A stretch of DNA of 64,000 nt, taken from Catajapyx aquilonaris (Eukaryota). Location of the stretch: contig KZ538464.1 in the NCBI GenBank assembly GCA_000934665.2, positions 1-64,000 on the forward strand, read 5' to 3'. The notes beneath the pieces were generated by a model. That model worked only from the letters and a program-made list of their open reading frames with translations. It was not told the DNA's origin and did no database searches. The position numbers and the translations under genes are program-made. Within the stretch, counting starts at the first letter, position 1. Each line of letters opens with the position of its first letter. This document shows positions 1-64,000 of the stretch, in pieces.

Positions 1-262
1 AAGGTTATTTTGGTACCCCTTGAAAAAAATAATAATATATCGATAACTAAATTTAATCTCGTAAAACTGATTGCTCCATAAGGGTTCAATTGGATGTAGG
101 TTTCACATATATTTTTAAAAAAAAAATCGAAGACCATGACTGGGCACCCACCGTCTGGATTGAAATGGAACCAGCCTGGTGCTTTTTAACATAACTCATG
201 TAGGCTACATTGGTTAACATGGAATTTTAGTATTTTACCCATCATTTTCAATCCCGTTACAG

Positions 263-3200
263 ACTAGCACCAAGAGGGCTTCTGATGAAGTGCTTCACAG
301 AGATGAACGTGATACACTTAAAATGTTGGAAGAAATCATGGGTGATTGCATTTCAGATAGCATCTTTGACCGTCAAATTGGATTAGATGCTGTCTACACT
401 TATTTGAGCAACTGCAAGCCACTTCCCGCACACCATCTTAATGTGCTTACTGAAATTCTGGCAGATATGTTTTATGATCCTTCCCCAAAGGTTAGAAATT
501 TTTCTTCTCATTTCAAGTAAAAAAGACACAATCTCGGTGTTGCACTGCCTACATGTAGTGACCTGTCACTTAAAATGTCATTGCATTTTATCGGACTATA
601 CAATATACTGTACCGTACTGTACCATACTTAATCAGAGGTAGGCAGGCAAAGCAAGTTATCATCGCATCTATAGGCTACTCTTACGCCTACCAATCCCGC
701 TTGGATGCATCTCTCTCACCTTAAAGCAAAGATATAGACATGATGCATGTATGATTCAGCTCACCTTCATCATGTGCTTTCATCAGTAATCTTGTAAGTT
801 GCATGTGGGTAATAAAGGCGCGTTTTCCAGGAAATGATCTTACCTGCGCTTATAGGTCCCATTAATGTTGTTGGTGAAAGTGTTTCAAAATGGAGTTAAT
901 TAGAAAAATTTAAGTTAAAAACTGTAGCAAAAGATTGATAATTATCAATCTTTTGCTACAGTCAAATTCCCAGTATTTTGACATATTATTTTCATAACTT
1001 CATCGCTCACATTAAGTTATCAGGACTGTGCAGACACTTAATCTGTTATTCTTATACTTGTACTAGTGGTACTGATGAATTTAGTTGCATACTATTCATT
1101 AAAACCTTGTTAAAACCTATTTAACAAAGTATCACTTCCAGGACTGATTTTGCTCTAGGTATCAATAACACAGGCCTGCGATGAAATTTTTTTCATGAAA
1201 GTGAGAGCTTGTTTCTTATGTATTTTTTAATGCTGATTTCGGGGAAAATACGCAAAATCTTCTGTCACCCACAGTTTTTGAGATATATCGTTTTAAAATT
1301 GGAACGATTTACTGCCAGGTCTTTCCGAATCAAGTGGGCCTAAATGTGCTAGACTGTCTCGGATCTTGGTCAAAATAATCGCAGATGTACTCAACTATTC
1401 CTTAATGCTGCTTATAAAATTTACACCATATTGCGCAATACCATGATGAGGAAAAAAATCGCAAAAATCTGGAAATGACTGAAAATGAGGCCTTTTAGGG
1501 AGAATATTTTTCGGTTAGTGGAAGTGATCAGCACCCAATGAACATATACATCAAAAGAACGAGAAACACCAGGAGAATGCGTCACTTGAATTAGTTTTCC
1601 TCTAAAATGCAAAAATAAATTTTCATAGCATTTCATTGGTCACTTGCTCAGTTACATGACCAAGAATTGTGACCTCAACAATTAGTGATGTGTTTGCGTT
1701 ACATCAGTCATATTTGGTGACACTAGTTGTGACTGACACAAGGTTCAGTATGTTAAGTTTGAGGCCTTGGTCATGCACGGTTCGCGAGAAAATAAGAGAT
1801 AATAATATATATATATATATATAAAATATACAGGGTGTTAATGAATTCCGCGTGACGCGTCTGAGCGCACCCGTTCCTTGTCTATGAACCCCCTCTAGAT
1901 GGCGTTTCCGGACACGGTTTCCTATGTCAAAAATGTTTGTCTTGGTCCCCTCTATTACCCCTACAAGTTTGTCGATTGAATTAATTAACACCCTGTATAT
2001 CACAGGCCTGCGATGAAATTTTTTTATTCAAAGTGACAGGTGTTTCTGGTAATTTTTGATGCTGATTTCGGGAAAAATACATAAAAACTTCTATCACGTA
2101 CAGTTTCGACACAAATCGAGAATTTCTGTCTGGTTGCCTACATACTGGGCGCGCTGCTATAAAAATGTGTCAAACCAATATTTAGCTTATAAAATAGGTA
2201 TTTCAGGTCAACGACGATAAATTTTTGACTTTGTGGTAGGTATGACAAACTGAACAAATTAATAAAATGAAAAATACAGCTTCTTTTAAATTTTTTTGGA
2301 AATAAAGCTTTTTTACTCTGCTATACTCTTCTGTGAGTTTCCTGAATCTTTATCTTCACTTTGTGGCAAAATCTGACGTGATAGAGGAAAAAGCTCGGCA
2401 TTTCTGAACTCAGCGTATCGAAATACCATAGAAACACATAACACTGTGCAGAAAAATAAATAAAAAAGTATTATTTCGCAGGCCTGTGTAATTTATCATG
2501 CAAGTTGTCCCTAATAATATTAGATGAAAAAATGAAACTCGCTTTTTCAGTATCTGTTCCTTGAGTTGTGAAAGCATAAAATTGAAACTCATGAATTTGC
2601 AATTATTTAGCACTTTCAATGACCACACAAAGTACTAGGAACGTTGCAGAATTTTCTTATTAGTGTTTATGGAAATGGTAGATTATGGCTAATTCTTGGA
2701 GTCGAATGTTGTTCACGAACAATAATTTTAATAAAAATTTAAAATGCACATTTTTGCACTACAAAGGCCTACTACAAAGTGTTGATTCCATGCACAAGGT
2801 ACTTTCTCCATGACAGGTGCATTGAAAATCTTGTTTTCCGGCAGGGTAAATACGATAGTCTGTTTGGAAAATAGGAAAATACATGTTATCATTATTTTGT
2901 GGAACATTATAAATTCACACAAATTACGTTCTTGATTTGCTTTTGTCCAGTTGTGAGTTCAACTGCTTGACAATTAATAGGTATAGTCTAACTCAGCTGG
3001 TCTAACTAACCTTCCTGTTTGATTTTTTCAGATACTACCTTTACTTCTAGATGCATTGGCAGAATTGCTTATCCATCATGGACCAGAGCTTCATGACTGG
3101 CTGAAAGTTTTTCTGTCTAGCACCCTTATGAGTATGAAAACTCATGATCTGCCCCAAGAAAAATTGAAAATACAGCGTATACTGGTTATTATCCGAGATC

Positions 3201-5771
3201 GTTTCCCACCTGAACTTCAGCTGGTTGCCCTGTGCAGCTGCCTTTCCAACTGCAACCTGCCTACAGACCTCCGAGTTTGTTTGTCCATTTTGTCCTCTAT
3301 CCTTGAGCTTGTCGAAAATAATATCAAGCCCGATGACTTTACGTCTGCGTCTACAACCTCGGAATTCCATTCAGCTATGATTCATATGATCGTATGGGCC
3401 AACTCAGATTCAGTTTTAGAAACCCCGATTATACCTCAGGAAGTGTGCAGGTCATCTCGACATGCCTTGCATGCTATGATGGCCACTAATGACCTTGACA
3501 TGCTTCGTGTCCTGGTAACCCTGCCAAGCAAGGTTAGGATCGTGGGGACCACAATCCTGTTTCCCAATGGGCGAAAGACTATTCCCAAAGTGAAACATTA
3601 TGCCAGGTCATTTTCCCCAGCAACATTCAACCCCCTTGGAACCATGGAGCATCAGGAATCTGCAGAAGGAAAAGAGAGCTACTTCTTTCAGCTCGGAGGC
3701 ATTTGTGATCAGAGGGAAGATAATTCGACAGGTTATTTGAAGAAATTGGACATAGACAAGGAGATAGAGAAGCTCCGCATATGTAGCCCCAGGGTAAGAC
3801 TGAATTTGGTAATACTCCTCTTAACCCTGGAACCGTGACCTGCCTGAAAGTTATGGCAACCATGACGTGGTGTCTTTTAGGACCCCATCCATATTTTAAT
3901 TTTTATTAATTATTATATGATACTTTTCAATGTATTGACTATATGCAATCATTCTTTGAACAATGCCTAAGATGATTGCTAATTCAAAATAAACATGCAC
4001 TTCCTGTTATATATGCCTACTTTTAAAAAATGGCAAAAGTTCATTGTAATATATATTATCATTTTAATGCATTTTAATTCCTTTTGGGGTCCTAAAAGAC
4101 CCCACGTCACGATTCCAGGGTTAAGTCTGAATGGGCTACTTAATCATTTGCAGACATCAAGAATGTCACAGAGATTACCTTCTCCAGTACGCAAATACAG
4201 ACAGGAGGCCTGTTTTGAGTACCAGATCGGCAAGGAAGCTCTGGGAAGCACAGAAAAGGCGATCGTGAATGAACTTCCTGATGTGATTCCGATAAGGAGA
4301 GACATGGAAGACGTACAAGAGATGGACGAGTATGAACAAGAGACGGACGAGGATGAACAAGAGATGGGCGAGGATAAACAAGAAATGGACAAGTATGAAC
4401 AAGAGATGGACGAGTTTGAACAAGAGATGGACGAGTATGAACTTCCTGATATTCTTCAAATAATGAGAGACAAAGAAGACGTACAAGAGGACGAGGATAA
4501 ACAAGAGATGCACAAGTATGAACAAGAGACGGACGAGTATGAACAAGAGATGGACGAGTATGAACAAGAGATGGACGAGGATGAACAAGAGATGGGCGAG
4601 GATAAACAAGAAATGGACAAGTATGAACAAGAGATGGACGAGTTTGAACAAGAGATGGACGAGTATGAACTTCCTGATGTTCTTCAAATAATGAGAGACA
4701 AAGAAGACGTACAAGAGGACGAGGATAAACAAGAGATGCACAAGTATGAACAAGAGACAGACGAGTATGAACAAGAGATGGATGAGTATGAACAAGAGAT
4801 GGACGACTATGAACAAGAGATGGACGACTATGAACTACCTGATGTTCTTCAAATAATGAGAGACAAAGAAGATGTACAAGAGGACGAGGATAATCTCCCT
4901 TGTACTGCAAATAAGATCTTGAGATCCCGCCGACATACACCCGTAGAAGATAGGCTTGAATATGTGCGGGACATACGTCGTTTGGTCACTGAAGACGACG
5001 TACAAACCATCATAAGGCATCACAGGTAAGTTCTTGGCTTGGTGCCTTTATTTACAAACTTGTAATAATGCCCCCGCCTTTACAGAATTATTTTGTTGGC
5101 CCTGATGCACCTTTTGGAAGACGACTGTGACAGCGTGCAGTATCAGTCTTTGATGACTATCTCAGAGATGGCGGCCCACAAGCAACTCTTGCGTATTTTT
5201 GGCGGTCTTAGGGGGTGCGTCATGGCTCAAGTCCTGCGAGCTTTTAAGGATCCAAGCAAAAATGTAACTCCCACTTATGCTTTAAGAACACTGCTTGCAG
5301 TCATGCCAATGTGGCCATCAAAACAATATACATCTTTTCTCTGTACAGGTGCAGCGTGGAGCAGAGGCTTGCGCCAATAAGCTCATGTTGTATTTCAACC
5401 CCTACAGAACGCTCTCTGTTCTCATTCCGGTTATTGATGAAGGTTCCTTCCCATTGAATGCAGTGGCAGTGGGGCTGGTGGCCATCCTAGCCCGATCTTT
5501 CACACTTAACTCCAGTCAGGGAAAATGTCTGTCTCTCTACCTGACCTTCCTCGTGGGAGGTCTCATAAAGATTATCGCGAATCAGGAGACGAAGACGAGA
5601 TGGGAAGTTTTCAAATGCCTAGGAGTCTTGAGCCTGCGGTTTGGAAAGAAAAAGATGGCACCCCTGCTCGCCAATCTCACTCGTCATCAAGAGCTACTCC
5701 TGCAGGTGTACATAGATAAGCAAAGAGATGATTTCGAAAGTGGAATCAATATCTTTCATAGAGATGATTGA
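263..5771 (+). CDS. CLASP: Divergent CLASP/Orbit/MAST-like microtubule regulator (TOG3, acidic repeat, CLIP-interacting domain); 5' exons upstream of window
   Basis: Phase-compatible GT-AG exons: 263-490, 3032-3793, 4154-5025, 5086-5263, 5349-5771 (TGA). Spliced protein aligns by eye to CLASP TOG3 (LNVLTEILADMFYDPSPK|ILPLLLDALAELLIHHGPELHDWL vs LKRLCEIFTRMFADPHGKVFSMFLETLVDFIQVHKDDLQDWL) and CLIP-ID (AFKDPSKN|VQRGAEACA vs AHKDPHKEVVRSAEEAA; LLQVYIDK vs LLNLYIKR). Low identity suggests a paralog rather than the main copy. Confidence 0.85.
1831..1995. mobile_element. Tc1/mariner-type MITE, internally deleted copy of the element at 50434-50997
   Basis: CAGGGTGTTAAT...ATTAACACCCTG termini with TA on both sides; body near-identical to one arm of 50434-50997. 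Confidence 0.85.
2001..2488. mobile_element. MITE with CACAGGCCTGCGA TIRs; a second left end at ~1169
   Basis: cacaggcctgcgatgaaat at 2001 and atttcgcaggcctgtg ending 2488; homologous left end plus body at 1169-1300. Confidence 0.7.
3825..4120. mobile_element. piggyBac-like MITE (TTAA TSD) in CLASP intron
   Basis: ttaa|ccctggaaccgtgac ... gtcacgattccaggg|ttaa, plus subterminal IR gtcttttaggacccca / tggggtcctaaaagac. Confidence 0.8.
4271..4892 (+). repeat. Coding minisatellite: 21-bp unit (EQEMDEY) in four higher-order blocks starting ELPD
   Basis: gaacaagagatggacgagtat repeats; blocks start at 4271, 4439, 4667, 4832; frame preserved throughout. Confidence 0.95.
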
Positions 5772-6644
5772 TAGGCACACCAACATCTTTTATCGAGATA
5801 ATATTAAAAAGGATAACCTTGTTGCCTCATCACTTTTCCTCTGTATTCTAATGTCTTCCTCTAAGCATTTGAAGGTCCAATTTGCATTGGTAAATCCAGA
5901 CCAATATTTTGTGAATAACATTGATTTGGAACTCTTGTGTTCCGGAAATAATGTATCAGCGATCATGCTACGGGCCCTAAGCAAATCCTACAGAATGGAG
6001 CACTTCAGGTGGGGTTTTTTTCCCCTCCCCCCCCCCCTTTTTTTTGTACCTCTGCTTATTCACCCTTATAGGACTGGCGAGATGAGAAGCTCAGCGTAGA
6101 AGGCAGCACTGGGGTTGGAGTCATGATATGTGGTCAGTATGTGGCGGGACTTTCGACGTTGTTTCGGATGTAACATCCTACATAGCTGGATTTGTCTATA
6201 GATTTTGTCCAAAAGAAATTAGAAATGAACTTAGCATGTGAAGATTGTGTCCAAGCAATAACTGCATGATGAATATAAAAAAAAAATGACAGTTCTTTGA
6301 CATAAAGGAAAATCACAAGGGGTTGACCAGTTGATATCTTTCAAAATATGCAGGAACATAATAATGTTGCATATGGTTGTCTTCGAAAAATCAAGCTATT
6401 AGGGGGCACGGCGACGGCAGTGCCCCCGCCAAGTTCTCGCCGCACTGCCGTACCACCTTTACCCGACACAACTCACGTCATTTTGACCCCCTCGAATCTT
6501 CGCACTGGTGAACATAGGTGGCTTCAAAATTTTTATTTGGGTAGATAAAAATCGATTAAAAATAATACCCCCTTACTTCCATGTTCATATCTCTTCATTT
6601 CCGACTTTAAAAAATCCTCAAAACTCCCAAAACGTCCAAAATAT

Positions 6645-7855
6645 GACACTCACTCACTGACTGACTGGCTGACTCACTCACTGATCATCAAAATTATACG
6701 GTACTTCCCGTGGTCCTAGGATGCTGAAATTTGGTGTGCTGGTAGAGCTTGTCAAACAAACACCAGAATAAATATGAAAACAGCACTTTTTTGAGTGTAA
6801 ATGCTCAAAAAAAATAATTTATTTTCACGACGTCTGCTGCTGCTTTACCAGATGCGGCATTTTTACCACGGATTACTTTTTACTTTGAAATTCCAGTTAT
6901 GCTGGTGCTCCTCCTGCCTTCCCCACGTTCTCATCTCCTCGCCCCCCTCCCTTCCCCCCTCCTGCATACCGCTAGCCAACGACGTAGCCAGCCCCCCCCC
7001 CCCCGAAGTCTTGAGGATTTAAAAAAATCNNNNNNNNNNNNNNNNNNNNNNNNNNNNNNNNNNNNNNNNNNNNNNNNNNNNNNNNNNNNNNNNNNNNNNN
7101 NNNNNNNNNNNNNNNNNNNNNNNAAAAAATTTCGCCTGCGGCGGACCTCCCCGCTCCCCCCCCCGGATTCCTGGCTACGTCACTGCCGCTAGCTATCTGC
7201 CTGAAGCTGCGATTGCATTTCATACAAATACAAATATTTCATACAAATACAGCTACAAATACCTAAATACTTAAAATACAAAATAATACAAATACAAAAT
7301 TCGAGGTCATCAACAGCCTATGTGTACAGGGAACAATTCCCAATTTGTGTGGCGTATGCCATTACCATGCAGAGGACAGAGCCAAGGCCTGAGTCTCACT
7401 AATGCACTCATCGATATTGGTTCCTCTGTCTTCTCGTGCGGTCAAGCCTACGTGGCTCTTTCCAGAGTTAAAAGTATCAATGGAGTGCATCTCATCAATG
7501 CCTCCTTTACTAACATCAAGGCTCAAGAGTCTGCTATTCTGGAGTACGATAGATTGAGATCTATTTACCGACCAGACTTATCCATACTCAAAAGGGCTAA
7601 TAAGGCATCGACAGAAGTGGTTGAGGATCGCGAATGGGCTATGTGATCAGGTTTAGCAGATCTCCAATTCGCACAACCAGAACAGAAAAAAAGGAAGCGT
7701 AATATGACAAAGCAGAAGAAACTCATACCTATTCAGAGGAAAAGATAGAGTTTTACATTTTGCTCTAACAGTAAGTTATTCATTACCGTATTTGGAATAT
7801 TACGGACCATTGCTTCCACGCCCAACCGTAGGGGGCTCCCCGAGCTTTCTTATAA
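6645..7855 (+). mobile_element. Helitron/Helentron remnant with frameshifted PIF1-helicase C-terminus
   Basis: ~7315-7500 reads YVYREQFPICVAYAIT / SQGLSLTNALIDIGSSVFSCGQAYVALSRV (PIF1 motifs V-VI) across a frameshift; upstream (CACT/GACT)n microsatellite plus gctgaaatttgg motif typical of Helentron-associated elements. Boundaries approximate. Confidence 0.7.
6977..7185. mobile_element. hAT-type MITE nested in the Helitron remnant (spans an N gap)
   Basis: caacgacgtagccag ... ctggctacgtcactg TIRs with 8-bp TSD ccgctagc (6969-6976 / 7186-7193). Confidence 0.8.
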
Positions 7856-7893
7856 TATTATCCTACACTCCTGCCTACAAAAAGAGGTGAGAT

Positions 7894-8382
7894 CCCACCA
7901 AAAATCTTTCTGTAAAAAAGGCCAAGTTCTCCTAACTGCTTGGCCATCAAAAGTGGTGAGATCTGAAATACGGCCAAGTTCAACGTCGTTGTCAATTACT
8001 GGCATTCTCAAATTCTTCAACCTAAACCACTAACTTTATTTTTCCAGGTCGACCTTCAGTTTAATAAACAGAAAATTTTAAAGTTATTTCTCCTGATGTC
8101 ACTTGGCCATTGCTCATGTCCGAGGTATTGTTGAATTCTACAACTGTTTCAATGTTCTAAGAGCAATGGCCAAGTGACATCAGGAGAAATAACATTAAAA
8201 TTTTCTGTTTATTAAACTGAAGGTCGACCTGGAAAAATAAAGTTAGTGGTTTAGGTTGAAGAAGTTGAGAATGCCAGTAATTGACAACAACGTTGAACTT
8301 GGCCGTATTTCAGATCTCACCACTTTTGATGGCCAAGCAGTCAGGAGAACTTGGCCTTTTTTACAGAAAGATTTTTGGTGGG
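7894..8382. repeat. Long inverted repeat: 222-bp arms, 45-bp spacer
   Basis: 7894-8115 is the reverse complement of 8161-8382 with about 4 mismatches counted by eye. Confidence 0.95.
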
Positions 8383-9980
8383 TTGCTTTGATGAAAAGTA
8401 TATTTTTGATTGCTTGAAAATCAGATCATTTCATGTTGGAACAGCGTGAGCTGAACAGTTGCACTGAGGAGAAAAATTCGTAGGGATAATACGAATGATT
8501 TTATTTATGACTATTATGAGCCAATAAGATTACAATGTTATGCAGGCCTAATACATTTGCATGTACTTATTACTTTATGCTTAACACTTTTGTAACTTAA
8601 TTGTTACACTTATTTGTACATAACACTTTGAATGTGTTGTGAGAAATAATTCAATTCACCGAATTTTACCTTCAAATGTTTCCCAGAGGTTTTGTGTTAA
8701 AAGGCACCCTATTGTGACGGCCTCGGGTCCGCCCCTAGCTATAGCTCATAGCAAGAAAACTAGGTGGGTTCCTTGAGCACTGGTATTTATTATTATTGAT
8801 CTTCTCGGTCCCAAGCTGAGTACAGACTGTCTCCTTGTCCCTTTTACAACCCAAACGCTCTGGGAGGGGAAAGCCCGGTCCAACCCAACAGGGTGTGGTC
8901 AGGGTCAAAGGTCAACCTCTTATAATCTAATCACTATAATTACAATGGAAGCCTTTCACCCCAATCGTATAAGTTCGTAAACCTCTACCGAATATTTTTC
9001 CCAACTATTTTGACTTTTGGTGTGCAGACTCTCTCGCCGACTAACCAACACAATAGGGAATAACGACTACTGCTACTTTGTTACTGTACTTCTACAAAAT
9101 TCCATGGCCAAGAGTAGTATATAGTAGAGAAACACCCAAAAGCCGCACACATGGTCGGCATTTTATACGAGATACGTAGGCCTATATGAGGCATTCCACG
9201 TCAAGGGGTACCATTTCCTGACAAATCTATTCCAATGGCGACTAAAATTTATATGTTTGGAGTACTCGTCGGTAGCATACATATAAATACACGAAATTTT
9301 GTCTCCCTGTGTCCCGTGGTTTCGAAACTACAGGGTGTTCAATTTCCCATATTGCCAATTTGCCATAAATTGTGACAACAATCTGGCTTACCTTAGCAAC
9401 TGGTCAGAGCTGCAGGTCAGTGGCACCCTGCTTGTTTACATTGTCATTTTGACTCTAGGCAGGAACATTATTAGAAGTGATTTTCTGTTACCTGCCAAAA
9501 TATACAAGTCGTTTCGGGAGCATGCGGCCTACCTGGTGCTTGTGAGGCTTCCCTCACACGGAGGTGGTCATAATTATTTGTGCATAGAAGGTAACATTCA
9601 TGAGATATTTTCAGTCTTTCATAGTGAATCCTCCTGGAATACTTTCAGTGCAAATATTTTGCACTTGGGTCTGAGAAACACCCCTTAATATACCCATGGT
9701 TTTTCCCTGAGGTGTTGTGTACCACGAAACCTGAGTGCCTTCATGGCATTTGCTTGCTAATAGAGGTAGGGTACTCCACCCCAGGGCAGAGTAATAATAA
9801 TTATTGAAGTAACTTAATGCTCTATCATAATTCTACTGGATGTTTTAGGTTGGGCATGAAAATTTTATTAACCAGAATTGGTTTGTTGATTTAGGTTTGA
9901 CTTCACCACCTCCATAAAACTGGAAAAGGGCCAGAAAAGTTTGATATTTATTATTGTTAACTATTGAGCGAGGAGAGTTT

Positions 9981-10280
9981 GGGGAGGTGTAGATGGCCAA
10001 GATGGTAACGTCACGGCTTGCTGAGTGAAAGGCCCCAGGTTTGATCCCCACCTGGGGAGCTTTCCTTTCACCTGCGTCAGGAGGGTCTCTTATCTGCACC
10101 TTGGAGGTGTCTGGCAACCTATAACCTCCTGGGGAACAGCACATGGCCCCTTTACTGACATTGCACTTGCACCAATGTTCCCTCCCCAAAAATCCATACA
10201 CCTACCCTACATCCTTGACTGAAGTTAAAATCTAGAAAAATGGAATTAAATGGTGGTATTCCACCCCCCTATGGAGGTAG
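9981..10280 (+). mobile_element. tRNA-derived SINE (degenerate)
   Basis: A-box-like tggccaagatgg, B-box-like ggtttgatccc, core gacattgcacttgcac shared with copies at 18919 and 26871. Confidence 0.7.
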
Positions 10281-10977
10281 TGCAATCAGACTTTAGCTTA
10301 TGTAGCTGTTCAGTTTAAAGGTGGTTGTGGGATTAAGAGTAAATTCAGAACAAGTGGCTGATCCTTTTTCATTGCTTCAAATATTGGGGTGGCTTTTTGT
10401 CTCTCACAGACAGTCTCTGCTATAGGAGCCTGCTTCTTCTAGTCAGGATTTTACAATAAACTTTCTCATGAGTAGTGAGCATGGTTGCTAGTTGTTGACA
10501 GCTGTATTGCTAACTATCAGTAAAATGAAAAATTGACCAATTGAATTGTTATGAACAAAGAATAACTAGGATCAACTACTTGTTTCTGGTTTACTCTACT
10601 CAATCATCCAACTGGCCTAAGTGATGCTTGTTGAACCTTGGATTATACCCTTTTGCACCACTAGCAGGAATAAGTCTAATAATTTATTTAAAACAATGAT
10701 GGCTTCTTGGTCTAACGGTTTTGAAACCACCCTATGTCATGCAAGTACATTTCAGTGAAACTTATTGTGGTCAGGTAATGGGATATCTGGAAAGGGTAGC
10801 ACCTTGAACAGATAGTGAGAACTCAGCCTCATCATATTTATTTTAAAAGTGCTCTTAAATTCCTCAATAGATGCATCTAAGTTAAATATGTCACCCTGTT
10901 TTCTCTCATTTGTTTTCCTCTGCCATAATCTGCTGCATTTGGGCTGTGTGTGGTGCATCATCAGGTGTTTGAGATAA

Positions 10978-13935
<2,958 letters not shown>

Positions 13936-14325
13936 GGCGCAGAAACTAACCAAGATGGATGTTGAAAATCTACTTGAATGGCCTTAAAGATTATAAAAAT
14001 AAGATTTTTAAGAACAGAAAGTTTTAAATCCATATGGCATTCAAATGGACCATTTAAGAAGATTTTCTTCAAAGTCCTTTACCATTGAGAAAAAATATTG
14101 CACTCAAAGCAAGTCTTAACATCACTGAGATGTCTTGAATATCCTGAGAAAATTAAAATTTCGTACACTAGATAAATCTTTATTTGGTCATGCACAGATG
14201 AAGCTCATTTTCTTTCAACCTAAAATTTTGGGGTTTTATTTTTTTCCAAAGTTATATTTTAAATATTACGTATTGCACTTACATTAAAAGTAGTCTAATC
14301 GAGATTTCCTCCAAACCTAGAGAAT

Positions 14326-14925
14326 ACAGTAAAACTTCTGTAAGTCGAATCTCCATGGGGCTGGAAAAAAACTTCGAGTTATAGAAGATTCGAGTTAGAA
14401 AAGTTTGGATTTTTTAAAGCATAGAACTCTACATATATAAGGAAGCCTCCCTTTACATCCATCGACAAAAGGTGTTCAAAACTTAAAAAATAACTGTCAC
14501 TATCACACTTACAAAGTTCCTCGTTGATTTGTTGTAAAAAAATCTTCGTTATGGACATTTGCCTACTCTTAGATTCAAGGATTCAATTGTCACAATCGAG
14601 TCAAACACTTCTTTCGGTACATCTGGTAGATGGAGATCAGGAAATTGAGCCTTTCTGTACATGTGGCCTACTCTCGACCCTTCGGCTGGGAAATGAGAAA
14701 ATTTTCCCTACTTGCCAACATGAACTTCGACTTAGGGAGACTGAATATGCATCAATATCCCATCGTAAGGCCCTGCCTGCAGTTATGACGAACTTCGAGT
14801 TATTGGCTCTTGGTTATAGAAATTCGAGTTAGGGAAGTTTATTTCCTATTATTTTACATTGTGACCAACCAAGCTCATCATTTTCTTCAACTAATAGAGA
14901 ACTCCGACTTAGGGAAGTTCGAGAT
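14326..14925. mobile_element. pogo/Tigger-like non-autonomous element (partial)
   Basis: ta|cagtaaaacttctgtaagtcgaa left end and repeated ttcgagtta/ttcgactta motifs; right end interrupted by a tacagggtggtcc mariner end at ~14925. Confidence 0.55.
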
Positions 14926-15260
14926 ACAGGGTGGTCCAACTTTTTTGTCCGAACAGCTATTGACAAATTCGGCCTAAGCTGCTTATGTTGTAGTGCGTTA
15001 CCTGGCAACCCTGTCCGGCGGGCCTATTCAAACATCAGCCCATGGAGACTGCTTCCATTGTTGCCACTGTTTACTAATTGAGTAAGTTAACCCCCATTGA
15101 GTAAGTTACAGCCGTATCCTTCCGCCTTTCCTTAATTACACATTCTCTTTCAAATGAGAAGCTTCCATGGAATAATTGTCCTTCGATGCTTAATTGTGAG
15201 TACATGCTGGTGTTTTACTTCGTCATTTAAAATTATTGTGTGATTTAATTAAGATATGTT

Positions 15261-15547
15261 GGGAGGCATGGTGGTCTGGTGGTTACGCCACTGGCCAGCC
15301 AAGCGGGAGGCCGGGGTTCAAATCCCGTCCCTGTCACCTCTGCTTGGACAGGTCTTTTTCTGCTTTTCACCCGACATGCTGGTACAGAATTGCACTCCAT
15401 ACTCTGCCCAGGGCCAGGAGAAAAGGCCTGGTGTATTTCATAAAGTCAGAAATGACTATAATTACAGCACCCTCCCTTGGGTACCTCCCCTTCCCCCCTA
15501 AAAGGGCTCCGCCCTATCACGGGGTGATATTTGTTAAAAATAAAAAT
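15261..15547 (+). mobile_element. tRNA-derived SINE with 13-bp TSD
   Basis: A box tggtctggtgg, B box ggttcaaatcc; TSD attaagatatgtt at 15248-15260 and 15548-15560. Confidence 0.85.
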
Positions 15548-16210
15548 ATTAAGATATGTTTGAATGAGGAAAGAATGTGAATGATGCTGTTATGGCTTTA
15601 ATTATACCGCAATTGACCTCAGTGGGTTCTAGAAACATTACTGCTACACTGAGTTACTTTTGGTGATGAGAGCTGGGGGTAAGTTATTATTTTAGCACGG
15701 GGGAGGTGTGGCCAAAAAAAACTTTGGGAGTCATTGGAAATACAAATCTCTTAAAATCAGTCTGGAGTGTATAGGAAAAACTATTAGCTATTGACCGCAT
15801 GTGCCAGTGGGTCTTAACGGGTCTCTAGCAATAATTTCCAGTAATGTTATTGTCTTCATCTCAGATTTCTGTCCAGTGCCTGTACGAATGCTTCTCCTCA
15901 ACATACATATTATTGAAAGCTAATATTATTGACAACATTTATGCAATAAGTAACTTGGAATGTAACCAGTTAAAATAGTCCTCCTATTGCGACTAAACGT
16001 GTCACCTGACCTGACGCGCAAGTGACCCCTATATCACAAATGTAGGGAGGTGGAGTGGCGCTGAGGAAAAGTATGCACTTTGCACATCCCCTCCTGTCAT
16101 CCTGCCCGTGGGCCTGGGCACTTCAATTAATAGGTTCCGTATAATGATTCAATAAAGGTCCTTGTGATATACCCCTATAGAGGGGGTGAAAGCACTACCC
16201 AGGAGCCAGG

Positions 16211-16410
<200 letters not shown>

Positions 16411-17760
16411 ACGACATTTCCCTGTAAGGGGTAGTCAGCGATGACGGGAGCCACAAGCTAACCCAAAATATGAACTAAATTAAAACTTGTAAAAATAAGC
16501 CTAAAAACAACCCGTCCCGCCCCCCACCCCTGCCCATCTCAGACGACAAACACTCAATATTAAATTTAAATTTGTATTTAAATTAATTGTATTAATTGTA
16601 TTGTATTAATTGTATTAATTGTATTGCTTGTATTAATTGTATTACTTGTATTAATTGTATTAATTGGATGTAAATTTGTATTTTGTGTTTAAATTTGTTT
16701 GTGTACCTGGGTAGTGTCCTTGAGAGTAATGGTAGAATGGATGGGGAGATTGACAGGAGAGTTAGTTCTGGGTTGAAAGTGATAAGTCGACGCCTAAGAA
16801 TTATATTGTCGTATGTCCAATGGACTTCCATTGGACATACGACAATATAATTCTTAGGCGTCGAAGTGCCACAAGTAAGTTTGCTAGAAATAAGGACTTA
16901 TCTTCTGCCTGTAGGTTGTCTGTCTATTCTCGCGTTATTGTTCCTTCACTTATGTATGGTAGTGAGGCTTGGGTTTCGTCAGATAGGCATAAGAGTAGGG
17001 TGTTGTGGGGTTACTAAGTTGGATCTAGGATTAGGAATGAGGAGATTTTTCAGAGGTGCAATGTTAAGGAGAGTGTTAAAGATAAGGTGTGTATTAGGTC
17101 TACTCTAATAGGCGGTTTGGCCATGTGGAGAGGATGAAGGAGGAGGAGATTGTGAAGAAGGTTTATTTGGGTGGAGTAGTTGGTAAGAGGGGAAAGGGTA
17201 GGCCTAGGAAGACATGGTTAGACCAGGTGGGTCAGTGTCTTAAGGGTGTTGCTAGTGTTAAGCCTAGACGTTCATGTGTCAATAGGACCATGTGGCTGAG
17301 GCTAAGGTTGTTTGTTTGGATAGGTGTAAATGGTGTAGGTTAATTAATGGGTAGAATATTCACAGGTTTGTGAGGCATGGCAGAGTCCATTGAATTTTTT
17401 CGAATGGCTAGAATGTTTGCAGGTTGGTGGGAGGATTCCCGATTCGGCATCAGGAAGTTCATACTCGGGCTTTGGGTGCTGTGCAGAACTACAAGTTTGG
17501 CAAATATCTCTTGCGCAGTAATGCATAGGTAGACACCGGTAGTCATGCTTGCAAGGGTATCTGCCTCTCTCTCTCTCTCTGTCCTGTACAGCACTTGGAG
17601 TTCGAGTATGGATTTCCGTATGCTGGTTCTTCTCGCTGGCCTGTGGGTGTTCTGGTCGTTTGGAGGAGAATATTCTAGTCACTTGGAGGAATTTAACAGT
17701 TGCTGATTCCTCTTCCAGGGGAGGGGGGGGGGGGCATTTTTTTTCGAAAAGTACCACGTT

Positions 17761-17761
<1 letters not shown>

Positions 17762-17833
<72 letters not shown>
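17762..17833. repeat. (TAT)n microsatellite
   Basis: Direct reading. Confidence 0.95.
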
Positions 17834-17835
<2 letters not shown>

Positions 17836-18350
17836 CTCAAAAGCAAGGGGCAATTATAAACTGAACATGCCATCATGATCTCCATAATAAAGACAATATT
17901 GCCAAAATTACCTAAAACTATATTTTGGGCTTAGATCAGCGAGACTATGGAGGAAGTGCAAACCTTTCACCACCTGTGTTGGGTAAATGCAAAATCAGTC
18001 TCTAGTAAGATACAGTCTAGAATGTTCCATGTGAAAGTGGTGATAATAATGCGATTATTGTTGGCTACTTTCAGTTTGCCTGTTGGGAAGCAACGGTTTG
18101 GTCAGTTAAAAGTGTTTGGTGAGTTAGGTTTTGGCGCAATTAGAGGAGCAACCTTGTCATCATTTTTATGCGACACGCTTACAGGAGAGAGCTGATTAAT
18201 AGACGAGCACTGATGACTTTACTAAGGGCTCAACTTGGACTAAAACCAGGCAGGCATACTTAAGGTGAGGGCCTCTTCATATGTAGTTTAATGAGCACCT
18301 CTTCACCCTTCATTATGTGCTATTCAATTATTGTTGTTACACATGTTTAA

Positions 18351-18821
18351 CCCTTAACTACGTAGGTGGGTGAAACACCTTTAACTACGTAGGTGGAGCC
18401 TGAGAGGCTCCAACGGTATATTTAAATTTCTGCTTATCAACTAAATTGTTATATTGGACTTTTCACATACAGAAAGTGCAGTTCAGATCATTAGGCTTCC
18501 GATAACGTAAAAATCACACGCAGAGTCTGCATATTCCGACAGGGAAAAATTCTTAATTAAAAGGTTACATCATGCTTGAGCCGCTCAGTCTTCACCTGCA
18601 TAGGTAGAGCCAGTATAGAGTCCAGGAGGGACCTGTTCCTCGTTACGAATTTTTTTAAACCAAACAATAGGGACTTTAAAAAAATTTCTTTCCTTTTCAT
18701 GCTTAGGAAGGTTTGTCTGACAAAGTCACGGAAGGACAGGGGAAAATAAAATTCGATGAAAAAGTTGCATGCGTTTAAATAGTGCTTGGAGCCTCTCAGG
18801 CTCCACCTACGTAGTTAAGGG
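18351..18821. mobile_element. piggyBac-like MITE (TTAA TSD)
   Basis: ttaa|cccttaactacgtaggtgg ... ccacctacgtagttaaggg|ttaa; flanks form the palindrome acatgtttaaacatgt. Confidence 0.9.
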
Positions 18822-18918
18822 TTAAACATGTGAATAAGGCACAAGTGATGCCAGATGTATATGTGGTGATAAAATGACCCTCTCATATTGTTAATGTTGG
18901 AGGAAGTGATTAATTTCA

Positions 18919-19270
18919 GGGAGACGGAGTAGCGCTGCGGTAATGTACTCGCCCACGGATGTTAAGGTCCCGGGTTCGAACCCAACCTGGGGAGACCTCC
19001 TTCATCTTGTGCAGAGTTCTCGGGTCATCTCTGGCTTCGTTTCGGGTGGTATTTCTGACAGACTAAGCCACCCAGGGGAGCTCGCAAAATGACCTTACTA
19101 GTCGATGCACTGCACCTTGCACATCCCCTCCCAGTCCCCCTGACTGTAGGCCCGGGCGCTTATTCTAACATGACCTAGGCTTCTATAGGACTTCAATCGA
19201 TGGTGTATAGGAGCAATGGCTCTCCCCGAATACCCTGTAAGGGGTGGCAAGGGGTATTACAAAAAAAAAA
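18919..19270 (+). mobile_element. tRNA-derived SINE with poly(A) tail and 15-bp TSD
   Basis: A box tagcgctgcgg, B box ggttcgaaccc; TSD aagtgattaatttca at 18904-18918 and 19271-19285. Confidence 0.9.
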
Positions 19271-20020
19271 AAGTGATTAATTTCATAAAACTGACACTAC
19301 AGTTATTTGATGGTCAGAGAAAGAATATGATGGTGTCATGCTTTCTAACAATGCCAGTCAGTGGCAAAATACCACTGACTACTACTTGAACATTATTTTT
19401 ATGATAAAGGGCTATTGTGCATGATGCCTAAATCAGTTTGAACAATAATAATGTGACTTTAATTTTATTATTCAGCATGCCATCCAGAGCGATCCAGGTT
19501 ATCATTTACCTTTGAGGTTGGATTCGCAAGTGACCACAGGTATAACTTAGGTTTTATGGAGTAACTATAGCTTGAACGTAGTTCTGTTTCCATCTTGGCG
19601 AAATAAAAAACTGCAACATGTGCAACGTACCTAAGTTTTGCCCAACTGCAAGTACGGTTTCACATTTCGTAAATGACACACCAGTATATAATTATTTTGA
19701 ACTGGCATTAACATTTATAGAGTAGGACGACTAATATCAACCAGAGCCCTATTTCAGAAATTAGTATCACTGCAATATTTGTTTGATGTAGGTATTAGTA
19801 AATTCGACTGATATACTGTAGCCTATTTTTCTGTTATAGCGATTCGTCTCATAAGCATAAAGTTGAATATTGCATTAACATCATTCCGATGTCATAGTAC
19901 TCTCTGGGATGCTAGGGTCAGCGTACTCTCAAACCACCATGAAACCCTTACTTTTTTCCATTTCTTGTATCGATATATTTGTATAATAAATTTATTTATT
20001 TCTTCTGGTACAGATTCACT

Positions 20021-23000
20021 ATGGGCAAGAACAATCAGGCATATATCGTCCCTCGATATCTTCATGACACCAGCAGGAAGATTTCCTATGAAATTGGAGA
20101 GTTCCTCGGAAAGGTGTGTGTTCAAGATATACCTTAGTCTAAAGTCTAAACTCTAAATAGTGCTTTTTATGGCGAGCCAAAATGCGAGTAATATGCGAGT
20201 GTGCCTGGATGTTTTATAATTTCAGTTAACTAATATTACCAACTCAAGTCAAAGGAATACTTTTGACAAAAATGTAGTGCACAGTGTTTAGAAGGAAGGC
20301 TAAATATTTTAATAGTGACTCTACAGAGATATAGAGTCTTTCATTTTCACCTTGATAATTTTGTGTTAGATTCCTCTGTATGCAAAATAAAAAGATATTT
20401 CAGAACTGGGGGCGTAAGTGGTGGTGTTTGGTGAAGTAGTGTCTGTAGAAAGCCTCATGTGACGCATATAATGACAACAAGAAACAAACAAAGACGAACA
20501 AAAAATACATTTAACTATACAATGTCACCAAATAGGTTTCTTACAGAGTGGAAAGTGTTTTTATCGATGACCACTACAATGTCATTAACACCTTAACATT
20601 GTGCTTGAAAATAGCCTTCATCAATATTGGTGACCGCATCTGACAGTATTATTTTTGCCATTACAGGGGAGCTACTCCGAATGCTATGTATTGAAGAATC
20701 AGAGTACCAATGAGCGCTATGCAATTAAAATAATTAGTAAGCAAGTGCTTGCAAGCGCTGCCAAGGAACAATTGGAACAGGAAGTTTCGATCCATCAACA
20801 GCTAGACCACATTCATGTTGTGAAATTTTACAGTTCGTTTGAAGATGAACACAATTCGTACCTAGTGTTAGAATTGTGCCAAAATGGGGTAAGGAGTGTC
20901 TTTCTGCCCTGGTTATATGGTCTGCTCTGATCTTGACCCTTGCCTATTTCAGGATGTAGAGGGCCTCCTCAATACCGGCAAAGTGTTCACAGAGTCTGAG
21001 GTGCGTTACTTCATAAGACAACTATTGTTGGCAGTAAGGTATTTTCATGAAAATGAAATTATACACCGTGACTTGAAGCCTTCCAACATGTTCCTCAACT
21101 CCTCTGCTGAGCTAAAAGTTGGCGATTTTGGCTTTGCAGTCCGGGAAGACAATGAGGAAGGGTTGAGGTTAGTGCCTTGTTTGTGTTTACGCTCTTATAC
21201 TTTCAATGGTTTTGTAGGATTATAAGGACACATTCTGCAGTGCAGTATTATCATGATTTACGACAAGGGCAAGTATTGGGAGTTGGGAATGACACAATCT
21301 CTGATTCAAAAGTATACCCCGCCCAGAATATAAGAAATTATCATACTATAGTGGAAAAACGAGAAAAAATGTTTTTATAACTTATAGCCTACACATAGTG
21401 ACATGGTAGAGAATGAAGAGTGTCACAATATTCAAGGAACATAATTCCAAAATAGATGGTGTTGTGCAAGCGCCATCTCTCTATTTTCGTCTCTCTCCTT
21501 CAGAAATAAAGATATGTCCAGCTTAGGAGCAGTTCACGTCAGGGTCGTTGAAGCACACCTCCACCACCCCGGCAAGGTGACGACACTATTAGATAAATGC
21601 GAGTTTGGCCTGCCACAATAATAAGTCATTTGGGACATGTCCTTTCCTCATAAGGAGTTGCTGTGCTGACTGAATGTAAAATCATTGGTCGCTCCTTACA
21701 AAAATGGGACTGAGTTATATATTTTTGATGGTATTACTTTCCTAATTTCTTGGAGAAGCTGTGGCTTTTGGAGTGACCCAAAAATGTAAAACACTACAGT
21801 TGGAACAGAAGTCATTGCCCGTATTTTAAATTCGAAGACCACTACGGTGATTAACCATATGTGATGAGCTGCCCGAGTGCTATCTAATGCGACAAAAACA
21901 GCATGTTGTTAACCTATCAAATTATTTCAGAACACAAAATGTGCTATTCTTCGGAAATGGTGAGGTGTGGCGGGGATGATGTAGTTACTTTTTTGGCTAA
22001 TTTATGTAGGGTTTCTTTTGAGAATGGTGTACATAGTTCCTAGGGATTGGAGGGATGCTATTATAGTACCTCTGTATAAGGGTAAGGGAAATGTGTGTGA
22101 CTGCAAGAATTATCGTGGCATTAGTTTGTTAAGTGTACCAGGGAAAGTGTATGCTAAGGTTTTGATAGAAAGAGTTAACAGGGTCACTAGTCAGAGAATA
22201 CTGAATATTCAGAGTGGGTTTATGTCGGGTAAGAGTTGTGTAGATGAGATAATTATTCTGTATGAGACTCGTGATAGAAAAGTATTTAGCTGTAAACAAG
22301 AAGGTTTATGTTGCCTTTGTAGACTTAGAGAAAGCCTATGACACAGTGAGTAGGGAAGGTTTGTGGGAAGTTCTGAGTCTCTATGGAGTGCATGCCTGTT
22401 GGAGGCTGTAAAGTCATTGTATGAAGAGAGTAGAGCTTGTGTTAGAACTAGTGGGGGTTTCTCTGACTGGGTTAACATTAGTGTTGGGGTTAAGCAGGGT
22501 TGTGTCTCCCTGGTTATTTAACTTGTACTTAGATGCATGTATAAGGGAAGCTATGGTTGAAGGTGTAGGAGTGCAGTTTGGTGATGAGTTAGTTAGTCAC
22601 TTGCTGTATGCAGATGATTCTGCCCTTCTGGCGGAGAGTGAGGCTGATTTACAGTTGATCCTATGCAAGTTAGATAATGTTTGTGAAAAGAGGGGTATGA
22701 GGATTAACGTAGATAAGACTAAGGTATTTGTATTTGAAAGAGGACAGTAGGTTTCTCCTTGTATGTTGCAGGTACGCGGAAAACTGGTTGCGCAGGTCAA
22801 CCAGTTTGCATACCTGGGTAGTGTTCTTGAGAGTAATGGTAGAATGGATGGGGAGATAAACAGGAGAGTTAGTTCTGGGTTGAAAGTGATAGGTGCCACA
22901 AGTAAGTTTTCTAGAAATAAGGACTTATCTCCTGCCTGTAGGTTGTCTGTCTATTCTCACGTTATTGTTCCTTCATTATATATGGTAGTGAAGCGTGGGT

Positions 23001-26000
23001 TTGGTCAGATAGGCGTAAGAGTAGGGTGTTGGCTACAGAGATGCGTTATCTCAGGGCTGTTTGTGGGGTTACTAAGTTGGATAGGATTAGGAATGAGGAG
23101 ATTTTTCAGAGGTGCAATGTTAAGGAGACTGTTAAAGATAAGGGGGCCGTCCAGACGGGCCAACCTTAGCCGCGGCCAACCGCGGCTGGTCGAGGCCGCG
23201 ACTGTTCACACGGCAACGGCCACGGCCAGGCCACGGCTCAGAAGTTGGCCAAGTTGGCCGACTTCCTGGAAGTTGGCTCGCTGCTTGGCCACGGCTTGGC
23301 CTCGGCGACGGATACTGCGCGTCACTTGTTTTTCGTCGCTGCCATGACTACCGGCCACTATTACAACTGCGGGTGGCTGTTATTAAAATATGTGCCCGTC
23401 TGAACGGGTACCGTGGCCAGCCGTGGCTCCGCAAGCCGGGGCCGACGCCAGGGCCGCGGCCAGCCGCGGCTAAGGTTGGCCCGTCTGGACGGCCCCAAGG
23501 TGTATAGGTCTACTCTAAGGTGGTTTGGCCATGTGGAGAGGATGAAGGAGGAGGAGATTGTGAAGAAGGTTTATTTGGGTGGAGTAGTTGTTGGTAAGAG
23601 GGGCAAGGGTAGGCCTAGGAAGACATGGTTGGACCAGGTGGGTCAGTGTCTTAAGGGTGTTGCTAGTGTTAAGCCCAGACGTTCATGTGTCAATATGACC
23701 ATGGACGTGGATGAGGCTAAGGTTGTTTGTTTGGATAGGTGTAAATGGCGTAGGTTAATTAATGGGTAGAATATTCACGGGTTTGTGAGGAATGGCAGTG
23801 TCCATTGAATTCTTCTGAATGGCTAGAATGTTTGCAGGTTGGTGGGAGGAGTCGGCGTCTGGAAGTTCATACTCGGTCTCTGGGTGCTGTGCAGAACTGC
23901 AAGGTTGGCAGATATCTCTTGCATAGTAATGCATAGGTTGACACCGGTAGTCATGCTTGCAAGGGTGTCGGCCTCTCTCTCTGTCCTGCACAGCGCTTGG
24001 AGTTCGAGTGTGGATTTCCGTATGCTGGTTCTTCTCGCTGGCCTGTGGATGTTCTGGTCTTTGGAGGTGAATATTCTAGTCAATTGGAGGAGTTTAACAG
24101 TTGCTGATTCCTCTTTCAGGGAGGGGGGGGGGGGGGCACTTGATTTCTNCTCTGTATAGTGTAAGATTTAAATTTAATATTGAGTGTTTGTCGTCTGTGA
24201 TGGGCAGGGGTGGGGGATGGGACAGGTTGTTTATAGGTTTATTTTTACAAGTTTTAATTTAGTTATTATTTTGGGTTAGCTTGTGGCTCCCGTCATCGCT
24301 GACTAGCCCCTATAGGGAAATGTCGTGATGGTGATGATGATGATGACAAAATAGGAACCACTTTATTCAGAGTTAGTCAGAACTTCAGGTCAATCCTCCT
24401 TCATGATAATCGTTGGCTCAATACAAATATAAAATACAGGAGCAAATAATGCCGAAAATCCAACATTTAACGATGTAGCCAACTCGACAATGCAATTAGG
24501 ATGGTCACATTTGTCTCAACAATATCCTAACCGCCAAATTTGTGGTTTAAGGCTCGGTTTTCGACATTTTTCACCCACACATTTTCATTTGTTTTGAACC
24601 AACGAGTACTGGGAGACTACCCTAGTTAGATTGACCTGGACTCACCCTGCTGTACTAATATTGTTTTCCCTTATACAGAAAACAATGCGGCACACCGAAC
24701 TATATCTCACCAGAAGTCATTCGAAGGAAGAATACCCAGACTCGTGCTGTTGATATGTGGGCAATTGGGTGCATACTATACGAGATGATTATTGGGGATC
24801 CCCCATTTATGGCCAAGACGAGGAAAAGGACTTTCAGGAGAATAGTGAAAAACGCCTATTATATACCGGATGACGTGGGAGAATTGCCCCGATCATTAAT
24901 AACGCTACTTCTTCATGACGATCCTATCATGCGACCAACAGCTACAGAGGCTCTTTTAGATCCTTTCATGGCATTGGACCCCTATCCCGGGCAGTTGGAA
25001 ATATCCCTCCTCATCGAAGCTTTACATCTTACGCCTAGAAGTGACAATAGCATCGGTATGGCTAAATAGGGAGGCATTATCGGAGTCTAGAAAGAGCTGC
25101 ATTTCTTGTGCTTACATCTTACAATCACTTGGGCCTGAAAATTATGTTGCACTTAAATATCACTTGCTCTTCCAAGTCAATTGGAACAATAATTAATTAT
25201 TATTCAAGAATATGCCCAATGATGTCATTTAGTGATTGCAGTATTATCGTAGCTGCTGAGTTACGTTCCTGTAACATGCAAGTTGCTTTGAAAAATGGCT
25301 AGAAGATAACTGCTAGTTGCAACTGTCCCTGTAGTTTTGAAAAACTTGTAGCCTACAGTGTTAATCCTCAATTCCTACTCACCAGCAGTGGCTCCAGTGG
25401 CACCCGAACCCATCAGATTACCCCCTAACAAATCTGTTGAAAACTCAGCAGACAAAGAGATCCATGATTCCTACCCTGGACACACAATACAGCAAAGGGG
25501 GAATTCGATAGGATCCAAGTCACTAGATTCAGTGCACAGTACTTGTGTTCTTGACATTAATGGAGGAATGAATTTAGTTCTGGTGGATGGGCAGCTTGTC
25601 TTTACTGATGGAGAGCAAGCAGTGAAGATTCTTCATTGCTCAGATCCAGAGCAAGTGCGCTGTGAGGACTACCCTATTGGTGGTAAGTGTGGTTGACCAG
25701 GGCTGACCCCATCACCACATGCTCGTTTATTCACTGTAATCACTCATCCCATCTCTTGTACTGGACAGCTCTTATTGTGCCAGAGGCTCCCAAAGAGCCA
25801 TCACATGTCCCCTTGCACCAGCCTGGGGTCCAAGACTCACTTCCAGCACCCCAGTTTGGCGAAGTTGCTCCTGGGGATAAAAATATCTTGACACAAGGCA
25901 AGTTATGCTCTACGCATTATTTTGGTCTGATATTAAACACTGGGCAACACTGACAAAGGCTTTCAAATGAAAATAGCAAATCTTCACTTATTTCGAGTTA

Positions 26001-26270
26001 CTGAACACGAAGATGACGTTGATTGGCTCTAGTTTAGGAGAAACAGGCATGGTCATAATCATGGTCATGTATACATACTGTACACATCACAGAGGAACCA
26101 CGCGAATTTCTATGTGAAGTTCATGTTCAAATGGTGTTTTTTCAGGTTATCTATCTGCTAGTAAGAAAACAGCTCACCTGAAAAGCCCTAGATCTCAACA
26201 GTTTTTGAGATGCAGGGGTCAAAAGGTCAAAAATGGATATATTATGCAAGGCTCTAAGGAAGCCATATAC
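20021..26270 (+). CDS. polo: Divergent Polo/PLK1-type Ser/Thr kinase; 3' end unresolved, no recognisable polo-box domain
   Basis: Kinase exons 20021-20113, 20667-20888, 20953-21167, 24679-25055; putative tail exons 25386-25682, 25769-25897 (GC donor), 26146-26270; all phases compatible. IVPRYLHD..SYEIGEFLGK|GSYSECY, AIK, EVSIH, VLELC, HRDLKPSNMFL, DFG, CGTPNYISPE, DMWAIGCILY..IGDPPF, DPIMRPT match Plk1-3 kinases. Confidence 0.85.
21951..24346 (+). mobile_element. 5'-truncated RTE-clade LINE (RT pseudogene, 3' UTR, (GAT)n tail) in Plk intron 3
   Basis: IIVPLYKGKG..NYRGISLLSVPGKVY, QSGF, AFVDLEKAYD, SPWLFNLY, LLYADD, LRWFGHVERM; frameshifts and stops. Confidence 0.95.
23143..23496. mobile_element. 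GC-rich PIF/Harbinger-like MITE nested in the RTE
   Basis: ggggccgtccagacgggccaaccttagccgcggc TIRs, 3-bp TSD AAG; empty site gataaggtgt visible in the other RTE copy (~17081). Confidence 0.9.
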
Positions 26271-26870
26271 GTAAGTTATATTGGAGAGATTTTTGGTGCA
26301 TATAGGTTTATTGGGATGAGGAATAAAACGGTAAAGCTGGAAATACTGAATATTATGAAATATAAGGGTACTTCTTTGGGAAGATTATGGGTAAGAGCAT
26401 CAAAAAATATGAAAAACAGATAGAATTTTTTCTAGTGCATGAAAGAAAGATGTTTCGACATGACATAAACACCCAAGATGGTGATTTTGATTATCCCTAA
26501 TGTAAATATTGTAGGTATTATTGATTTTTCCAGAATGCAATTGAATACGTGATTTTGAAAAGGGCAAGATTCAATGCCCTTTTCATGGGAATATTGACCT
26601 TTTCAAAATGACCGATTCAATATTGTCTTCACATTTTTATAGACCTATTCAATTTTTCTTCTACGGTACTACGTTGTCAGTGATGAAGCCAATACTGTAC
26701 AGATTACGGTTTGTTTAGTTTACTTAATTAGGAGTTTTTAAAAAAATGTTACTAGCAGATTGGCTTATCTTTTAAAAGTTGTATTATGTTGTTTTTGCTT
26801 TTGCTCTGTGTTTTGGTGACATTCATAAAGCCACCCTGATCCATGTACTTTATAATAATTGCTATTTAAT

Positions 26871-27237
26871 GGGGAGATGAAGTGCCGCCGCGGTAACGCG
26901 TGCGCCCACGGATATGAAGGTCCCGGGTTCAATCCCCACCCGGGGTTCCCACCTTTATCCATGCAGAGTTGGGCCATCTCTGGCTTCATTTCGGGTGGCA
27001 ATTTCCGACAGACTAAGCCACCCGGGGGAGTTCACAAAATGACGATTAGAGACATTGCACTTGCACTTTGCACATCCCCTCCCACCCACCCTTGGAGTAC
27101 ACTAATAAGATTCTATCTTAACTCGCTCCAACTAAAACCCCAATGGTGATAATCCACCCCCCCCCCCCTAAGGAGTACGTAACTCCCCCCGTGGGGTAAT
27201 GAAAAAAAACAACAAAAAACAAAAAACAAAAAAATAA
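26871..27237 (+). mobile_element. tRNA-derived SINE (same family as 18919) with 16-bp TSD
   Basis: B box ggttcaatccc, A-rich tail, TSD taataattgctattta at 26853-26868 and 27238-27253. Confidence 0.9.
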
Positions 27238-27750
27238 TAATAATTGCTATTTACATGGGAGTTAATAGAATTCACTACTTTGGGTGTGGAATGCACTGCC
27301 TAAAACCTCCCCCTGCTTTCAAGCACTTGAAAATACTGTTTTAAGTCATACTTAAACCCTTTACTGGTACATATATGTCATATCTACTATGTATAGCTTT
27401 ATTATATAAGAAATTATTGCAGATTTCTCAGAAACCGTAGCCAATTTTGCATTTTCATTGTCATATTCCTGTTTATCACCTTGAAAGCATTAAGAAATGG
27501 CCACTGTAATTTCCGAGCCATGACTTTTGTCCAAATTATTTTGTTGCCCAGTGTATAGGCCTAATGATTCAGATAAACTGCCATCAGCAACCCAACTTTC
27601 ACTACCATATGACTTTCTGGACACCTGTGAATCACTTTATGTAGGAGCGTCATTTGGTCTCCGCAGTCTCATTATTGAGATAATTAACATTAATCTATAT
27701 GAGTCTCATACAGTAGATGGTGGATACTGCCTATACGTCACTTCCATTGC

Positions 27751-30700
27751 CTAGGCCGCTTCATGTTCCCCCAAATGAGTTCGAATTGCTAAGTGTATGG
27801 TATCACCTCTATTTAATTAAAAAAAGGTACGGTCGGCCGAGGGAAGCATACCTGCCAAGTATTTGAAGCCCATTGCCTCGGTGCCCAAGCTGTGGAGACC
27901 ACCAATGGTGACCAACTGACATCTCTAAATAAAATGATCCTCTTCTGGCCAAGAACTCAGTTAAAGGGTTCCTTGAATCATTATGAAACATCTTGTATAG
28001 AAAAGTGTTATTTAGCCTGAGGAAGTGCAGCTTATTATTGTGGCGCTTTGTACTGTCCCACTAATGTACCCATGTGTCCCAAAAAGTTGTGGCCACTTGC
28101 ACATTACTGGGGCTGGGGCATATAATGTGTGGCCACAACTTTTTGTGACCAATAGTATATGGTTGTGTCCTACTCCCAACATAGAGTAGGAGATTGATAG
28201 GTTTGCCATTGCTTCCGTAGATGTCCGACACGACTAATCCATGATATGATCGTGTGTGCATGCCTGCTTCGACACTTTTGCTACCTTAACGCTGGTAAGT
28301 GACAAATAGTGCTTCAGCATCATATTCTGTACAGAGAAATCCACTAATGAGTCAAAAGAAACCAGTTTCGAGATAATCAAAAGCAAATATTATTTTGACC
28401 TTGTATTTGTTTACATGCTACTGAGTACGGATAATCCTGGTTCATTACTAATGTTTAGGACTAAATGGACTTTACCAGCCCATAGAGCAGGTTCGAGAAT
28501 TGGGTTTTCGTTCTCGCTCATTACGCTTTCTCGCTAAGGCCGTTTCTTGCGAGCTTAAGAATACACAGTCTATATACTCGTAGTGATGTAAATATACCTT
28601 ATTATTCAAAATGGCCAAAATAAGAGTGGATTTCTCCTGTATGCCAACTACATACGAGTACAGTGTATTGCAAGTATTGGGGGTCCTTTAGTCATCGCAA
28701 ATTTCGCTCGAAATTGTTATTTTTGTGTAGCTTTTTTCGTTCTGATCGAGGTGCAGCAGTCGTTATGTTCGACCACACCTGGGAATAATAATGTGCACTT
28801 CTATCCAGGCACAAAAAGCTACACAAAAATAATAACTTCGGGCGAAATGCTAGAACTAAAATAACCCCAATAATTGGAACACACTGTATAATTAGTGCTA
28901 GGAATTGAAATAAATAACATCATATTTTTTAAATACCTGTCACAGATACGGATGAGAAAATGTCATCCTGTTCATCCATGGATATATTGAAGACGTTCTC
29001 AGTATTTATCGGCAGCAGGTGGGGATAGAGGCAGGGAAATGCAGGCTAAAGGGGATAATCAGGAATGAGTCTTAGTTATCACATTAGGGCACATGTGTCC
29101 TTATCAGGGTCATGCTAAGATATTTGGGAAGGAAAGGGTTGGGGGCGGAGGGTGGGGGAGAGGAGGAGGATTTGCCTCCGCTATAGTCCCTCCTATTGAG
29201 TTAATTCTGTTCTCTACTTTGTTTGTTTGGAACAACCTGACTGACACACCTCATAGGTTGATGAGTTTTAAGCACCTTACAGTTTGCCTGTATGCGATTT
29301 TGTCCTATCGGCATACAAATTTAAGAATTCAAATCACCGATATATGCAGCAAATGCGTATGCAGGCCTATGTAGTTCAGATGAAGCCAGGATGAAGCCCA
29401 CCTGCAAGAAACACAGTACTACTAGCCGTAAGTTTTTTTTTCACATTTTAATACCTTGTTAACGGCTGCAGTCAAGATATTTACCCATCAACACACGATT
29501 TTGAAACCTTCCTAACACAGGTAATGTAGTACACAGTCATGTTGTCGAATGGGTATTTTTAAAAAATTGCTTATAAACACGTATGCAGTGTACACATTTG
29601 ATCCCGACCATGGCATACAGTTTTTAAAATATATAGCTCAGGATATGACTTAGGGGTGTTTTATTCCAAAACATATGACAATGAAGGGGGCAGGCAGGTG
29701 GGGGATCTTCTCACAATATCATAGCACAATATATTACTAGACAAGGAGGACTAAGAATGAAGGTTAGGAACGTGTCATCTGGTTCATCTGGTGGAGCACC
29801 CTCCACACCGCTGCATTGACTGATGCTGGGCGGTGGACATCCGAACAGATGCATGTCCAAGGCAGATAATCTTTCATGACCACATTACAGACAGGCGTGG
29901 AAGTCAATGTGTCCATGACACACCTTATAAACCGGAAGGAGATACAAGTATATGAGCAAGTAAGTCACATAACCATTCTATCACAGGTTATGGTAAAGTG
30001 CCAAGACCTTTATTTACTACCTAACCCAAAAAAGTAGCTGGATTGTGGATGTTTCTTAGCGCACATGGCATTTTTATTGCTTACATGCATCAAGCACTGC
30101 CCCTAGATATTCATACAGTAGGCCTATACGTACAGTACCATCCTCCCATGAGTGTGTCTAATTCTAATCTAATGCAATTATTCTAAACTGAACATGACAT
30201 TATTATCTCCTAATGAAGCCGTTATTGCCAAACTGAACTAATATGATAATTTTGTCCTTATATATTTTCAAGTAGACAAAATCCAAGAGGAGGAGCAAAT
30301 CTTTCCCCACCTGTGGGACATAGCCTTAATGCATCATCTATCATTTGCTAGACACAGCCCAGAATATTCTACATGAAAGTGGTGACAAGGAATAATTGTT
30401 ACCTCTACGATGTGTCAATTGGTACTGGTACGTAGGACTTTATTTGCATGTAAAATAAATGTAAAATCGCCAGTCGAAATCGCTTTTGAAATGGTCCGTT
30501 GGTGAAAAATTGCAGGAGGTTGGAATGATCGTGGATATAAAAGTGTCAAACCCTCAGCCATAGCTGCATAGTCTGCAGAATAGGTTGCCGCTAATGCCAA
30601 CTCAGACAATGAAACTTGTCTCTCATTTTGGCATTCTCTAGAGGTACAGTAGGGCCTATACATTCATTGTTTACTAAATCTGCCCCTTGAAACAAAGGCT

Positions 30701-30880
30701 CCTAATTTTCAACCTTGCTTTGCAGCGAGACTTATATTACCAGTGTTTTGGTATATTCTTCTACAATTCAGCCTACTCCGAAGATTTTGGAACTTCTAGC
30801 AAGCAGCATACAGACGAGTGCCCCGACAACTTCTATAAAGATATATGGACCAAAGCATATACACATTTATTCAATCTGCA
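27751..30880 (-). pseudogene. Decayed spliced SNX9/18/33 (SH3PX1)-like PX-BAR gene
   Basis: GT-AG bounded - strand exons: 30880-30714(?), 30637-30403, 29923-29738, 29401-29281, 29045-28937, 28326-28174, 27924-27852, 27788-27751. Motifs IYR*FEFLNLYADR (~VHRRYKHFDWLYAR), WMNRMTFSHPYL*Q|NMMLKHYLS (~SNX18 [22 protein letters not shown]), QLVTIGGLH (~SNX9 ELLTVGQEH). Many stops and at least one frame break. Confidence 0.55.
28661..28886. mobile_element. Palindromic MITE (TA TSD)
   Basis: ta|cagtgtattgcaagtattgggg ... ccccaataattggaacacactg|ta. Confidence 0.75.
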
Positions 30881-31151
30881 CTGCAAAGGTTACATCACTA
30901 TGATAATAAAAAAACATTACTCATGAACAGCGACTATTTAAAGTATGCCCGTGTGGTGCAAACATACAATATATATTATTTCAGCCAATGAATGAACGCA
31001 ATCTTTATTACAGGTGGACAACTATAATTTGCATTTGATTTTATCAAGTGGTTTTTAAAATGGTAATGAGAGTGCTGAGTGCATGATGGCCCTACCTCTC
31101 TGCTTTATAAAACGTAGACGTCAATTAAAATCCACAATAAATTAAAGTTAA

Positions 31152-32069
31152 CCCTTTGCTGCCTACGGCCATCATATGATGTCCGGAGATTTGCCCTGCC
31201 AACTTGGGTCATTTTTCAACGCAAAAAATTTCAACCTCACCGATTTTCTTGAAATTCGGTGCATTGGTAGCCCACCCCAAGGGATGAAAAACGCACCTAT
31301 AGTTACCTGATCAAAATGACCTCGTGACCCAATTTTGAGGGGGGCAGAGGTCAAATTTCGACCTCACCGGATTTTTTTTCAAATTCGGTGCATTGGTAGC
31401 CCACACCAAGGGATGAAAAACGCACCTATAGTGACCTGGTCAAAATGACCTCGTGACCCAATTTTGAGGGGGGCAGAGGTCAAATCATAAAATTCCGACC
31501 TCGCCGATTTTCTTCAAATTCGGTCAATTGGTAGCCCACCCCAAGGGATGAAAAACGCACCTATAGTGACCTGATGAAAGTGACCCTGTGACCCAATTTT
31601 GAGTGGGGCAGAGGTCAAATCATAAAATTCCGACCTCGCCGATTATCTTCAAATTCGGTGCATTAGTAGCCCACACCAAGGGATGACAAACCCACCTATA
31701 GTTCCCTGCTCGACATGACCCTGTGACCCATATTGGAGGGGACCTATGTCAATGCGCCGAATTTCAAAAAAATTTGTGACTGGCACTTGCAAAGTCTGCC
31801 TTGTGATTCACTAAGGCGGGTAGTACGTGTACGCAAAAAATGTAAGTGTGTATAACCTTGGTATAACCCCCGAATTTCAAGAAAATCGGTGAGGTTGGAA
31901 TTTGACCTCTGCCCCCCTCAAAATTGGGTCACGAGGTCATTTTGATCAGGTAACTATAGGTGCGTTTTTCATCCCTTGGGGTGGGCTACCAATGCACCGA
32001 ATTTCAAGAAAATCGGCGAGGTCATAAAATTTTCGGAAAAGGGGGAAAAAAAACTCCGTCATCAAAGGG
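31152..32069. mobile_element. piggyBac-like non-autonomous element with internal ~125-bp tandem repeats
   Basis: ttaa|ccctttg ... caaaggg|ttaa; four direct units at ~31230-31745 and an inverted unit at ~31870-32025. Confidence 0.85.
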
Positions 32070-32599
32070 TTAACAAGACAAATACCTGCACTTCTGACAT
32101 GCAAGTATAGCCCTCAATTTCATCTCCCGTCTCCACTCAATTTATGCACGTTTGGTACCCGCGAACCTGCATAATGTACTCACATAATGTAGGCTACTCC
32201 CCAATGCATCTTGCCCCAATGCATGAACAGGCCAGATTCCGGTGGACGGTACCGTACGGTACCGTATTTCACGTTACACCACCCCATTCCCCTACCCCTT
32301 CCTACCCCCTTCCCTGACCTTGCACTCTCGAAAACAAAAGTGCAGCCAGTGTTACACCAGAGCCACAATAGGGCTTTAAAAATAGCTACTACCACCGGAA
32401 AATATAAGGGACATTAAAATTTTATCTTTAAAACATGCCTACTAATCACAGGTACGTTCAGTAATGACATGTGAGACGTCACAAGCCACTCTGGAGCACG
32501 TTTGAATATGATTGCTATCTTAGATGGCATTCCCTGCTGGGCAATTACCAGGAGGGCTAGAAATACATATATGTGCAGTACTTTATCCCTCTTGGAACG

Positions 32600-33076
32600 C
32601 TTGCATTTAGGCGCAACTTCGAACCGTTGGCATAACCGTTTCAAAACAGTCGTACGTGATCTAGAAACTGAACGTGCCCGCTAACCTAAGTGGGTAGAGC
32701 GGGGTGAAGAATAAAAATGCACCCTTGGAACACCAGCGCTTACGGAAAGAGGTCAAAGTTAAGGGAAGAACAACAGTGATCAGTCCGTGTTGCCCGCTCC
32801 TCGGAATCCTGTCTTGGAACGGTCCCGTTCGCTGTCCGGTAGCTGTTTCTTGATGAATTCTGGACGGGGCGGTGCTGGTAGCGTACGATGCGGCAGTGAC
32901 TGACCGTACGTAAAGAGTATGTGGATTGCAGGAGGGAACGACCTGAGTGTGAGGCCACATGTGCCATTGTTCTGCTCTGAGATCAACCTACAACCAAGAA
33001 GGAGTTAGCCTAACGGGTGCGCTAGGATATTGTGCCAGTAGTTCGGGTAGGAGCATCCGAAGCTGTCAGCATACAG
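32600..33076. promoter_or_regulatory. CpG-rich putative promoter / first-exon region of the Kelch gene
   Basis: Non-repetitive CpG-rich stretch ending in donor cag|gtacgt (33076/77); possible in-frame ATG at 32959 whose exon splices in frame to 33358. Confidence 0.4.
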
Positions 33077-33395
33077 GTACGTATATGTAGCGTGCCTGGT
33101 TTGACATGTTGGGTGAGGGAGGTGATGCTGAACTCACATTGAGTTTACCAGTAATGCGGTGAAGTCCCTCCCTCTCTCATCCCCATGTTACTTTCCAGCC
33201 TTCAATGTAGGTCTGACTTACTAATTTCAACAGCTGTGTTACACAAGTTTGTAGAGTTCAAGGTGTAAACATCATTTCTGTTTAGTAGTAGGTGCTAGAA
33301 ATAGAAGTGTATTTCAAAGTTGTAAGTGCTGATAATCATTGTGACATCTATCAACAGGTGGAATTTGTTTGCCACTGAAGCCATCAGCAAGAAAT

Positions 33396-36300
33396 ATGAT
33401 GCTTGCGTCAGCAGTTCGACCAGCACTGAGACGTAGCACTTTACCCATCAATCAGCTGCCTTTCAACAGGTATTAGCAGAGCTTTAAAAAAATATAAGTA
33501 ACAAATTCTATGCATGTGGCAGCAAACTGGATTTGCAGTGTTGTGCATGTACTGATGTACTTAATGACTTGAAATGATTGAGATGATTTTGCATTGAGGT
33601 GACATTTGGTATCATCTCGGATCTTTTTGAACAATATAGTACATGCGCACCAGGAAAAAAATTGGCAGTGCCCACTTCAGTAAAATGATGATTACAATAT
33701 TGGTACTCATCCCTCTTCAGAAAGATAAAGTCTTTCTGTGCTGTAATGCTTCTAAGTTATGCAAATCTTGGGAACGTAAGACATGCCATTCAATGATTTT
33801 GACACCTGCTTTGAACTATTTAAAAAATGCATTGGGACTTTTAGATTTAGATTGGACCATAGTAATGATGATTAAGGGCCGGTTGCACCAGTCGCGGTAT
33901 ATGGGACGGTATATGGAAGAACCCTGCACCGCGGGTACACGGTATATTCCATGAAAAACCGCGGGTTTATTCCATAGCGTTGCACCGGTCCAGATAAACG
34001 GGGCGTTATCGGTAGAATGCTAGCCCATGAGAGACGTAAGCGGGCAAAATTTTTGGAGAGCGCTGATTGGATCGCAGCACCCGTGACGCAATCCGTGACG
34101 TCATGGAAGTATGGCTATTCGACTAGTATCTACGGCAACCATGTGGCAGGGGTGCCAATGGTGTCGCACAGTCCACAAAATCCCAAGCACCAGTCCGCAA
34201 CCACGACAACACCATAAACCCGCGGTATAAGCAACTTGTGCTGCAGGATCGGCGGGTAGATGGATCCGGCGGTAGATGGGAGGGAGAACGGGCCGTTTTA
34301 GAACAACCGTAGGTGGCGCAACACTTCTCGCGGTATACCGGAGTGAAAACCCGCCGTTTTCCATATACCGCGACTGGTGCAACCGGATATAAGAGTGCAA
34401 TTAATATTTCCAAAACCTGGGGAGGTGGTAAAATAATGGGATTAATTTGCAGTAGTGATTTGTACCTCATATGTTGTTCATGTATTATACAGTTAAATCC
34501 TGATAACTCGAAATTCTCGATAAGTCGAAGAAAATCTTCGACTTGGCGGATTCTCCATATACGCGTATGTAATGCAAATTGAATTCCGATAACTCAAATT
34601 GGTATAACTTGATTTTCTCGATAAGTCGAATATATTTTGTGAACTCCAGAACACTTTCACTAATAATAAGTCGCATTTTGTCAACATCGGGGAATTTCCA
34701 AGTCGGGCAAACATGTGGTATGATTCATTCTTGGAGATTTCCACCCCAGCTGGTTAATTCTCGATAAGCCATGAAGAAATGTACAAAGCCCTCTCTGAAA
34801 GCCTGTAGGTAGTGACTCATGCATTCCTTTGCGCTGGTGACATGCCTTTTTCCCTCAGAGCGGTCAGAGGCCCTAGTCTACAGTCGTCTAGCGGTCACTT
34901 GCAATTGTGTCCCAGTAGCGAGACGCATACTGGAGGTGTTTAATTTGTGCTGGTGCTGTTTTACCCACCATATTCGATAAATCGAATTTTCGATAAGTCG
35001 AATTTTTTTCTCAGTCCCATGGTGGTTCGAGTTATCGGGATTTCACTGTATATTGTGTAAAAATTCAGGCAGGTTGCCTGTACTGTACGAGCTCAAAAAC
35101 ATACTTTCTGAAAATGTTCTGGTTCGGCAGACAAGGACTAAGAAATAATTTAAAATGTACATTCCATGGTCAGGGCAAAGGTTGAGCATGAGATATGTTA
35201 CAACACCTGCAGTTGTCCTTGAAAGAAGTCATACTGCCTCAGTATCCTAACTTCATGCATGCGTGAGTACCTTGTGGCAGGCTTGAACGGCTTTGAAATG
35301 TGCAATCCTATGTATTGCTAGCCTTCATTATTTTCATTTTATTTTTTATGAGATGTTCAGTTAACAATTAATTTTCCAGTGTTATTGTAAATGTGCCTGA
35401 TTCACCAAGGTACATTCAAGAAGTGCAGGTTTGCACCACTTGAGGTAGATTGCCAACCCAAGTTTGTATGCCAAGGGAAAAACTAGCTGAATATTCAAAG
35501 CTGGAGGGAGTGGACCAGGCAGATTAGATGATCCTACTGCGACTAAAACTAAAACTAATGCTAAAATTTCCCTTGCGTAGACCCAAATGAACCCCTTCGC
35601 TGCCAGATAGGCCTGAACCACATAGATTTCGGCTTATGCATACTCCGAAGATACGCACAAGATATTTTACAAATAATAACAGGTATGTTTACCAGATCAG
35701 GGAAAACACTATGGATGAGTCTGGAACAATTTTACTCCTCTAGAAGTCCCTAAATTAATTTTCAAAAACAAGGCTATAAAAACTTGAAATTAGAGTACTG
35801 CTGACCAATTGTTAGGCTGATTTAATTATGAAATGTGTGAAAATATGCGGAATAACAACCTTGAGAACCATGCCAGATGAATTTGCTTAGATCGCCGTAC
35901 GTTGGGAGGAATAATTAAGGCTTACTTGCAGCTTTCTGGCACTTTGGAAAACTCCCAAATTTATTTTCCGCAACCAGCTTCGTAAAATTTGGTGTGCGTG
36001 CAGTTGTGACAATATGCAAGCAGGCTTCCAAATGGTCTTGTGACAGATAGCTTTGGTAATTATTATTTTCGATCCTGTCCTCTGCGTCCACTTTCCTCCT
36101 ACTCTTCATGGGTTCCCCAAACTACCCTTTCAACTCACACCACACAAGAACTGATCACTTGGAAAACCAGCGACTACCTGCAGTCCAGCCGTTGAATAGC
36201 CCTGACCTAGGGTATAGTGTGGTATTGAATGGGTGCAAGTGATTGACCAGTGACCAGTGCGTCAGTTGAGGTGATAGCAAACGTGGATGGCAATGTGGAC

Positions 36301-39300
36301 AAGATAGTTCCCTTGCAAGGAGTATCCCCTTGAATGTGTTCTTCCCCATATCGCTTGGTACAGTATAATTAATCTCTTTAAGCCCTCTTCCAAGGAACTA
36401 AATCCTTCCTGCATGAGTCTGCCTAGCTTCAGCATTCTGGGCTTATTTCCGTCACCTTCAATGGATGAGGAGCTGGATGAGGAACAGTAAGTAGGCCTAC
36501 CCAAGGTTTAGGAGAGATGGAACAAGAGCAATTTTATTCTGTCTTTAATCCTTGCTAGGGAGTAGGCTATATACTTCCTGACTATCCTCCTGTTAGCATC
36601 TTGCTTGGGGCCCCTTTTTCTTTACTAATTGCAGAAGAAGTGATACAAGTGTAAGTATCCAAGTTGGGGACTGAAAAAAAAGGTACAGTATTTCTCTCTA
36701 ACATTTGCTAGGATGTACATCCCTTCCGTGCTGCATTATCCAGCTGTACTGACTAGGAGCCAGAATTCGATACCACCACCAATAATTGATCCAGTTGAAG
36801 GATATCAGAGTTGCAGGTGGGGAAAACGATATTTCATCCTCTTTTTAACCTTTGCTAAAAATAGATCCTTTGTGATCCTTTGTGAGTTCCCTGCACTTAC
36901 AAGGAACGGTCAGGGTCGAGAACCTCCGATTTGGTTGAAACTGGCTTGAGGGGTCATGTGCGATAGACACAGTGGTGAAAGTGTTAGCTCGCACTGTTCA
37001 GCCGTTTCCGAGATATGAGCGACAGTAACATCCGAATTTTGGCCGCGCGCATTTGCCGGGAGCCGCTCTGCCAGCTCCAAATCCCTTCTACCTTGATTCC
37101 CCCCACTTTTTTCGATCCCACACCACCATCCCCCACTCCCCCACCAACATTTTCGTTTTCCATAGTTTTTTTGCTCCAGTATTTATTATGAGTTTTCCCA
37201 TTACCCATTACCCAATTTTAGGTATAGAAGCTCTTTATTCGCAGTTGACAGAAGCGAAAGAAAGCAGCTTGATGGTCTCATAATAAATACCGGAGCAAAG
37301 AAACTATGGAAAACGAAAATGTTGGTGGGGGAGTGGGGGATGGTGGTGTGGAATCGAAAAAAGTGGGGGGAATCAAGGTACAAGGGATTTGGAGCTGGCA
37401 GAGCGGCTCCCGGCAAATGCACGCGGCCAAAATTCGGATGTTACTGTCGCTCATATCTCGGAAACGGCTGGACAGTGCGAGCTAACACTTTCACCACTGT
37501 GTCTATCGCACATGAATGACCCCTCAAGCCAGTTTCAACCAAATCGGAGATTCTCGACCCTGACCGTTCCCTTGTTAGTGCCATCCAACTTGTGGACCAT
37601 TTGCCTATTTCCAGTACAGTGAAACCTTGATCTGTTGTTCCCGAATGTGTCATTTTCCCAGATCCATCATTCAATTCCTATGGCCCCAGAATCCTGTTTA
37701 CATGATGCAAATTAAACCTGCAACTATCATTCCTTGATTATCATTTTTCTGCACCTGTTAGTCAGAATCATTATTCCCGAAGAATGTGAATCCCAGATTG
37801 ATTGTTTTAAAGGCAGAGCGAATCCACACATATTAGTAGGAGTAAAAATAGGTTGGGCATGTGGTGTAACACAAGTAGTAGTGGACTCTGACAGGTAGCT
37901 TTGCATGGTTAGCTGAATGACTTTAAAAAAGAGCAGATTAGGTTTGAGAGTGGGAAAACAATATTGGTGTCCTTTTTTATGAGGTAGTAAATACATACAG
38001 GCCAATGCAAGGGCAAATGTGACTTTTTCCATTTTATAAAGGATGAATGTGAATTCATCTGCCAAAATGGTGCTGGTGGTAGGAGGTGTGTATGGAAGAA
38101 GCATAACATGGCCGTCTGAAAGGTTGGCAACGATCTGTCTTGGAGATATCGACCTTTGACATCGACAATGATTATCCTTAGAAGTGTGGATACCCTCGTG
38201 CATGCCTGCCTCTATTACCGGTTTCTGGGGCCAGGCTCGCGCACTCCCAGACTGATGCTCAACAAGCCCATCCTGGCAACCAGTGATGCAGGAATGTACT
38301 GGGGTATCCATACTTGTAAGGATAGACATTGTCAACATCCTTTCAGACCCATGCCATGGTTCTCCTATATGCATCCCTTACCACCCACATCATTACGGCA
38401 GATGAATTCACATACACCCTGTAAAGGCCCCTGTATTTATCATTTTACCCCATCTATCAGTTTTTTTCCAGATCCCTGGACAAAAACGATGAATCGAGGT
38501 TTCATTCTATTGCAAAAACTTGCATTTGAAATTCACAATTTTGCATTATTTTCTGACTTCAAATTGCCACACAGAAGAGGGTTAGAACTGGAAATAACTT
38601 TTCTTTTAATTTTTACACAGATGGTTGATGATGGCTGATTTTTCAAGTTGCCAGTTGTTCACTAAAACTGGAATTGATAAAATTAACGTGTCCAAAATCT
38701 GTTGAAAAAATGTTTCTCTCTGTAGCTCGGAGGCCTGTCCTGTGGCATAATTCGTGCCCTGTGCTTATGTACTGGTCTGTTCAGCAGTGCCAGGGCAACA
38801 CACCCATATACAGGGTCATCAAAAAAGAATGTCCTATTTTACAAACCCTATAACTCGAAGACTTGCAGACATAACTGAATGATTTAAGTTTTGCGATACT
38901 AAGGAAGGTCTAAAGTTTTGGTTTTGTTTCGATATGTGCTTCATTTGTCGCTTGGCAGATGAAAAAGGAGGTATATGGTCTTGAGCCCAACTGGTTCAAT
39001 GACATTTGGAGTCACCGTTGCAATCTATCCCGCAGGTGCTGGATATCTCTGATATCCACCACAGACATTGTTCTTGATGCAAATAAAGAAGTCGCCTCAT
39101 CCATGAAATAAGCCTGCCATAGAAAAATTTCATTTGTTCAGCCTCCCAGTGTGAGAAGTCTTGAATTAGAAGTTTCCCTATGCCTAGCCCCTCCAGAAGC
39201 CCAGATTTTACCACAATGGACTTTTTTGTAGAGATGCATGTAAATGGTGAAAAGATCCGGCATCTCCAGCACCTACGGGAAAAGATTTCAACGGTAACAC

Positions 39301-42300
39301 CAGACATGCCTGAACGGGTTAGGCACGACACCGATTACCTTACTTACATTTTTTGAGCGACAAATGGAGCTAATATCGAAACAAACTATGCTAAGACCAA
39401 AACTTTAGATATTTCTTAACATTTCAAAACTGAAATCATTTAGATGTGTCTACAGATTTTCGAGATACAGGGTTTGAAAAATGGGACATTCTTTTTCGAT
39501 GACCCTGTACTTCTTGTCAGAGCAGGAGAGGGACAAAAAATTGGAGTAGGCATGGTATGGCAAGAGGGTCAATATATGGCCTCAGGATCAAGCCTAGACA
39601 CTATACGATGTTACTAGATTAGTCACGCTTGATCCCTCAAATGACAACCCAAGCGAATTTTTTGCAGATCCTTGCAAAAACGCGAAAAAACTGTCTGTCT
39701 AATTAGGGTTAAAATGATCTAAGATACCTGGTATCTCCTGTGGCACTTTTAAATTGGAAACAATACAAAATTGCAAATTTTAAAAGCAGATTTTTGCAAT
39801 ACCAGAATAAGACAGAGGGCAAACTGAATTTCACTTTTTCATCATACTTCATTAGAAACATATTCCACTCAAATTTGTGATGGTTCATCTAATCATTGGG
39901 GATGCATTTATCTCTTTTTAACTCTTGCTTGAAAATATGTTTTTCCTGAGTTGCTTCCTCCTAATGACATTCTGCTGGTGAAGCATTACCCTTTGCCAGA
40001 ACCAGAACAAAATGCAATGGAAGTGTAAGTATCCAAGATGGGTATGGAAAAAAGAAACTTCATCTTCTTTTTAACCTTCCTTAGGGTATACATTTCTTCT
40101 GAGTAGCCCCCTTCTCTCACATTCACTAATGAGGGCCCTGCAGTGTGTCATGACCTGGCTTAAGTTTCAGGTATGATTCGAGTAAGTATCCTATTTGGGG
40201 TCGGGAAACGAGCAAGTGGGCACTGGGACAGAGTGGTGAGAGAGAATGAAGATATAAGTAGGGAGTGCATGTAGTGTAATAAGAGTGAACAAATGTGTAG
40301 TGCTGAGAGCTGAATTAGCATAGACAGTTGAATTAGTGTGGATGATTGAACATCTGCAAAAAATGGGAATCTCCACACCAAGTAGTTATGATTGCCATTG
40401 CACAAGCTTGTAGTTAGCAGAATCCAATAGAATCAACTTGCAAGGGAACAGCATCCACTAGCTGTCATTTTGCTCAAACCAGTCTCAACTGGTAGAGGTC
40501 GAATCATGCAACATGTTGCATTACAGAGGCTCTCTTTAGCCATGGTGTGATACTGCTGAAATATTAATCTAGTGATTTTTCTAACTAATAAGAACAATGA
40601 AGCACTCCTGGATACCCTGCAGCATGTGTATGTCAAAAGTGAAATTCATGAGGAAACATTTTAAGTGAAGTGAGGTAACAAAACCTGAAAATTTTCACCT
40701 CAAATGTTGCACTTTACTGATAATAAGCAATCATTCATCAAGTTTACCCTGTTTGAAGTGTTTTTTAAAATTTATTTTTGCATTGGGGATCAAATATTTA
40801 TATTAATGAATTTATTTAAAAAAAAACTCACATGTTATTGCTTAACCCAGATATGTCGAGTGTGCCCTATAGGGGACACCTGCACAGTTATTACATTTTA
40901 ATTTTTTGCACAGGTTCTTCTGCTGCTAAAGAGCTGGCAGTAGTGATGGGGGCTTCAGTAGAGTCCCAGCTAACTATACAAGTTCAAACCTGCTCAATAT
41001 TGCTTCAGATTTTTAAGATACAGGTGTTTGAATTTTAACGCAGAAAATAATGGCTGCACCTCCACGTTCCGAAGACGATTAGTAATTAATTCTCGAATGT
41101 TGATTAGCATTGTGAGTTATTTTTTGTTTGTAATACTTAGAAAACTTATGAATGATGATGTCCATGTGGAAATATAGGCATATTTTTTACTTTCCTTGTC
41201 TGAGGGTGGCGTTGAAATCGGGTGTCCCCTATGAGGGACACTCGGCAAATGCACCACAAATGGATCGGCAAGTCAAGCACCGGTACTCCAGGCTACTGTA
41301 TGCGTCCGGACTTTGTGCGTTTTGTCGAACTGAATTTTTATGAATCCCTATTTTTAAAACGAGGGTTACACGGCAACTGGGTTACCATGGCAACCATCGT
41401 AGCTATGCTGGTAACCCATTGCCATGTACAATCAAACATTATCATGCATACAAACTTTCTCTTTTGGGTAGAGTGAAGCCCCCCCCCCCCCCCCCCNNNN
41501 NNNNNNNNNNNNNNNNNNNNNNNNNNNNNNNNNNNNNNNNNNNNNNNNNNNNNNNNNNNNNNNNNNNNNNNNNNNNNNNNNNNNNNNNNNNNNNNNNNNN
41601 NNNNNNNNNNNNNNNNNNNNNNCCCCCCCCCCCTCCCGCCACCAACGACGTCTAGATCCGCCACTGGCGAAACCTGTGTATAGCAGAATAGCACGGTGCC
41701 CTAGAAAAATTGTAATCGACAAGTTTCCGCTGAAAATTACGATTTTCCTAGTCATCAGCACCAAACGGGAAAGACGAGTGGAAGTGAACGCTGCAACGGC
41801 GCAAAGCATTGTGGGCAGAGAGTGGGGGAGGAAAAAAAGTGGCGCTGTTGTTGCGGATCGCGTGCGAACCATTCGATGTCGGATATACATAGTACGGTAT
41901 ATCAGCCGTTTCCGCTATATTCGACACGGTATTTATGTCCTATTCATACGCCCGTTCCCGGAAAAATTTCGCAATGGACAAGTTTTTGTAACACTCAGGG
42001 TACGTTATGGACAGGTTTCACTACATATTTATCTAGAGTGAATCCTGTCCATAACGGACCCTCAACGTAACCGAAACTTGCCTATTGCGGAATTTTTCTT
42101 GTAACAGGCGCATGGAAAGTACACAATTTCCGCGTCGAATATAGCGGAAATTGTGTAATTTTCATACGCCAGTTACCAGAAAAATTCCGCAATAGGCAAG
42201 TTTCCATTATACACAGGGTCCGTTGTGGACAGGGTTCACTGTGTATTTATATACAGCGAAACCTATACATATCTGACTAGCAAGCGACTCTAAAATTCCG

Positions 42301-43644
42301 CAATGGACACGTTTCCGTTATACCCTCCTGAGACCAGAGAAGCCATTTGTGCAATTATTTAGTAATACTTTGGAAGAACCCTCTATAGTGGAGGTGTAGA
42401 AGCCATTTTTCAGAATTTCATATTTTTGTTGCAATCACTTATTGCAAATTTAGATGTCCTATATATAGGACACTGGGTCTTAGCTATAACATTCCTTCTC
42501 TATATTTTTCAATGAATTTAAAAAACACTTTCATCTTTATTTCAATACAGCAGCCTATATCTTACGTTTTCCTTGTATATACAGTATAGCCATACTAGAT
42601 GTTACATTTGCCGAGTGTCCCCTATAGGGGACGGCACTTTTCTTACAATCTAGCATTCCATAAATTTTTTTAACATTTTTGTTGTGTTTTGGAGACTATC
42701 ATGAACTAATAAAATCAAACAAAAACCAAAATGTAAACAAAAAATCTTTCAGGCATATCTGGGTTAAGCGAAATTAAGTGATTTGTTTGAAAATAAACTC
42801 AGCATGCATAATAATTATTACGCTACCATTTTCTTTGCAGGCAACGAGCACCAAGCGTTGACAGTGAGAGTGTGTCCTCTGCTGAGCTTAACAGTCCCGA
42901 AACAGATGAGTATAAGTTTGTGGAAAATACTCATGCTGCTCAGGTAATGGTGTTTCTGACATCTTGTACAGTGTTGGACATTAATCGAGTGATACTGCTA
43001 GCGACATTTTCCGAAGCGGCAGAAGAACGAATCTTGCTCGCATGGCTTGCACTCTCCATATTTTCGATTCGTTATTCTGCCACTTCGGAAAATATCGCTA
43101 GCAGTATGACTTGATTAATGTCCGACACTGTGCTATATCACTCAAAAAGATGGCCAGATGATTTTGCGTTGGGTTTCAATGCAAAATCATCTCCATAGTT
43201 TTGAGCAATATAGTACCTTTAGATTCAGAGTCTTGAAATTTTTGAGTAACACTTGTTGCCTCTTTACTGCCCTATTTTTGTCAATATTCACAGGTCTTGA
43301 GTGGTTTGAATGAACTTCGCCAGACTGGCAAGTTTTGTGATGTTACTCTCTGCATAGATGGTGAAACTTTTCCTGTCCACAGGAATGTGTTGGCTGCTTT
43401 TAGTCCTTACTTTAGGGTGAGCATATCTGCAATTATTTTTCTAATTTAATTCAATAACAAAATTGAAGATGTCGGAAAAGGATATGGTGGCAATTACATA
43501 TAGCAGATCTTTTCAAAAATGTGCCATTATGTTCTTGTCCTGTGATATATTCTGGTTTTATGGGTGTTCCAAGTATCAGGGTCATTTTTAGTCATCACTA
43601 AAGACCAGGGGGGAATTTTAGTCCCACTGCTAGTTACTTCAAAC

Positions 43645-43715
<71 letters not shown>

Positions 43716-46700
43716 CCCATTAAAGGGAACAGAGCCCTTTTACGGCGAAGAAAATTTCATAAGAAAAAATTGTTACCACCATTTTTTCGGATAAACTATT
43801 GTTTATCCGCACCTTAATAGCACTGTTAGGCGGGTGGGGGGCTTCCCGACGGTTGGCAACGTTGCGTCTCAAACAATCGGGTGCCTATTGATACTGCTGC
43901 ATGGTTACATGGAACTGTGCTTTATTCTTCTTTTCGGCCTTTCGGGGATTCAATTCGGGATTTTGAGGTGATTAAGTGGATGGAATAGCCCTTTCTCTTG
44001 GTGTTGCTGTATGGCTTTTTGTTACCGCAGCAGTAATGTACATTGTTGTGGCCTGTGCGTGATATTTTTAGTTTTTGCGGAGCGATAGCGGAGCTGGGCG
44101 CTTATTGTGGGTTTCTGTATCCGCAACATTTACTGTCCGTCTTGTGGCGCCGCAGGCCAACGACCGTTATTGTGGCTTTGCCAAGCGCAAAGTACACCTT
44201 CACACAGTCCGTTAAACCAACGAACTACATGACGCCAAGTTCCGCCCGCCACCACCCCTCCCCTCCAATCATGCTCACGACTCACTCTGCAGGCATACTA
44301 CTGCACACCCTCAGAAAACGCGGCTGGTGTGACATCATATCGTTCTTTGGGTTCACGGACTGCAGCAACCATCATGGCTTTCATATTTCCCACCTCCTTC
44401 ATTAATACTGTGGTCCTAGCACTCGTCTGAACGGTTCGCATGGCAGGGGTAAGAAGACGCCCTATGTTATGCTCTCCCGGAAACCGGTTGTTTGCAACGG
44501 GTAGCCAACATGTTTGGAGCACACGACGCCCTGCCAATCCCACCGCGTCGCTAGGTGCGGATAAACGATAGACTTTCCATTTTTTCTTATGAAATTTTCT
44601 TCGCATATTTCTCTCCGGTGCAGGGGTCAGGATAGGGATTTGTGAGGGGGGGATATGGGTGCAGGTGCGATGTCCGAAATATGGGGGTCGTGTGGAGTCC
44701 CCCAGGGGGCCAAGCTACAAGACAGCCCCCTAGGTGCGGGTCAGAAACACCCCACCGACACCGCACCTCCTCATGGACAGGACAAGGATAGGAAAGGAAG
44801 GAAGCGGCTGTGGCCTATTTTACGGTACGATCCCGGAATTTTTCCTGGGGCGACCTTGGAAAACCACAGAAAACTAAGGTCAGGACCTCCGGCCTCCGGG
44901 ACTCGAACCCAGGACCTCCCGATTAGCAGTCCGGTACCATATCCACTCCACCACTACTGCTTCGGATAGTTACTTCTAACTTAGCAGTCCCATATACAGG
45001 GTGTATCAGAGTCACAGGTCAAGCGAGGGGGTGGGAAAAAATCGTAGGTGGCGATAACCCCGGTCAGTTTTATAAAACAATCAAGAAAATAAGGGAGTAA
45101 TCGATTTTTTATTACGGAAATATGGCGTGACGTCACGTCCTTTCCGTTCGAACTGAGAGGCGTGGAAAGGTGAGTATGGTGTGTACAGCGGCTCTCTAGC
45201 CGTGCCGGTTGCACTGAACAAGGCGCTCTCATGCTCTCCCGCCTTCCCACGCAAAGCATGGGGCTGGGCTTGGACCTCGGCAACCCCTCTTTGCGACCTG
45301 CCCATGCAACGGTGCACCAAGAAATGGCGGAGGATGTCGAGCACCGATGTCTCTGTACAGGCAGGAATGACAGAACGCATACCGCGTAGACATCATCCTC
45401 ATTTAAAAATCGCGAAAAATGTTTCTTGCGGTGGACAGACTGCTGCGTGAGGCCGGTACCAGCCGGTACATTGCGAGGCAGGCGAGATACGTCAGATGCT
45501 TACAGTAGTACAGTGTGTAGTACACCTGTACTGTAGTACAGCACTGCACTGGCTAGATAATGCCTGTGTACAGTAGTGTAAGGTACTGTAACAGTACTGT
45601 ATCGCACATCATGACAGGTGCACCTTGGACCGCACGTACCATGGCAATGGAGGAAGACGTTCTGGACATGGTAGCCATGGACCCATCGATCAGCACCCGT
45701 GAAGTCGGGCGTAGAGTGCACAGCATTCATTCCAATGTGTGAAGGATCATCCATGACATCATCCGAGCGAATGGGCGCCAGTTCCAGGATTTCCCATAGT
45801 CACGTTATGCGTACTGACAGCCAACTTCATGGGTGCTGATCGATGGGTCCATGGCTACCATGTCCAGAACATCTTCCTCCATTGCCATGGTGCGTGCGGT
45901 CCGAGGTGCATTGTGAGATACAGTACTGTTACAGTACCGTACACTACTGTAAACAGGCATTATCCAGCCAGTGCAGTGCTGTACTACTGTACGCACCTGA
46001 CGTATCTCGCCTTCCTCGCAATGTACCAGCCGGTACTGGCCTCACGCAGCAGTCTGTCCACCGCAAGAAACATTTTTCCCGATTTTTCAATGAGGATGAC
46101 GTCTACGCGGTATGCGTGCTGTCATTCCTGCCTGTACCGAGACATTGGTGCTCGACATCCTCCGCCATTTCTCGGTGCACAGTTGCATGGGCAGGTCGCA
46201 AAGAGGGGTTGCCGAGGTCCAAGCCCAGCCCCATGCTTTGTGTGGGAAAGCGGGAGAGCATGAGAGCGCCTTGTTCAGTGCAACCGGCACGGCTAGAGAG
46301 CCGCTGTACACACCATACTCACCTTTCCGCGCCTCTCAGTTCGAACGGAAAGGACGTGACGTCACGCCATATTTCCGTAATAAAAAATCGATTACTCCCT
46401 TATTTCTTAATTGTTTTATAAAACTGACCGTGGTTATCGCCACCTACGATTTTTCCCCACCCCCTCGTGCGTGCTTGACCTGTGACTCTGATGGACCCTG
46501 TATACGCAACTAAGCATCAAAAAACGAGCGAATTTCAGCTTTCAGCGAATTCACTTCTGACCAAATGTATTCACGTAAATCGCCTGAGGAAGCAAGCAAA
46601 TTGTGGTATTTGTGTGACTACCCTCAAAATCGTGGTCATCTGTCAGAGCCAGATAGAAGTGAATATTTTTCCTGCGATTTGTATGATGTGACTGTAATAC

Positions 46701-49700
46701 TCAGGTCTGTACAACCGATGTTTTCATAAGGCTGGGGTAGGACTGTCAGGGTGCTGAACTACAGCAACTCTTATACTTGGAACACAACCTGTACTGTATA
46801 TCAGTACATACAAGAAAATGCCATATTATGTCTGCCAAGATGCGTCTGTCTGAAAGGCAGCACTGTTGTAGTAGTTAATGACACAGCCTTCCAAATGTGA
46901 GATCTGCATTTGATCACAAAGTCAGACGAGGAATTCCTCATGCGGACAGAGTTTCAGTGGGTTCTCTTGGGGATCTCCCCTTTCCCTGCATAATAATCAA
47001 AATCCACCAACACAGTAGTCACTGAATAAAGTCTGGTCAATAAAAACAGATCAGTTAAAGACCCTAGTCAATCAATCACAGGGTATCAAATCATGACAAG
47101 TTGTCTTTCTCCCTTCTCCCTTCTTTCTTCTTCCTTCTTCATGATCCACATTGATGGAAATCACATGGATGCTTCTGAATCAAGCTAGCATCTGGAAAGA
47201 TGAGGTGAATTCTGTAGGTAGTCAGATGGTCTCAGCCCCATATCTTTCAACTTTCTTAAGCAATGCATATTTAACTCTTGTTTATGCTGTCATCAGGACA
47301 GCTAGTCTGGTCTCACACATTTGAAAGCTTTGAATTTGTTGATACATTAACCTTTGTACTGGCACAGCCTAGCCTAATTAATCAACCACATTCAGTAGTG
47401 TCTCTGCGCTACTCTTGTACTGTATAGGAATACCAGTTTGATAAGAATGTGTGCCAGATTTCATCTTTGTGGATATATGAGATGACATTAGGATTGCCCT
47501 GCATTCAATCATAATGATGTGTAAGGGGTCATTCATTCTCTGGAACCTCATTGCCCAGATAATGAGTTTTTTATATGTGTAGCAAAGCCCTGCCTAATTT
47601 GTAAATTTTCCCAAAGAATACTTTTTATGGTATCACATTGTTCGAATTCAGTGCTCTGGATGGATATAGGAACAAATGAAGGAATTGAAATATATCCGGA
47701 GATCTTTTTAAATATTGCTAGCATTACAAAAACTGAGATATTGAAGATGAATAAATATTTTGTATACACAGAAAATATGGTACATGGATTTACAATCTTG
47801 AGAAGTACAAGTACACTTATTTGCAGTTCTGTTCTGTACAATGATTGTGTATGATGTAAAACAACGAATTCTTCCATGGCTGTATCAAAGGTTAGGCATT
47901 TAAAACATGATCAAATGCAGGACTCAGGTGGAAGGCTTGGACAATCACCACTACACCACTATGCTGTCCTTCAAAACAGCGTTTTGTTTTGAAGTGTACC
48001 AGTATTTCTACCCGCAGTTTATGTTTTGTCATATCAAATACGAGGGCTATTTTTGTGTGAAGTTCCGAAGAGCTGTGGTTTAAAAACCAGAGTGATGAAA
48101 AGATTTTTAATACTTACAAAAGTTAGAGTCTACATTCTTATGCTATTTTTCCACTAGTCACCGTCCCGACTGAATCATCATTTGTCATAACACAGAACCA
48201 TCTTTTGTATGTCTTCCCCATGGAAGGTTGCCACCTAGGTAATGAGCTAACCTATCATACTTTTTCAGCTCTTCGTTGTTCTTGAATGCACTATTCACAA
48301 CTCTTGTGATAGCACAGCTTCCCCGTGACAATGTCAAAGTGCTGACCTCAAAATATGGGGGAAAATCAGACAGGTCAGAAATTGTGACCTGATGCCCTCT
48401 AAACTTTGTTGACTTTTCAACAACATCGTCAGTCGTCACAGACTTTCTCCCTTGACATTCCTAATCATGGACATCAATTTGCCCTTCTTGCCAAGCTTCT
48501 TGCAAATGCTGACACAGCAATGTCACTCATGTACTTTTTCTCCACACATATTACATGAAGACCTGGGGGGAAGAAAGATCAAGGTCCACCTCAGGTGAAA
48601 CTAAGATACAGTATTCCAATTTTAAATTTTGAAGGCCCATAAGGTTCCATTGTAAATCCCACTTTTGGGGCCTTCCATTGTGACTTATGATCATTACTCC
48701 ACAACCACGACCAAACCATCATATTCTACGCGACTCAAAGTATCTTCTGAGATATGTAACTCATTTTTGACAAAAAGGGGACCTTGATCGTTCTTTCCCT
48801 GAGGTCTGCACATGATCTCCTATCAATTTTGGCCGCTTTGTGTCCTTTAGCTTGGACAAATCTAATTACAGAGCAAACCTCACATTTGGCGGGAGCATCG
48901 ATTATATTAGGGTTACAAAAGATGGTGCCACGTTATGACAAGTCTCTCAATCAGGAAGGTGACTATGTTGAGAAGTAGCAGAAGGATGATTCTCACTTTT
49001 GTGAGTATAAAAATATTTTTCATTACTCTTGTTTTTATTTCACAGCTTATGGGAACTCAATTTTAAGAATAGTCCTCGTACATGTGCATAAGTTATTATT
49101 GGTTATAAATTCCGTATTTTTAAGTGGATAGTTTCTTTTTAGTAGAGCTAGGACTTACCCACGAAAAATAGTATATAAGCTGGAATTGTGTGGTTTAAAA
49201 ATAGTAATTTTGTGAGCCTGCGAGGGTATCAGTTCTTTGGACTATACTCATTTGGAGTTGTGTGTACTGGTAGGCCATGTTCACCACATCATTGGCTGAA
49301 GCCAACCAAGACCAAGTAGCACTGAATGGGGTGGATGGTCCTACTCTTCGGCTGCTCCTAGACTTTGCCTACACCAGTGAGGTAATCATCACTAAGCAAA
49401 ACGTGCAGAGCCTTCTCTCAGCCTCCAATTTATTGGAGGTGCTCTCTGTTCGTGATGCCTGCTGCCATTTCCTTGAGCAACATATGGACTCAAGTAACTG
49501 TGTGGGCATCCACTGCTTTGCCGAAGCTCATGCCTGTTGCGAATTACAATACAAGGCCCGAGATTATGCTCTCAAGTAATGAGAAGTGATGATTTGTGAA
49601 AGTAGCCAACTAGCTAATGACACTCTTTTTTTAGGCATTTCTCTCGTGTAGTGGAGCAAGAAGAATTTTTGACCCTCCCAGCGAATAAGTTGATTGAGTT

Positions 49701-52700
49701 TATAAGCAGTGATGAGTTGCAAATCGATGAAGAGGAGTCAGTGTTTCAGGCTGCTTTACGATGGGTACATCATGCGTTAGAACAGCGTAAAGTGGATTTT
49801 TACAAGGTAATATACATTTCTACATGCACTTTACAATGAGTCATTAAAACTGTTCTCTTTTTAGGTCCTGGAACATGTTCGTCTACCACTGCTAAGCCCA
49901 TATTTCCTCCATGATCTGGTAGAAAGTCAGGTAGTTATCAGGCAGTCTCCAGAATGCCAGCGTTTGGTGGAGGAAGCTCGTCTCTTTCACCTCCTACCTG
50001 ATAGACGAGCTGAACTGCAATCACAACGAACGCGACATCGTCGAAATGCTGGAACCATGCAGGTTTGTCACCTTCAGTTATGCAGGATGTAAGTGGGCAT
50101 TCTGGAAGTGTCGCAACAGTGTAGTGCTGGATTAGTCATCCCTGGAGCTGGGTTTGAGTTCCAACATGGACAATGGACCATTAACCCTCTGTCTCCCGCT
50201 CGCTTCTGCATGTTTTGGGTGGGGGTATAAAAATAGCGCCCTGGGTGAAAATCACTGGATCTGGCACCATTGGTTTTACTCTCGATTCATGCACAAGATG
50301 TGGCTGAAACATGTGGCATTAAATTCCTCGAAAAATGTAGCCCCCGATTAGCTAGTTTAAGGCGGTGTAGGGGCCTTCCCCTGGATTTCTATGAGGGACA
50401 AATATCCAAACTTATGTATATAGATTATGTATACAGGGTGTTAATGAATTCAATCGACAAACTTGTAGGGGTGTAATAGAGGGGACCAAGACAAACATTT
50501 TTGACATAGGAAACCGTGTCCGGAAACGCCATCTAGAGGGGCTTCCTAGACGAGGAACGGGTGCGCTCAGACGCGTCACGCGAGAGGCGCTAGTCGAGCG
50601 GACTGTTTTGTTGATAGATGGCGCGCAGGTGTTGCCAGGTTATGGCGTATCGTGTCGTTGTAAGTAAACAACAACGCGATACGCCATAGCCTGGCAACAA
50701 CAGAACCGCTGTTGACTATCCGCGCGTCTCCTAGGAGGCGGACTTTAGTTGCTAGATGACTCTGTTGTTGCCACATTATGGCACATCGCATCGTTGGTTA
50801 CTATCCGAGCGCCATCTATCAACAAAACAATCCGCTCACCTAGCGCCTCTCGCGTGACGCGTGTGAGCGCACCCGTTCCTCGTCTATGAAACCCCTCTGG
50901 ATGGCGTTTCCGGACACGGTTTCCTATGTCAAAAATGTTTGTCTTGGTCCCCTCTATTACCCCTACAAGTTTGTTGATTGAATTCATTAACACCCTGTAT
51001 AGATGTAACCATAATGTACGGAAAATGAGAGAACGATCTGACGTCATCACAGTTTCCATGGAAATATTCTCACAGAACAATATGAGTAAACAGTGTCAAC
51101 AAAAAGCAACAATGTAAGAAACGATGACGTCAGATCGTTCACTAATTTTCCGTACATTAGTAACAATTTTATAGTCACGTTAAAAATTTAAATTGGAATT
51201 TCAAACAATATTTTAAAATCGATGATTTCTTAAATTGATGGGTTGAGTGCACGAATGGACTAAGCGCCGAGAGGTGCGAATGGAGATAATTAGACCTAAA
51301 GTTACAAATCCCCTATATGTCCGTAATGTAAATAGTCAGCGTGCTAATTAAATTTAGACAGGAAGGAGTTGAGTTATCATATTGAAAATTAGTGCATAAA
51401 ATGGAAGATTTTTTCCTACGTTTGAAACTGCTGTTCACTCAAAATCGATGATTTTGGCGGTTAGGCCATTCGTGCACACAACCCCTCAATTATTCCTCTG
51501 GAAAGAGTTCCGACGTGAATTTTTTTCCTGAACACGGCGATCACTGTTACTTACCTTAATTCTATACAGACATTTTCACGTTAACATGTACAAAATTGAC
51601 TCCTACGTATTTGCAAAATTTTAGTTAAAAGAGAACATTTCCTCACATTTTTTCTATTGAAATAGCCTTTGCCAGGTGACTTAATGAAGGAGTTCCCAGC
51701 AGCATGTGATTTCCTTTTCATTGTAAATTATGCCTCTCACGTCCTTAGACAATTCCACATATTTTGTCACCATTTCTGTAGGAAAATCAAATGTCGATAT
51801 ACAGGCTCACATGAGGGTGCAACAGTTGGCAAAACAGTTTTGCCTCTCAGGGGATTTGGCTCTTCAGGTTTAGGCTGTCAGATATGTGACCCTTCATTAT
51901 TATATGCCCACTTCCATGAAATGAATGCTTCGATAACACTTGGCCGATTACGTATGAACCAGAATTTTATTCCGAAGAGTAAACAATCTGACTTCTCCCT
52001 AATTGCCGCAGACGGGTAGGTGGAGAAGGTTCAACAAGAGGAGACCCAAACTGCCTGGCTAGTCATAAAGCCTATGGGAAATTGTGGCTAAGATTTTAAA
52101 TAATTCATAATCAACCATAATCATTAAAATGTGGTGCATCCACACTACATACCAGGGTCATTACCCTGGGTTATGTAATGTTTAGAGAACGGATTTCTAG
52201 GATTTTACCTACTTTTTCTTTTGTAGGCAGAACACCGGAACGAAAATATATATCCGTTTCATAACACAAGGACCTCAAAAATCGTAGTTTTATAGAACGT
52301 AAAAATGCCTATTTCGGGTGTTCGGACTAGAGATGGGACTATCGATGTATCGATGGTTTACATGTGAACTATCGATATATATCGCCACTTCCCTATATCG
52401 ATAGATCGGATATCGATGGCTCAAAATTAGATATTTCGGCAACATATTGTAATAAAAAACTGGTAGGCTACTACTACTACTACTGACTAAATAATTACAT
52501 ATAATTTAATAAGCTAGAAATAATTGAGTTTTTTCTTTTACAATCTAATCCTGTCTCATATGTGCATTATGCATATGTGAAGTTTTTGCAAGTTTAGTTT
52601 TACCATTGTAAATAATGGAACTAAGAGAAATGTTGATTTACCACCTGACTAAGAGCATCTCTTTCTCCAGTGAAACTAACAATGTAGCATCACTTTACTT

Positions 52701-54225
52701 TCATTATTTGTGACTGGAGAAATAAGTGCATAAAACTGACAAAAACTTCACATTTGCATAATGCACTTATGAAACAGGTTATTGCGTTATTCTATAATGT
52801 CAATAATTATCAATGGTGGGCACAGCTAACCGAAAAATCAGCTTCTCTAACAGCTGATCAGCTAACTATAAAAAATTGGATTTGCTAAATAGCTAATGCT
52901 AAATGGCTAGAAAATTAGTTAAAGCTAATGCTAACAGCTAACTTCCTTTTTTTTGCTCTATGACCCTTAAAAACCAGACCTAAGCTGATAAAGCCTAGAG
53001 AGCATTGTTATACATACGCCTTATTTAGTTATTTACTGTTCCGTACAAAAAGTAATAAACAAATCCAAAGAGGTAAAAAGTTTATGTGTCTCAGAAGAAA
53101 GCTACAAAGACAGGCAAGGCAAAATAATTTATATTAAAAAACTGGTAGCTATAATATATGAAGGGCTCGGGAGTAAACAATGGTAAGGGATATGTAAAAC
53201 CCATAGCCTACCCTTACCCACCCTTACCATTGTTTACTCCCGAACCCTTCATATAATCCGCACTTTAAAAAGGAACAGACAGCGAGACAGGAATCGCAGA
53301 ATGTTAAACTTTATTAGCCCCAAAGCCTCCCACCGATCTTCTTCAGGTAAACTCCTCTCATTACTGCCACACGTGAAAATCACTGAAATAATAGGAAAAA
53401 ACAGTGGCATAATCTCTCCTCGTCAAGTCCCCCTTTTTCATTCATTGGGTCATTGCTCAAGAACAAATGCAGATTTAAAAACTGCAACTCGTATTTACTA
53501 TCTTCATTAATGTGGTTATCAAAATATTAACTTACCTGGTAACGAAAAGCAACCTCCCACTCACGGCAACCAACACTATGCCACCAAGTGCAAAACATCA
53601 AAATTTCAACAATAATAATTTATTTTACGGGCCTTACAGCAACAAATCGCGAATTATCTTCGTGATTATCAACCTTGTACATTTATCAATGTAATGGAAT
53701 ATGCCTCATTTCGCTAGTTTACGCCCGCTGCCAGTAGGGAGCATTGTTGTCCCAAAAAACGCGCTGGCATAATTTCTCCTCGCATTGCACAATCTCCCGC
53801 CGTTTGACGGTGGACGGTGGTTTGGACAAGGGCCACATACTGAAATAATTCACTGAAAAAAGGCTGATTCCCCCCCNAAATTTCGTGAATGGCCCCCGCC
53901 CACCAGTGTTGCGCAATCGGGCTGAAATTTTATATTTCACATCAACAACCATGATTTTTTTTCAGCAAAATCGGAGATGGTCAAGCAACACTTTGACTCA
54001 GTTGAGCTGGAATGACCCCTGGGTAATACCTCAAATAGAGGTCTGCACTACCCAAATTATTTATTATAATAATTAATAATTCATACCACGTTATCAGCCG
54101 GCGGCTCTTTAGGGGGGATTTTTTTGACTGGAACTCTTCGTTTCGTTTTTACTGCGCTTTTTGAGAAAGGATAGGAAAGGAAGGAGGCGGCTGTGGCCTA
54201 TTAGTTTAGGAAACAACTCCGGAAA

Positions 54226-54267
<42 letters not shown>

Positions 54268-55999
54268 GTTGTTGTTGTTGTTATTATTAATACAGTTGGC
54301 TTTCTTCCTTTCATACAGGTCATTGTAGCTGTTGGTGGCGAGGATGACAAGGTTGTGCTTCGATCGGTAGAGTGCTGCGACCCGATTACGATGCACTGGC
54401 GTACCCTGGCCTGCTTACCATTTGCAGTCAGGTGAGTTGAGTCTTTTGCAACTAATACAAAAATTGGCACATGTAAGTTTGTGAAGAGAGGAGATGACAT
54501 GGAAGATGCAAAAGATGTTAGGTGTAAATAGTCCTTGATGGTGTCAAATAGAGAATTGAAAACTCGAATTGCAAAAGACAGGATCTCTTCCAGCACTGTT
54601 TTTGCTGAGTATCATGACAATAAATTTATCAGTGGAAGTTGGTTCTAATAATAAAAGTGAAATTGTTTTCTCTTTCTTCCCTTACTCGTGAAACTAGGCT
54701 TTAAAGTAATGCAACATTTTTTTTTGCATTTCACATGGTCACATGAAGCCCATGTGTATTCTAGCTCATATGTAACTACCTGCTACAGCACTGCATTATT
54801 CAAATAATCTTGGTAATCCTAATACTAATAATCACATTTAAAAAACAGGATAGGCCAACTGGGTGGTACTTTGAGAGGTACTATCGGTGCGGAAATGGTA
54901 TGGACACTTGTCAGTGGTCAGCTTACCCCCTAGTGTCCGTACCATTTCTGTGCAGATAGTACATGTAGTTGTTGTTGGAGCTGTTTTGTTTGGTGGTAGA
55001 ACAGGTACTATACTTCAAGTGTGGATATGGGGTGATTCCAAGTGAAGCTGAGACACCATGTGGTCTTTTGGTGTTTGTGCTAGATATTAGTCTTGTATTA
55101 CTTTGCAGAGCCATAATATCAGTAATTGCCTCAACAGCAAACATGGGTTGGTAACATCTGGCTGGAATACAGTGTACATGGCTGGTGGGGAATTTCCTGA
55201 TGGGAGTGCCTCACGATTTGTGTGGCGCTTTGACCCCGTACTAGATGTGTGGCAAGAAATGACACCCATGCAAGTTCCACGCTCTGAATTAGGTATGAAG
55301 TGCAGCCAAACAGTAAGGATGGATCCAATTTATTGGGATGAGCATATTTCAGGTTTGGCTATGCTAGATGGCTATGTGTATGCTGTTGGAGGCTGGGAAG
55401 GGGCTTCTCGCCTGGACTCGGTGGAACGATACAATCCCCAAACTAATACCTGGCAGTTTGTTGCACCGATGAAGATGGCAGTTACCAGTCCGGCAGTTGT
55501 ATCTCATGATGGGTTTTTGTATGTCATTGGTGGTGCTATTATGGAAGAGGGGGATGGAATTGAGCTTGTTATGAGATATGACCCTAGGAGCAATTCATGG
55601 TCAGATCTGGCCCCCATGCTTATACCTCGCAGTGGATCAGCTGCTTGTGTTCTGAATGGCTCCATATATGTTGTTGGTAAGTAGCGAGTAAGAGGGATTA
55701 AATAGCTGATGTAACAAATACTCATTTCAGGTGGATGGCATGCCTCAACAGAGAATACAGACAAAGTGGAACGTTATAATGTGCAACAGGACGTGTGGGA
55801 ATTTTGTTCTGCAATGCATGAGAAGAGGTATCGCCCTGGAGTCGTCGTCATTGATGGGCACATTTTTGTGCTAGGAGGAGAAGAAGGGTGGGACAGGTAC
55901 CATGATACCATTGAGCGTTACGATGCTAGTCTGAATGTGTGGGAGGTGGTAGGTGAGATGCCTACATCAAGATCATCTCTTAGCTGTGTGTCACTTCAG
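33396..55999 (+). CDS. Kelch-like protein (BTB-BACK-6xKelch, Cullin3 adaptor type); last exon not resolved
   Basis: Exons 33358-33469 (ATG 33396), 42841-42943, 43294-43416, 49274-49575, 49635-49806, 49865-50062, 54319-54431, 55138-55292, 55353-55676, 55731-55999; all phases compatible. BTB ([22 protein letters not shown]), BACK ([31 protein letters not shown]), Kelch blades (VYAVGG..VERYNP..W). Confidence 0.92.
33876..34389. mobile_element. PIF/Harbinger-like MITE (TAA TSD)
   Basis: taa|gggccggttgcaccagtcgcggtatatgg ... ccatataccgcgactggtgcaaccggata|taa. Confidence 0.85.
34490..35048. mobile_element. pogo/Tigger-like MITE (TA TSD)
   Basis: ta|cagttaaatcctgataactcgaa ... ttcgagttatcgggatttcactg|ta. 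Confidence 0.85.
35960..36075 (-). mobile_element. hAT transposase C-terminal remnant
   Basis: [34 protein letters not shown] resembles the hAT dimerisation end (K.RSRLTD.HL.ACL.IATT..P...KLV). Confidence 0.65.
36894..37580. mobile_element. Foldback/MITE with ~300-bp TIRs and CACT termini
   Basis: 36894-37192 is the reverse complement of 37277-37580 at high identity; no clear TSD. Confidence 0.8.
38811..39507 (+). mobile_element. Tc1/mariner derivative with transposase remnant
   Basis: ta|cagggtcatc..aaaagaatgtcc TIRs; internal [12 protein letters not shown] (cf. WPPRSPDLTPxDFF) and TNGANIET C-terminus. Confidence 0.85.
40846..42763. mobile_element. piggyBac-like element with nested repeats and an N gap
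   Basis: ttaa|cccagatatg ... catatctggg|ttaa; recurrent gtgtcccctataggggacac-like palindromes; nested hAT and pogo-like fragments at ~41650-42320. Confidence 0.7.
42969..43130. mobile_element. Short hairpin MITE in Kelch intron
   Basis: cagtgttggacattaatc...gaatc / gattc...gattaatgtccgacactg arms of ~65 bp. Confidence 0.75.
44783..44963 (-). mobile_element. tRNA-derived SINE, second family
   Basis: - strand head gtggtggagtgg..ggactgctaatc..ggttcgagtccc; homologous to 63822-63999 and 54167-54225. Confidence 0.85.
44997..46500. mobile_element. Large palindromic Tc1/mariner derivative (~700-bp arms)
   Basis: ta|cagggtgtatcagagtcacaggtcaag ... cttgacctgtgactctgatggaccctg|ta; both arms encode the HTH remnant [26 protein letters not shown]. 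Confidence 0.9.
48041..49078. mobile_element. mariner derivative with transposase remnants
   Basis: ta|cgagggctatt ... aatagtcctcg|ta; [22 protein letters not shown] on +; [24 protein letters not shown] on -. Confidence 0.85.
50434..50997. mobile_element. Tc1/mariner-type palindromic MITE
   Basis: ta|cagggtgttaatgaattcaatc ... gattgaattcattaacaccctg|ta with ~190-bp arms. Confidence 0.9.
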
Positions 56000-56570
56000 G
56001 TATGTTGTATTTTTAAATGCATTTCTAATATTACCATGTGACAAAAGTGAATGCTGTGTGTCTGTAAGGTTTCTTTAAAAAAATTCTGTCAAAAATCTAT
56101 TTAGTCACATTATGGCACAGGTATTTAGTTACCACTACAAGGAAACATCACATCCTTAACCTTTTAGAACAATGGAACCAGGTTTTAAAAGCCACATGGA
56201 GCACTCATTGCCATACATTCCTTCTTATCTTCTTACTCCCTACGCTCTTAACCACCAGAAATTTTATGGAGGTGGCAAAAAAGTGAAGGTCACTCTGTGG
56301 AGGCCTGTGGACAATTCTCTTAAGTTGCTCTGCTTGAAATGTTGGAACAGGATGCATGAGATAGCCTTACTGCACATGGCATTACTCAAGTTTTGAGCAG
56401 TTCAAGTGGTGCTTCTTGGCACAGCTGTACCATGGTCTTGCAGGGCTATACTACACACACGCCTCCAAGCGAGCTTTTGTCTAGAATCAGAGGGTGGGTG
56501 TTTGCACATGCTAGGCAATTCCGAGAGATGATTGGGTTGCTTTGTTTTGCAGGATTTACATGCATTAGAG

Positions 56571-56786
56571 CAGTGGTTCCCAACCTTTTTCGGGTTGCCA
56601 CCCTCTTTTATGATAGTCAAGTAACCTGCGCGCACCCCCCCCNNNNNNNNNNCCCGCCCCCGAGTGTTAGTGGGTGTTGGAAAAACTATTTGGTACTTTA
56701 TTAGTTATTTTTTAATTTATAAAAATAACTGCGGCCATGCGCGACCCCCCTGGAAAAGGCTGCGACCCACAGGTTGGGAACCACTG
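56571..56786. mobile_element. hAT (Charlie-like) MITE
   Basis: cagtggttcccaacct ... aggttgggaaccactg with 8-bp TSD cattagag. Confidence 0.92.
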
Positions 56787-57281
56787 CATTAGAGTATGGT
56801 TTGAGGGGCGTTTACAAAGCCATATTGGGTCCCTGCATCCTGAACATCCGTGCTTCCGGCCAGGCTGCATGTAACAAATGCTGGCTGTTCAGCCCCACTG
56901 TGTCCTGTCAGGTCATTGTGCCAGTCTGTGCATCTCCATGTATGACAAGTCATTCCTCTCCATGTACAGGGTGACCCAAAAGTCTGGATGCATATGTAAT
57001 ATGATTGTATTGTTGGTTGCTAGTTGTGGGGTCATTCCACGTCAATCCTGTAAATGGTGGTGGCTCGACCCCTTCCAATGTAACTGAAAAAAATCAGGTG
57101 GGTAGGAATCCACACCTTATTGCAAAATTCTAAATTTGAGGCCACTGGAGTCAAATCTCATGGAGATATAACAATGGAAAGTTCAACAATGATGTCCACA
57201 TAAAGTGTTTTTAACTGTTCAGACTGTCCTCCCAACACCAACACAGGACACAGTGCAGTGGTCCTGTCCATTTTAAAAATA

Positions 57282-57998
57282 CAGTGAAACCTGCCCATAA
57301 CGGACCCTGGATATAGCGGAAACCTATCCATTACGGAATTTTTTCCGGGAACAGGCATATGCATAGGGCATACAATGTATTTTTTGACGGATATAACTGA
57401 ACCTGCCCAACGCGGAAACTAAAGGGATTTTTGACTCCCTTCAGAGAAAATCCCTGTTCATAGCGGAAATCAAAAGGTTCGCATTATATCCTGCAAGTCA
57501 CAAAAATAGAAACTACAGCCGGGTTCACTATCCGCAATTCCAGGTGGCCTCTGAGTAACCCCTTTTGGACCACGTGTGTCTAGTAATTTCTGGAATTGCT
57601 ATGGCCTGTGGCCTTGAAATAAATGGTGAGGAGAGGGGGACTATTTTTGGTTGCGAAACTCGAAAATCTGCTTTTGGGACAGGCCAAGAAGATGTGACTC
57701 ATGTGACTCGTAGGTGCCTTTTAGTTCACGGTTCAGTCCAGTTATGTCGGAGAGGAGGAAGGGGTTGACACGGGTTCAACATATTGCCAGAATCCGGGCT
57801 GATGGTACAATGGAGCAGGCAAAGTTAGGATTTTGCACCATATTGAGGTAAGGTGCTTATTTTTGCTCTCCCAATTTTCCTGTCTTTCTCGCGAGCAAAA
57901 AAAATGAGTAACTTCCTTGATCTGGTTATAGCGGAAACCTGTCCATAGTGGAAAAATTATGGGGTCCCGTGCGATTCCGCTATACACAGGTTTCACTG
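57282..57998. mobile_element. pogo/Tigger-like MITE
   Basis: ta|cagtgaaacctg ... caggtttcactg|ta with repeated gcggaaacct motifs. Confidence 0.85.
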
Positions 57999-58943
57999 TA
58001 TAAGAAACCTGAATAATGTCTTCATCTGGTACCTCGTGAAACAGGTCACTATTGTGCTCCTTGCCAATATGACAGCCACCTGTGAGATGCCTGCGATCCT
58101 GCTGTATCAGGGGAAATCTATTTGAAGGGTAGTGAAGTAATTTCTAACCCACAGTTTAAATGCCATGTCAGGGGCAGATGCTGGGCATGACCATGATGTT
58201 AAAATGTTGTTGAATAGTGCCATCCTTTGTGCATAAATGCTGGAAATTTGGAAAGCGTCATTTGCAATGGAAGCTACGATTCATACATCATGTCAGTTGC
58301 TGCCTTCTGGGGCACAGTGGTCCACAGACCAGTGAGCACCTTTTTGTGGACAACCCTTTTGCCTCTGTACAGCACTTAATGTCATCGTAGTTTTATATAG
58401 TACTAATGGTAGTATGAAAGAAAGTTCATTCAGCAAAGGATGTGGCAGGACAAGGTCAGCATTCCTGAGAGAGAAAATGTTTCACTTGTGTCTGCAGGTT
58501 GCAGTAACATAAGTCCCTTTTATTTATTTACTGTTTATTTAGAGGGGTTAGATGTAGGATAAAAAATAAAATGTACTTCTTGTGTGAATTAGGGGTCCCA
58601 ATCACTTCCACTGTGCCTTGTAGAACACGTGCAGGTGTATGAATTTATAAACTCCATTACCAGACAGAAACCTGCACCTCTCTTGTTTATAAAATCAAGC
58701 AATCAGGCAATACCATTGGACTTAGTGGATGTCCGTAGTAAAGTTAATGTTGTATACAAACCATAATATAGTAATGAGAATGGATAAATAATTAACTGTG
58801 TAACTTTTGTTACCAGAAAGTACATTTTATACTTGAAAGTTTTTTGTCGCGAAATCGTCGTTAATCTCGAAAAACAGGCAAAAATGTTTGGCCTTTAGAA
58901 TGGTACCATACTCGACACGATTGCATTAAAATTGCGGACATAT

Positions 58944-59815
58944 CCTCCTGAGACCTGATGTCGACTTCTGTCGACATCCGTAAAAAAAAATTTGGCGCCA
59001 GCTAGTGATGCCAACAGAACTGTAATCTGTTGGTATCCCATGATTACAATCTGGCCTCAATAGGTGTAGCCACCTAGTGTCGATTATCTGACTTTGGCAG
59101 CGGAAATTAAATCATGAAAATGGCGGATTCCGCTGCTGAAGCTAGGCGCTCATCTGATAAGTTTTATTTTTTTACTCATATTTAGAATGCGATTTTTGCA
59201 ATGCAGTGAATGTCCTGGGATTCTCAAGGAATGTGTATTAGGAAATACGAAAAGATGTGTCTGTGACAATCTTGGTTGCTGTAGAGAACTGGTAATAATT
59301 TTCTTTTCTTCTTGAGACCAAATGTCCATTTTAATGGACATCCGATTTTATTTTTTTTTGCTGAATGGGCTGTACCTGTAGACCCATAAGGAAGTGTGCT
59401 TTGCACTATACAGTTCAGTTTTAAAATCTAGAATAATGAGGTACCATGCTAAGGGGTAAGAAGGGAAGGAGCAAGCCCCATGCCTGGAGTGGTGGCATTC
59501 AAAGATAATTTCATTTATCTTTAATTGTCTTCTGAGAGTAATTGCTACCACGAATTCCACAAATGAATTTAAAAAACATTGTTTTGAGGATAGAGCACTA
59601 TGTTAGTGATAATTGAGTGGTATTTAAATTTTCAGCTTTCATCCGTTCTGCTTTTGTAGCACCAATTGGGTCCTAATGTTCTCATTGGTTGTTTGTCATT
59701 AGTTTTGTCAATATTTTAAAACTAATTTTTTTTTCTCGTTTCTTATTGGGAAAATGTTCAGAAAATGCAATAGGAACTGAAATTGCGTTAATAATTCTTC
59801 CCGGGTCTCAGGAGG
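58944..59815. mobile_element. piggyBac-like element flanked by ATAT
   Basis: atat|cctcctgagacc ... ggtctcaggagg|atat. Confidence 0.7.
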
Positions 59816-62548
59816 ATATAGCCGCAGAAATGTGTCCGATTTTTCGCGATTCTTGCCGCCATGTTAATCAAATGGACTTTTAGAAGACACTGTTTTCTGC
59901 TGACTTCAACTCGCCGTAAAGGTCATTTCTAGGCCGAAAATGGTTAAAAGACGAACTGCAGGTGCCCAGGCCAAATCATCTACTTTTTTGATACAATTTC
60001 TGTGTCGATTATTGAACCATTTTTGCAGCCGTACAGAGTGTATGTTTTCGGTTGGAAACCAATGATCTGGTGTGTTTTCTGTCACTACAAGTTGTTGAGT
60101 GATGGAGGTTATTTTTGAGACGTTTTGACACTCCATGTATATATTGCAGGTGCGCAAAGACATGATGAAGGACAAGTCCTGACGATCTCGAAAGTACCAG
60201 TTCCATCTTGGATTCAGCCTACCTCGCCATGTTTGGCGCTCCAAGACACTTTCTTTATCTTTTTCTAAAAGCCGATAGTTTAGTACATACATCAAAGCCA
60301 AAGTACAACCTCCTCATCTTCTGATGCATTAGGCGATTAGGGTATTGGAAAAATTTTGTAAGTAGGGGTGCACTGATGTTGCTCTTTCTTGTGATGCCAA
60401 TATAATATGGAGACTGATGTTACTGATATCAATTACTGAGATTGTGTTGAAAATAATATTTCAGTGCATGACACACAAACTGCCAAAATTTCAAAGGTGT
60501 CAGTTCTAGAAATGTTTTCGTTTGTAACACAGTTTATGGCAGCTAACTGCTTGGCACCCATGTTACCATGTTTGCCTCTCACAGACCCTCACCTTTAGGC
60601 ATGATAGTGACATGACACTGCAGTTATTTTTCTGATTCAGTTCTGGCAACTACGGAACCCTCCTTACCATAATCATGTGTTTACATAGGATGAAAGCAAA
60701 AATGATGACTGCAGAAATTGTCACAAATGTGCAATAACAGTCTCTTTCTTTTAAACATCATTTATTCATGATTTATTGGTGTCAGTGACTCCCCTTGTAT
60801 GTGTTGTCATTTTATAATGTTTCCATGTGGTATCAGAATTTTGGGATAATTTTACTGATACCTGCAATTGCATTTTTACTTAATGTCAGTCTGCCTCTAC
60901 CATTTGTGCAATGCTGTAAATTCCCAGTGTTAATTTTAACAGCTTTCAGATCTACAGTCAAAGCTAGTCATCCAAATTGGATGAAGTCATGAAAATGGTT
61001 GCACTGAACCAGCCCCCTGTCACTCCTCTAATACGGTCATGTAATATCTGTGTCCCATCGTTTGCTAGGCCACCATCTTGATCAAGGTGCAACACGGGTG
61101 GTAGGTAGCGGGTGAGTCTGCCGCAGTCTGCTGATGGGCTCGATCTTTCTTTGCTTCCGCAGACTTACCACTTCGGTGCACCTTGAACAAGATGCGGTAT
61201 AGCGAAGGCTGTAGCACTGCCAGCGCCAAAATCCGGACTGGCGGAGGCACAGGAATTAAACTACTGTATCCATACGGATAGGGGGGAAGTGACAGGGGGC
61301 TGCACTGAACAGAGATGGTGCATGTTATACATTATCAAACAAGACCAATGCTATTCAGAGGCCCTCAGAGGGACCACTATAGAATGACTTCGATTGAAGC
61401 AGCAGTGCATTTTGAAATATCAGTCTAGTCAGAAGGACTTCATTGTAACTGCCTGCTCATATGCAGTTGAAGTGGAAAGAGTGACAAAGTTGGGAATATG
61501 GTCAACAAGTATCCACCACTACCGTATTGTGGGCAAATAGTTCTTATAATTATTGAGATTTGAATAATGGGTGGTTCTTCACATGGAAAGATGTGGAGAA
61601 CACTATGTGGTTAGCCCTAGGGGTACCGGTCAGTAACGGGTAGTTGTCACATGGTACCTGATATCATAATCCATTTTAGTGCAATTCATGTTGAGATTAA
61701 CAAAATTGCATTGCAGTATTGATAACAAAGCTGGATTGCCCAAGTGATTTTATGTGCCATAAGCAGTATTTTTTTCTTTAGTGTTGGGTGATGTCCTAAG
61801 GCAATGACTTTTAGGTGTGTGTTTTTTGTTTACTTGATTGATTTTTTAAGAGATTTGTGTGGCCTGATCTTAATGGTATCAAAAGTGACTATGTGGAGTG
61901 AACTTTGTAGTTAATTAATACTCAGTCAATATTTCTTTTTTCTTAGTGTTTCAATTTGTATTTCCCTCCTAGAAGGATTTGATTTTGTCCTTTTTAATTT
62001 AAAAATTTTCATCCTAGACACAAGAGTTATATTCAGTGAGACTATTGTCAAGCCTTTACCTAATCGTACTTTTGATTTCTCTTTGATCTGTAGTGTTGTA
62101 GTGAACTTCGTGAATTTAAAAAAAGTTATGTTGTGATGAATGAAAATTGTATTACGCATGCATTACATAAAAAGGCAGGAAAAGTTCTTTTTTGCTCTTT
62201 TTAGTTACTGTGATAGGGGATTGGGAGGACATTTAACCGAGAATGGAAATGTTGTAGCATTATTCAGGTTGCCCTACTTTAAAACTAATGAAGGTATGAC
62301 TGCATTGAGAACGTGTGATGTAACTTAGCTTCCATCTACATTGTAGAAGATGCCAAGTAATGTGTGAAGTTGGTCTGCCAATATGGTAAGGGGGCAGCAC
62401 TATTGGGATTGTGTTTTAACAACAGTACAACCGCATCACTCCCGAACCTGACATATACTGCTAGATATTGCTGAGGGGTGTATAGTCCAAATCTGCAGTG
62501 GAGTTATGGACGGAAGTCTTCACTGTAACCAATCAGGAGTTGCAAGTA

Positions 62549-62990
62549 CAGGGTGAAGGGAAACTTGAAAACAATCGCGAGGTAGACTGATAGTACTCGC
62601 AAAACTAATATAGGAATGTGCAATTAGTTTTGGGCTCCGTTACATAGTTAATGCGTACGGCGCCATCAAAGTTTCATTCCGTTTCACTTCCGTTCCGCCA
62701 GCTTCAATGAAGCAAAAGTCAGCTTGAGGGCCTCCGGTCCCTTGCCTTGGTCCCATAACATATCGTCCATGTGCAATAGGTGATCAAATCCCGTCAGATT
62801 AAGAATCCGGATACGACACCCGTGCACTTTGTCGTTTTACCTCTATTTTACCATCCGGCCCTCTACACTTTAAGGGCGCTGTACGCATTAACTACTCAAT
62901 GGAGCCAAAACCTAATTGCACATCCCTATATTAGTTTTGCGAGTACTATAAGTTTACCTGGTGCTTGTCTGTGAATTTTCCTTCACCCTG
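62549..62990. mobile_element. Tc1/mariner MITE nested in an older inverted-repeat element (~62475-63113)
   Basis: ta|cagggtgaagggaa ... ttttccttcaccctg|ta with ~110-bp arms. Confidence 0.85.
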
Positions 62991-63821
62991 TACATTATGA
63001 ATGTAAATATAAGGATGATAATATACACATGTCATTATCATACGCCAGCTTCATGATTGGTTATAGTGGTTGGCTAACTTCCTCACTGCTGCTATTTTGG
63101 CCTATATGCCCTGTACTTTGAGTTGAATCTGCCAGGAGGAAACGACTTTAGAAATCCAACATAGCCATATCACACCTTTCTTGCTACCTCCCCTTTCCCA
63201 GCACGGATGGATTATAATGTCTTGTTCATTATATTTGCAACTGCTAATCTGCAGATTGTATTGAAATGAGGGCAAGAATAAGAATGATTGTTGTCCACGT
63301 ACCTATTTGAAGGGCTCGGGAAACCTGTGCATTGAAAGGCATAACGCTGAGAAAAATTGACACCTATTAAGAAATTGTCAGACGATGGCAGGCCAGTTCT
63401 GTGCTACATGTCTGTGACAGCAACCCCTCGAACCAAATGATATTTGGATCAGGCAGAATCTTGGGAAAGAAGGCAGAAAGACTGAACATGAAATATAAAA
63501 ACACGATGCCCGAGCCCTTCAACTGATCATTGTGCTGAAGTATAATAAAATTCATATTGATAATTGACTGTTTATTAGTTGTTTTTTTCCTTTTGGTAAT
63601 ACACTATATTGAGTTGCAGAATCTAGCATCTGAAGAGGCTCATTAGGGGGTTATTTGCTAGTGTAAGAAGTTTTACTTTTCACTCAATTTTTCTGGAGAG
63701 GGAGAGCTGCCTTCATGATGATGACTGAGTCTCTTCTCTCTAGTTCAGCCTGCTTAGGGAGATGGGACACTTTTATAATTGATATTAGGGAGGTTGGCCT
63801 GGCATTGCCTCTTCAACCTCC

Positions 63822-63999
63822 AAGGATAGGGAAGGAAGGAAGCGTCTGTGGCCTATTATACGGAAGCGACCCCGGAATTATCCTAGGAAGACCATGGAAA
63901 ACTACAGAAAACCACGGTCAGGATCGTCGGCCCCAGGATTCGAACCCAGGACCTCCCGATTAGCAGTCGGATGCCTTATCCACCATGCCAACCTGCTTC
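63822..63999 (-). mobile_element. tRNA-derived SINE, same family as 44783
   Basis: - strand head tggcatggtgg..gactgctaatc..ggttcgaatcc. Confidence 0.85.
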
Positions 64000-64000
64000 A

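Follow-up and report, generated by a model that had tools for sequence, protein, structure and literature searches.

What are the strongly diverged CLASP-like, PABP-like and PLK-family genes that stand in a row on contig KZ538464.1 of Catajapyx aquilonaris, and do they belong together? To answer this question, the first 64,000 nucleotides of the contig (hereafter the window) were searched for genes, domains and repeats, and gene models were assembled manually from the nucleotide sequence. A sequence-only reading had described a cluster of four diverged paralogs here, three open, intron-containing genes on the plus strand, related to CLASP, PABP and Polo, and a decayed SNX9-like gene on the minus strand. 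As a result, three consecutive plus-strand genes with introns were recovered, a CLASP-like gene (263-5771), a PABP-like gene (11008-13935) and a PLK-family kinase gene (20021-25069) (Table 1). Their spliced frames are open, as had been claimed, and 11 of the 11 modelled introns are GT-AG, in models whose 5' limit in the CLASP-like gene and 3' limit in the kinase gene are open. The trio is arranged in tandem on the same strand and spans less than 25 kb, with 5-6 kb between neighbouring genes. The fourth member, in contrast, could not be recognised as a gene. No SH3, PX or BAR domain was detected by Pfam (E ≤ 1) in the 54 minus-strand ORFs of at least 30 aa, nor in stop-read-through translations of minus-strand positions 1-31500, and the longest candidate minus-strand ORF had no relevant match in a PDB sequence search. 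The CLASP, PABP and Polo members of the described cluster therefore stand as intact plus-strand genes, whereas the SNX9-like member is not confirmed.

Table 1 Features of the window, with positions and the evidence for each.
Feature	Positions	Strand	Evidence
CLASP-like exon, start of TOG3-like domain	263-490	+	Polypyrimidine tract and AG 261-262; donor GT 491; in frame with next exon
CLASP-like exon, remaining TOG3-like domain	3032-3793	+	PDB 3woz match; predicted fold; splice sites
CLASP-like exon with acidic repeat, linker from TOG3 to C-terminal domain	4154-5025	+	Phase-0 360-nt intron before, 60-nt intron after; frame open
Acidic tandem repeat inside CLASP-like exon	4315-4835	+	Tandem Repeats Finder
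CLASP-like exon, start of C-terminal (CLIP-ID / TOG4-like) domain	5086-5263	+	Splice sites; in frame; blastp to CLASP C-termini, 21-28%
CLASP-like last exon, stop TGA 5769-5771	5349-5771	+	PDB 8whh/8whj match; ATTAAA at 5803
PABP-like exon 1, ATG and most of RRM1	11008-11173	+	Pfam RRM_1 E 3e-12; splice donor
PABP-like exon 2, RRM1 end and most of RRM2	11594-11874	+	Pfam RRM_1 E 2e-16; splice sites
PABP-like exon 3, RRM2 end, chimeric RRM, linker start	12061-12577	+	Yeast Pab1 alignment; half-by-half RRM3/RRM4 comparison
PABP-like exon 4, Gly/Pro/Gln-rich linker-like tail, stop TAA 13933-13935	13580-13935	+	Splice acceptor and frame
Kinase exon 1, ATG and first half of glycine loop (..FLGK)	20021-20113	+	Scan for phase-0 donors after LGx motif
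Kinase exon 2, N-lobe, AIK lysine	20667-20888	+	Pfam Pkinase E 2e-16; best PDB matches PLK1
Kinase exon 3, HRD and DFG, activation loop start	20953-21167	+	Pfam Pkinase E 6e-19; best PDB PLK2, then PLK1
Kinase exon 4, T-loop RKQCGTPNY without Thr, C-lobe; TAG 25067-25069; alternative donor 25056	24679-25069	+	PDB PLK1 match; alignment with 7 PLKs
Possible further kinase-gene exon, putative coding	25386-25686	+	Open frame; strong donor GGTAAGT at 25687
Claimed decayed SNX9-like gene; no gene recognisable	25700-30880	-	Pfam and PDB search negative
BTB-BACK-Kelch gene (KLHL 'diablo'/KLHL12/20/24-like)	42821-56002	+	tblastn

The CLASP-like gene carries two of the domains of its family. Its exon region 3023-3838 matched the TOG3 domain of CLASP2 (PDB 3woz) at E 7e-10 in a PDB sequence search, and an AlphaFold2 model of the TOG3-like part has a pLDDT of 85-97 over residues 1-183. 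The best fold match of this model is likewise 3woz (E 7.8e-8, TM 0.58/0.64, rmsd 2.6 Å), the model itself resting on an alignment of CLASPs and hence being biased toward the CLASP fold. Both searches suggest that a TOG3 domain, a HEAT-repeat paddle, is present. Further downstream, region 5286-5771 matched the C-terminal domain of CLASP2 (8whh/8whj) at E 8e-7 over 125 aa, and in blastp the C-terminal domain matched nine of the ten CLASP representatives, pointing to a CLIP-, LL5beta- and CENP-E-binding domain with predicted partner binding. Because the exon at 263 opens at a splice acceptor (262/263), the gene probably extends 5' beyond the window, and earlier CLASP-like exons probably lie upstream.

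Compared with the CLASP family (CLASP1/2, Drosophila Orbit/MAST/chb and C. elegans cls-1/2/3), the gene shares the TOG3-like and C-terminal domains in the same order, but the ten CLASP representatives are only 27-34% identical to it in TOG3 and 21-28% in the C-terminal domain. TOG1, TOG2 and the SxIP/Ser-Arg-rich N-terminal half, if existing, lie outside the window. The linker is also different, as it is made of a 41-49% acidic repeat that is absent from 16 relatives. Tandem Repeats Finder resolved this repeat into 25 copies of a 21-bp unit (7 aa, EQEMDEY-like) and 2.2 copies of a 228-bp higher-order unit with 97% identity. The content of D+E peaks at 49% over 150 aa, versus at most 24% in all 16 CLASP relatives (at least 300 aa each), confirming the earlier proposal that this CLASP gained an acidic repeat. 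Separating TOG3 from the C-terminal domain by about 250 aa, the repeat is young or recently expanded. Divergence is strong, with an end branch of 3.54 for the CLASP-like gene against a family median of 0.48 (approximately 7-fold), and a search of 1.84 billion representatives with its TOG3 exon gave only 24 matches at E ≤ 1e-3, of which the best has an E of 5.6e-9. The 360-nt intron was also considered as an 'introner', which was rejected; it is a short intron holding a TTAA-flanked MITE.

The PABP-like gene encodes three RRMs rather than four according to Pfam, namely RRM1, RRM2 and a chimera of RRM3 and RRM4, and the RNP1 and RNP2 motifs are discernible in each of the three. RRM1-2 is specifically PABPC-related: over some 270 aa it is 63-66% identical to 13 arthropod PABPs and 57% identical to a single fish PABP. 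When the third RRM was compared half by half with canonical PABPs, its N-half was nearer RRM3 and its C-half nearer RRM4 in 116 of the 116 usable sequences (of 120). The junction is the GFGFV motif shared by the two RRMs, and what is missing is the stretch of 102-105 aa, one RRM period, between the RRM3 and RRM4 GFGFV motifs. The chimera is best read as the product of an in-frame deletion that runs from the RNP1 motif of RRM3 to that of RRM4. In addition, the MLLE (PABC) domain, PF00658, was not found by Pfam in read-through translations of plus-strand positions 12500-20700, and the frame stops inside the linker-like tail, so the claimed loss of one RRM and of the MLLE holds. The architecture of RRM1, RRM2 and a chimeric RRM3/4 was not seen among the 120 listed PABP matches.

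Canonical arthropod PABPs are 79-98% identical to shrimp PABP, and the fish PABP is 74% identical, whereas the protein nearest to the PABP-like exon in the searched collections is about 66% identical to it. The end branch of the PABP-like gene is 1.23 versus a median of 0.074, approximately 17-fold. The NGMLLN motif, kept in 117 of the 120 listed PABP matches, reads NGLMLN in this gene, a change that presumably falls at human Met161. As for known counterparts, we take PABPC5 and PABPC4L to be truncated, tissue-specific mammalian PABPC paralogs without the MLLE. Another such paralog, neuPABP/PABPC1L2, lacks RRM3/4, the linker and the MLLE, and changes in its RRM2 abolish eIF4G binding (PMC10546976). 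Truncated PABPC paralogs are unable to bind PAM2 partners such as PAIP2 because the MLLE is gone. The mammalian paralogs resemble the window's gene in keeping poly(A)-binding RRMs while having lost the MLLE; neuPABP, however, consists of RRM1-2 only, whereas the window's gene has RRM1, RRM2, the chimeric RRM3/4 and a linker-like tail.

For the kinase gene, a PLK was the best PDB match of all three exons searched: PLK1 for exon 2 (E 4e-12), PLK2 and then PLK1 for exon 3 (E 5.5e-19 for PLK2), and PLK1 for exon 4 (E 4e-26, versus 1e-17 for Aurora A). The kinase domain is thus most similar to PLK kinase domains. All catalytic motifs (GKGSYS, YAIKI, HRDLKPSN, GDFG and SPE) are kept in the spliced model and the alignment, with a glycine loop that reads FLGKGSYSEC once exons 1 and 2 are joined. 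Another candidate for the N-terminal exon, at 20547-20629 and with a 'degenerate glycine loop', was dropped for a phase mismatch, the exon at 20021-20113 giving a normal GKGSYS loop. The kinase is 39-40% identical to PLK1-type proteins, and the nearest protein to a kinase exon in the searched collections is 53% identical. Together with the end branches of the PABP-like and CLASP-like genes, these values substantiate the strong divergence that had been ascribed to the three copies.

Seven PLKs found through shared words, a small and odd comparison set, were aligned with the kinase; a seven-sequence tree places it in no definite PLK subfamily, and all seven have Thr or Ser at the T-loop position where the kinase (GLRKQCGTPNY) lacks the activating Thr. 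We take the missing residue to correspond to Thr210 of human PLK1. No polo-box (PF00659) was matched in a Pfam read-through hmmscan of plus-strand positions 25000-43200, and tblastn of three polo-box-bearing PLKs against the whole window gave no polo-box match at E ≤ 10. Positions 25352-25693, considered as a hidden polo-box, matched no Pfam family and had no usable Atlas match, and a single-sequence AlphaFold2 model of the possible exon within them has a pLDDT of 38 without a recognisable fold. A polo-box exon too diverged for recognition is in principle possible. The sequence-only reading, which had a Polo without its T-loop Thr and without a visible polo-box, is therefore supported on both points.

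To our knowledge, no natural PLK1-type kinase lacking both the polo-box and the activating Thr has been described, and a literature phrase search found no report of natural polo-box-less PLKs. The closest parallel considered is Dpse-polo-dup1 of Drosophila pseudoobscura, a testis-expressed, fast-evolving polo duplicate, which its authors regard as a case of male-germline specialisation or as a hypomorph (PMC11708218). It can be likened to the window's kinase as an extra PLK1-type gene of one lineage, with every domain evolving much faster than in the canonical copy. However, it is only about 14% diverged, and its kinase domain, linker and complete polo-box domain are retained free of indels (PMC11708218), whereas the window's kinase differs from PLK1-type proteins by about 60% and has no T-loop Thr and no detectable polo-box.

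The Kelch gene downstream was used as an internal control for the rate of the lineage. It is 73% identical to an orthopteran protein, and its end branch of 0.33 equals the median of 0.33, indicating that the lineage itself is not fast-evolving and agreeing with the earlier view of this neighbour as ordinary. Moreover, when the three genes were left to drift neutrally to the observed divergence, stop-free frames were retained in 13 of 1000 simulations for PABP, and in 0 of 1000 for PLK and 0 of 1000 for CLASP, in a simulation that starts from the present sequence and leaves out indels and canonical-side divergence. Since neutral drift almost never keeps the frames open, the three genes are under selection now or were until recently.

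The explanation that we prefer, and hold to be somewhat likelier than its negation, is that the three genes are lineage-specific, intact but functionally trimmed paralogs of CLASP, PABPC and PLK, which arose by DNA-level duplication in this lineage and then evolved fast under selection for their frames. Duplication of the canonical genes at the DNA level is the most likely origin; it would have been followed by fast divergence with continued selection for an open frame, a pattern that would be typical of tissue-restricted, often male-germline, paralogs. The genes are called paralogs because a sole PABPC without the MLLE, or a sole PLK1-type kinase without the polo-box, is implausible. We infer that canonical parent copies exist elsewhere in the genome; within the window, tblastn found no second copy of any of the three. 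The adjacency of the three genes may be due to chance.

Each gene has retained its core working domain and lost or altered the parts that connect it with partners or regulators. The kinase, having no T-loop Thr, would not be activatable by T-loop phosphorylation, its usual switch being gone, and it would have neither polo-box docking to primed substrates nor polo-box auto-inhibition. The PABP-like protein would bind poly(A) through RRM1-2 and the chimera but would not recruit PAM2 partners (PAIP, eRF3, PAN3, TOB, GW182). The CLASP-like protein retains TOG3 and the C-terminal partner-binding domain, with the expanded acidic repeat between them. A germline role of the three is a hypothesis.

Do the three genes also work together? 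A co-regulated germline or meiotic module, such as a testis-specific cluster, is unlikely in our view, although it survives better than the other alternatives. The tandem arrangement on one strand within 25 kb would suit such a module, as would the fact that all three genes are long-branched and the Kelch neighbour is not, and there are documented precedents in testis-biased, fast-evolving polo duplicates (PMC11708218) and in the germline-specific PABPC paralogs of vertebrates (PMC10546976). However, the genes are separated by 5-6 kb in which transposon debris and microsatellites occur, and the 600-nt flanks 5' of the two ATG exons available share just five short, mostly AT-rich 9-mers in a crude comparison. 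The absence of the cytokinesis-linked SNX9-like member also takes away a prop of the cell-division theme, and with a window selected from a very large scan, the odds of three such neighbours arising by chance are not negligible. A further step, which we consider slightly less probable again, is that the physically linked genes are expressed together as a toolkit, which would either rewire the control of the spindle and the storage of mRNA in a single cell type, with male meiosis the most plausible setting, or be of service to a selfish chromosome of the drive type. Its components would be a free-running PLK-family kinase that neither needs T-loop activation nor is targeted by a polo-box, a CLASP with a linker turned into a tubulin-tail-like acidic repeat, and a poly(A) binder blind to deadenylase and PAIP recruitment.

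It is improbable, more so than either of these readings, that the lineage has no CLASP, PABPC or PLK1-type orthologs other than these three genes and that such genes evolve fast in it. The protein collections hold no close relative of the species, the best identity even for the Kelch gene being 73%, which leaves some room for this reading. The Kelch branch of median length nevertheless argues against it, as does the 79-98% conservation of canonical PABP across arthropods and the near-universal NGMLLN motif that is altered here. In PABPC and PLK1-type proteins, respectively, the MLLE and the polo-box generally count as defining and functionally important, and sole orthologs would lack them.

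Still less probable is that the three genes are carried as cargo on a B chromosome, in a sex-limited region or at a segregation-distorter locus, all of them places in which cell-division gene copies accumulate and diverge. Active cell-cycle paralogs occur on B chromosomes, for example apc1 in the migratory locust (bioRxiv 10.1101/683417), and there appear to be more such cases in plants; a repeat-rich region with assembly gaps and the recent expansion of the acidic repeat would also fit. By contrast, a conserved, ordinary multi-exon Kelch gene lies 17 kb downstream, and the divergence is much deeper than the few B-specific changes described for the locust. The least probable reading is that of unexpressed relics that recently lost their function, to which the loss of regulatory domains in all three genes and the transposon insertions in introns might point, but which conflicts with the open frames and uniformly GT-AG introns, the retained catalytic and RNP motifs, and frames that rarely or never stayed open in neutral simulations, only a very recent loss being compatible with the latter.

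Tissue-specific and often germline functions are known to arise through extra, fast-evolving copies of housekeeping genes, and this trio stands out for the parts that were dropped. A kinase without the polo-box and the activating Thr would be a natural experiment on an untethered kinase domain, and a PABPC in which RRM3 and RRM4 are cleanly fused and the MLLE is missing would uncouple the binding of poly(A) from the recruitment of partners. Should the three genes prove to be co-expressed, the locus would exemplify in compact form how spindle and translation control can be rewired in a linked fashion; otherwise it would provide three separate useful cases of paralog trimming.

As for the remainder of the locus, the region is repeat-rich and contains assembly gaps, the intergenic stretches of the trio contain transposon debris and microsatellites, and the introns of the diverged genes carry transposon insertions. 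The sole Rfam match over the window is one tRNA-like sequence.

The window contains three neighbouring genes, intact but long-branch and domain-trimmed, that are related to CLASP, PABPC and PLK. The sequence-only reading had placed them in a cluster of four diverged paralogs of cell-division and translation genes and proposed a possible co-regulated germline or meiotic module, for instance a testis-specific, sex-linked or segregation-distorter-like one; three of the four genes were recovered with the domain changes claimed for them, and the fourth, a decayed minus-strand SNX9-like gene, was not. No SH3, PX or BAR domain was detected at E<=1 in the 54 minus-strand ORFs of at least 30 aa in 25700-31500, nor in minus-strand read-through translations of 25700-31500 and 1-26000, and the longest SNX9-like candidate ORF had no relevant PDB match. 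Judged by these domain and PDB searches, the SNX9-like gene is not present.

Coordinates of genes, repeats and minor features in the window
Feature	Positions	Strand	Basis or description
CLASP-like exons	263-490, 3032-3793, 4154-5025, 5086-5263, 5349-5771	+	DNA reading
CLASP-like stop codon	5769-5771	+	TGA
PABP-like exons	11008-11173, 11594-11874, 12061-12577, 13580-13935	+	DNA reading
PABP-like RRM2 motif	12076-12093	+	NGLMLN
Kinase exons	20021-20113, 20667-20888, 20953-21167, 24679-25069	+	DNA reading
Open stretch after kinase	25386-25686		ends at strong splice donor
Kelch gene	42821-56002	+	
Acceptor-like site, PABP-like gene	10960-11007	+	pyrimidine tract and AG, 43 nt before ATG
Acceptor-like site, kinase gene	19990-20020	+	pyrimidine tract and AG, 7 nt before ATG
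MITE-like insert	3820-4125		inverted ends 3820-3842/4103-4125 and 3858-3887/4085-4114
ORF next to assembly gap	7287-7646	+	Pfam Herpes_Helicase, E 0.0085, below cut-off
Assembly gap	7030-7123		
Microsatellites	16211-16411, 17762-17833		(ATT)44, (ATC)23, (TAT)24
LINE-like element	21985-23769		reverse-transcriptase (RVT_1) fragments
ORFs related to LINE-like element	16766-17343		translated similarity
Unnamed repeat	1704-2027, 50395-50667, 50745-51095	-, +, -	shared peptide
Inverted duplication	44981-45499, 45840-46421	-, +	opposite-strand ORFs
SINE-like stretches	15200-15580, 18910-19092, 26859-27149, 44646-44969		similar translations
tRNA-like sequence	63925-63992	-	Rfam tRNA, 31.7 bits

The spliced CLASP-like exons form 820 open codons terminated by TGA, with four GT-AG introns (2541, 360, 60 and 85 nt). 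Since the first exon in the window begins at a good splice acceptor, the gene probably extends upstream. The exons gave no match in Pfam, and a PDB sequence search matched them to the CLASP2 TOG3 (3woz, E 7e-10) and C-terminal (8whh, E 8e-7) domains. Among 1.84 billion representatives, the TOG3 exon had only 24 matches at E<=1e-3 (best E 5.6e-9, 25-40% identity), and an AlphaFold2 model built on these matches was confident for residues 1-183, with 3woz as the best fold match (E 7.8e-8, rmsd 2.6 A). The linker exon carries a 21-bp unit repeated 25 times and a 228-bp higher-order unit present 2.2 times at 97% identity; Asp and Glu make up 49% of 150 residues there vs at most 24% in 16 of 16 CLASP relatives. 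An 11-sequence tree gave the gene an end branch of 3.54, the median being 0.48. Most of the second intron is taken up by a roughly 300-bp MITE-like insert; without it, the intron would be about as long as the neighbouring 60- and 85-nt ones. The inverted ends of the insert begin TTAA-CCC and resemble those of piggyBac-type elements.

The PABP-like gene has a 439-codon frame from ATG to TAA, with one Pfam RRM in each of its first three exons. The third RRM is a chimera, in which the 47 residues up to GFGFV are nearer to RRM3 and the next 45 nearer to RRM4; this pattern held against all 116 usable canonical PABPs (of 120 compared, four being unusable). What is absent matches in length the 102-105 residues between the two canonical GFGFV motifs, and from sequence the chimera is the signature of a single in-frame deletion between homologous RNP1 motifs. 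On the plus strand, an MLLE domain was not found anywhere up to 20700. The protein shares 63-66% identity with 13 arthropod PABPs, which are themselves 79-98% identical to a shrimp PABP; a fish PABP is 74% identical to that shrimp protein. The closest PABPs are decapod, myriapod and odonate ones; the placement in the tree is unresolved, and the end branch is 1.23 vs a median of 0.074. The RRM2 motif NGLMLN replaces the NGMLLN found in 117 of 120 canonical PABP matches, and the changed Met presumably corresponds to human Met161. Replacing human Met161 by Ala abolishes eIF4G binding (PMC10546976); the altered Met may be the residue that this binding requires.

The kinase model comprises 306 codons, with a third intron of 3.5 kb. 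Its first exon was located by scanning phase-0 donors after an LGx motif, and the junction MGK...FLGK|GSYSEC gives a normal glycine loop. All three exons searched had PLK chains as best PDB matches, and the full set of catalytic motifs is present. The activation loop reads RKQCGTP, with Thr or Ser at the altered position in 7/7 comparators. No polo-box was found by Pfam read-through in 25000-43200 or by tblastn of the whole window with three polo-box-bearing PLKs. The open stretch after the kinase might be an additional exon; its single-sequence fold had a pLDDT of 38, and neither Pfam nor Atlas gave a usable match. Identity is 39-40% to PLK1-type proteins and 34-35% to PLK4, but because the comparators are a small set retrieved via shared words, the kinase is assigned to the PLK family and not to a subfamily. 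Acceptor-like sites precede the ATG exons of both the kinase and PABP-like genes, suggesting that each probably has an upstream non-coding exon.

All 11 introns are canonical, the frames are open, and both catalytic and RNP motifs have been retained. When each coding sequence was allowed to drift by simulated neutral substitution until it reached the amino-acid identity observed (1000 runs each), 13 runs remained free of stop codons for the PABP RRM part and none for the kinase or the CLASP domains; the simulation is conservative in omitting indels, and rough in starting from the present sequence with extant proteins as yardstick. Together, these features argue that the proteins were under selection during most of the time in which they diverged. 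The BTB-BACK-Kelch gene, used as an internal control, shares 73% identity with an orthopteran protein and falls in a 21-sequence tree within an unresolved group of insects, copepods and a shrimp. With the affinities of the PABP-like gene, this points to a source that is probably pancrustacean and has no close relative in the collections searched. The end branch of the Kelch gene lies exactly at the median, which shows that rapid evolution is not a general property of this lineage.

It is hard to believe that a genome's only PABPC would lack MLLE, or its only PLK1-type kinase a polo-box, and the three genes would therefore be extra copies alongside canonical ones. Their introns point to duplication at the DNA level, and the losses would cut each protein off from the partners it normally has. 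Published precedents agree with this reading: the polo duplicate Dpse-polo-dup1 is expressed in testis and evolves fast (PMC11708218), and in mammals neuPABP is without RRM3/4, linker and MLLE (PMC10546976). Dpse-polo-dup1 is described as retaining its polo-box, whereas none is detectable in the window's kinase. The scan from which the window was picked was very large, so the trio may have come together by chance. Active cell-cycle paralogs occur on B chromosomes (bioRxiv 10.1101/683417), but a young B-type origin is made less likely by the conserved Kelch gene 17 kb from the trio and by the deep divergence of the three genes.

The window is animal DNA with about 40% G+C; five runs of N interrupt it, and it carries microsatellites and the debris of transposons. 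The analysis covered this DNA together with libraries of proteins, structures and families. The LINE-like element lies inside the third kinase intron, and ORFs between the PABP-like and kinase genes, where the long trinucleotide microsatellites also lie, closely match its 3' part in translation. The ORF adjoining the assembly gap, with its weak helicase match, may derive from an element of Helitron or PIF1 type. The three copies of an unnamed repeat have ORFs with a common long, near-identical peptide, two of them forming an inverted pair within a Kelch-gene intron. The tRNA-like sequence and the similar SINE-like stretches are probably scattered tRNA-derived SINEs. The long Kelch intron holds the large inverted duplication, whose two translations are almost equal; the sequence around it is GC-rich, with 52% G+C at 44-46 kb.

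Follow-up and report, generated by a model that had tools for sequence, protein, structure and literature searches.

Polo kinases are defined by a kinase domain, a polo-box domain and an Aurora-controlled T-loop switch. Two positions of the PLK1 kinase domain have been altered in the laboratory mutants T210D and S137D, the latter engineered as an activating change. As outlined in the available excerpt of one study, PLK1 is activated by Aurora/Bora-type phosphorylation of its T loop (PMC7113694). According to a second excerpt, the Daphnia pulex genome holds, beside full PLK genes, the partial PLK1-like copies POLO-F to POLO-K, for some of which there is expression evidence; these carry stop codons, rearrangements or chimerism and were classed as pseudogenes or remnants (PMC2680839). 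For Drosophila pseudoobscura, the accessible portion of a third report describes Dpse-polo-dup1 as a fast-evolving, lineage-specific Polo duplicate and proposes a specialization in the male germline (PMC11708218). Our phrase searches of the literature found no natural polo-like kinase that lacks a polo-box.

Here we analyzed a kinase gene in a 64,000-nucleotide stretch of contig KZ538464.1 of Catajapyx aquilonaris (referred to as the window; coordinates are positions within it). The observation previously made from the letters of this DNA, that of a Polo-like kinase with an intact catalytic core, substitutions at T210 and S137 and no canonical polo-box, is confirmed as a whole, and its interpretation as an Aurora-independent, retargeted Polo is partly supported. 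We give even chances to the explanation that this is a fast-evolving, intron-containing kinase gene, derived from or sister to Polo (PLK1-3), that is active and has neither the T-loop switch nor a polo-box.

RESULTS

A kinase domain encoded by four spliced exons

The kinase part of the gene (20021-25055, + strand) consists of four exons, which join to 302 stop-free codons with canonical splice sites:

20021..20113, + strand: exon E1, with the ATG and the N-terminal lead-in ahead of the glycine loop, ending in ..FLGK at the donor AAG|gtgtgt
20667..20888, + strand: exon E2, with the glycine loop, the AIK lysine and the helix-C Glu, reaching as far as the hinge (..CQNG); acceptor ..ttacag|, donor GGG|gtaagg
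20953..21167, + strand: exon E3, whose first residue is the Asp in the PLK1 S137 column, followed by HRD, DFG and the N-terminal half of the activation loop; acceptor ..tttcag|, donor GAG|gttagt, phase 2
24679..25055, + strand: exon E4, whose first base completes an Arg codon and which contributes the T210-column Lys, P+1 loop and C-lobe together with a post-kinase linker of the PLK1 type; acceptor ..tatacag|A, donor G|gtatgg, phase 1

Matches to the Pfam Pkinase profile are collinear across E2 (profile positions 9-83, E 1.7e-16), E3 (83-152, E 6.1e-19) and E4 (154-263, E 4.2e-21), covering positions 9-263 overall, while for E1 there is a weak tblastn match (E 2.4) of residues 10-31 of the nematode PLK P0003 at 20048-20113. 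The sequence-only reading had named an extra micro-exon that restores the T-loop Thr as an outcome that would speak against it. Because of this collinearity there is no room for one, a single profile position being unmatched at the E3/E4 junction. A processed pseudogene would be an intronless copy of an mRNA; since three introns with canonical signals split the kinase domain, the gene is not a retrocopy.

An activation loop without a phosphorylatable residue

The codon split between E3 and E4 (AG|A) encodes Arg and is followed by K-Q-C-G-T-P-N-Y. In a structure-database alignment to PLK1 (PDB chain 2yac_A), this Lys lies opposite the T-loop Thr, two residues ahead of the Cys, as had been read by eye. 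Among 32 PLK1-like relatives, the same column holds Thr in 26, Ser in 5 and Asp in 1, and Lys in none; likewise, in 88 CGTPNY[IV][AS]PE motifs found among 155 library proteins, this residue is Thr 81 times, Ser 6 times, Asp once and never Lys. No Ser or Thr is present between the DFG and the P+1 loop, so that the activation loop is without a phosphorylatable residue. Therefore, Aurora/Bora-type activation cannot operate here as it does in PLK1, and to this extent the proposed independence from Aurora holds for the T-loop switch; the hinge Asp, which had also been taken as a sign of activation, does not serve as evidence for it, as set out below.

The hinge (..CQNG|D..) spans the E2/E3 junction and does place an Asp in the PLK1 S137 column. 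This column holds Ser in 23, Thr in 8, Ala in 1 and Asp in none of the 32 PLK1-like relatives, and both the T-loop Lys and the hinge Asp are unique relative to this set. Among 40 kinases that are not PLK1-like, the hinge residue is Asp in 24 and Glu in 9, with Glu in both PLK4 rows. Since an acidic residue is thus the general kinase consensus (33/40), the Asp is no special activating change: the residue was read correctly, its activating significance is not upheld, and the reservation attached to it, that PLK4 and other kinases also have Asp or Glu at this site, was well placed.

The residues on which catalysis depends were reported as intact, and so they are. AIK, the helix-C Glu, HRD, DFG and SPE are all present, as are the Gly-loop, the VAIK Lys, the catalytic-loop Asn, an APE-type motif and the Asp and Arg of the C-lobe. 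All 24 columns that are invariant in the 32 PLK relatives are retained, which by our own arithmetic has a p of ~0.005 or less if per-site retention is 0.8 or lower. Near-invariant PLK columns are retained at 34 of 45 sites, with mostly conservative replacements. Five of the 11 changed near-invariant columns belong to replaced PLK signatures, namely GGFA to GSYS in the G-loop, HRDLKLGN to HRDLKPSN and the hinge Ser/Thr to Asp. In addition, the conserved helix-C Lys four residues N-terminal to the catalytic Glu is replaced by Gln. As the column classes become less conserved, retention falls from 100% through 76%, 55% and 41% to 20%, a pattern of purifying selection.

Because every universally required kinase residue is kept despite fast evolution, the product is predicted to be an active Ser/Thr kinase, and judged from these residues this is the most likely reading of the gene. 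One feature counts against our preferred explanation. The HRD Arg and the DFG+4 Arg are both kept, and the basic pocket for a phospho-Thr would for this reason face a Lys instead, an arrangement that would be unusual in an active RD kinase.

The kinase domain is closest to PLK1, PLK2 and PLK3

The best PDB matches of each of the exons E2, E3 and E4 are PLK1, PLK2 and PLK3. In phmmer searches, E2 scored 49.5 bits with PLK1, 48.9 with PLK3 and 48.8 with PLK2, followed by CDPK (45.4) and PLK4 (42), and E3 was led by PLK2 (70.9 bits) and PLK1 (63.4). E4 matched PLK1 at 94.6 bits, compared with 67.1 for Aurora A and 67.0 for PLK2, a margin of 27 bits; its alignment to PLK1 extends beyond the kinase domain into the post-kinase linker, and PLK4 falls outside the 60 best PDB matches. 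In blastp searches with the joined kinase domain, PLKs ranked at the top. Whole-domain identity is 36-45% to the 32 PLK1-like proteins, 36-38% to two PLK4 proteins and 33-35% to CAMK-like kinases. The median identity to PLKs is 41%, and two polo-box-bearing proteins, P0136 and P0077, are similarly divergent at 42-44%. Library relatives were typed by their Pfam architecture, and a POLO_box was present in 10 of the 13 nearest relatives scanned. The closest match among 1.84 billion representatives has 53% identity, on fragments, and neither an ortholog nor a match of the gene to itself was found among them.

A quick maximum-likelihood tree of 73 rows places the gene within a 33-row PLK1-like set (SH-aLRT 90, not starred), at the base of this set and with an end branch of 0.79 against a median of 0.44. 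An approximately unbiased (AU) test does not reject a clade of all 34 polo-box-type PLKs from which the gene is left out (p-AU 0.575), and the tree with this exclusion gains 4 lnL units over the quick free tree. Membership of the Polo family is suggested by similarity: the earlier assignment to Polo agrees with the best PDB matches, and the AU test permits exclusion from the polo-box-bearing clade.

This test is one reason to consider that the gene is not Polo-derived and belongs to a CAMK-like or unnamed 'Other' lineage of Ser/Thr kinases that resembles PLKs. Both the hinge Asp and HRDLKPSN correspond to general or CAMK-like states, and on E2 the CDPK score comes near that of the PLKs. We nevertheless regard such an origin as very unlikely, given that PLK1, PLK2 and PLK3 lead on all three exons, with the wide margin for the C-lobe, that both a PLK-type N-terminal lead-in and the post-kinase linker can be aligned, that the free tree groups the gene with the PLK1-like set and that the highest identity is to PLKs.

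No polo-box detected as far as the next gene

From the kinase exons to the BTB-Kelch gene that follows on the + strand, starting at 43246 (~43.2 kb), no polo-box is detectable; the span includes an assembly gap of 126 N (41497-41622) upstream of the BTB-Kelch gene. The Pfam POLO_box profile (PF00659) gave no match at an E of 1 or lower in the tail ORFs and none at 0.1 or lower in 150 + strand ORFs of at least 40 amino acids between 25066 and 47989, and the PLK4 cryptic polo-box profiles PF18190 and PF18409 were unmatched in the same scans. In tblastn searches with six PLK and PLK4-type proteins, including full polo-box domains, nothing below an E of 0.1 was found outside the kinase exons. Our own PB1 and PBD HMMs, run unfiltered (--max) against 2,805 ORFs of at least 15 amino acids in six frames, gave best E values of 1.1-1.9, in unrelated ORFs. 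The reported lack of a canonical polo-box is therefore borne out by Pfam, tblastn, HMM and hhalign searches as far as 43.2 kb.

A stretch in exon E5 had been proposed to be at best a relic of a polo-box. By eye, E5 seemed to echo polo-box strands and an 'EDYP' stretch that occurs in the protein P0002; hhalign against polo-box alignments returned a probability of 0.1-0.2%, neither Pfam nor the HMMs gave a match, and the candidate was rejected.

A polo-box or other targeting domain might nonetheless belong to this gene if the model is incomplete, the domain being too divergent, encoded in short exons, hidden in the gap or located elsewhere in the genome. The joined exons E1-E7 end at a splice donor without a stop, the gap lies within the span searched, the Pfam scan was restricted to ORFs of at least 40 amino acids, and the structure prediction for E5 (see below) is uninformative. 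There is also a precedent, since kinetoplastid kinetochore kinases are described, in the excerpt available, as holding polo-box domains so divergent that simple sequence searches miss them (PMC4821238). On the other hand, the unfiltered HMMs were negative over all six-frame ORFs of at least 15 amino acids, the tblastn queries bore full polo-box domains and the hhalign result for E5 was as low as stated. An incomplete model is therefore judged improbable.

Putative tail exons

Downstream of E4, three open and splice-compatible frames, all entered in phase 1, form a putative tail:

25386..25682, + strand: putative exon E5, 99 codons, with a NAGNAG acceptor (25383-25388), in frame with the E4 donor
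25769..25897, + strand: putative exon E6, Pro-rich (8 Pro in 43 residues), with a GC-AG donor (AAG|gcaagt)
26146..26270, + strand: putative exon E7, basic (9 Lys+Arg in 42 residues), with a phase-0 end at a gtaagt donor

Together, E1-E7 comprise 486 stop-free codons, and the 3' end is open since the last exon ends at a donor. E6 runs from phase 1 to phase 1 and could hence be skipped in frame. The predicted protein would have 306, 405, 462 or 536 residues with E4, E5, E6 or E7, respectively, as the last spliced exon, and further exons may follow. As putative exons, E6 and E7 match the earlier description of a tail that is first Pro-rich and then basic. Relative to 210 null ORFs, the codon usage of E5, E6 and E7 falls at the 96th, 99th and 81st percentiles, respectively; these values are hints, because the model is weak (in cross-validation, known kinase exons scored between -0.11 and 0.09 bits per codon, the null median being -0.15). 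E5, E6 and E7 are all without a Pfam match, none of 28 candidate tail homologs scored at an E of 10, and the ESM Atlas gave no usable match for E5. An AlphaFold2 prediction of E5 alone has a mean pLDDT of 40.1 and a pTM of 0.19, which is uninformative rather than negative. That this tail retargets the kinase, and that the gene has a role in the gonads, is speculation.

Insertions in intron 3 and the possibility of a remnant

Intron 3 contains two nested insertions:

21985..24062, + strand: degenerate non-LTR retrotransposon, oriented like the gene in whose intron 3 it lies
23143..23496, no strand assigned: MITE-like insert nested in the retrotransposon, with 44-nt terminal inverted repeats that are 93% complementary

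RVT_1 matches of the retrotransposon lie in two ORFs in different frames (21985-22338 and 22412-22747). A second copy is present at 16697-17660, with 90-96% identity, and the spacing of the two copies shifts by ~300 nt across the MITE-like insert. Selection often acts against sense-oriented insertions in functional genes, and the young sense-oriented retrotransposon is accordingly counted against a functional gene.

The insertion fits with the possibility that the locus is a nonfunctional or decaying partial Polo duplicate, comprising the kinase half only, with a tail of chance ORFs and with odd residues that reflect relaxed constraint. The failure to find a polo-box, a tail without homologs or a predicted fold, the unremarkable codon usage score of E7, the lack of an ortholog in the libraries searched and the loss of PLK-specific signature residues would all agree with such a history. 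So would the precedents, as far as the excerpts describe them: the six partial PLK1-like copies of D. pulex are taken to be pseudogenes or remnants (PMC2680839), and D. pseudoobscura polo-dup2 may be a pseudogene (PMC11708218). Neutral decay to ~41% identity, however, should have altered invariant sites and brought in stops or frameshifts, whereas there are 302 open codons over four exons, all eight splice signals are canonical, none of the 24 invariant columns is altered and the substitutions fall mainly in variable ones. A loss of function may have been very recent. We regard a remnant as unlikely, although it is the rival explanation to be taken most seriously.

DISCUSSION

We favor the explanation of a fast-evolving kinase that lacks both control modules and is active. 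In this view, a bilaterian invertebrate carries a gene, interrupted by introns, whose kinase domain either arose within the Polo (PLK1-3) lineage or is its sister. Aurora/Bora-type phosphorylation of the T loop would be unable to switch the enzyme on, and there would be neither autoinhibition by a polo-box domain nor polo-box docking to primed phosphopeptides. Activity would instead be set by the time and place of expression, together with an unrelated and probably largely disordered tail. Analogy to other lineage-specific duplicates of Polo makes a germline-specialized role plausible.

A more far-reaching form of this explanation, which we offer tentatively and hold to be possible but far from probable, is that of an 'unplugged' Polo: a selected and expressed descendant of the mitotic Polo lineage that has shed both control modules and whose product is constitutively competent, has a Polo-type substrate preference and is directed to its targets by a newly acquired disordered tail. 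Such an enzyme might act in the germline or the embryo, in keeping with proposals for other lineage-specific Polo duplicates.

The locus may encode a functional, re-wired enzyme, or it may be a partial gene copy left behind. If the former is true, it would provide a natural case of a bare Polo catalytic domain acting in vivo, reveal how an RD kinase can remain active when its phosphorylation site holds a Lys and add a further example of specializing duplicates of cell cycle kinases. If it is the remnant of a partial duplication, it would be an ordinary by-product of gene duplication, as already known in Daphnia.

Among the known systems, PLK1/Polo (PDB 2yac and 2ou7; zebrafish Plk1, 4j7b) ranks first or nearly first among the PDB matches of each kinase exon, and the likeness extends to the CGTPNY of the P+1 loop, the N-terminal lead-in, the post-kinase linker and all catalytic residues. 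The gene described here differs from PLK1/Polo in having Lys for the T-loop Thr, Asp for the hinge Ser, Gln for the helix-C Lys, and GSYS and HRDLKPSN as signature sequences; a polo-box domain was not found in the span searched, and identity to PLK1-like proteins is limited to 36-45%. The PLK1 mutants T210D and S137D are changed at the same two positions, but the natural Lys is not phosphomimetic, and the hinge Asp corresponds to a common kinase state and does not copy the engineered activation of S137D. With PLK4/SAK, the gene shares an acidic hinge residue (Glu in PLK4, Asp here) and CGTPNYISPE. PLK4 retains the T-loop Thr; overall similarity to it is lower (for E2, 42 bits versus 49.5 for PLK1; identity, 36-38%), and its cryptic polo-box was unmatched. 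The D. pseudoobscura duplicate Dpse-polo-dup1 keeps, in the portion of the report available, the canonical Plk structure including the polo-boxes, which this gene does not (PMC11708218). Judging from their published descriptions as excerpted, POLO-F to POLO-K of D. pulex resemble the gene in being extra, truncated and divergent PLK1-like copies in an arthropod genome; compared with those copies, the kinase part described here is open, is correctly spliced and has kept all invariant residues.

RESULTS

Exon model and identity of the kinase gene

The window has the composition of eukaryotic DNA (~40% GC, with introns and transposons), and the four kinase exons of the Polo-type gene on its forward strand all have canonical GT-AG signals:

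20021-20113, +, E1
20667-20888, +, E2, matching positions 9-83 of the Pfam Pkinase profile (E 1.7e-16)
20953-21167, +, E3, matching profile positions 83-152 (E 6.1e-19)
24679-25055, +, E4, matching profile positions 154-263 (E 4.2e-21)

Joined by coordinates, E1-E4 give 302 codons with no stop, and because E2, E3, and E4 match the Pkinase model consecutively, the exon model is far beyond chance. The gene contains introns and so is not a retrocopy; intron 3 owes its length of 3.5 kb to a degenerate non-LTR retrotransposon that lies inside it in the same orientation as the kinase gene (RVT_1 matches). At the E3/E4 junction a single profile position is unmatched, which leaves no space for a hidden micro-exon restoring a Thr to the activation loop, an eventuality that the sequence-only reading had allowed for. 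The E3 donor (GAG/gttagt) and the E4 acceptor (..tatacag/A) are the sole good splice sites there, and a weaker upstream GT at E3 would yield a loop that is two residues shorter and still lacks Thr.

PLK1, PLK2, and PLK3 top the PDB matches for each of these three exons (E2, PLK1 49.5, PLK3 48.9, and PLK2 48.8 bits versus 45.4 for CDPKs and 42.0 for PLK4; E3, PLK2 70.9 and PLK1 63.4 bits; E4, PLK1 94.6 bits versus 67.1 for Aurora A and 67.0 for PLK2), and the E4-PLK1 alignment runs beyond the kinase domain into the PLK1 interdomain linker. Whole-domain identity to PLK1-like library proteins is 36-45% (median, 41%); these proteins share 35-75% (median, 50%) with each other, and two of them with a POLO_box, P0136 and P0077, diverge to much the same extent as the window gene. 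By all similarity measures, the kinase domain is of the PLK type. A quick maximum-likelihood tree of 73 kinase domains, in which the PLK1-like rows are not divided into PLK1 and PLK2/3, puts the gene at the base of the PLK1-like set of 33 rows, to which the PLK4 pair is sister (SH-aLRT 90, not starred); the gene's branch is 0.79 versus a median of 0.44. This placement is not secure: when all 34 polo-box-type PLKs are constrained to a clade that leaves the window gene out, the AU test does not reject the resulting tree (p-AU 0.575), whose log-likelihood exceeds that of the quick free tree by 4 units. On these sequences the gene would be either basal to the polo-box-bearing PLKs or their sister. 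The Polo identity first proposed is supported by similarity, and the gene may or may not belong within the polo-box-bearing clade. The same AU result would also permit a kinase that is not Polo-derived at all, which the lead of PLK1/2/3 in all three exons makes very improbable.

T-loop, hinge, and catalytic residues

When E4 is aligned with human PLK1 (2yac_A), a Lys pairs with the T-loop Thr of PLK1 (T210), which precedes the Cys in CGTPNY by two residues. The alignment of 32 PLK1-like relatives likewise confirms the Lys originally read at this position, where the relatives have Thr (26), Ser (5), or Asp (1). Across 88 strict CGTPNY[IV][AS]PE motifs from 155 library proteins, this place is taken by Thr in 81, Ser in 6, Asp in 1, and Lys in none; the window kinase has no Ser or Thr between DFG and the P+1 loop. 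At the hinge, the S137 column holds Ser in 23 relatives, Thr in 8, and Ala in 1, and the window gene has Asp, as claimed. S137D is an activating change in PLK1. However, the hinge Asp of the window gene is not to be equated with that change, because Asp or Glu is common at this column outside the PLK1-like set (33 of 40 kinases, with Glu in both PLK4 rows), just as a caveat to the original claim had anticipated.

The catalytic core was rightly described as intact: all catalytic residues are present, and the window gene keeps 24 of the 24 columns invariant among the relatives and 34 of the 45 that are 90-99% conserved. The basic pocket (the HRD Arg and the Arg at DFG+4) is also kept. The glycine-loop signature of PLKs has become GSYS, HRDLKLGN has become HRDLKPSN, and the helix-C position four residues before the Glu is Gln, versus Lys in nearly all relatives. 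Judged by these alignments, the kinase has overall retained the universal kinase residues and given up PLK-specific ones.

Putative tail and polo-box searches

Three putative tail exons lie downstream of E4:

25386-25682, +, E5, open and phase-compatible, with an NAGNAG tandem acceptor (cag/cag) at 25383-25388
25769-25897, +, E6, Pro-rich, with a GC donor (AAG/gcaagt) at 25898-25899 that fits the GC-AG consensus
26146-26270, +, E7, basic, open and phase-compatible

E1-E7 comprise 486 codons without a stop, E6 skipping keeps the reading frame, and the tail is Pro-rich and then basic, as initially described. If the tail is real, E6 is followed by an intron of the GC-AG type. Codon-usage scores fall at the 96th (E5), 99th (E6), and 81st (E7) percentiles of 210 null ORFs, under a model that barely separates known exons from null. 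A library search found no homolog of E5 and the Atlas no neighbor, and the structure prediction envisaged for the C terminus, run on E5 alone, gave an AF2 pLDDT of 40. The case for E5-E7 as real exons is weak.

In agreement with the sequence-only reading, no canonical polo-box was detected. Pfam POLO_box (PF00659) had no match at E ≤1 in the tail ORFs or at E ≤0.1 in 150 + strand ORFs (at least 40 amino acids, within 25066-47989); these belong to 242 such ORFs from 25050 on, the other 92 lying beyond 47989, in or after the next gene. tblastn with six library proteins (four with POLO_box, three of these spanning the full polo-box domain; one PLK4-type; and one ciliate kinase with no recorded POLO_box) matched three kinase exons and nothing else below E 0.1. 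Custom HMMs were built from 17 segments of PB1 and 11 of the full polo-box domain; an unfiltered run on all 2805 six-frame ORFs of at least 15 amino acids gave best E values of 1.1-1.9, in unrelated ORFs. The possible polo-box relic in E5 was not borne out, since hhalign against polo-box alignments returned a probability of only 0.1-0.2%. These negatives are set against a gene model with an open 3' end and a gap of 126 Ns (41497-41622) before the next + strand gene, which starts at 43246. Both would suit an incomplete model concealing a C-terminal domain, but the agreement of tblastn, custom HMMs, and hhalign renders this improbable.

Surroundings of the kinase gene

16697-17660 and 22804-24062, non-LTR retrotransposon copies, 90-96% identical, the latter in intron 3
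23143-23496, MITE-like insert nested in the intron-3 copy, with 44-nt inverted ends
18919-19006 and 26872-26959, short repeat flanking the kinase gene, two copies, 76% identical
31216-31755, tandem array of four ~135-nt units, 77-89% identical to the first
10978-12585, +, RNA-binding protein gene upstream, three exon-sized ORFs, each RRM_1 (E 3e-12 to 6e-20)
43246-56038, +, BTB-Kelch (KLHL/diablo-like) gene downstream, spread over ~13 kb
63925-63996, -, tRNA-Ser (anticodon GCT), predicted by ARAGORN
7030-7123, 41497-41622, and 56643-56652, N runs (assembly gaps), the second downstream of the kinase gene and before the BTB-Kelch gene

The identity of the two retrotransposon copies suggests recent activity. 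The short repeat has a tRNA-like GGTTCGAA/GGTTCAAT box and is probably a tRNA-derived SINE. Among named proteins, the Kelch exon matches insect kelch-like proteins best (70-72% identity), closely followed by those of other invertebrates and of vertebrates. With nothing closer in the protein library, the source is taken to be a bilaterian invertebrate that has no near relative there. In an ORF at 5716-6096 (+), the stretch SYRMEHFRWG (5986-6024) matches the ACTH/melanocortin core (PF00976; E 1.3e-5) at 25.4 bits, slightly below the 27-bit cutoff. The stretch lacks flanking dibasic cleavage sites and may be a chance match or belong to a repeat-encoded ORF. A 348-codon open frame at 3983-5026 (+) encodes a highly acidic repeat protein with YEQEMDE-type units and no Pfam match.

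DISCUSSION

The Lys at the T-loop, the Asp at the hinge, and the intact core are confirmed at the sequence level, and the interpretation first placed on them is partly supported. Consensus retention declines with conservation class, from 100% at invariant columns through 76%, 55%, and 41% to 20% at the least conserved. Such grading, as seen in this alignment, is a signature of purifying selection on the kinase fold, since neutral decay to ~41% identity would have hit invariant sites; by our own arithmetic, keeping 24 of 24 has a p of ~0.005 or less if per-site retention is ≤0.8. Also in favor of function are the introns, the undamaged splice signals throughout, and the 302 intact codons. The retrotransposon of intron 3, a young copy in sense orientation, counts mildly against it and would suit a remnant of a partial Polo duplication, as would an exhaustive search of 1.84 billion representatives that found no ortholog and no match above 53% identity, the highest-identity matches being canonical PLK1-like fragments that carry the Thr. 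Given the intact gene structure and the graded retention, we consider such a remnant unlikely, and we put a working, re-wired Polo-type kinase at about an even chance.

As outlined in one account of PLK1 (PMC7113694), Aurora A, acting with Bora, activates the kinase by phosphorylating Thr210, and the polo-box domain has two kinds of target, primed phosphopeptides and the kinase domain itself, on which it binds back. In the window protein the loop offers no acceptor and a polo-box is not detectable; it follows directly that, in the protein as predicted, neither control could act in the known way. An "Aurora-independent, retargeted Polo" is therefore borne out as far as the known Aurora control is concerned, whereas its activity as a kinase is inferred and the retargeting is conjecture. 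If active, the protein would have its retained basic pocket somehow satisfied beside a Lys.

Narrow phrase searches of open-access texts found no natural polo-like kinase described as being without its polo-box. In Drosophila pseudoobscura, as described in PMC11708218, a fast-evolving, testis-biased polo duplicate keeps the canonical structure, unlike the window gene, in which no polo-box was found, and a second copy may be a pseudogene. For Daphnia pulex, PMC2680839 reports three PLK1 genes and six partial PLK1-like copies, the latter judged to be pseudogenes or partial-duplication remnants, some of them with expression evidence. By analogy, these arthropod precedents would cut both ways, counting both for and against function.
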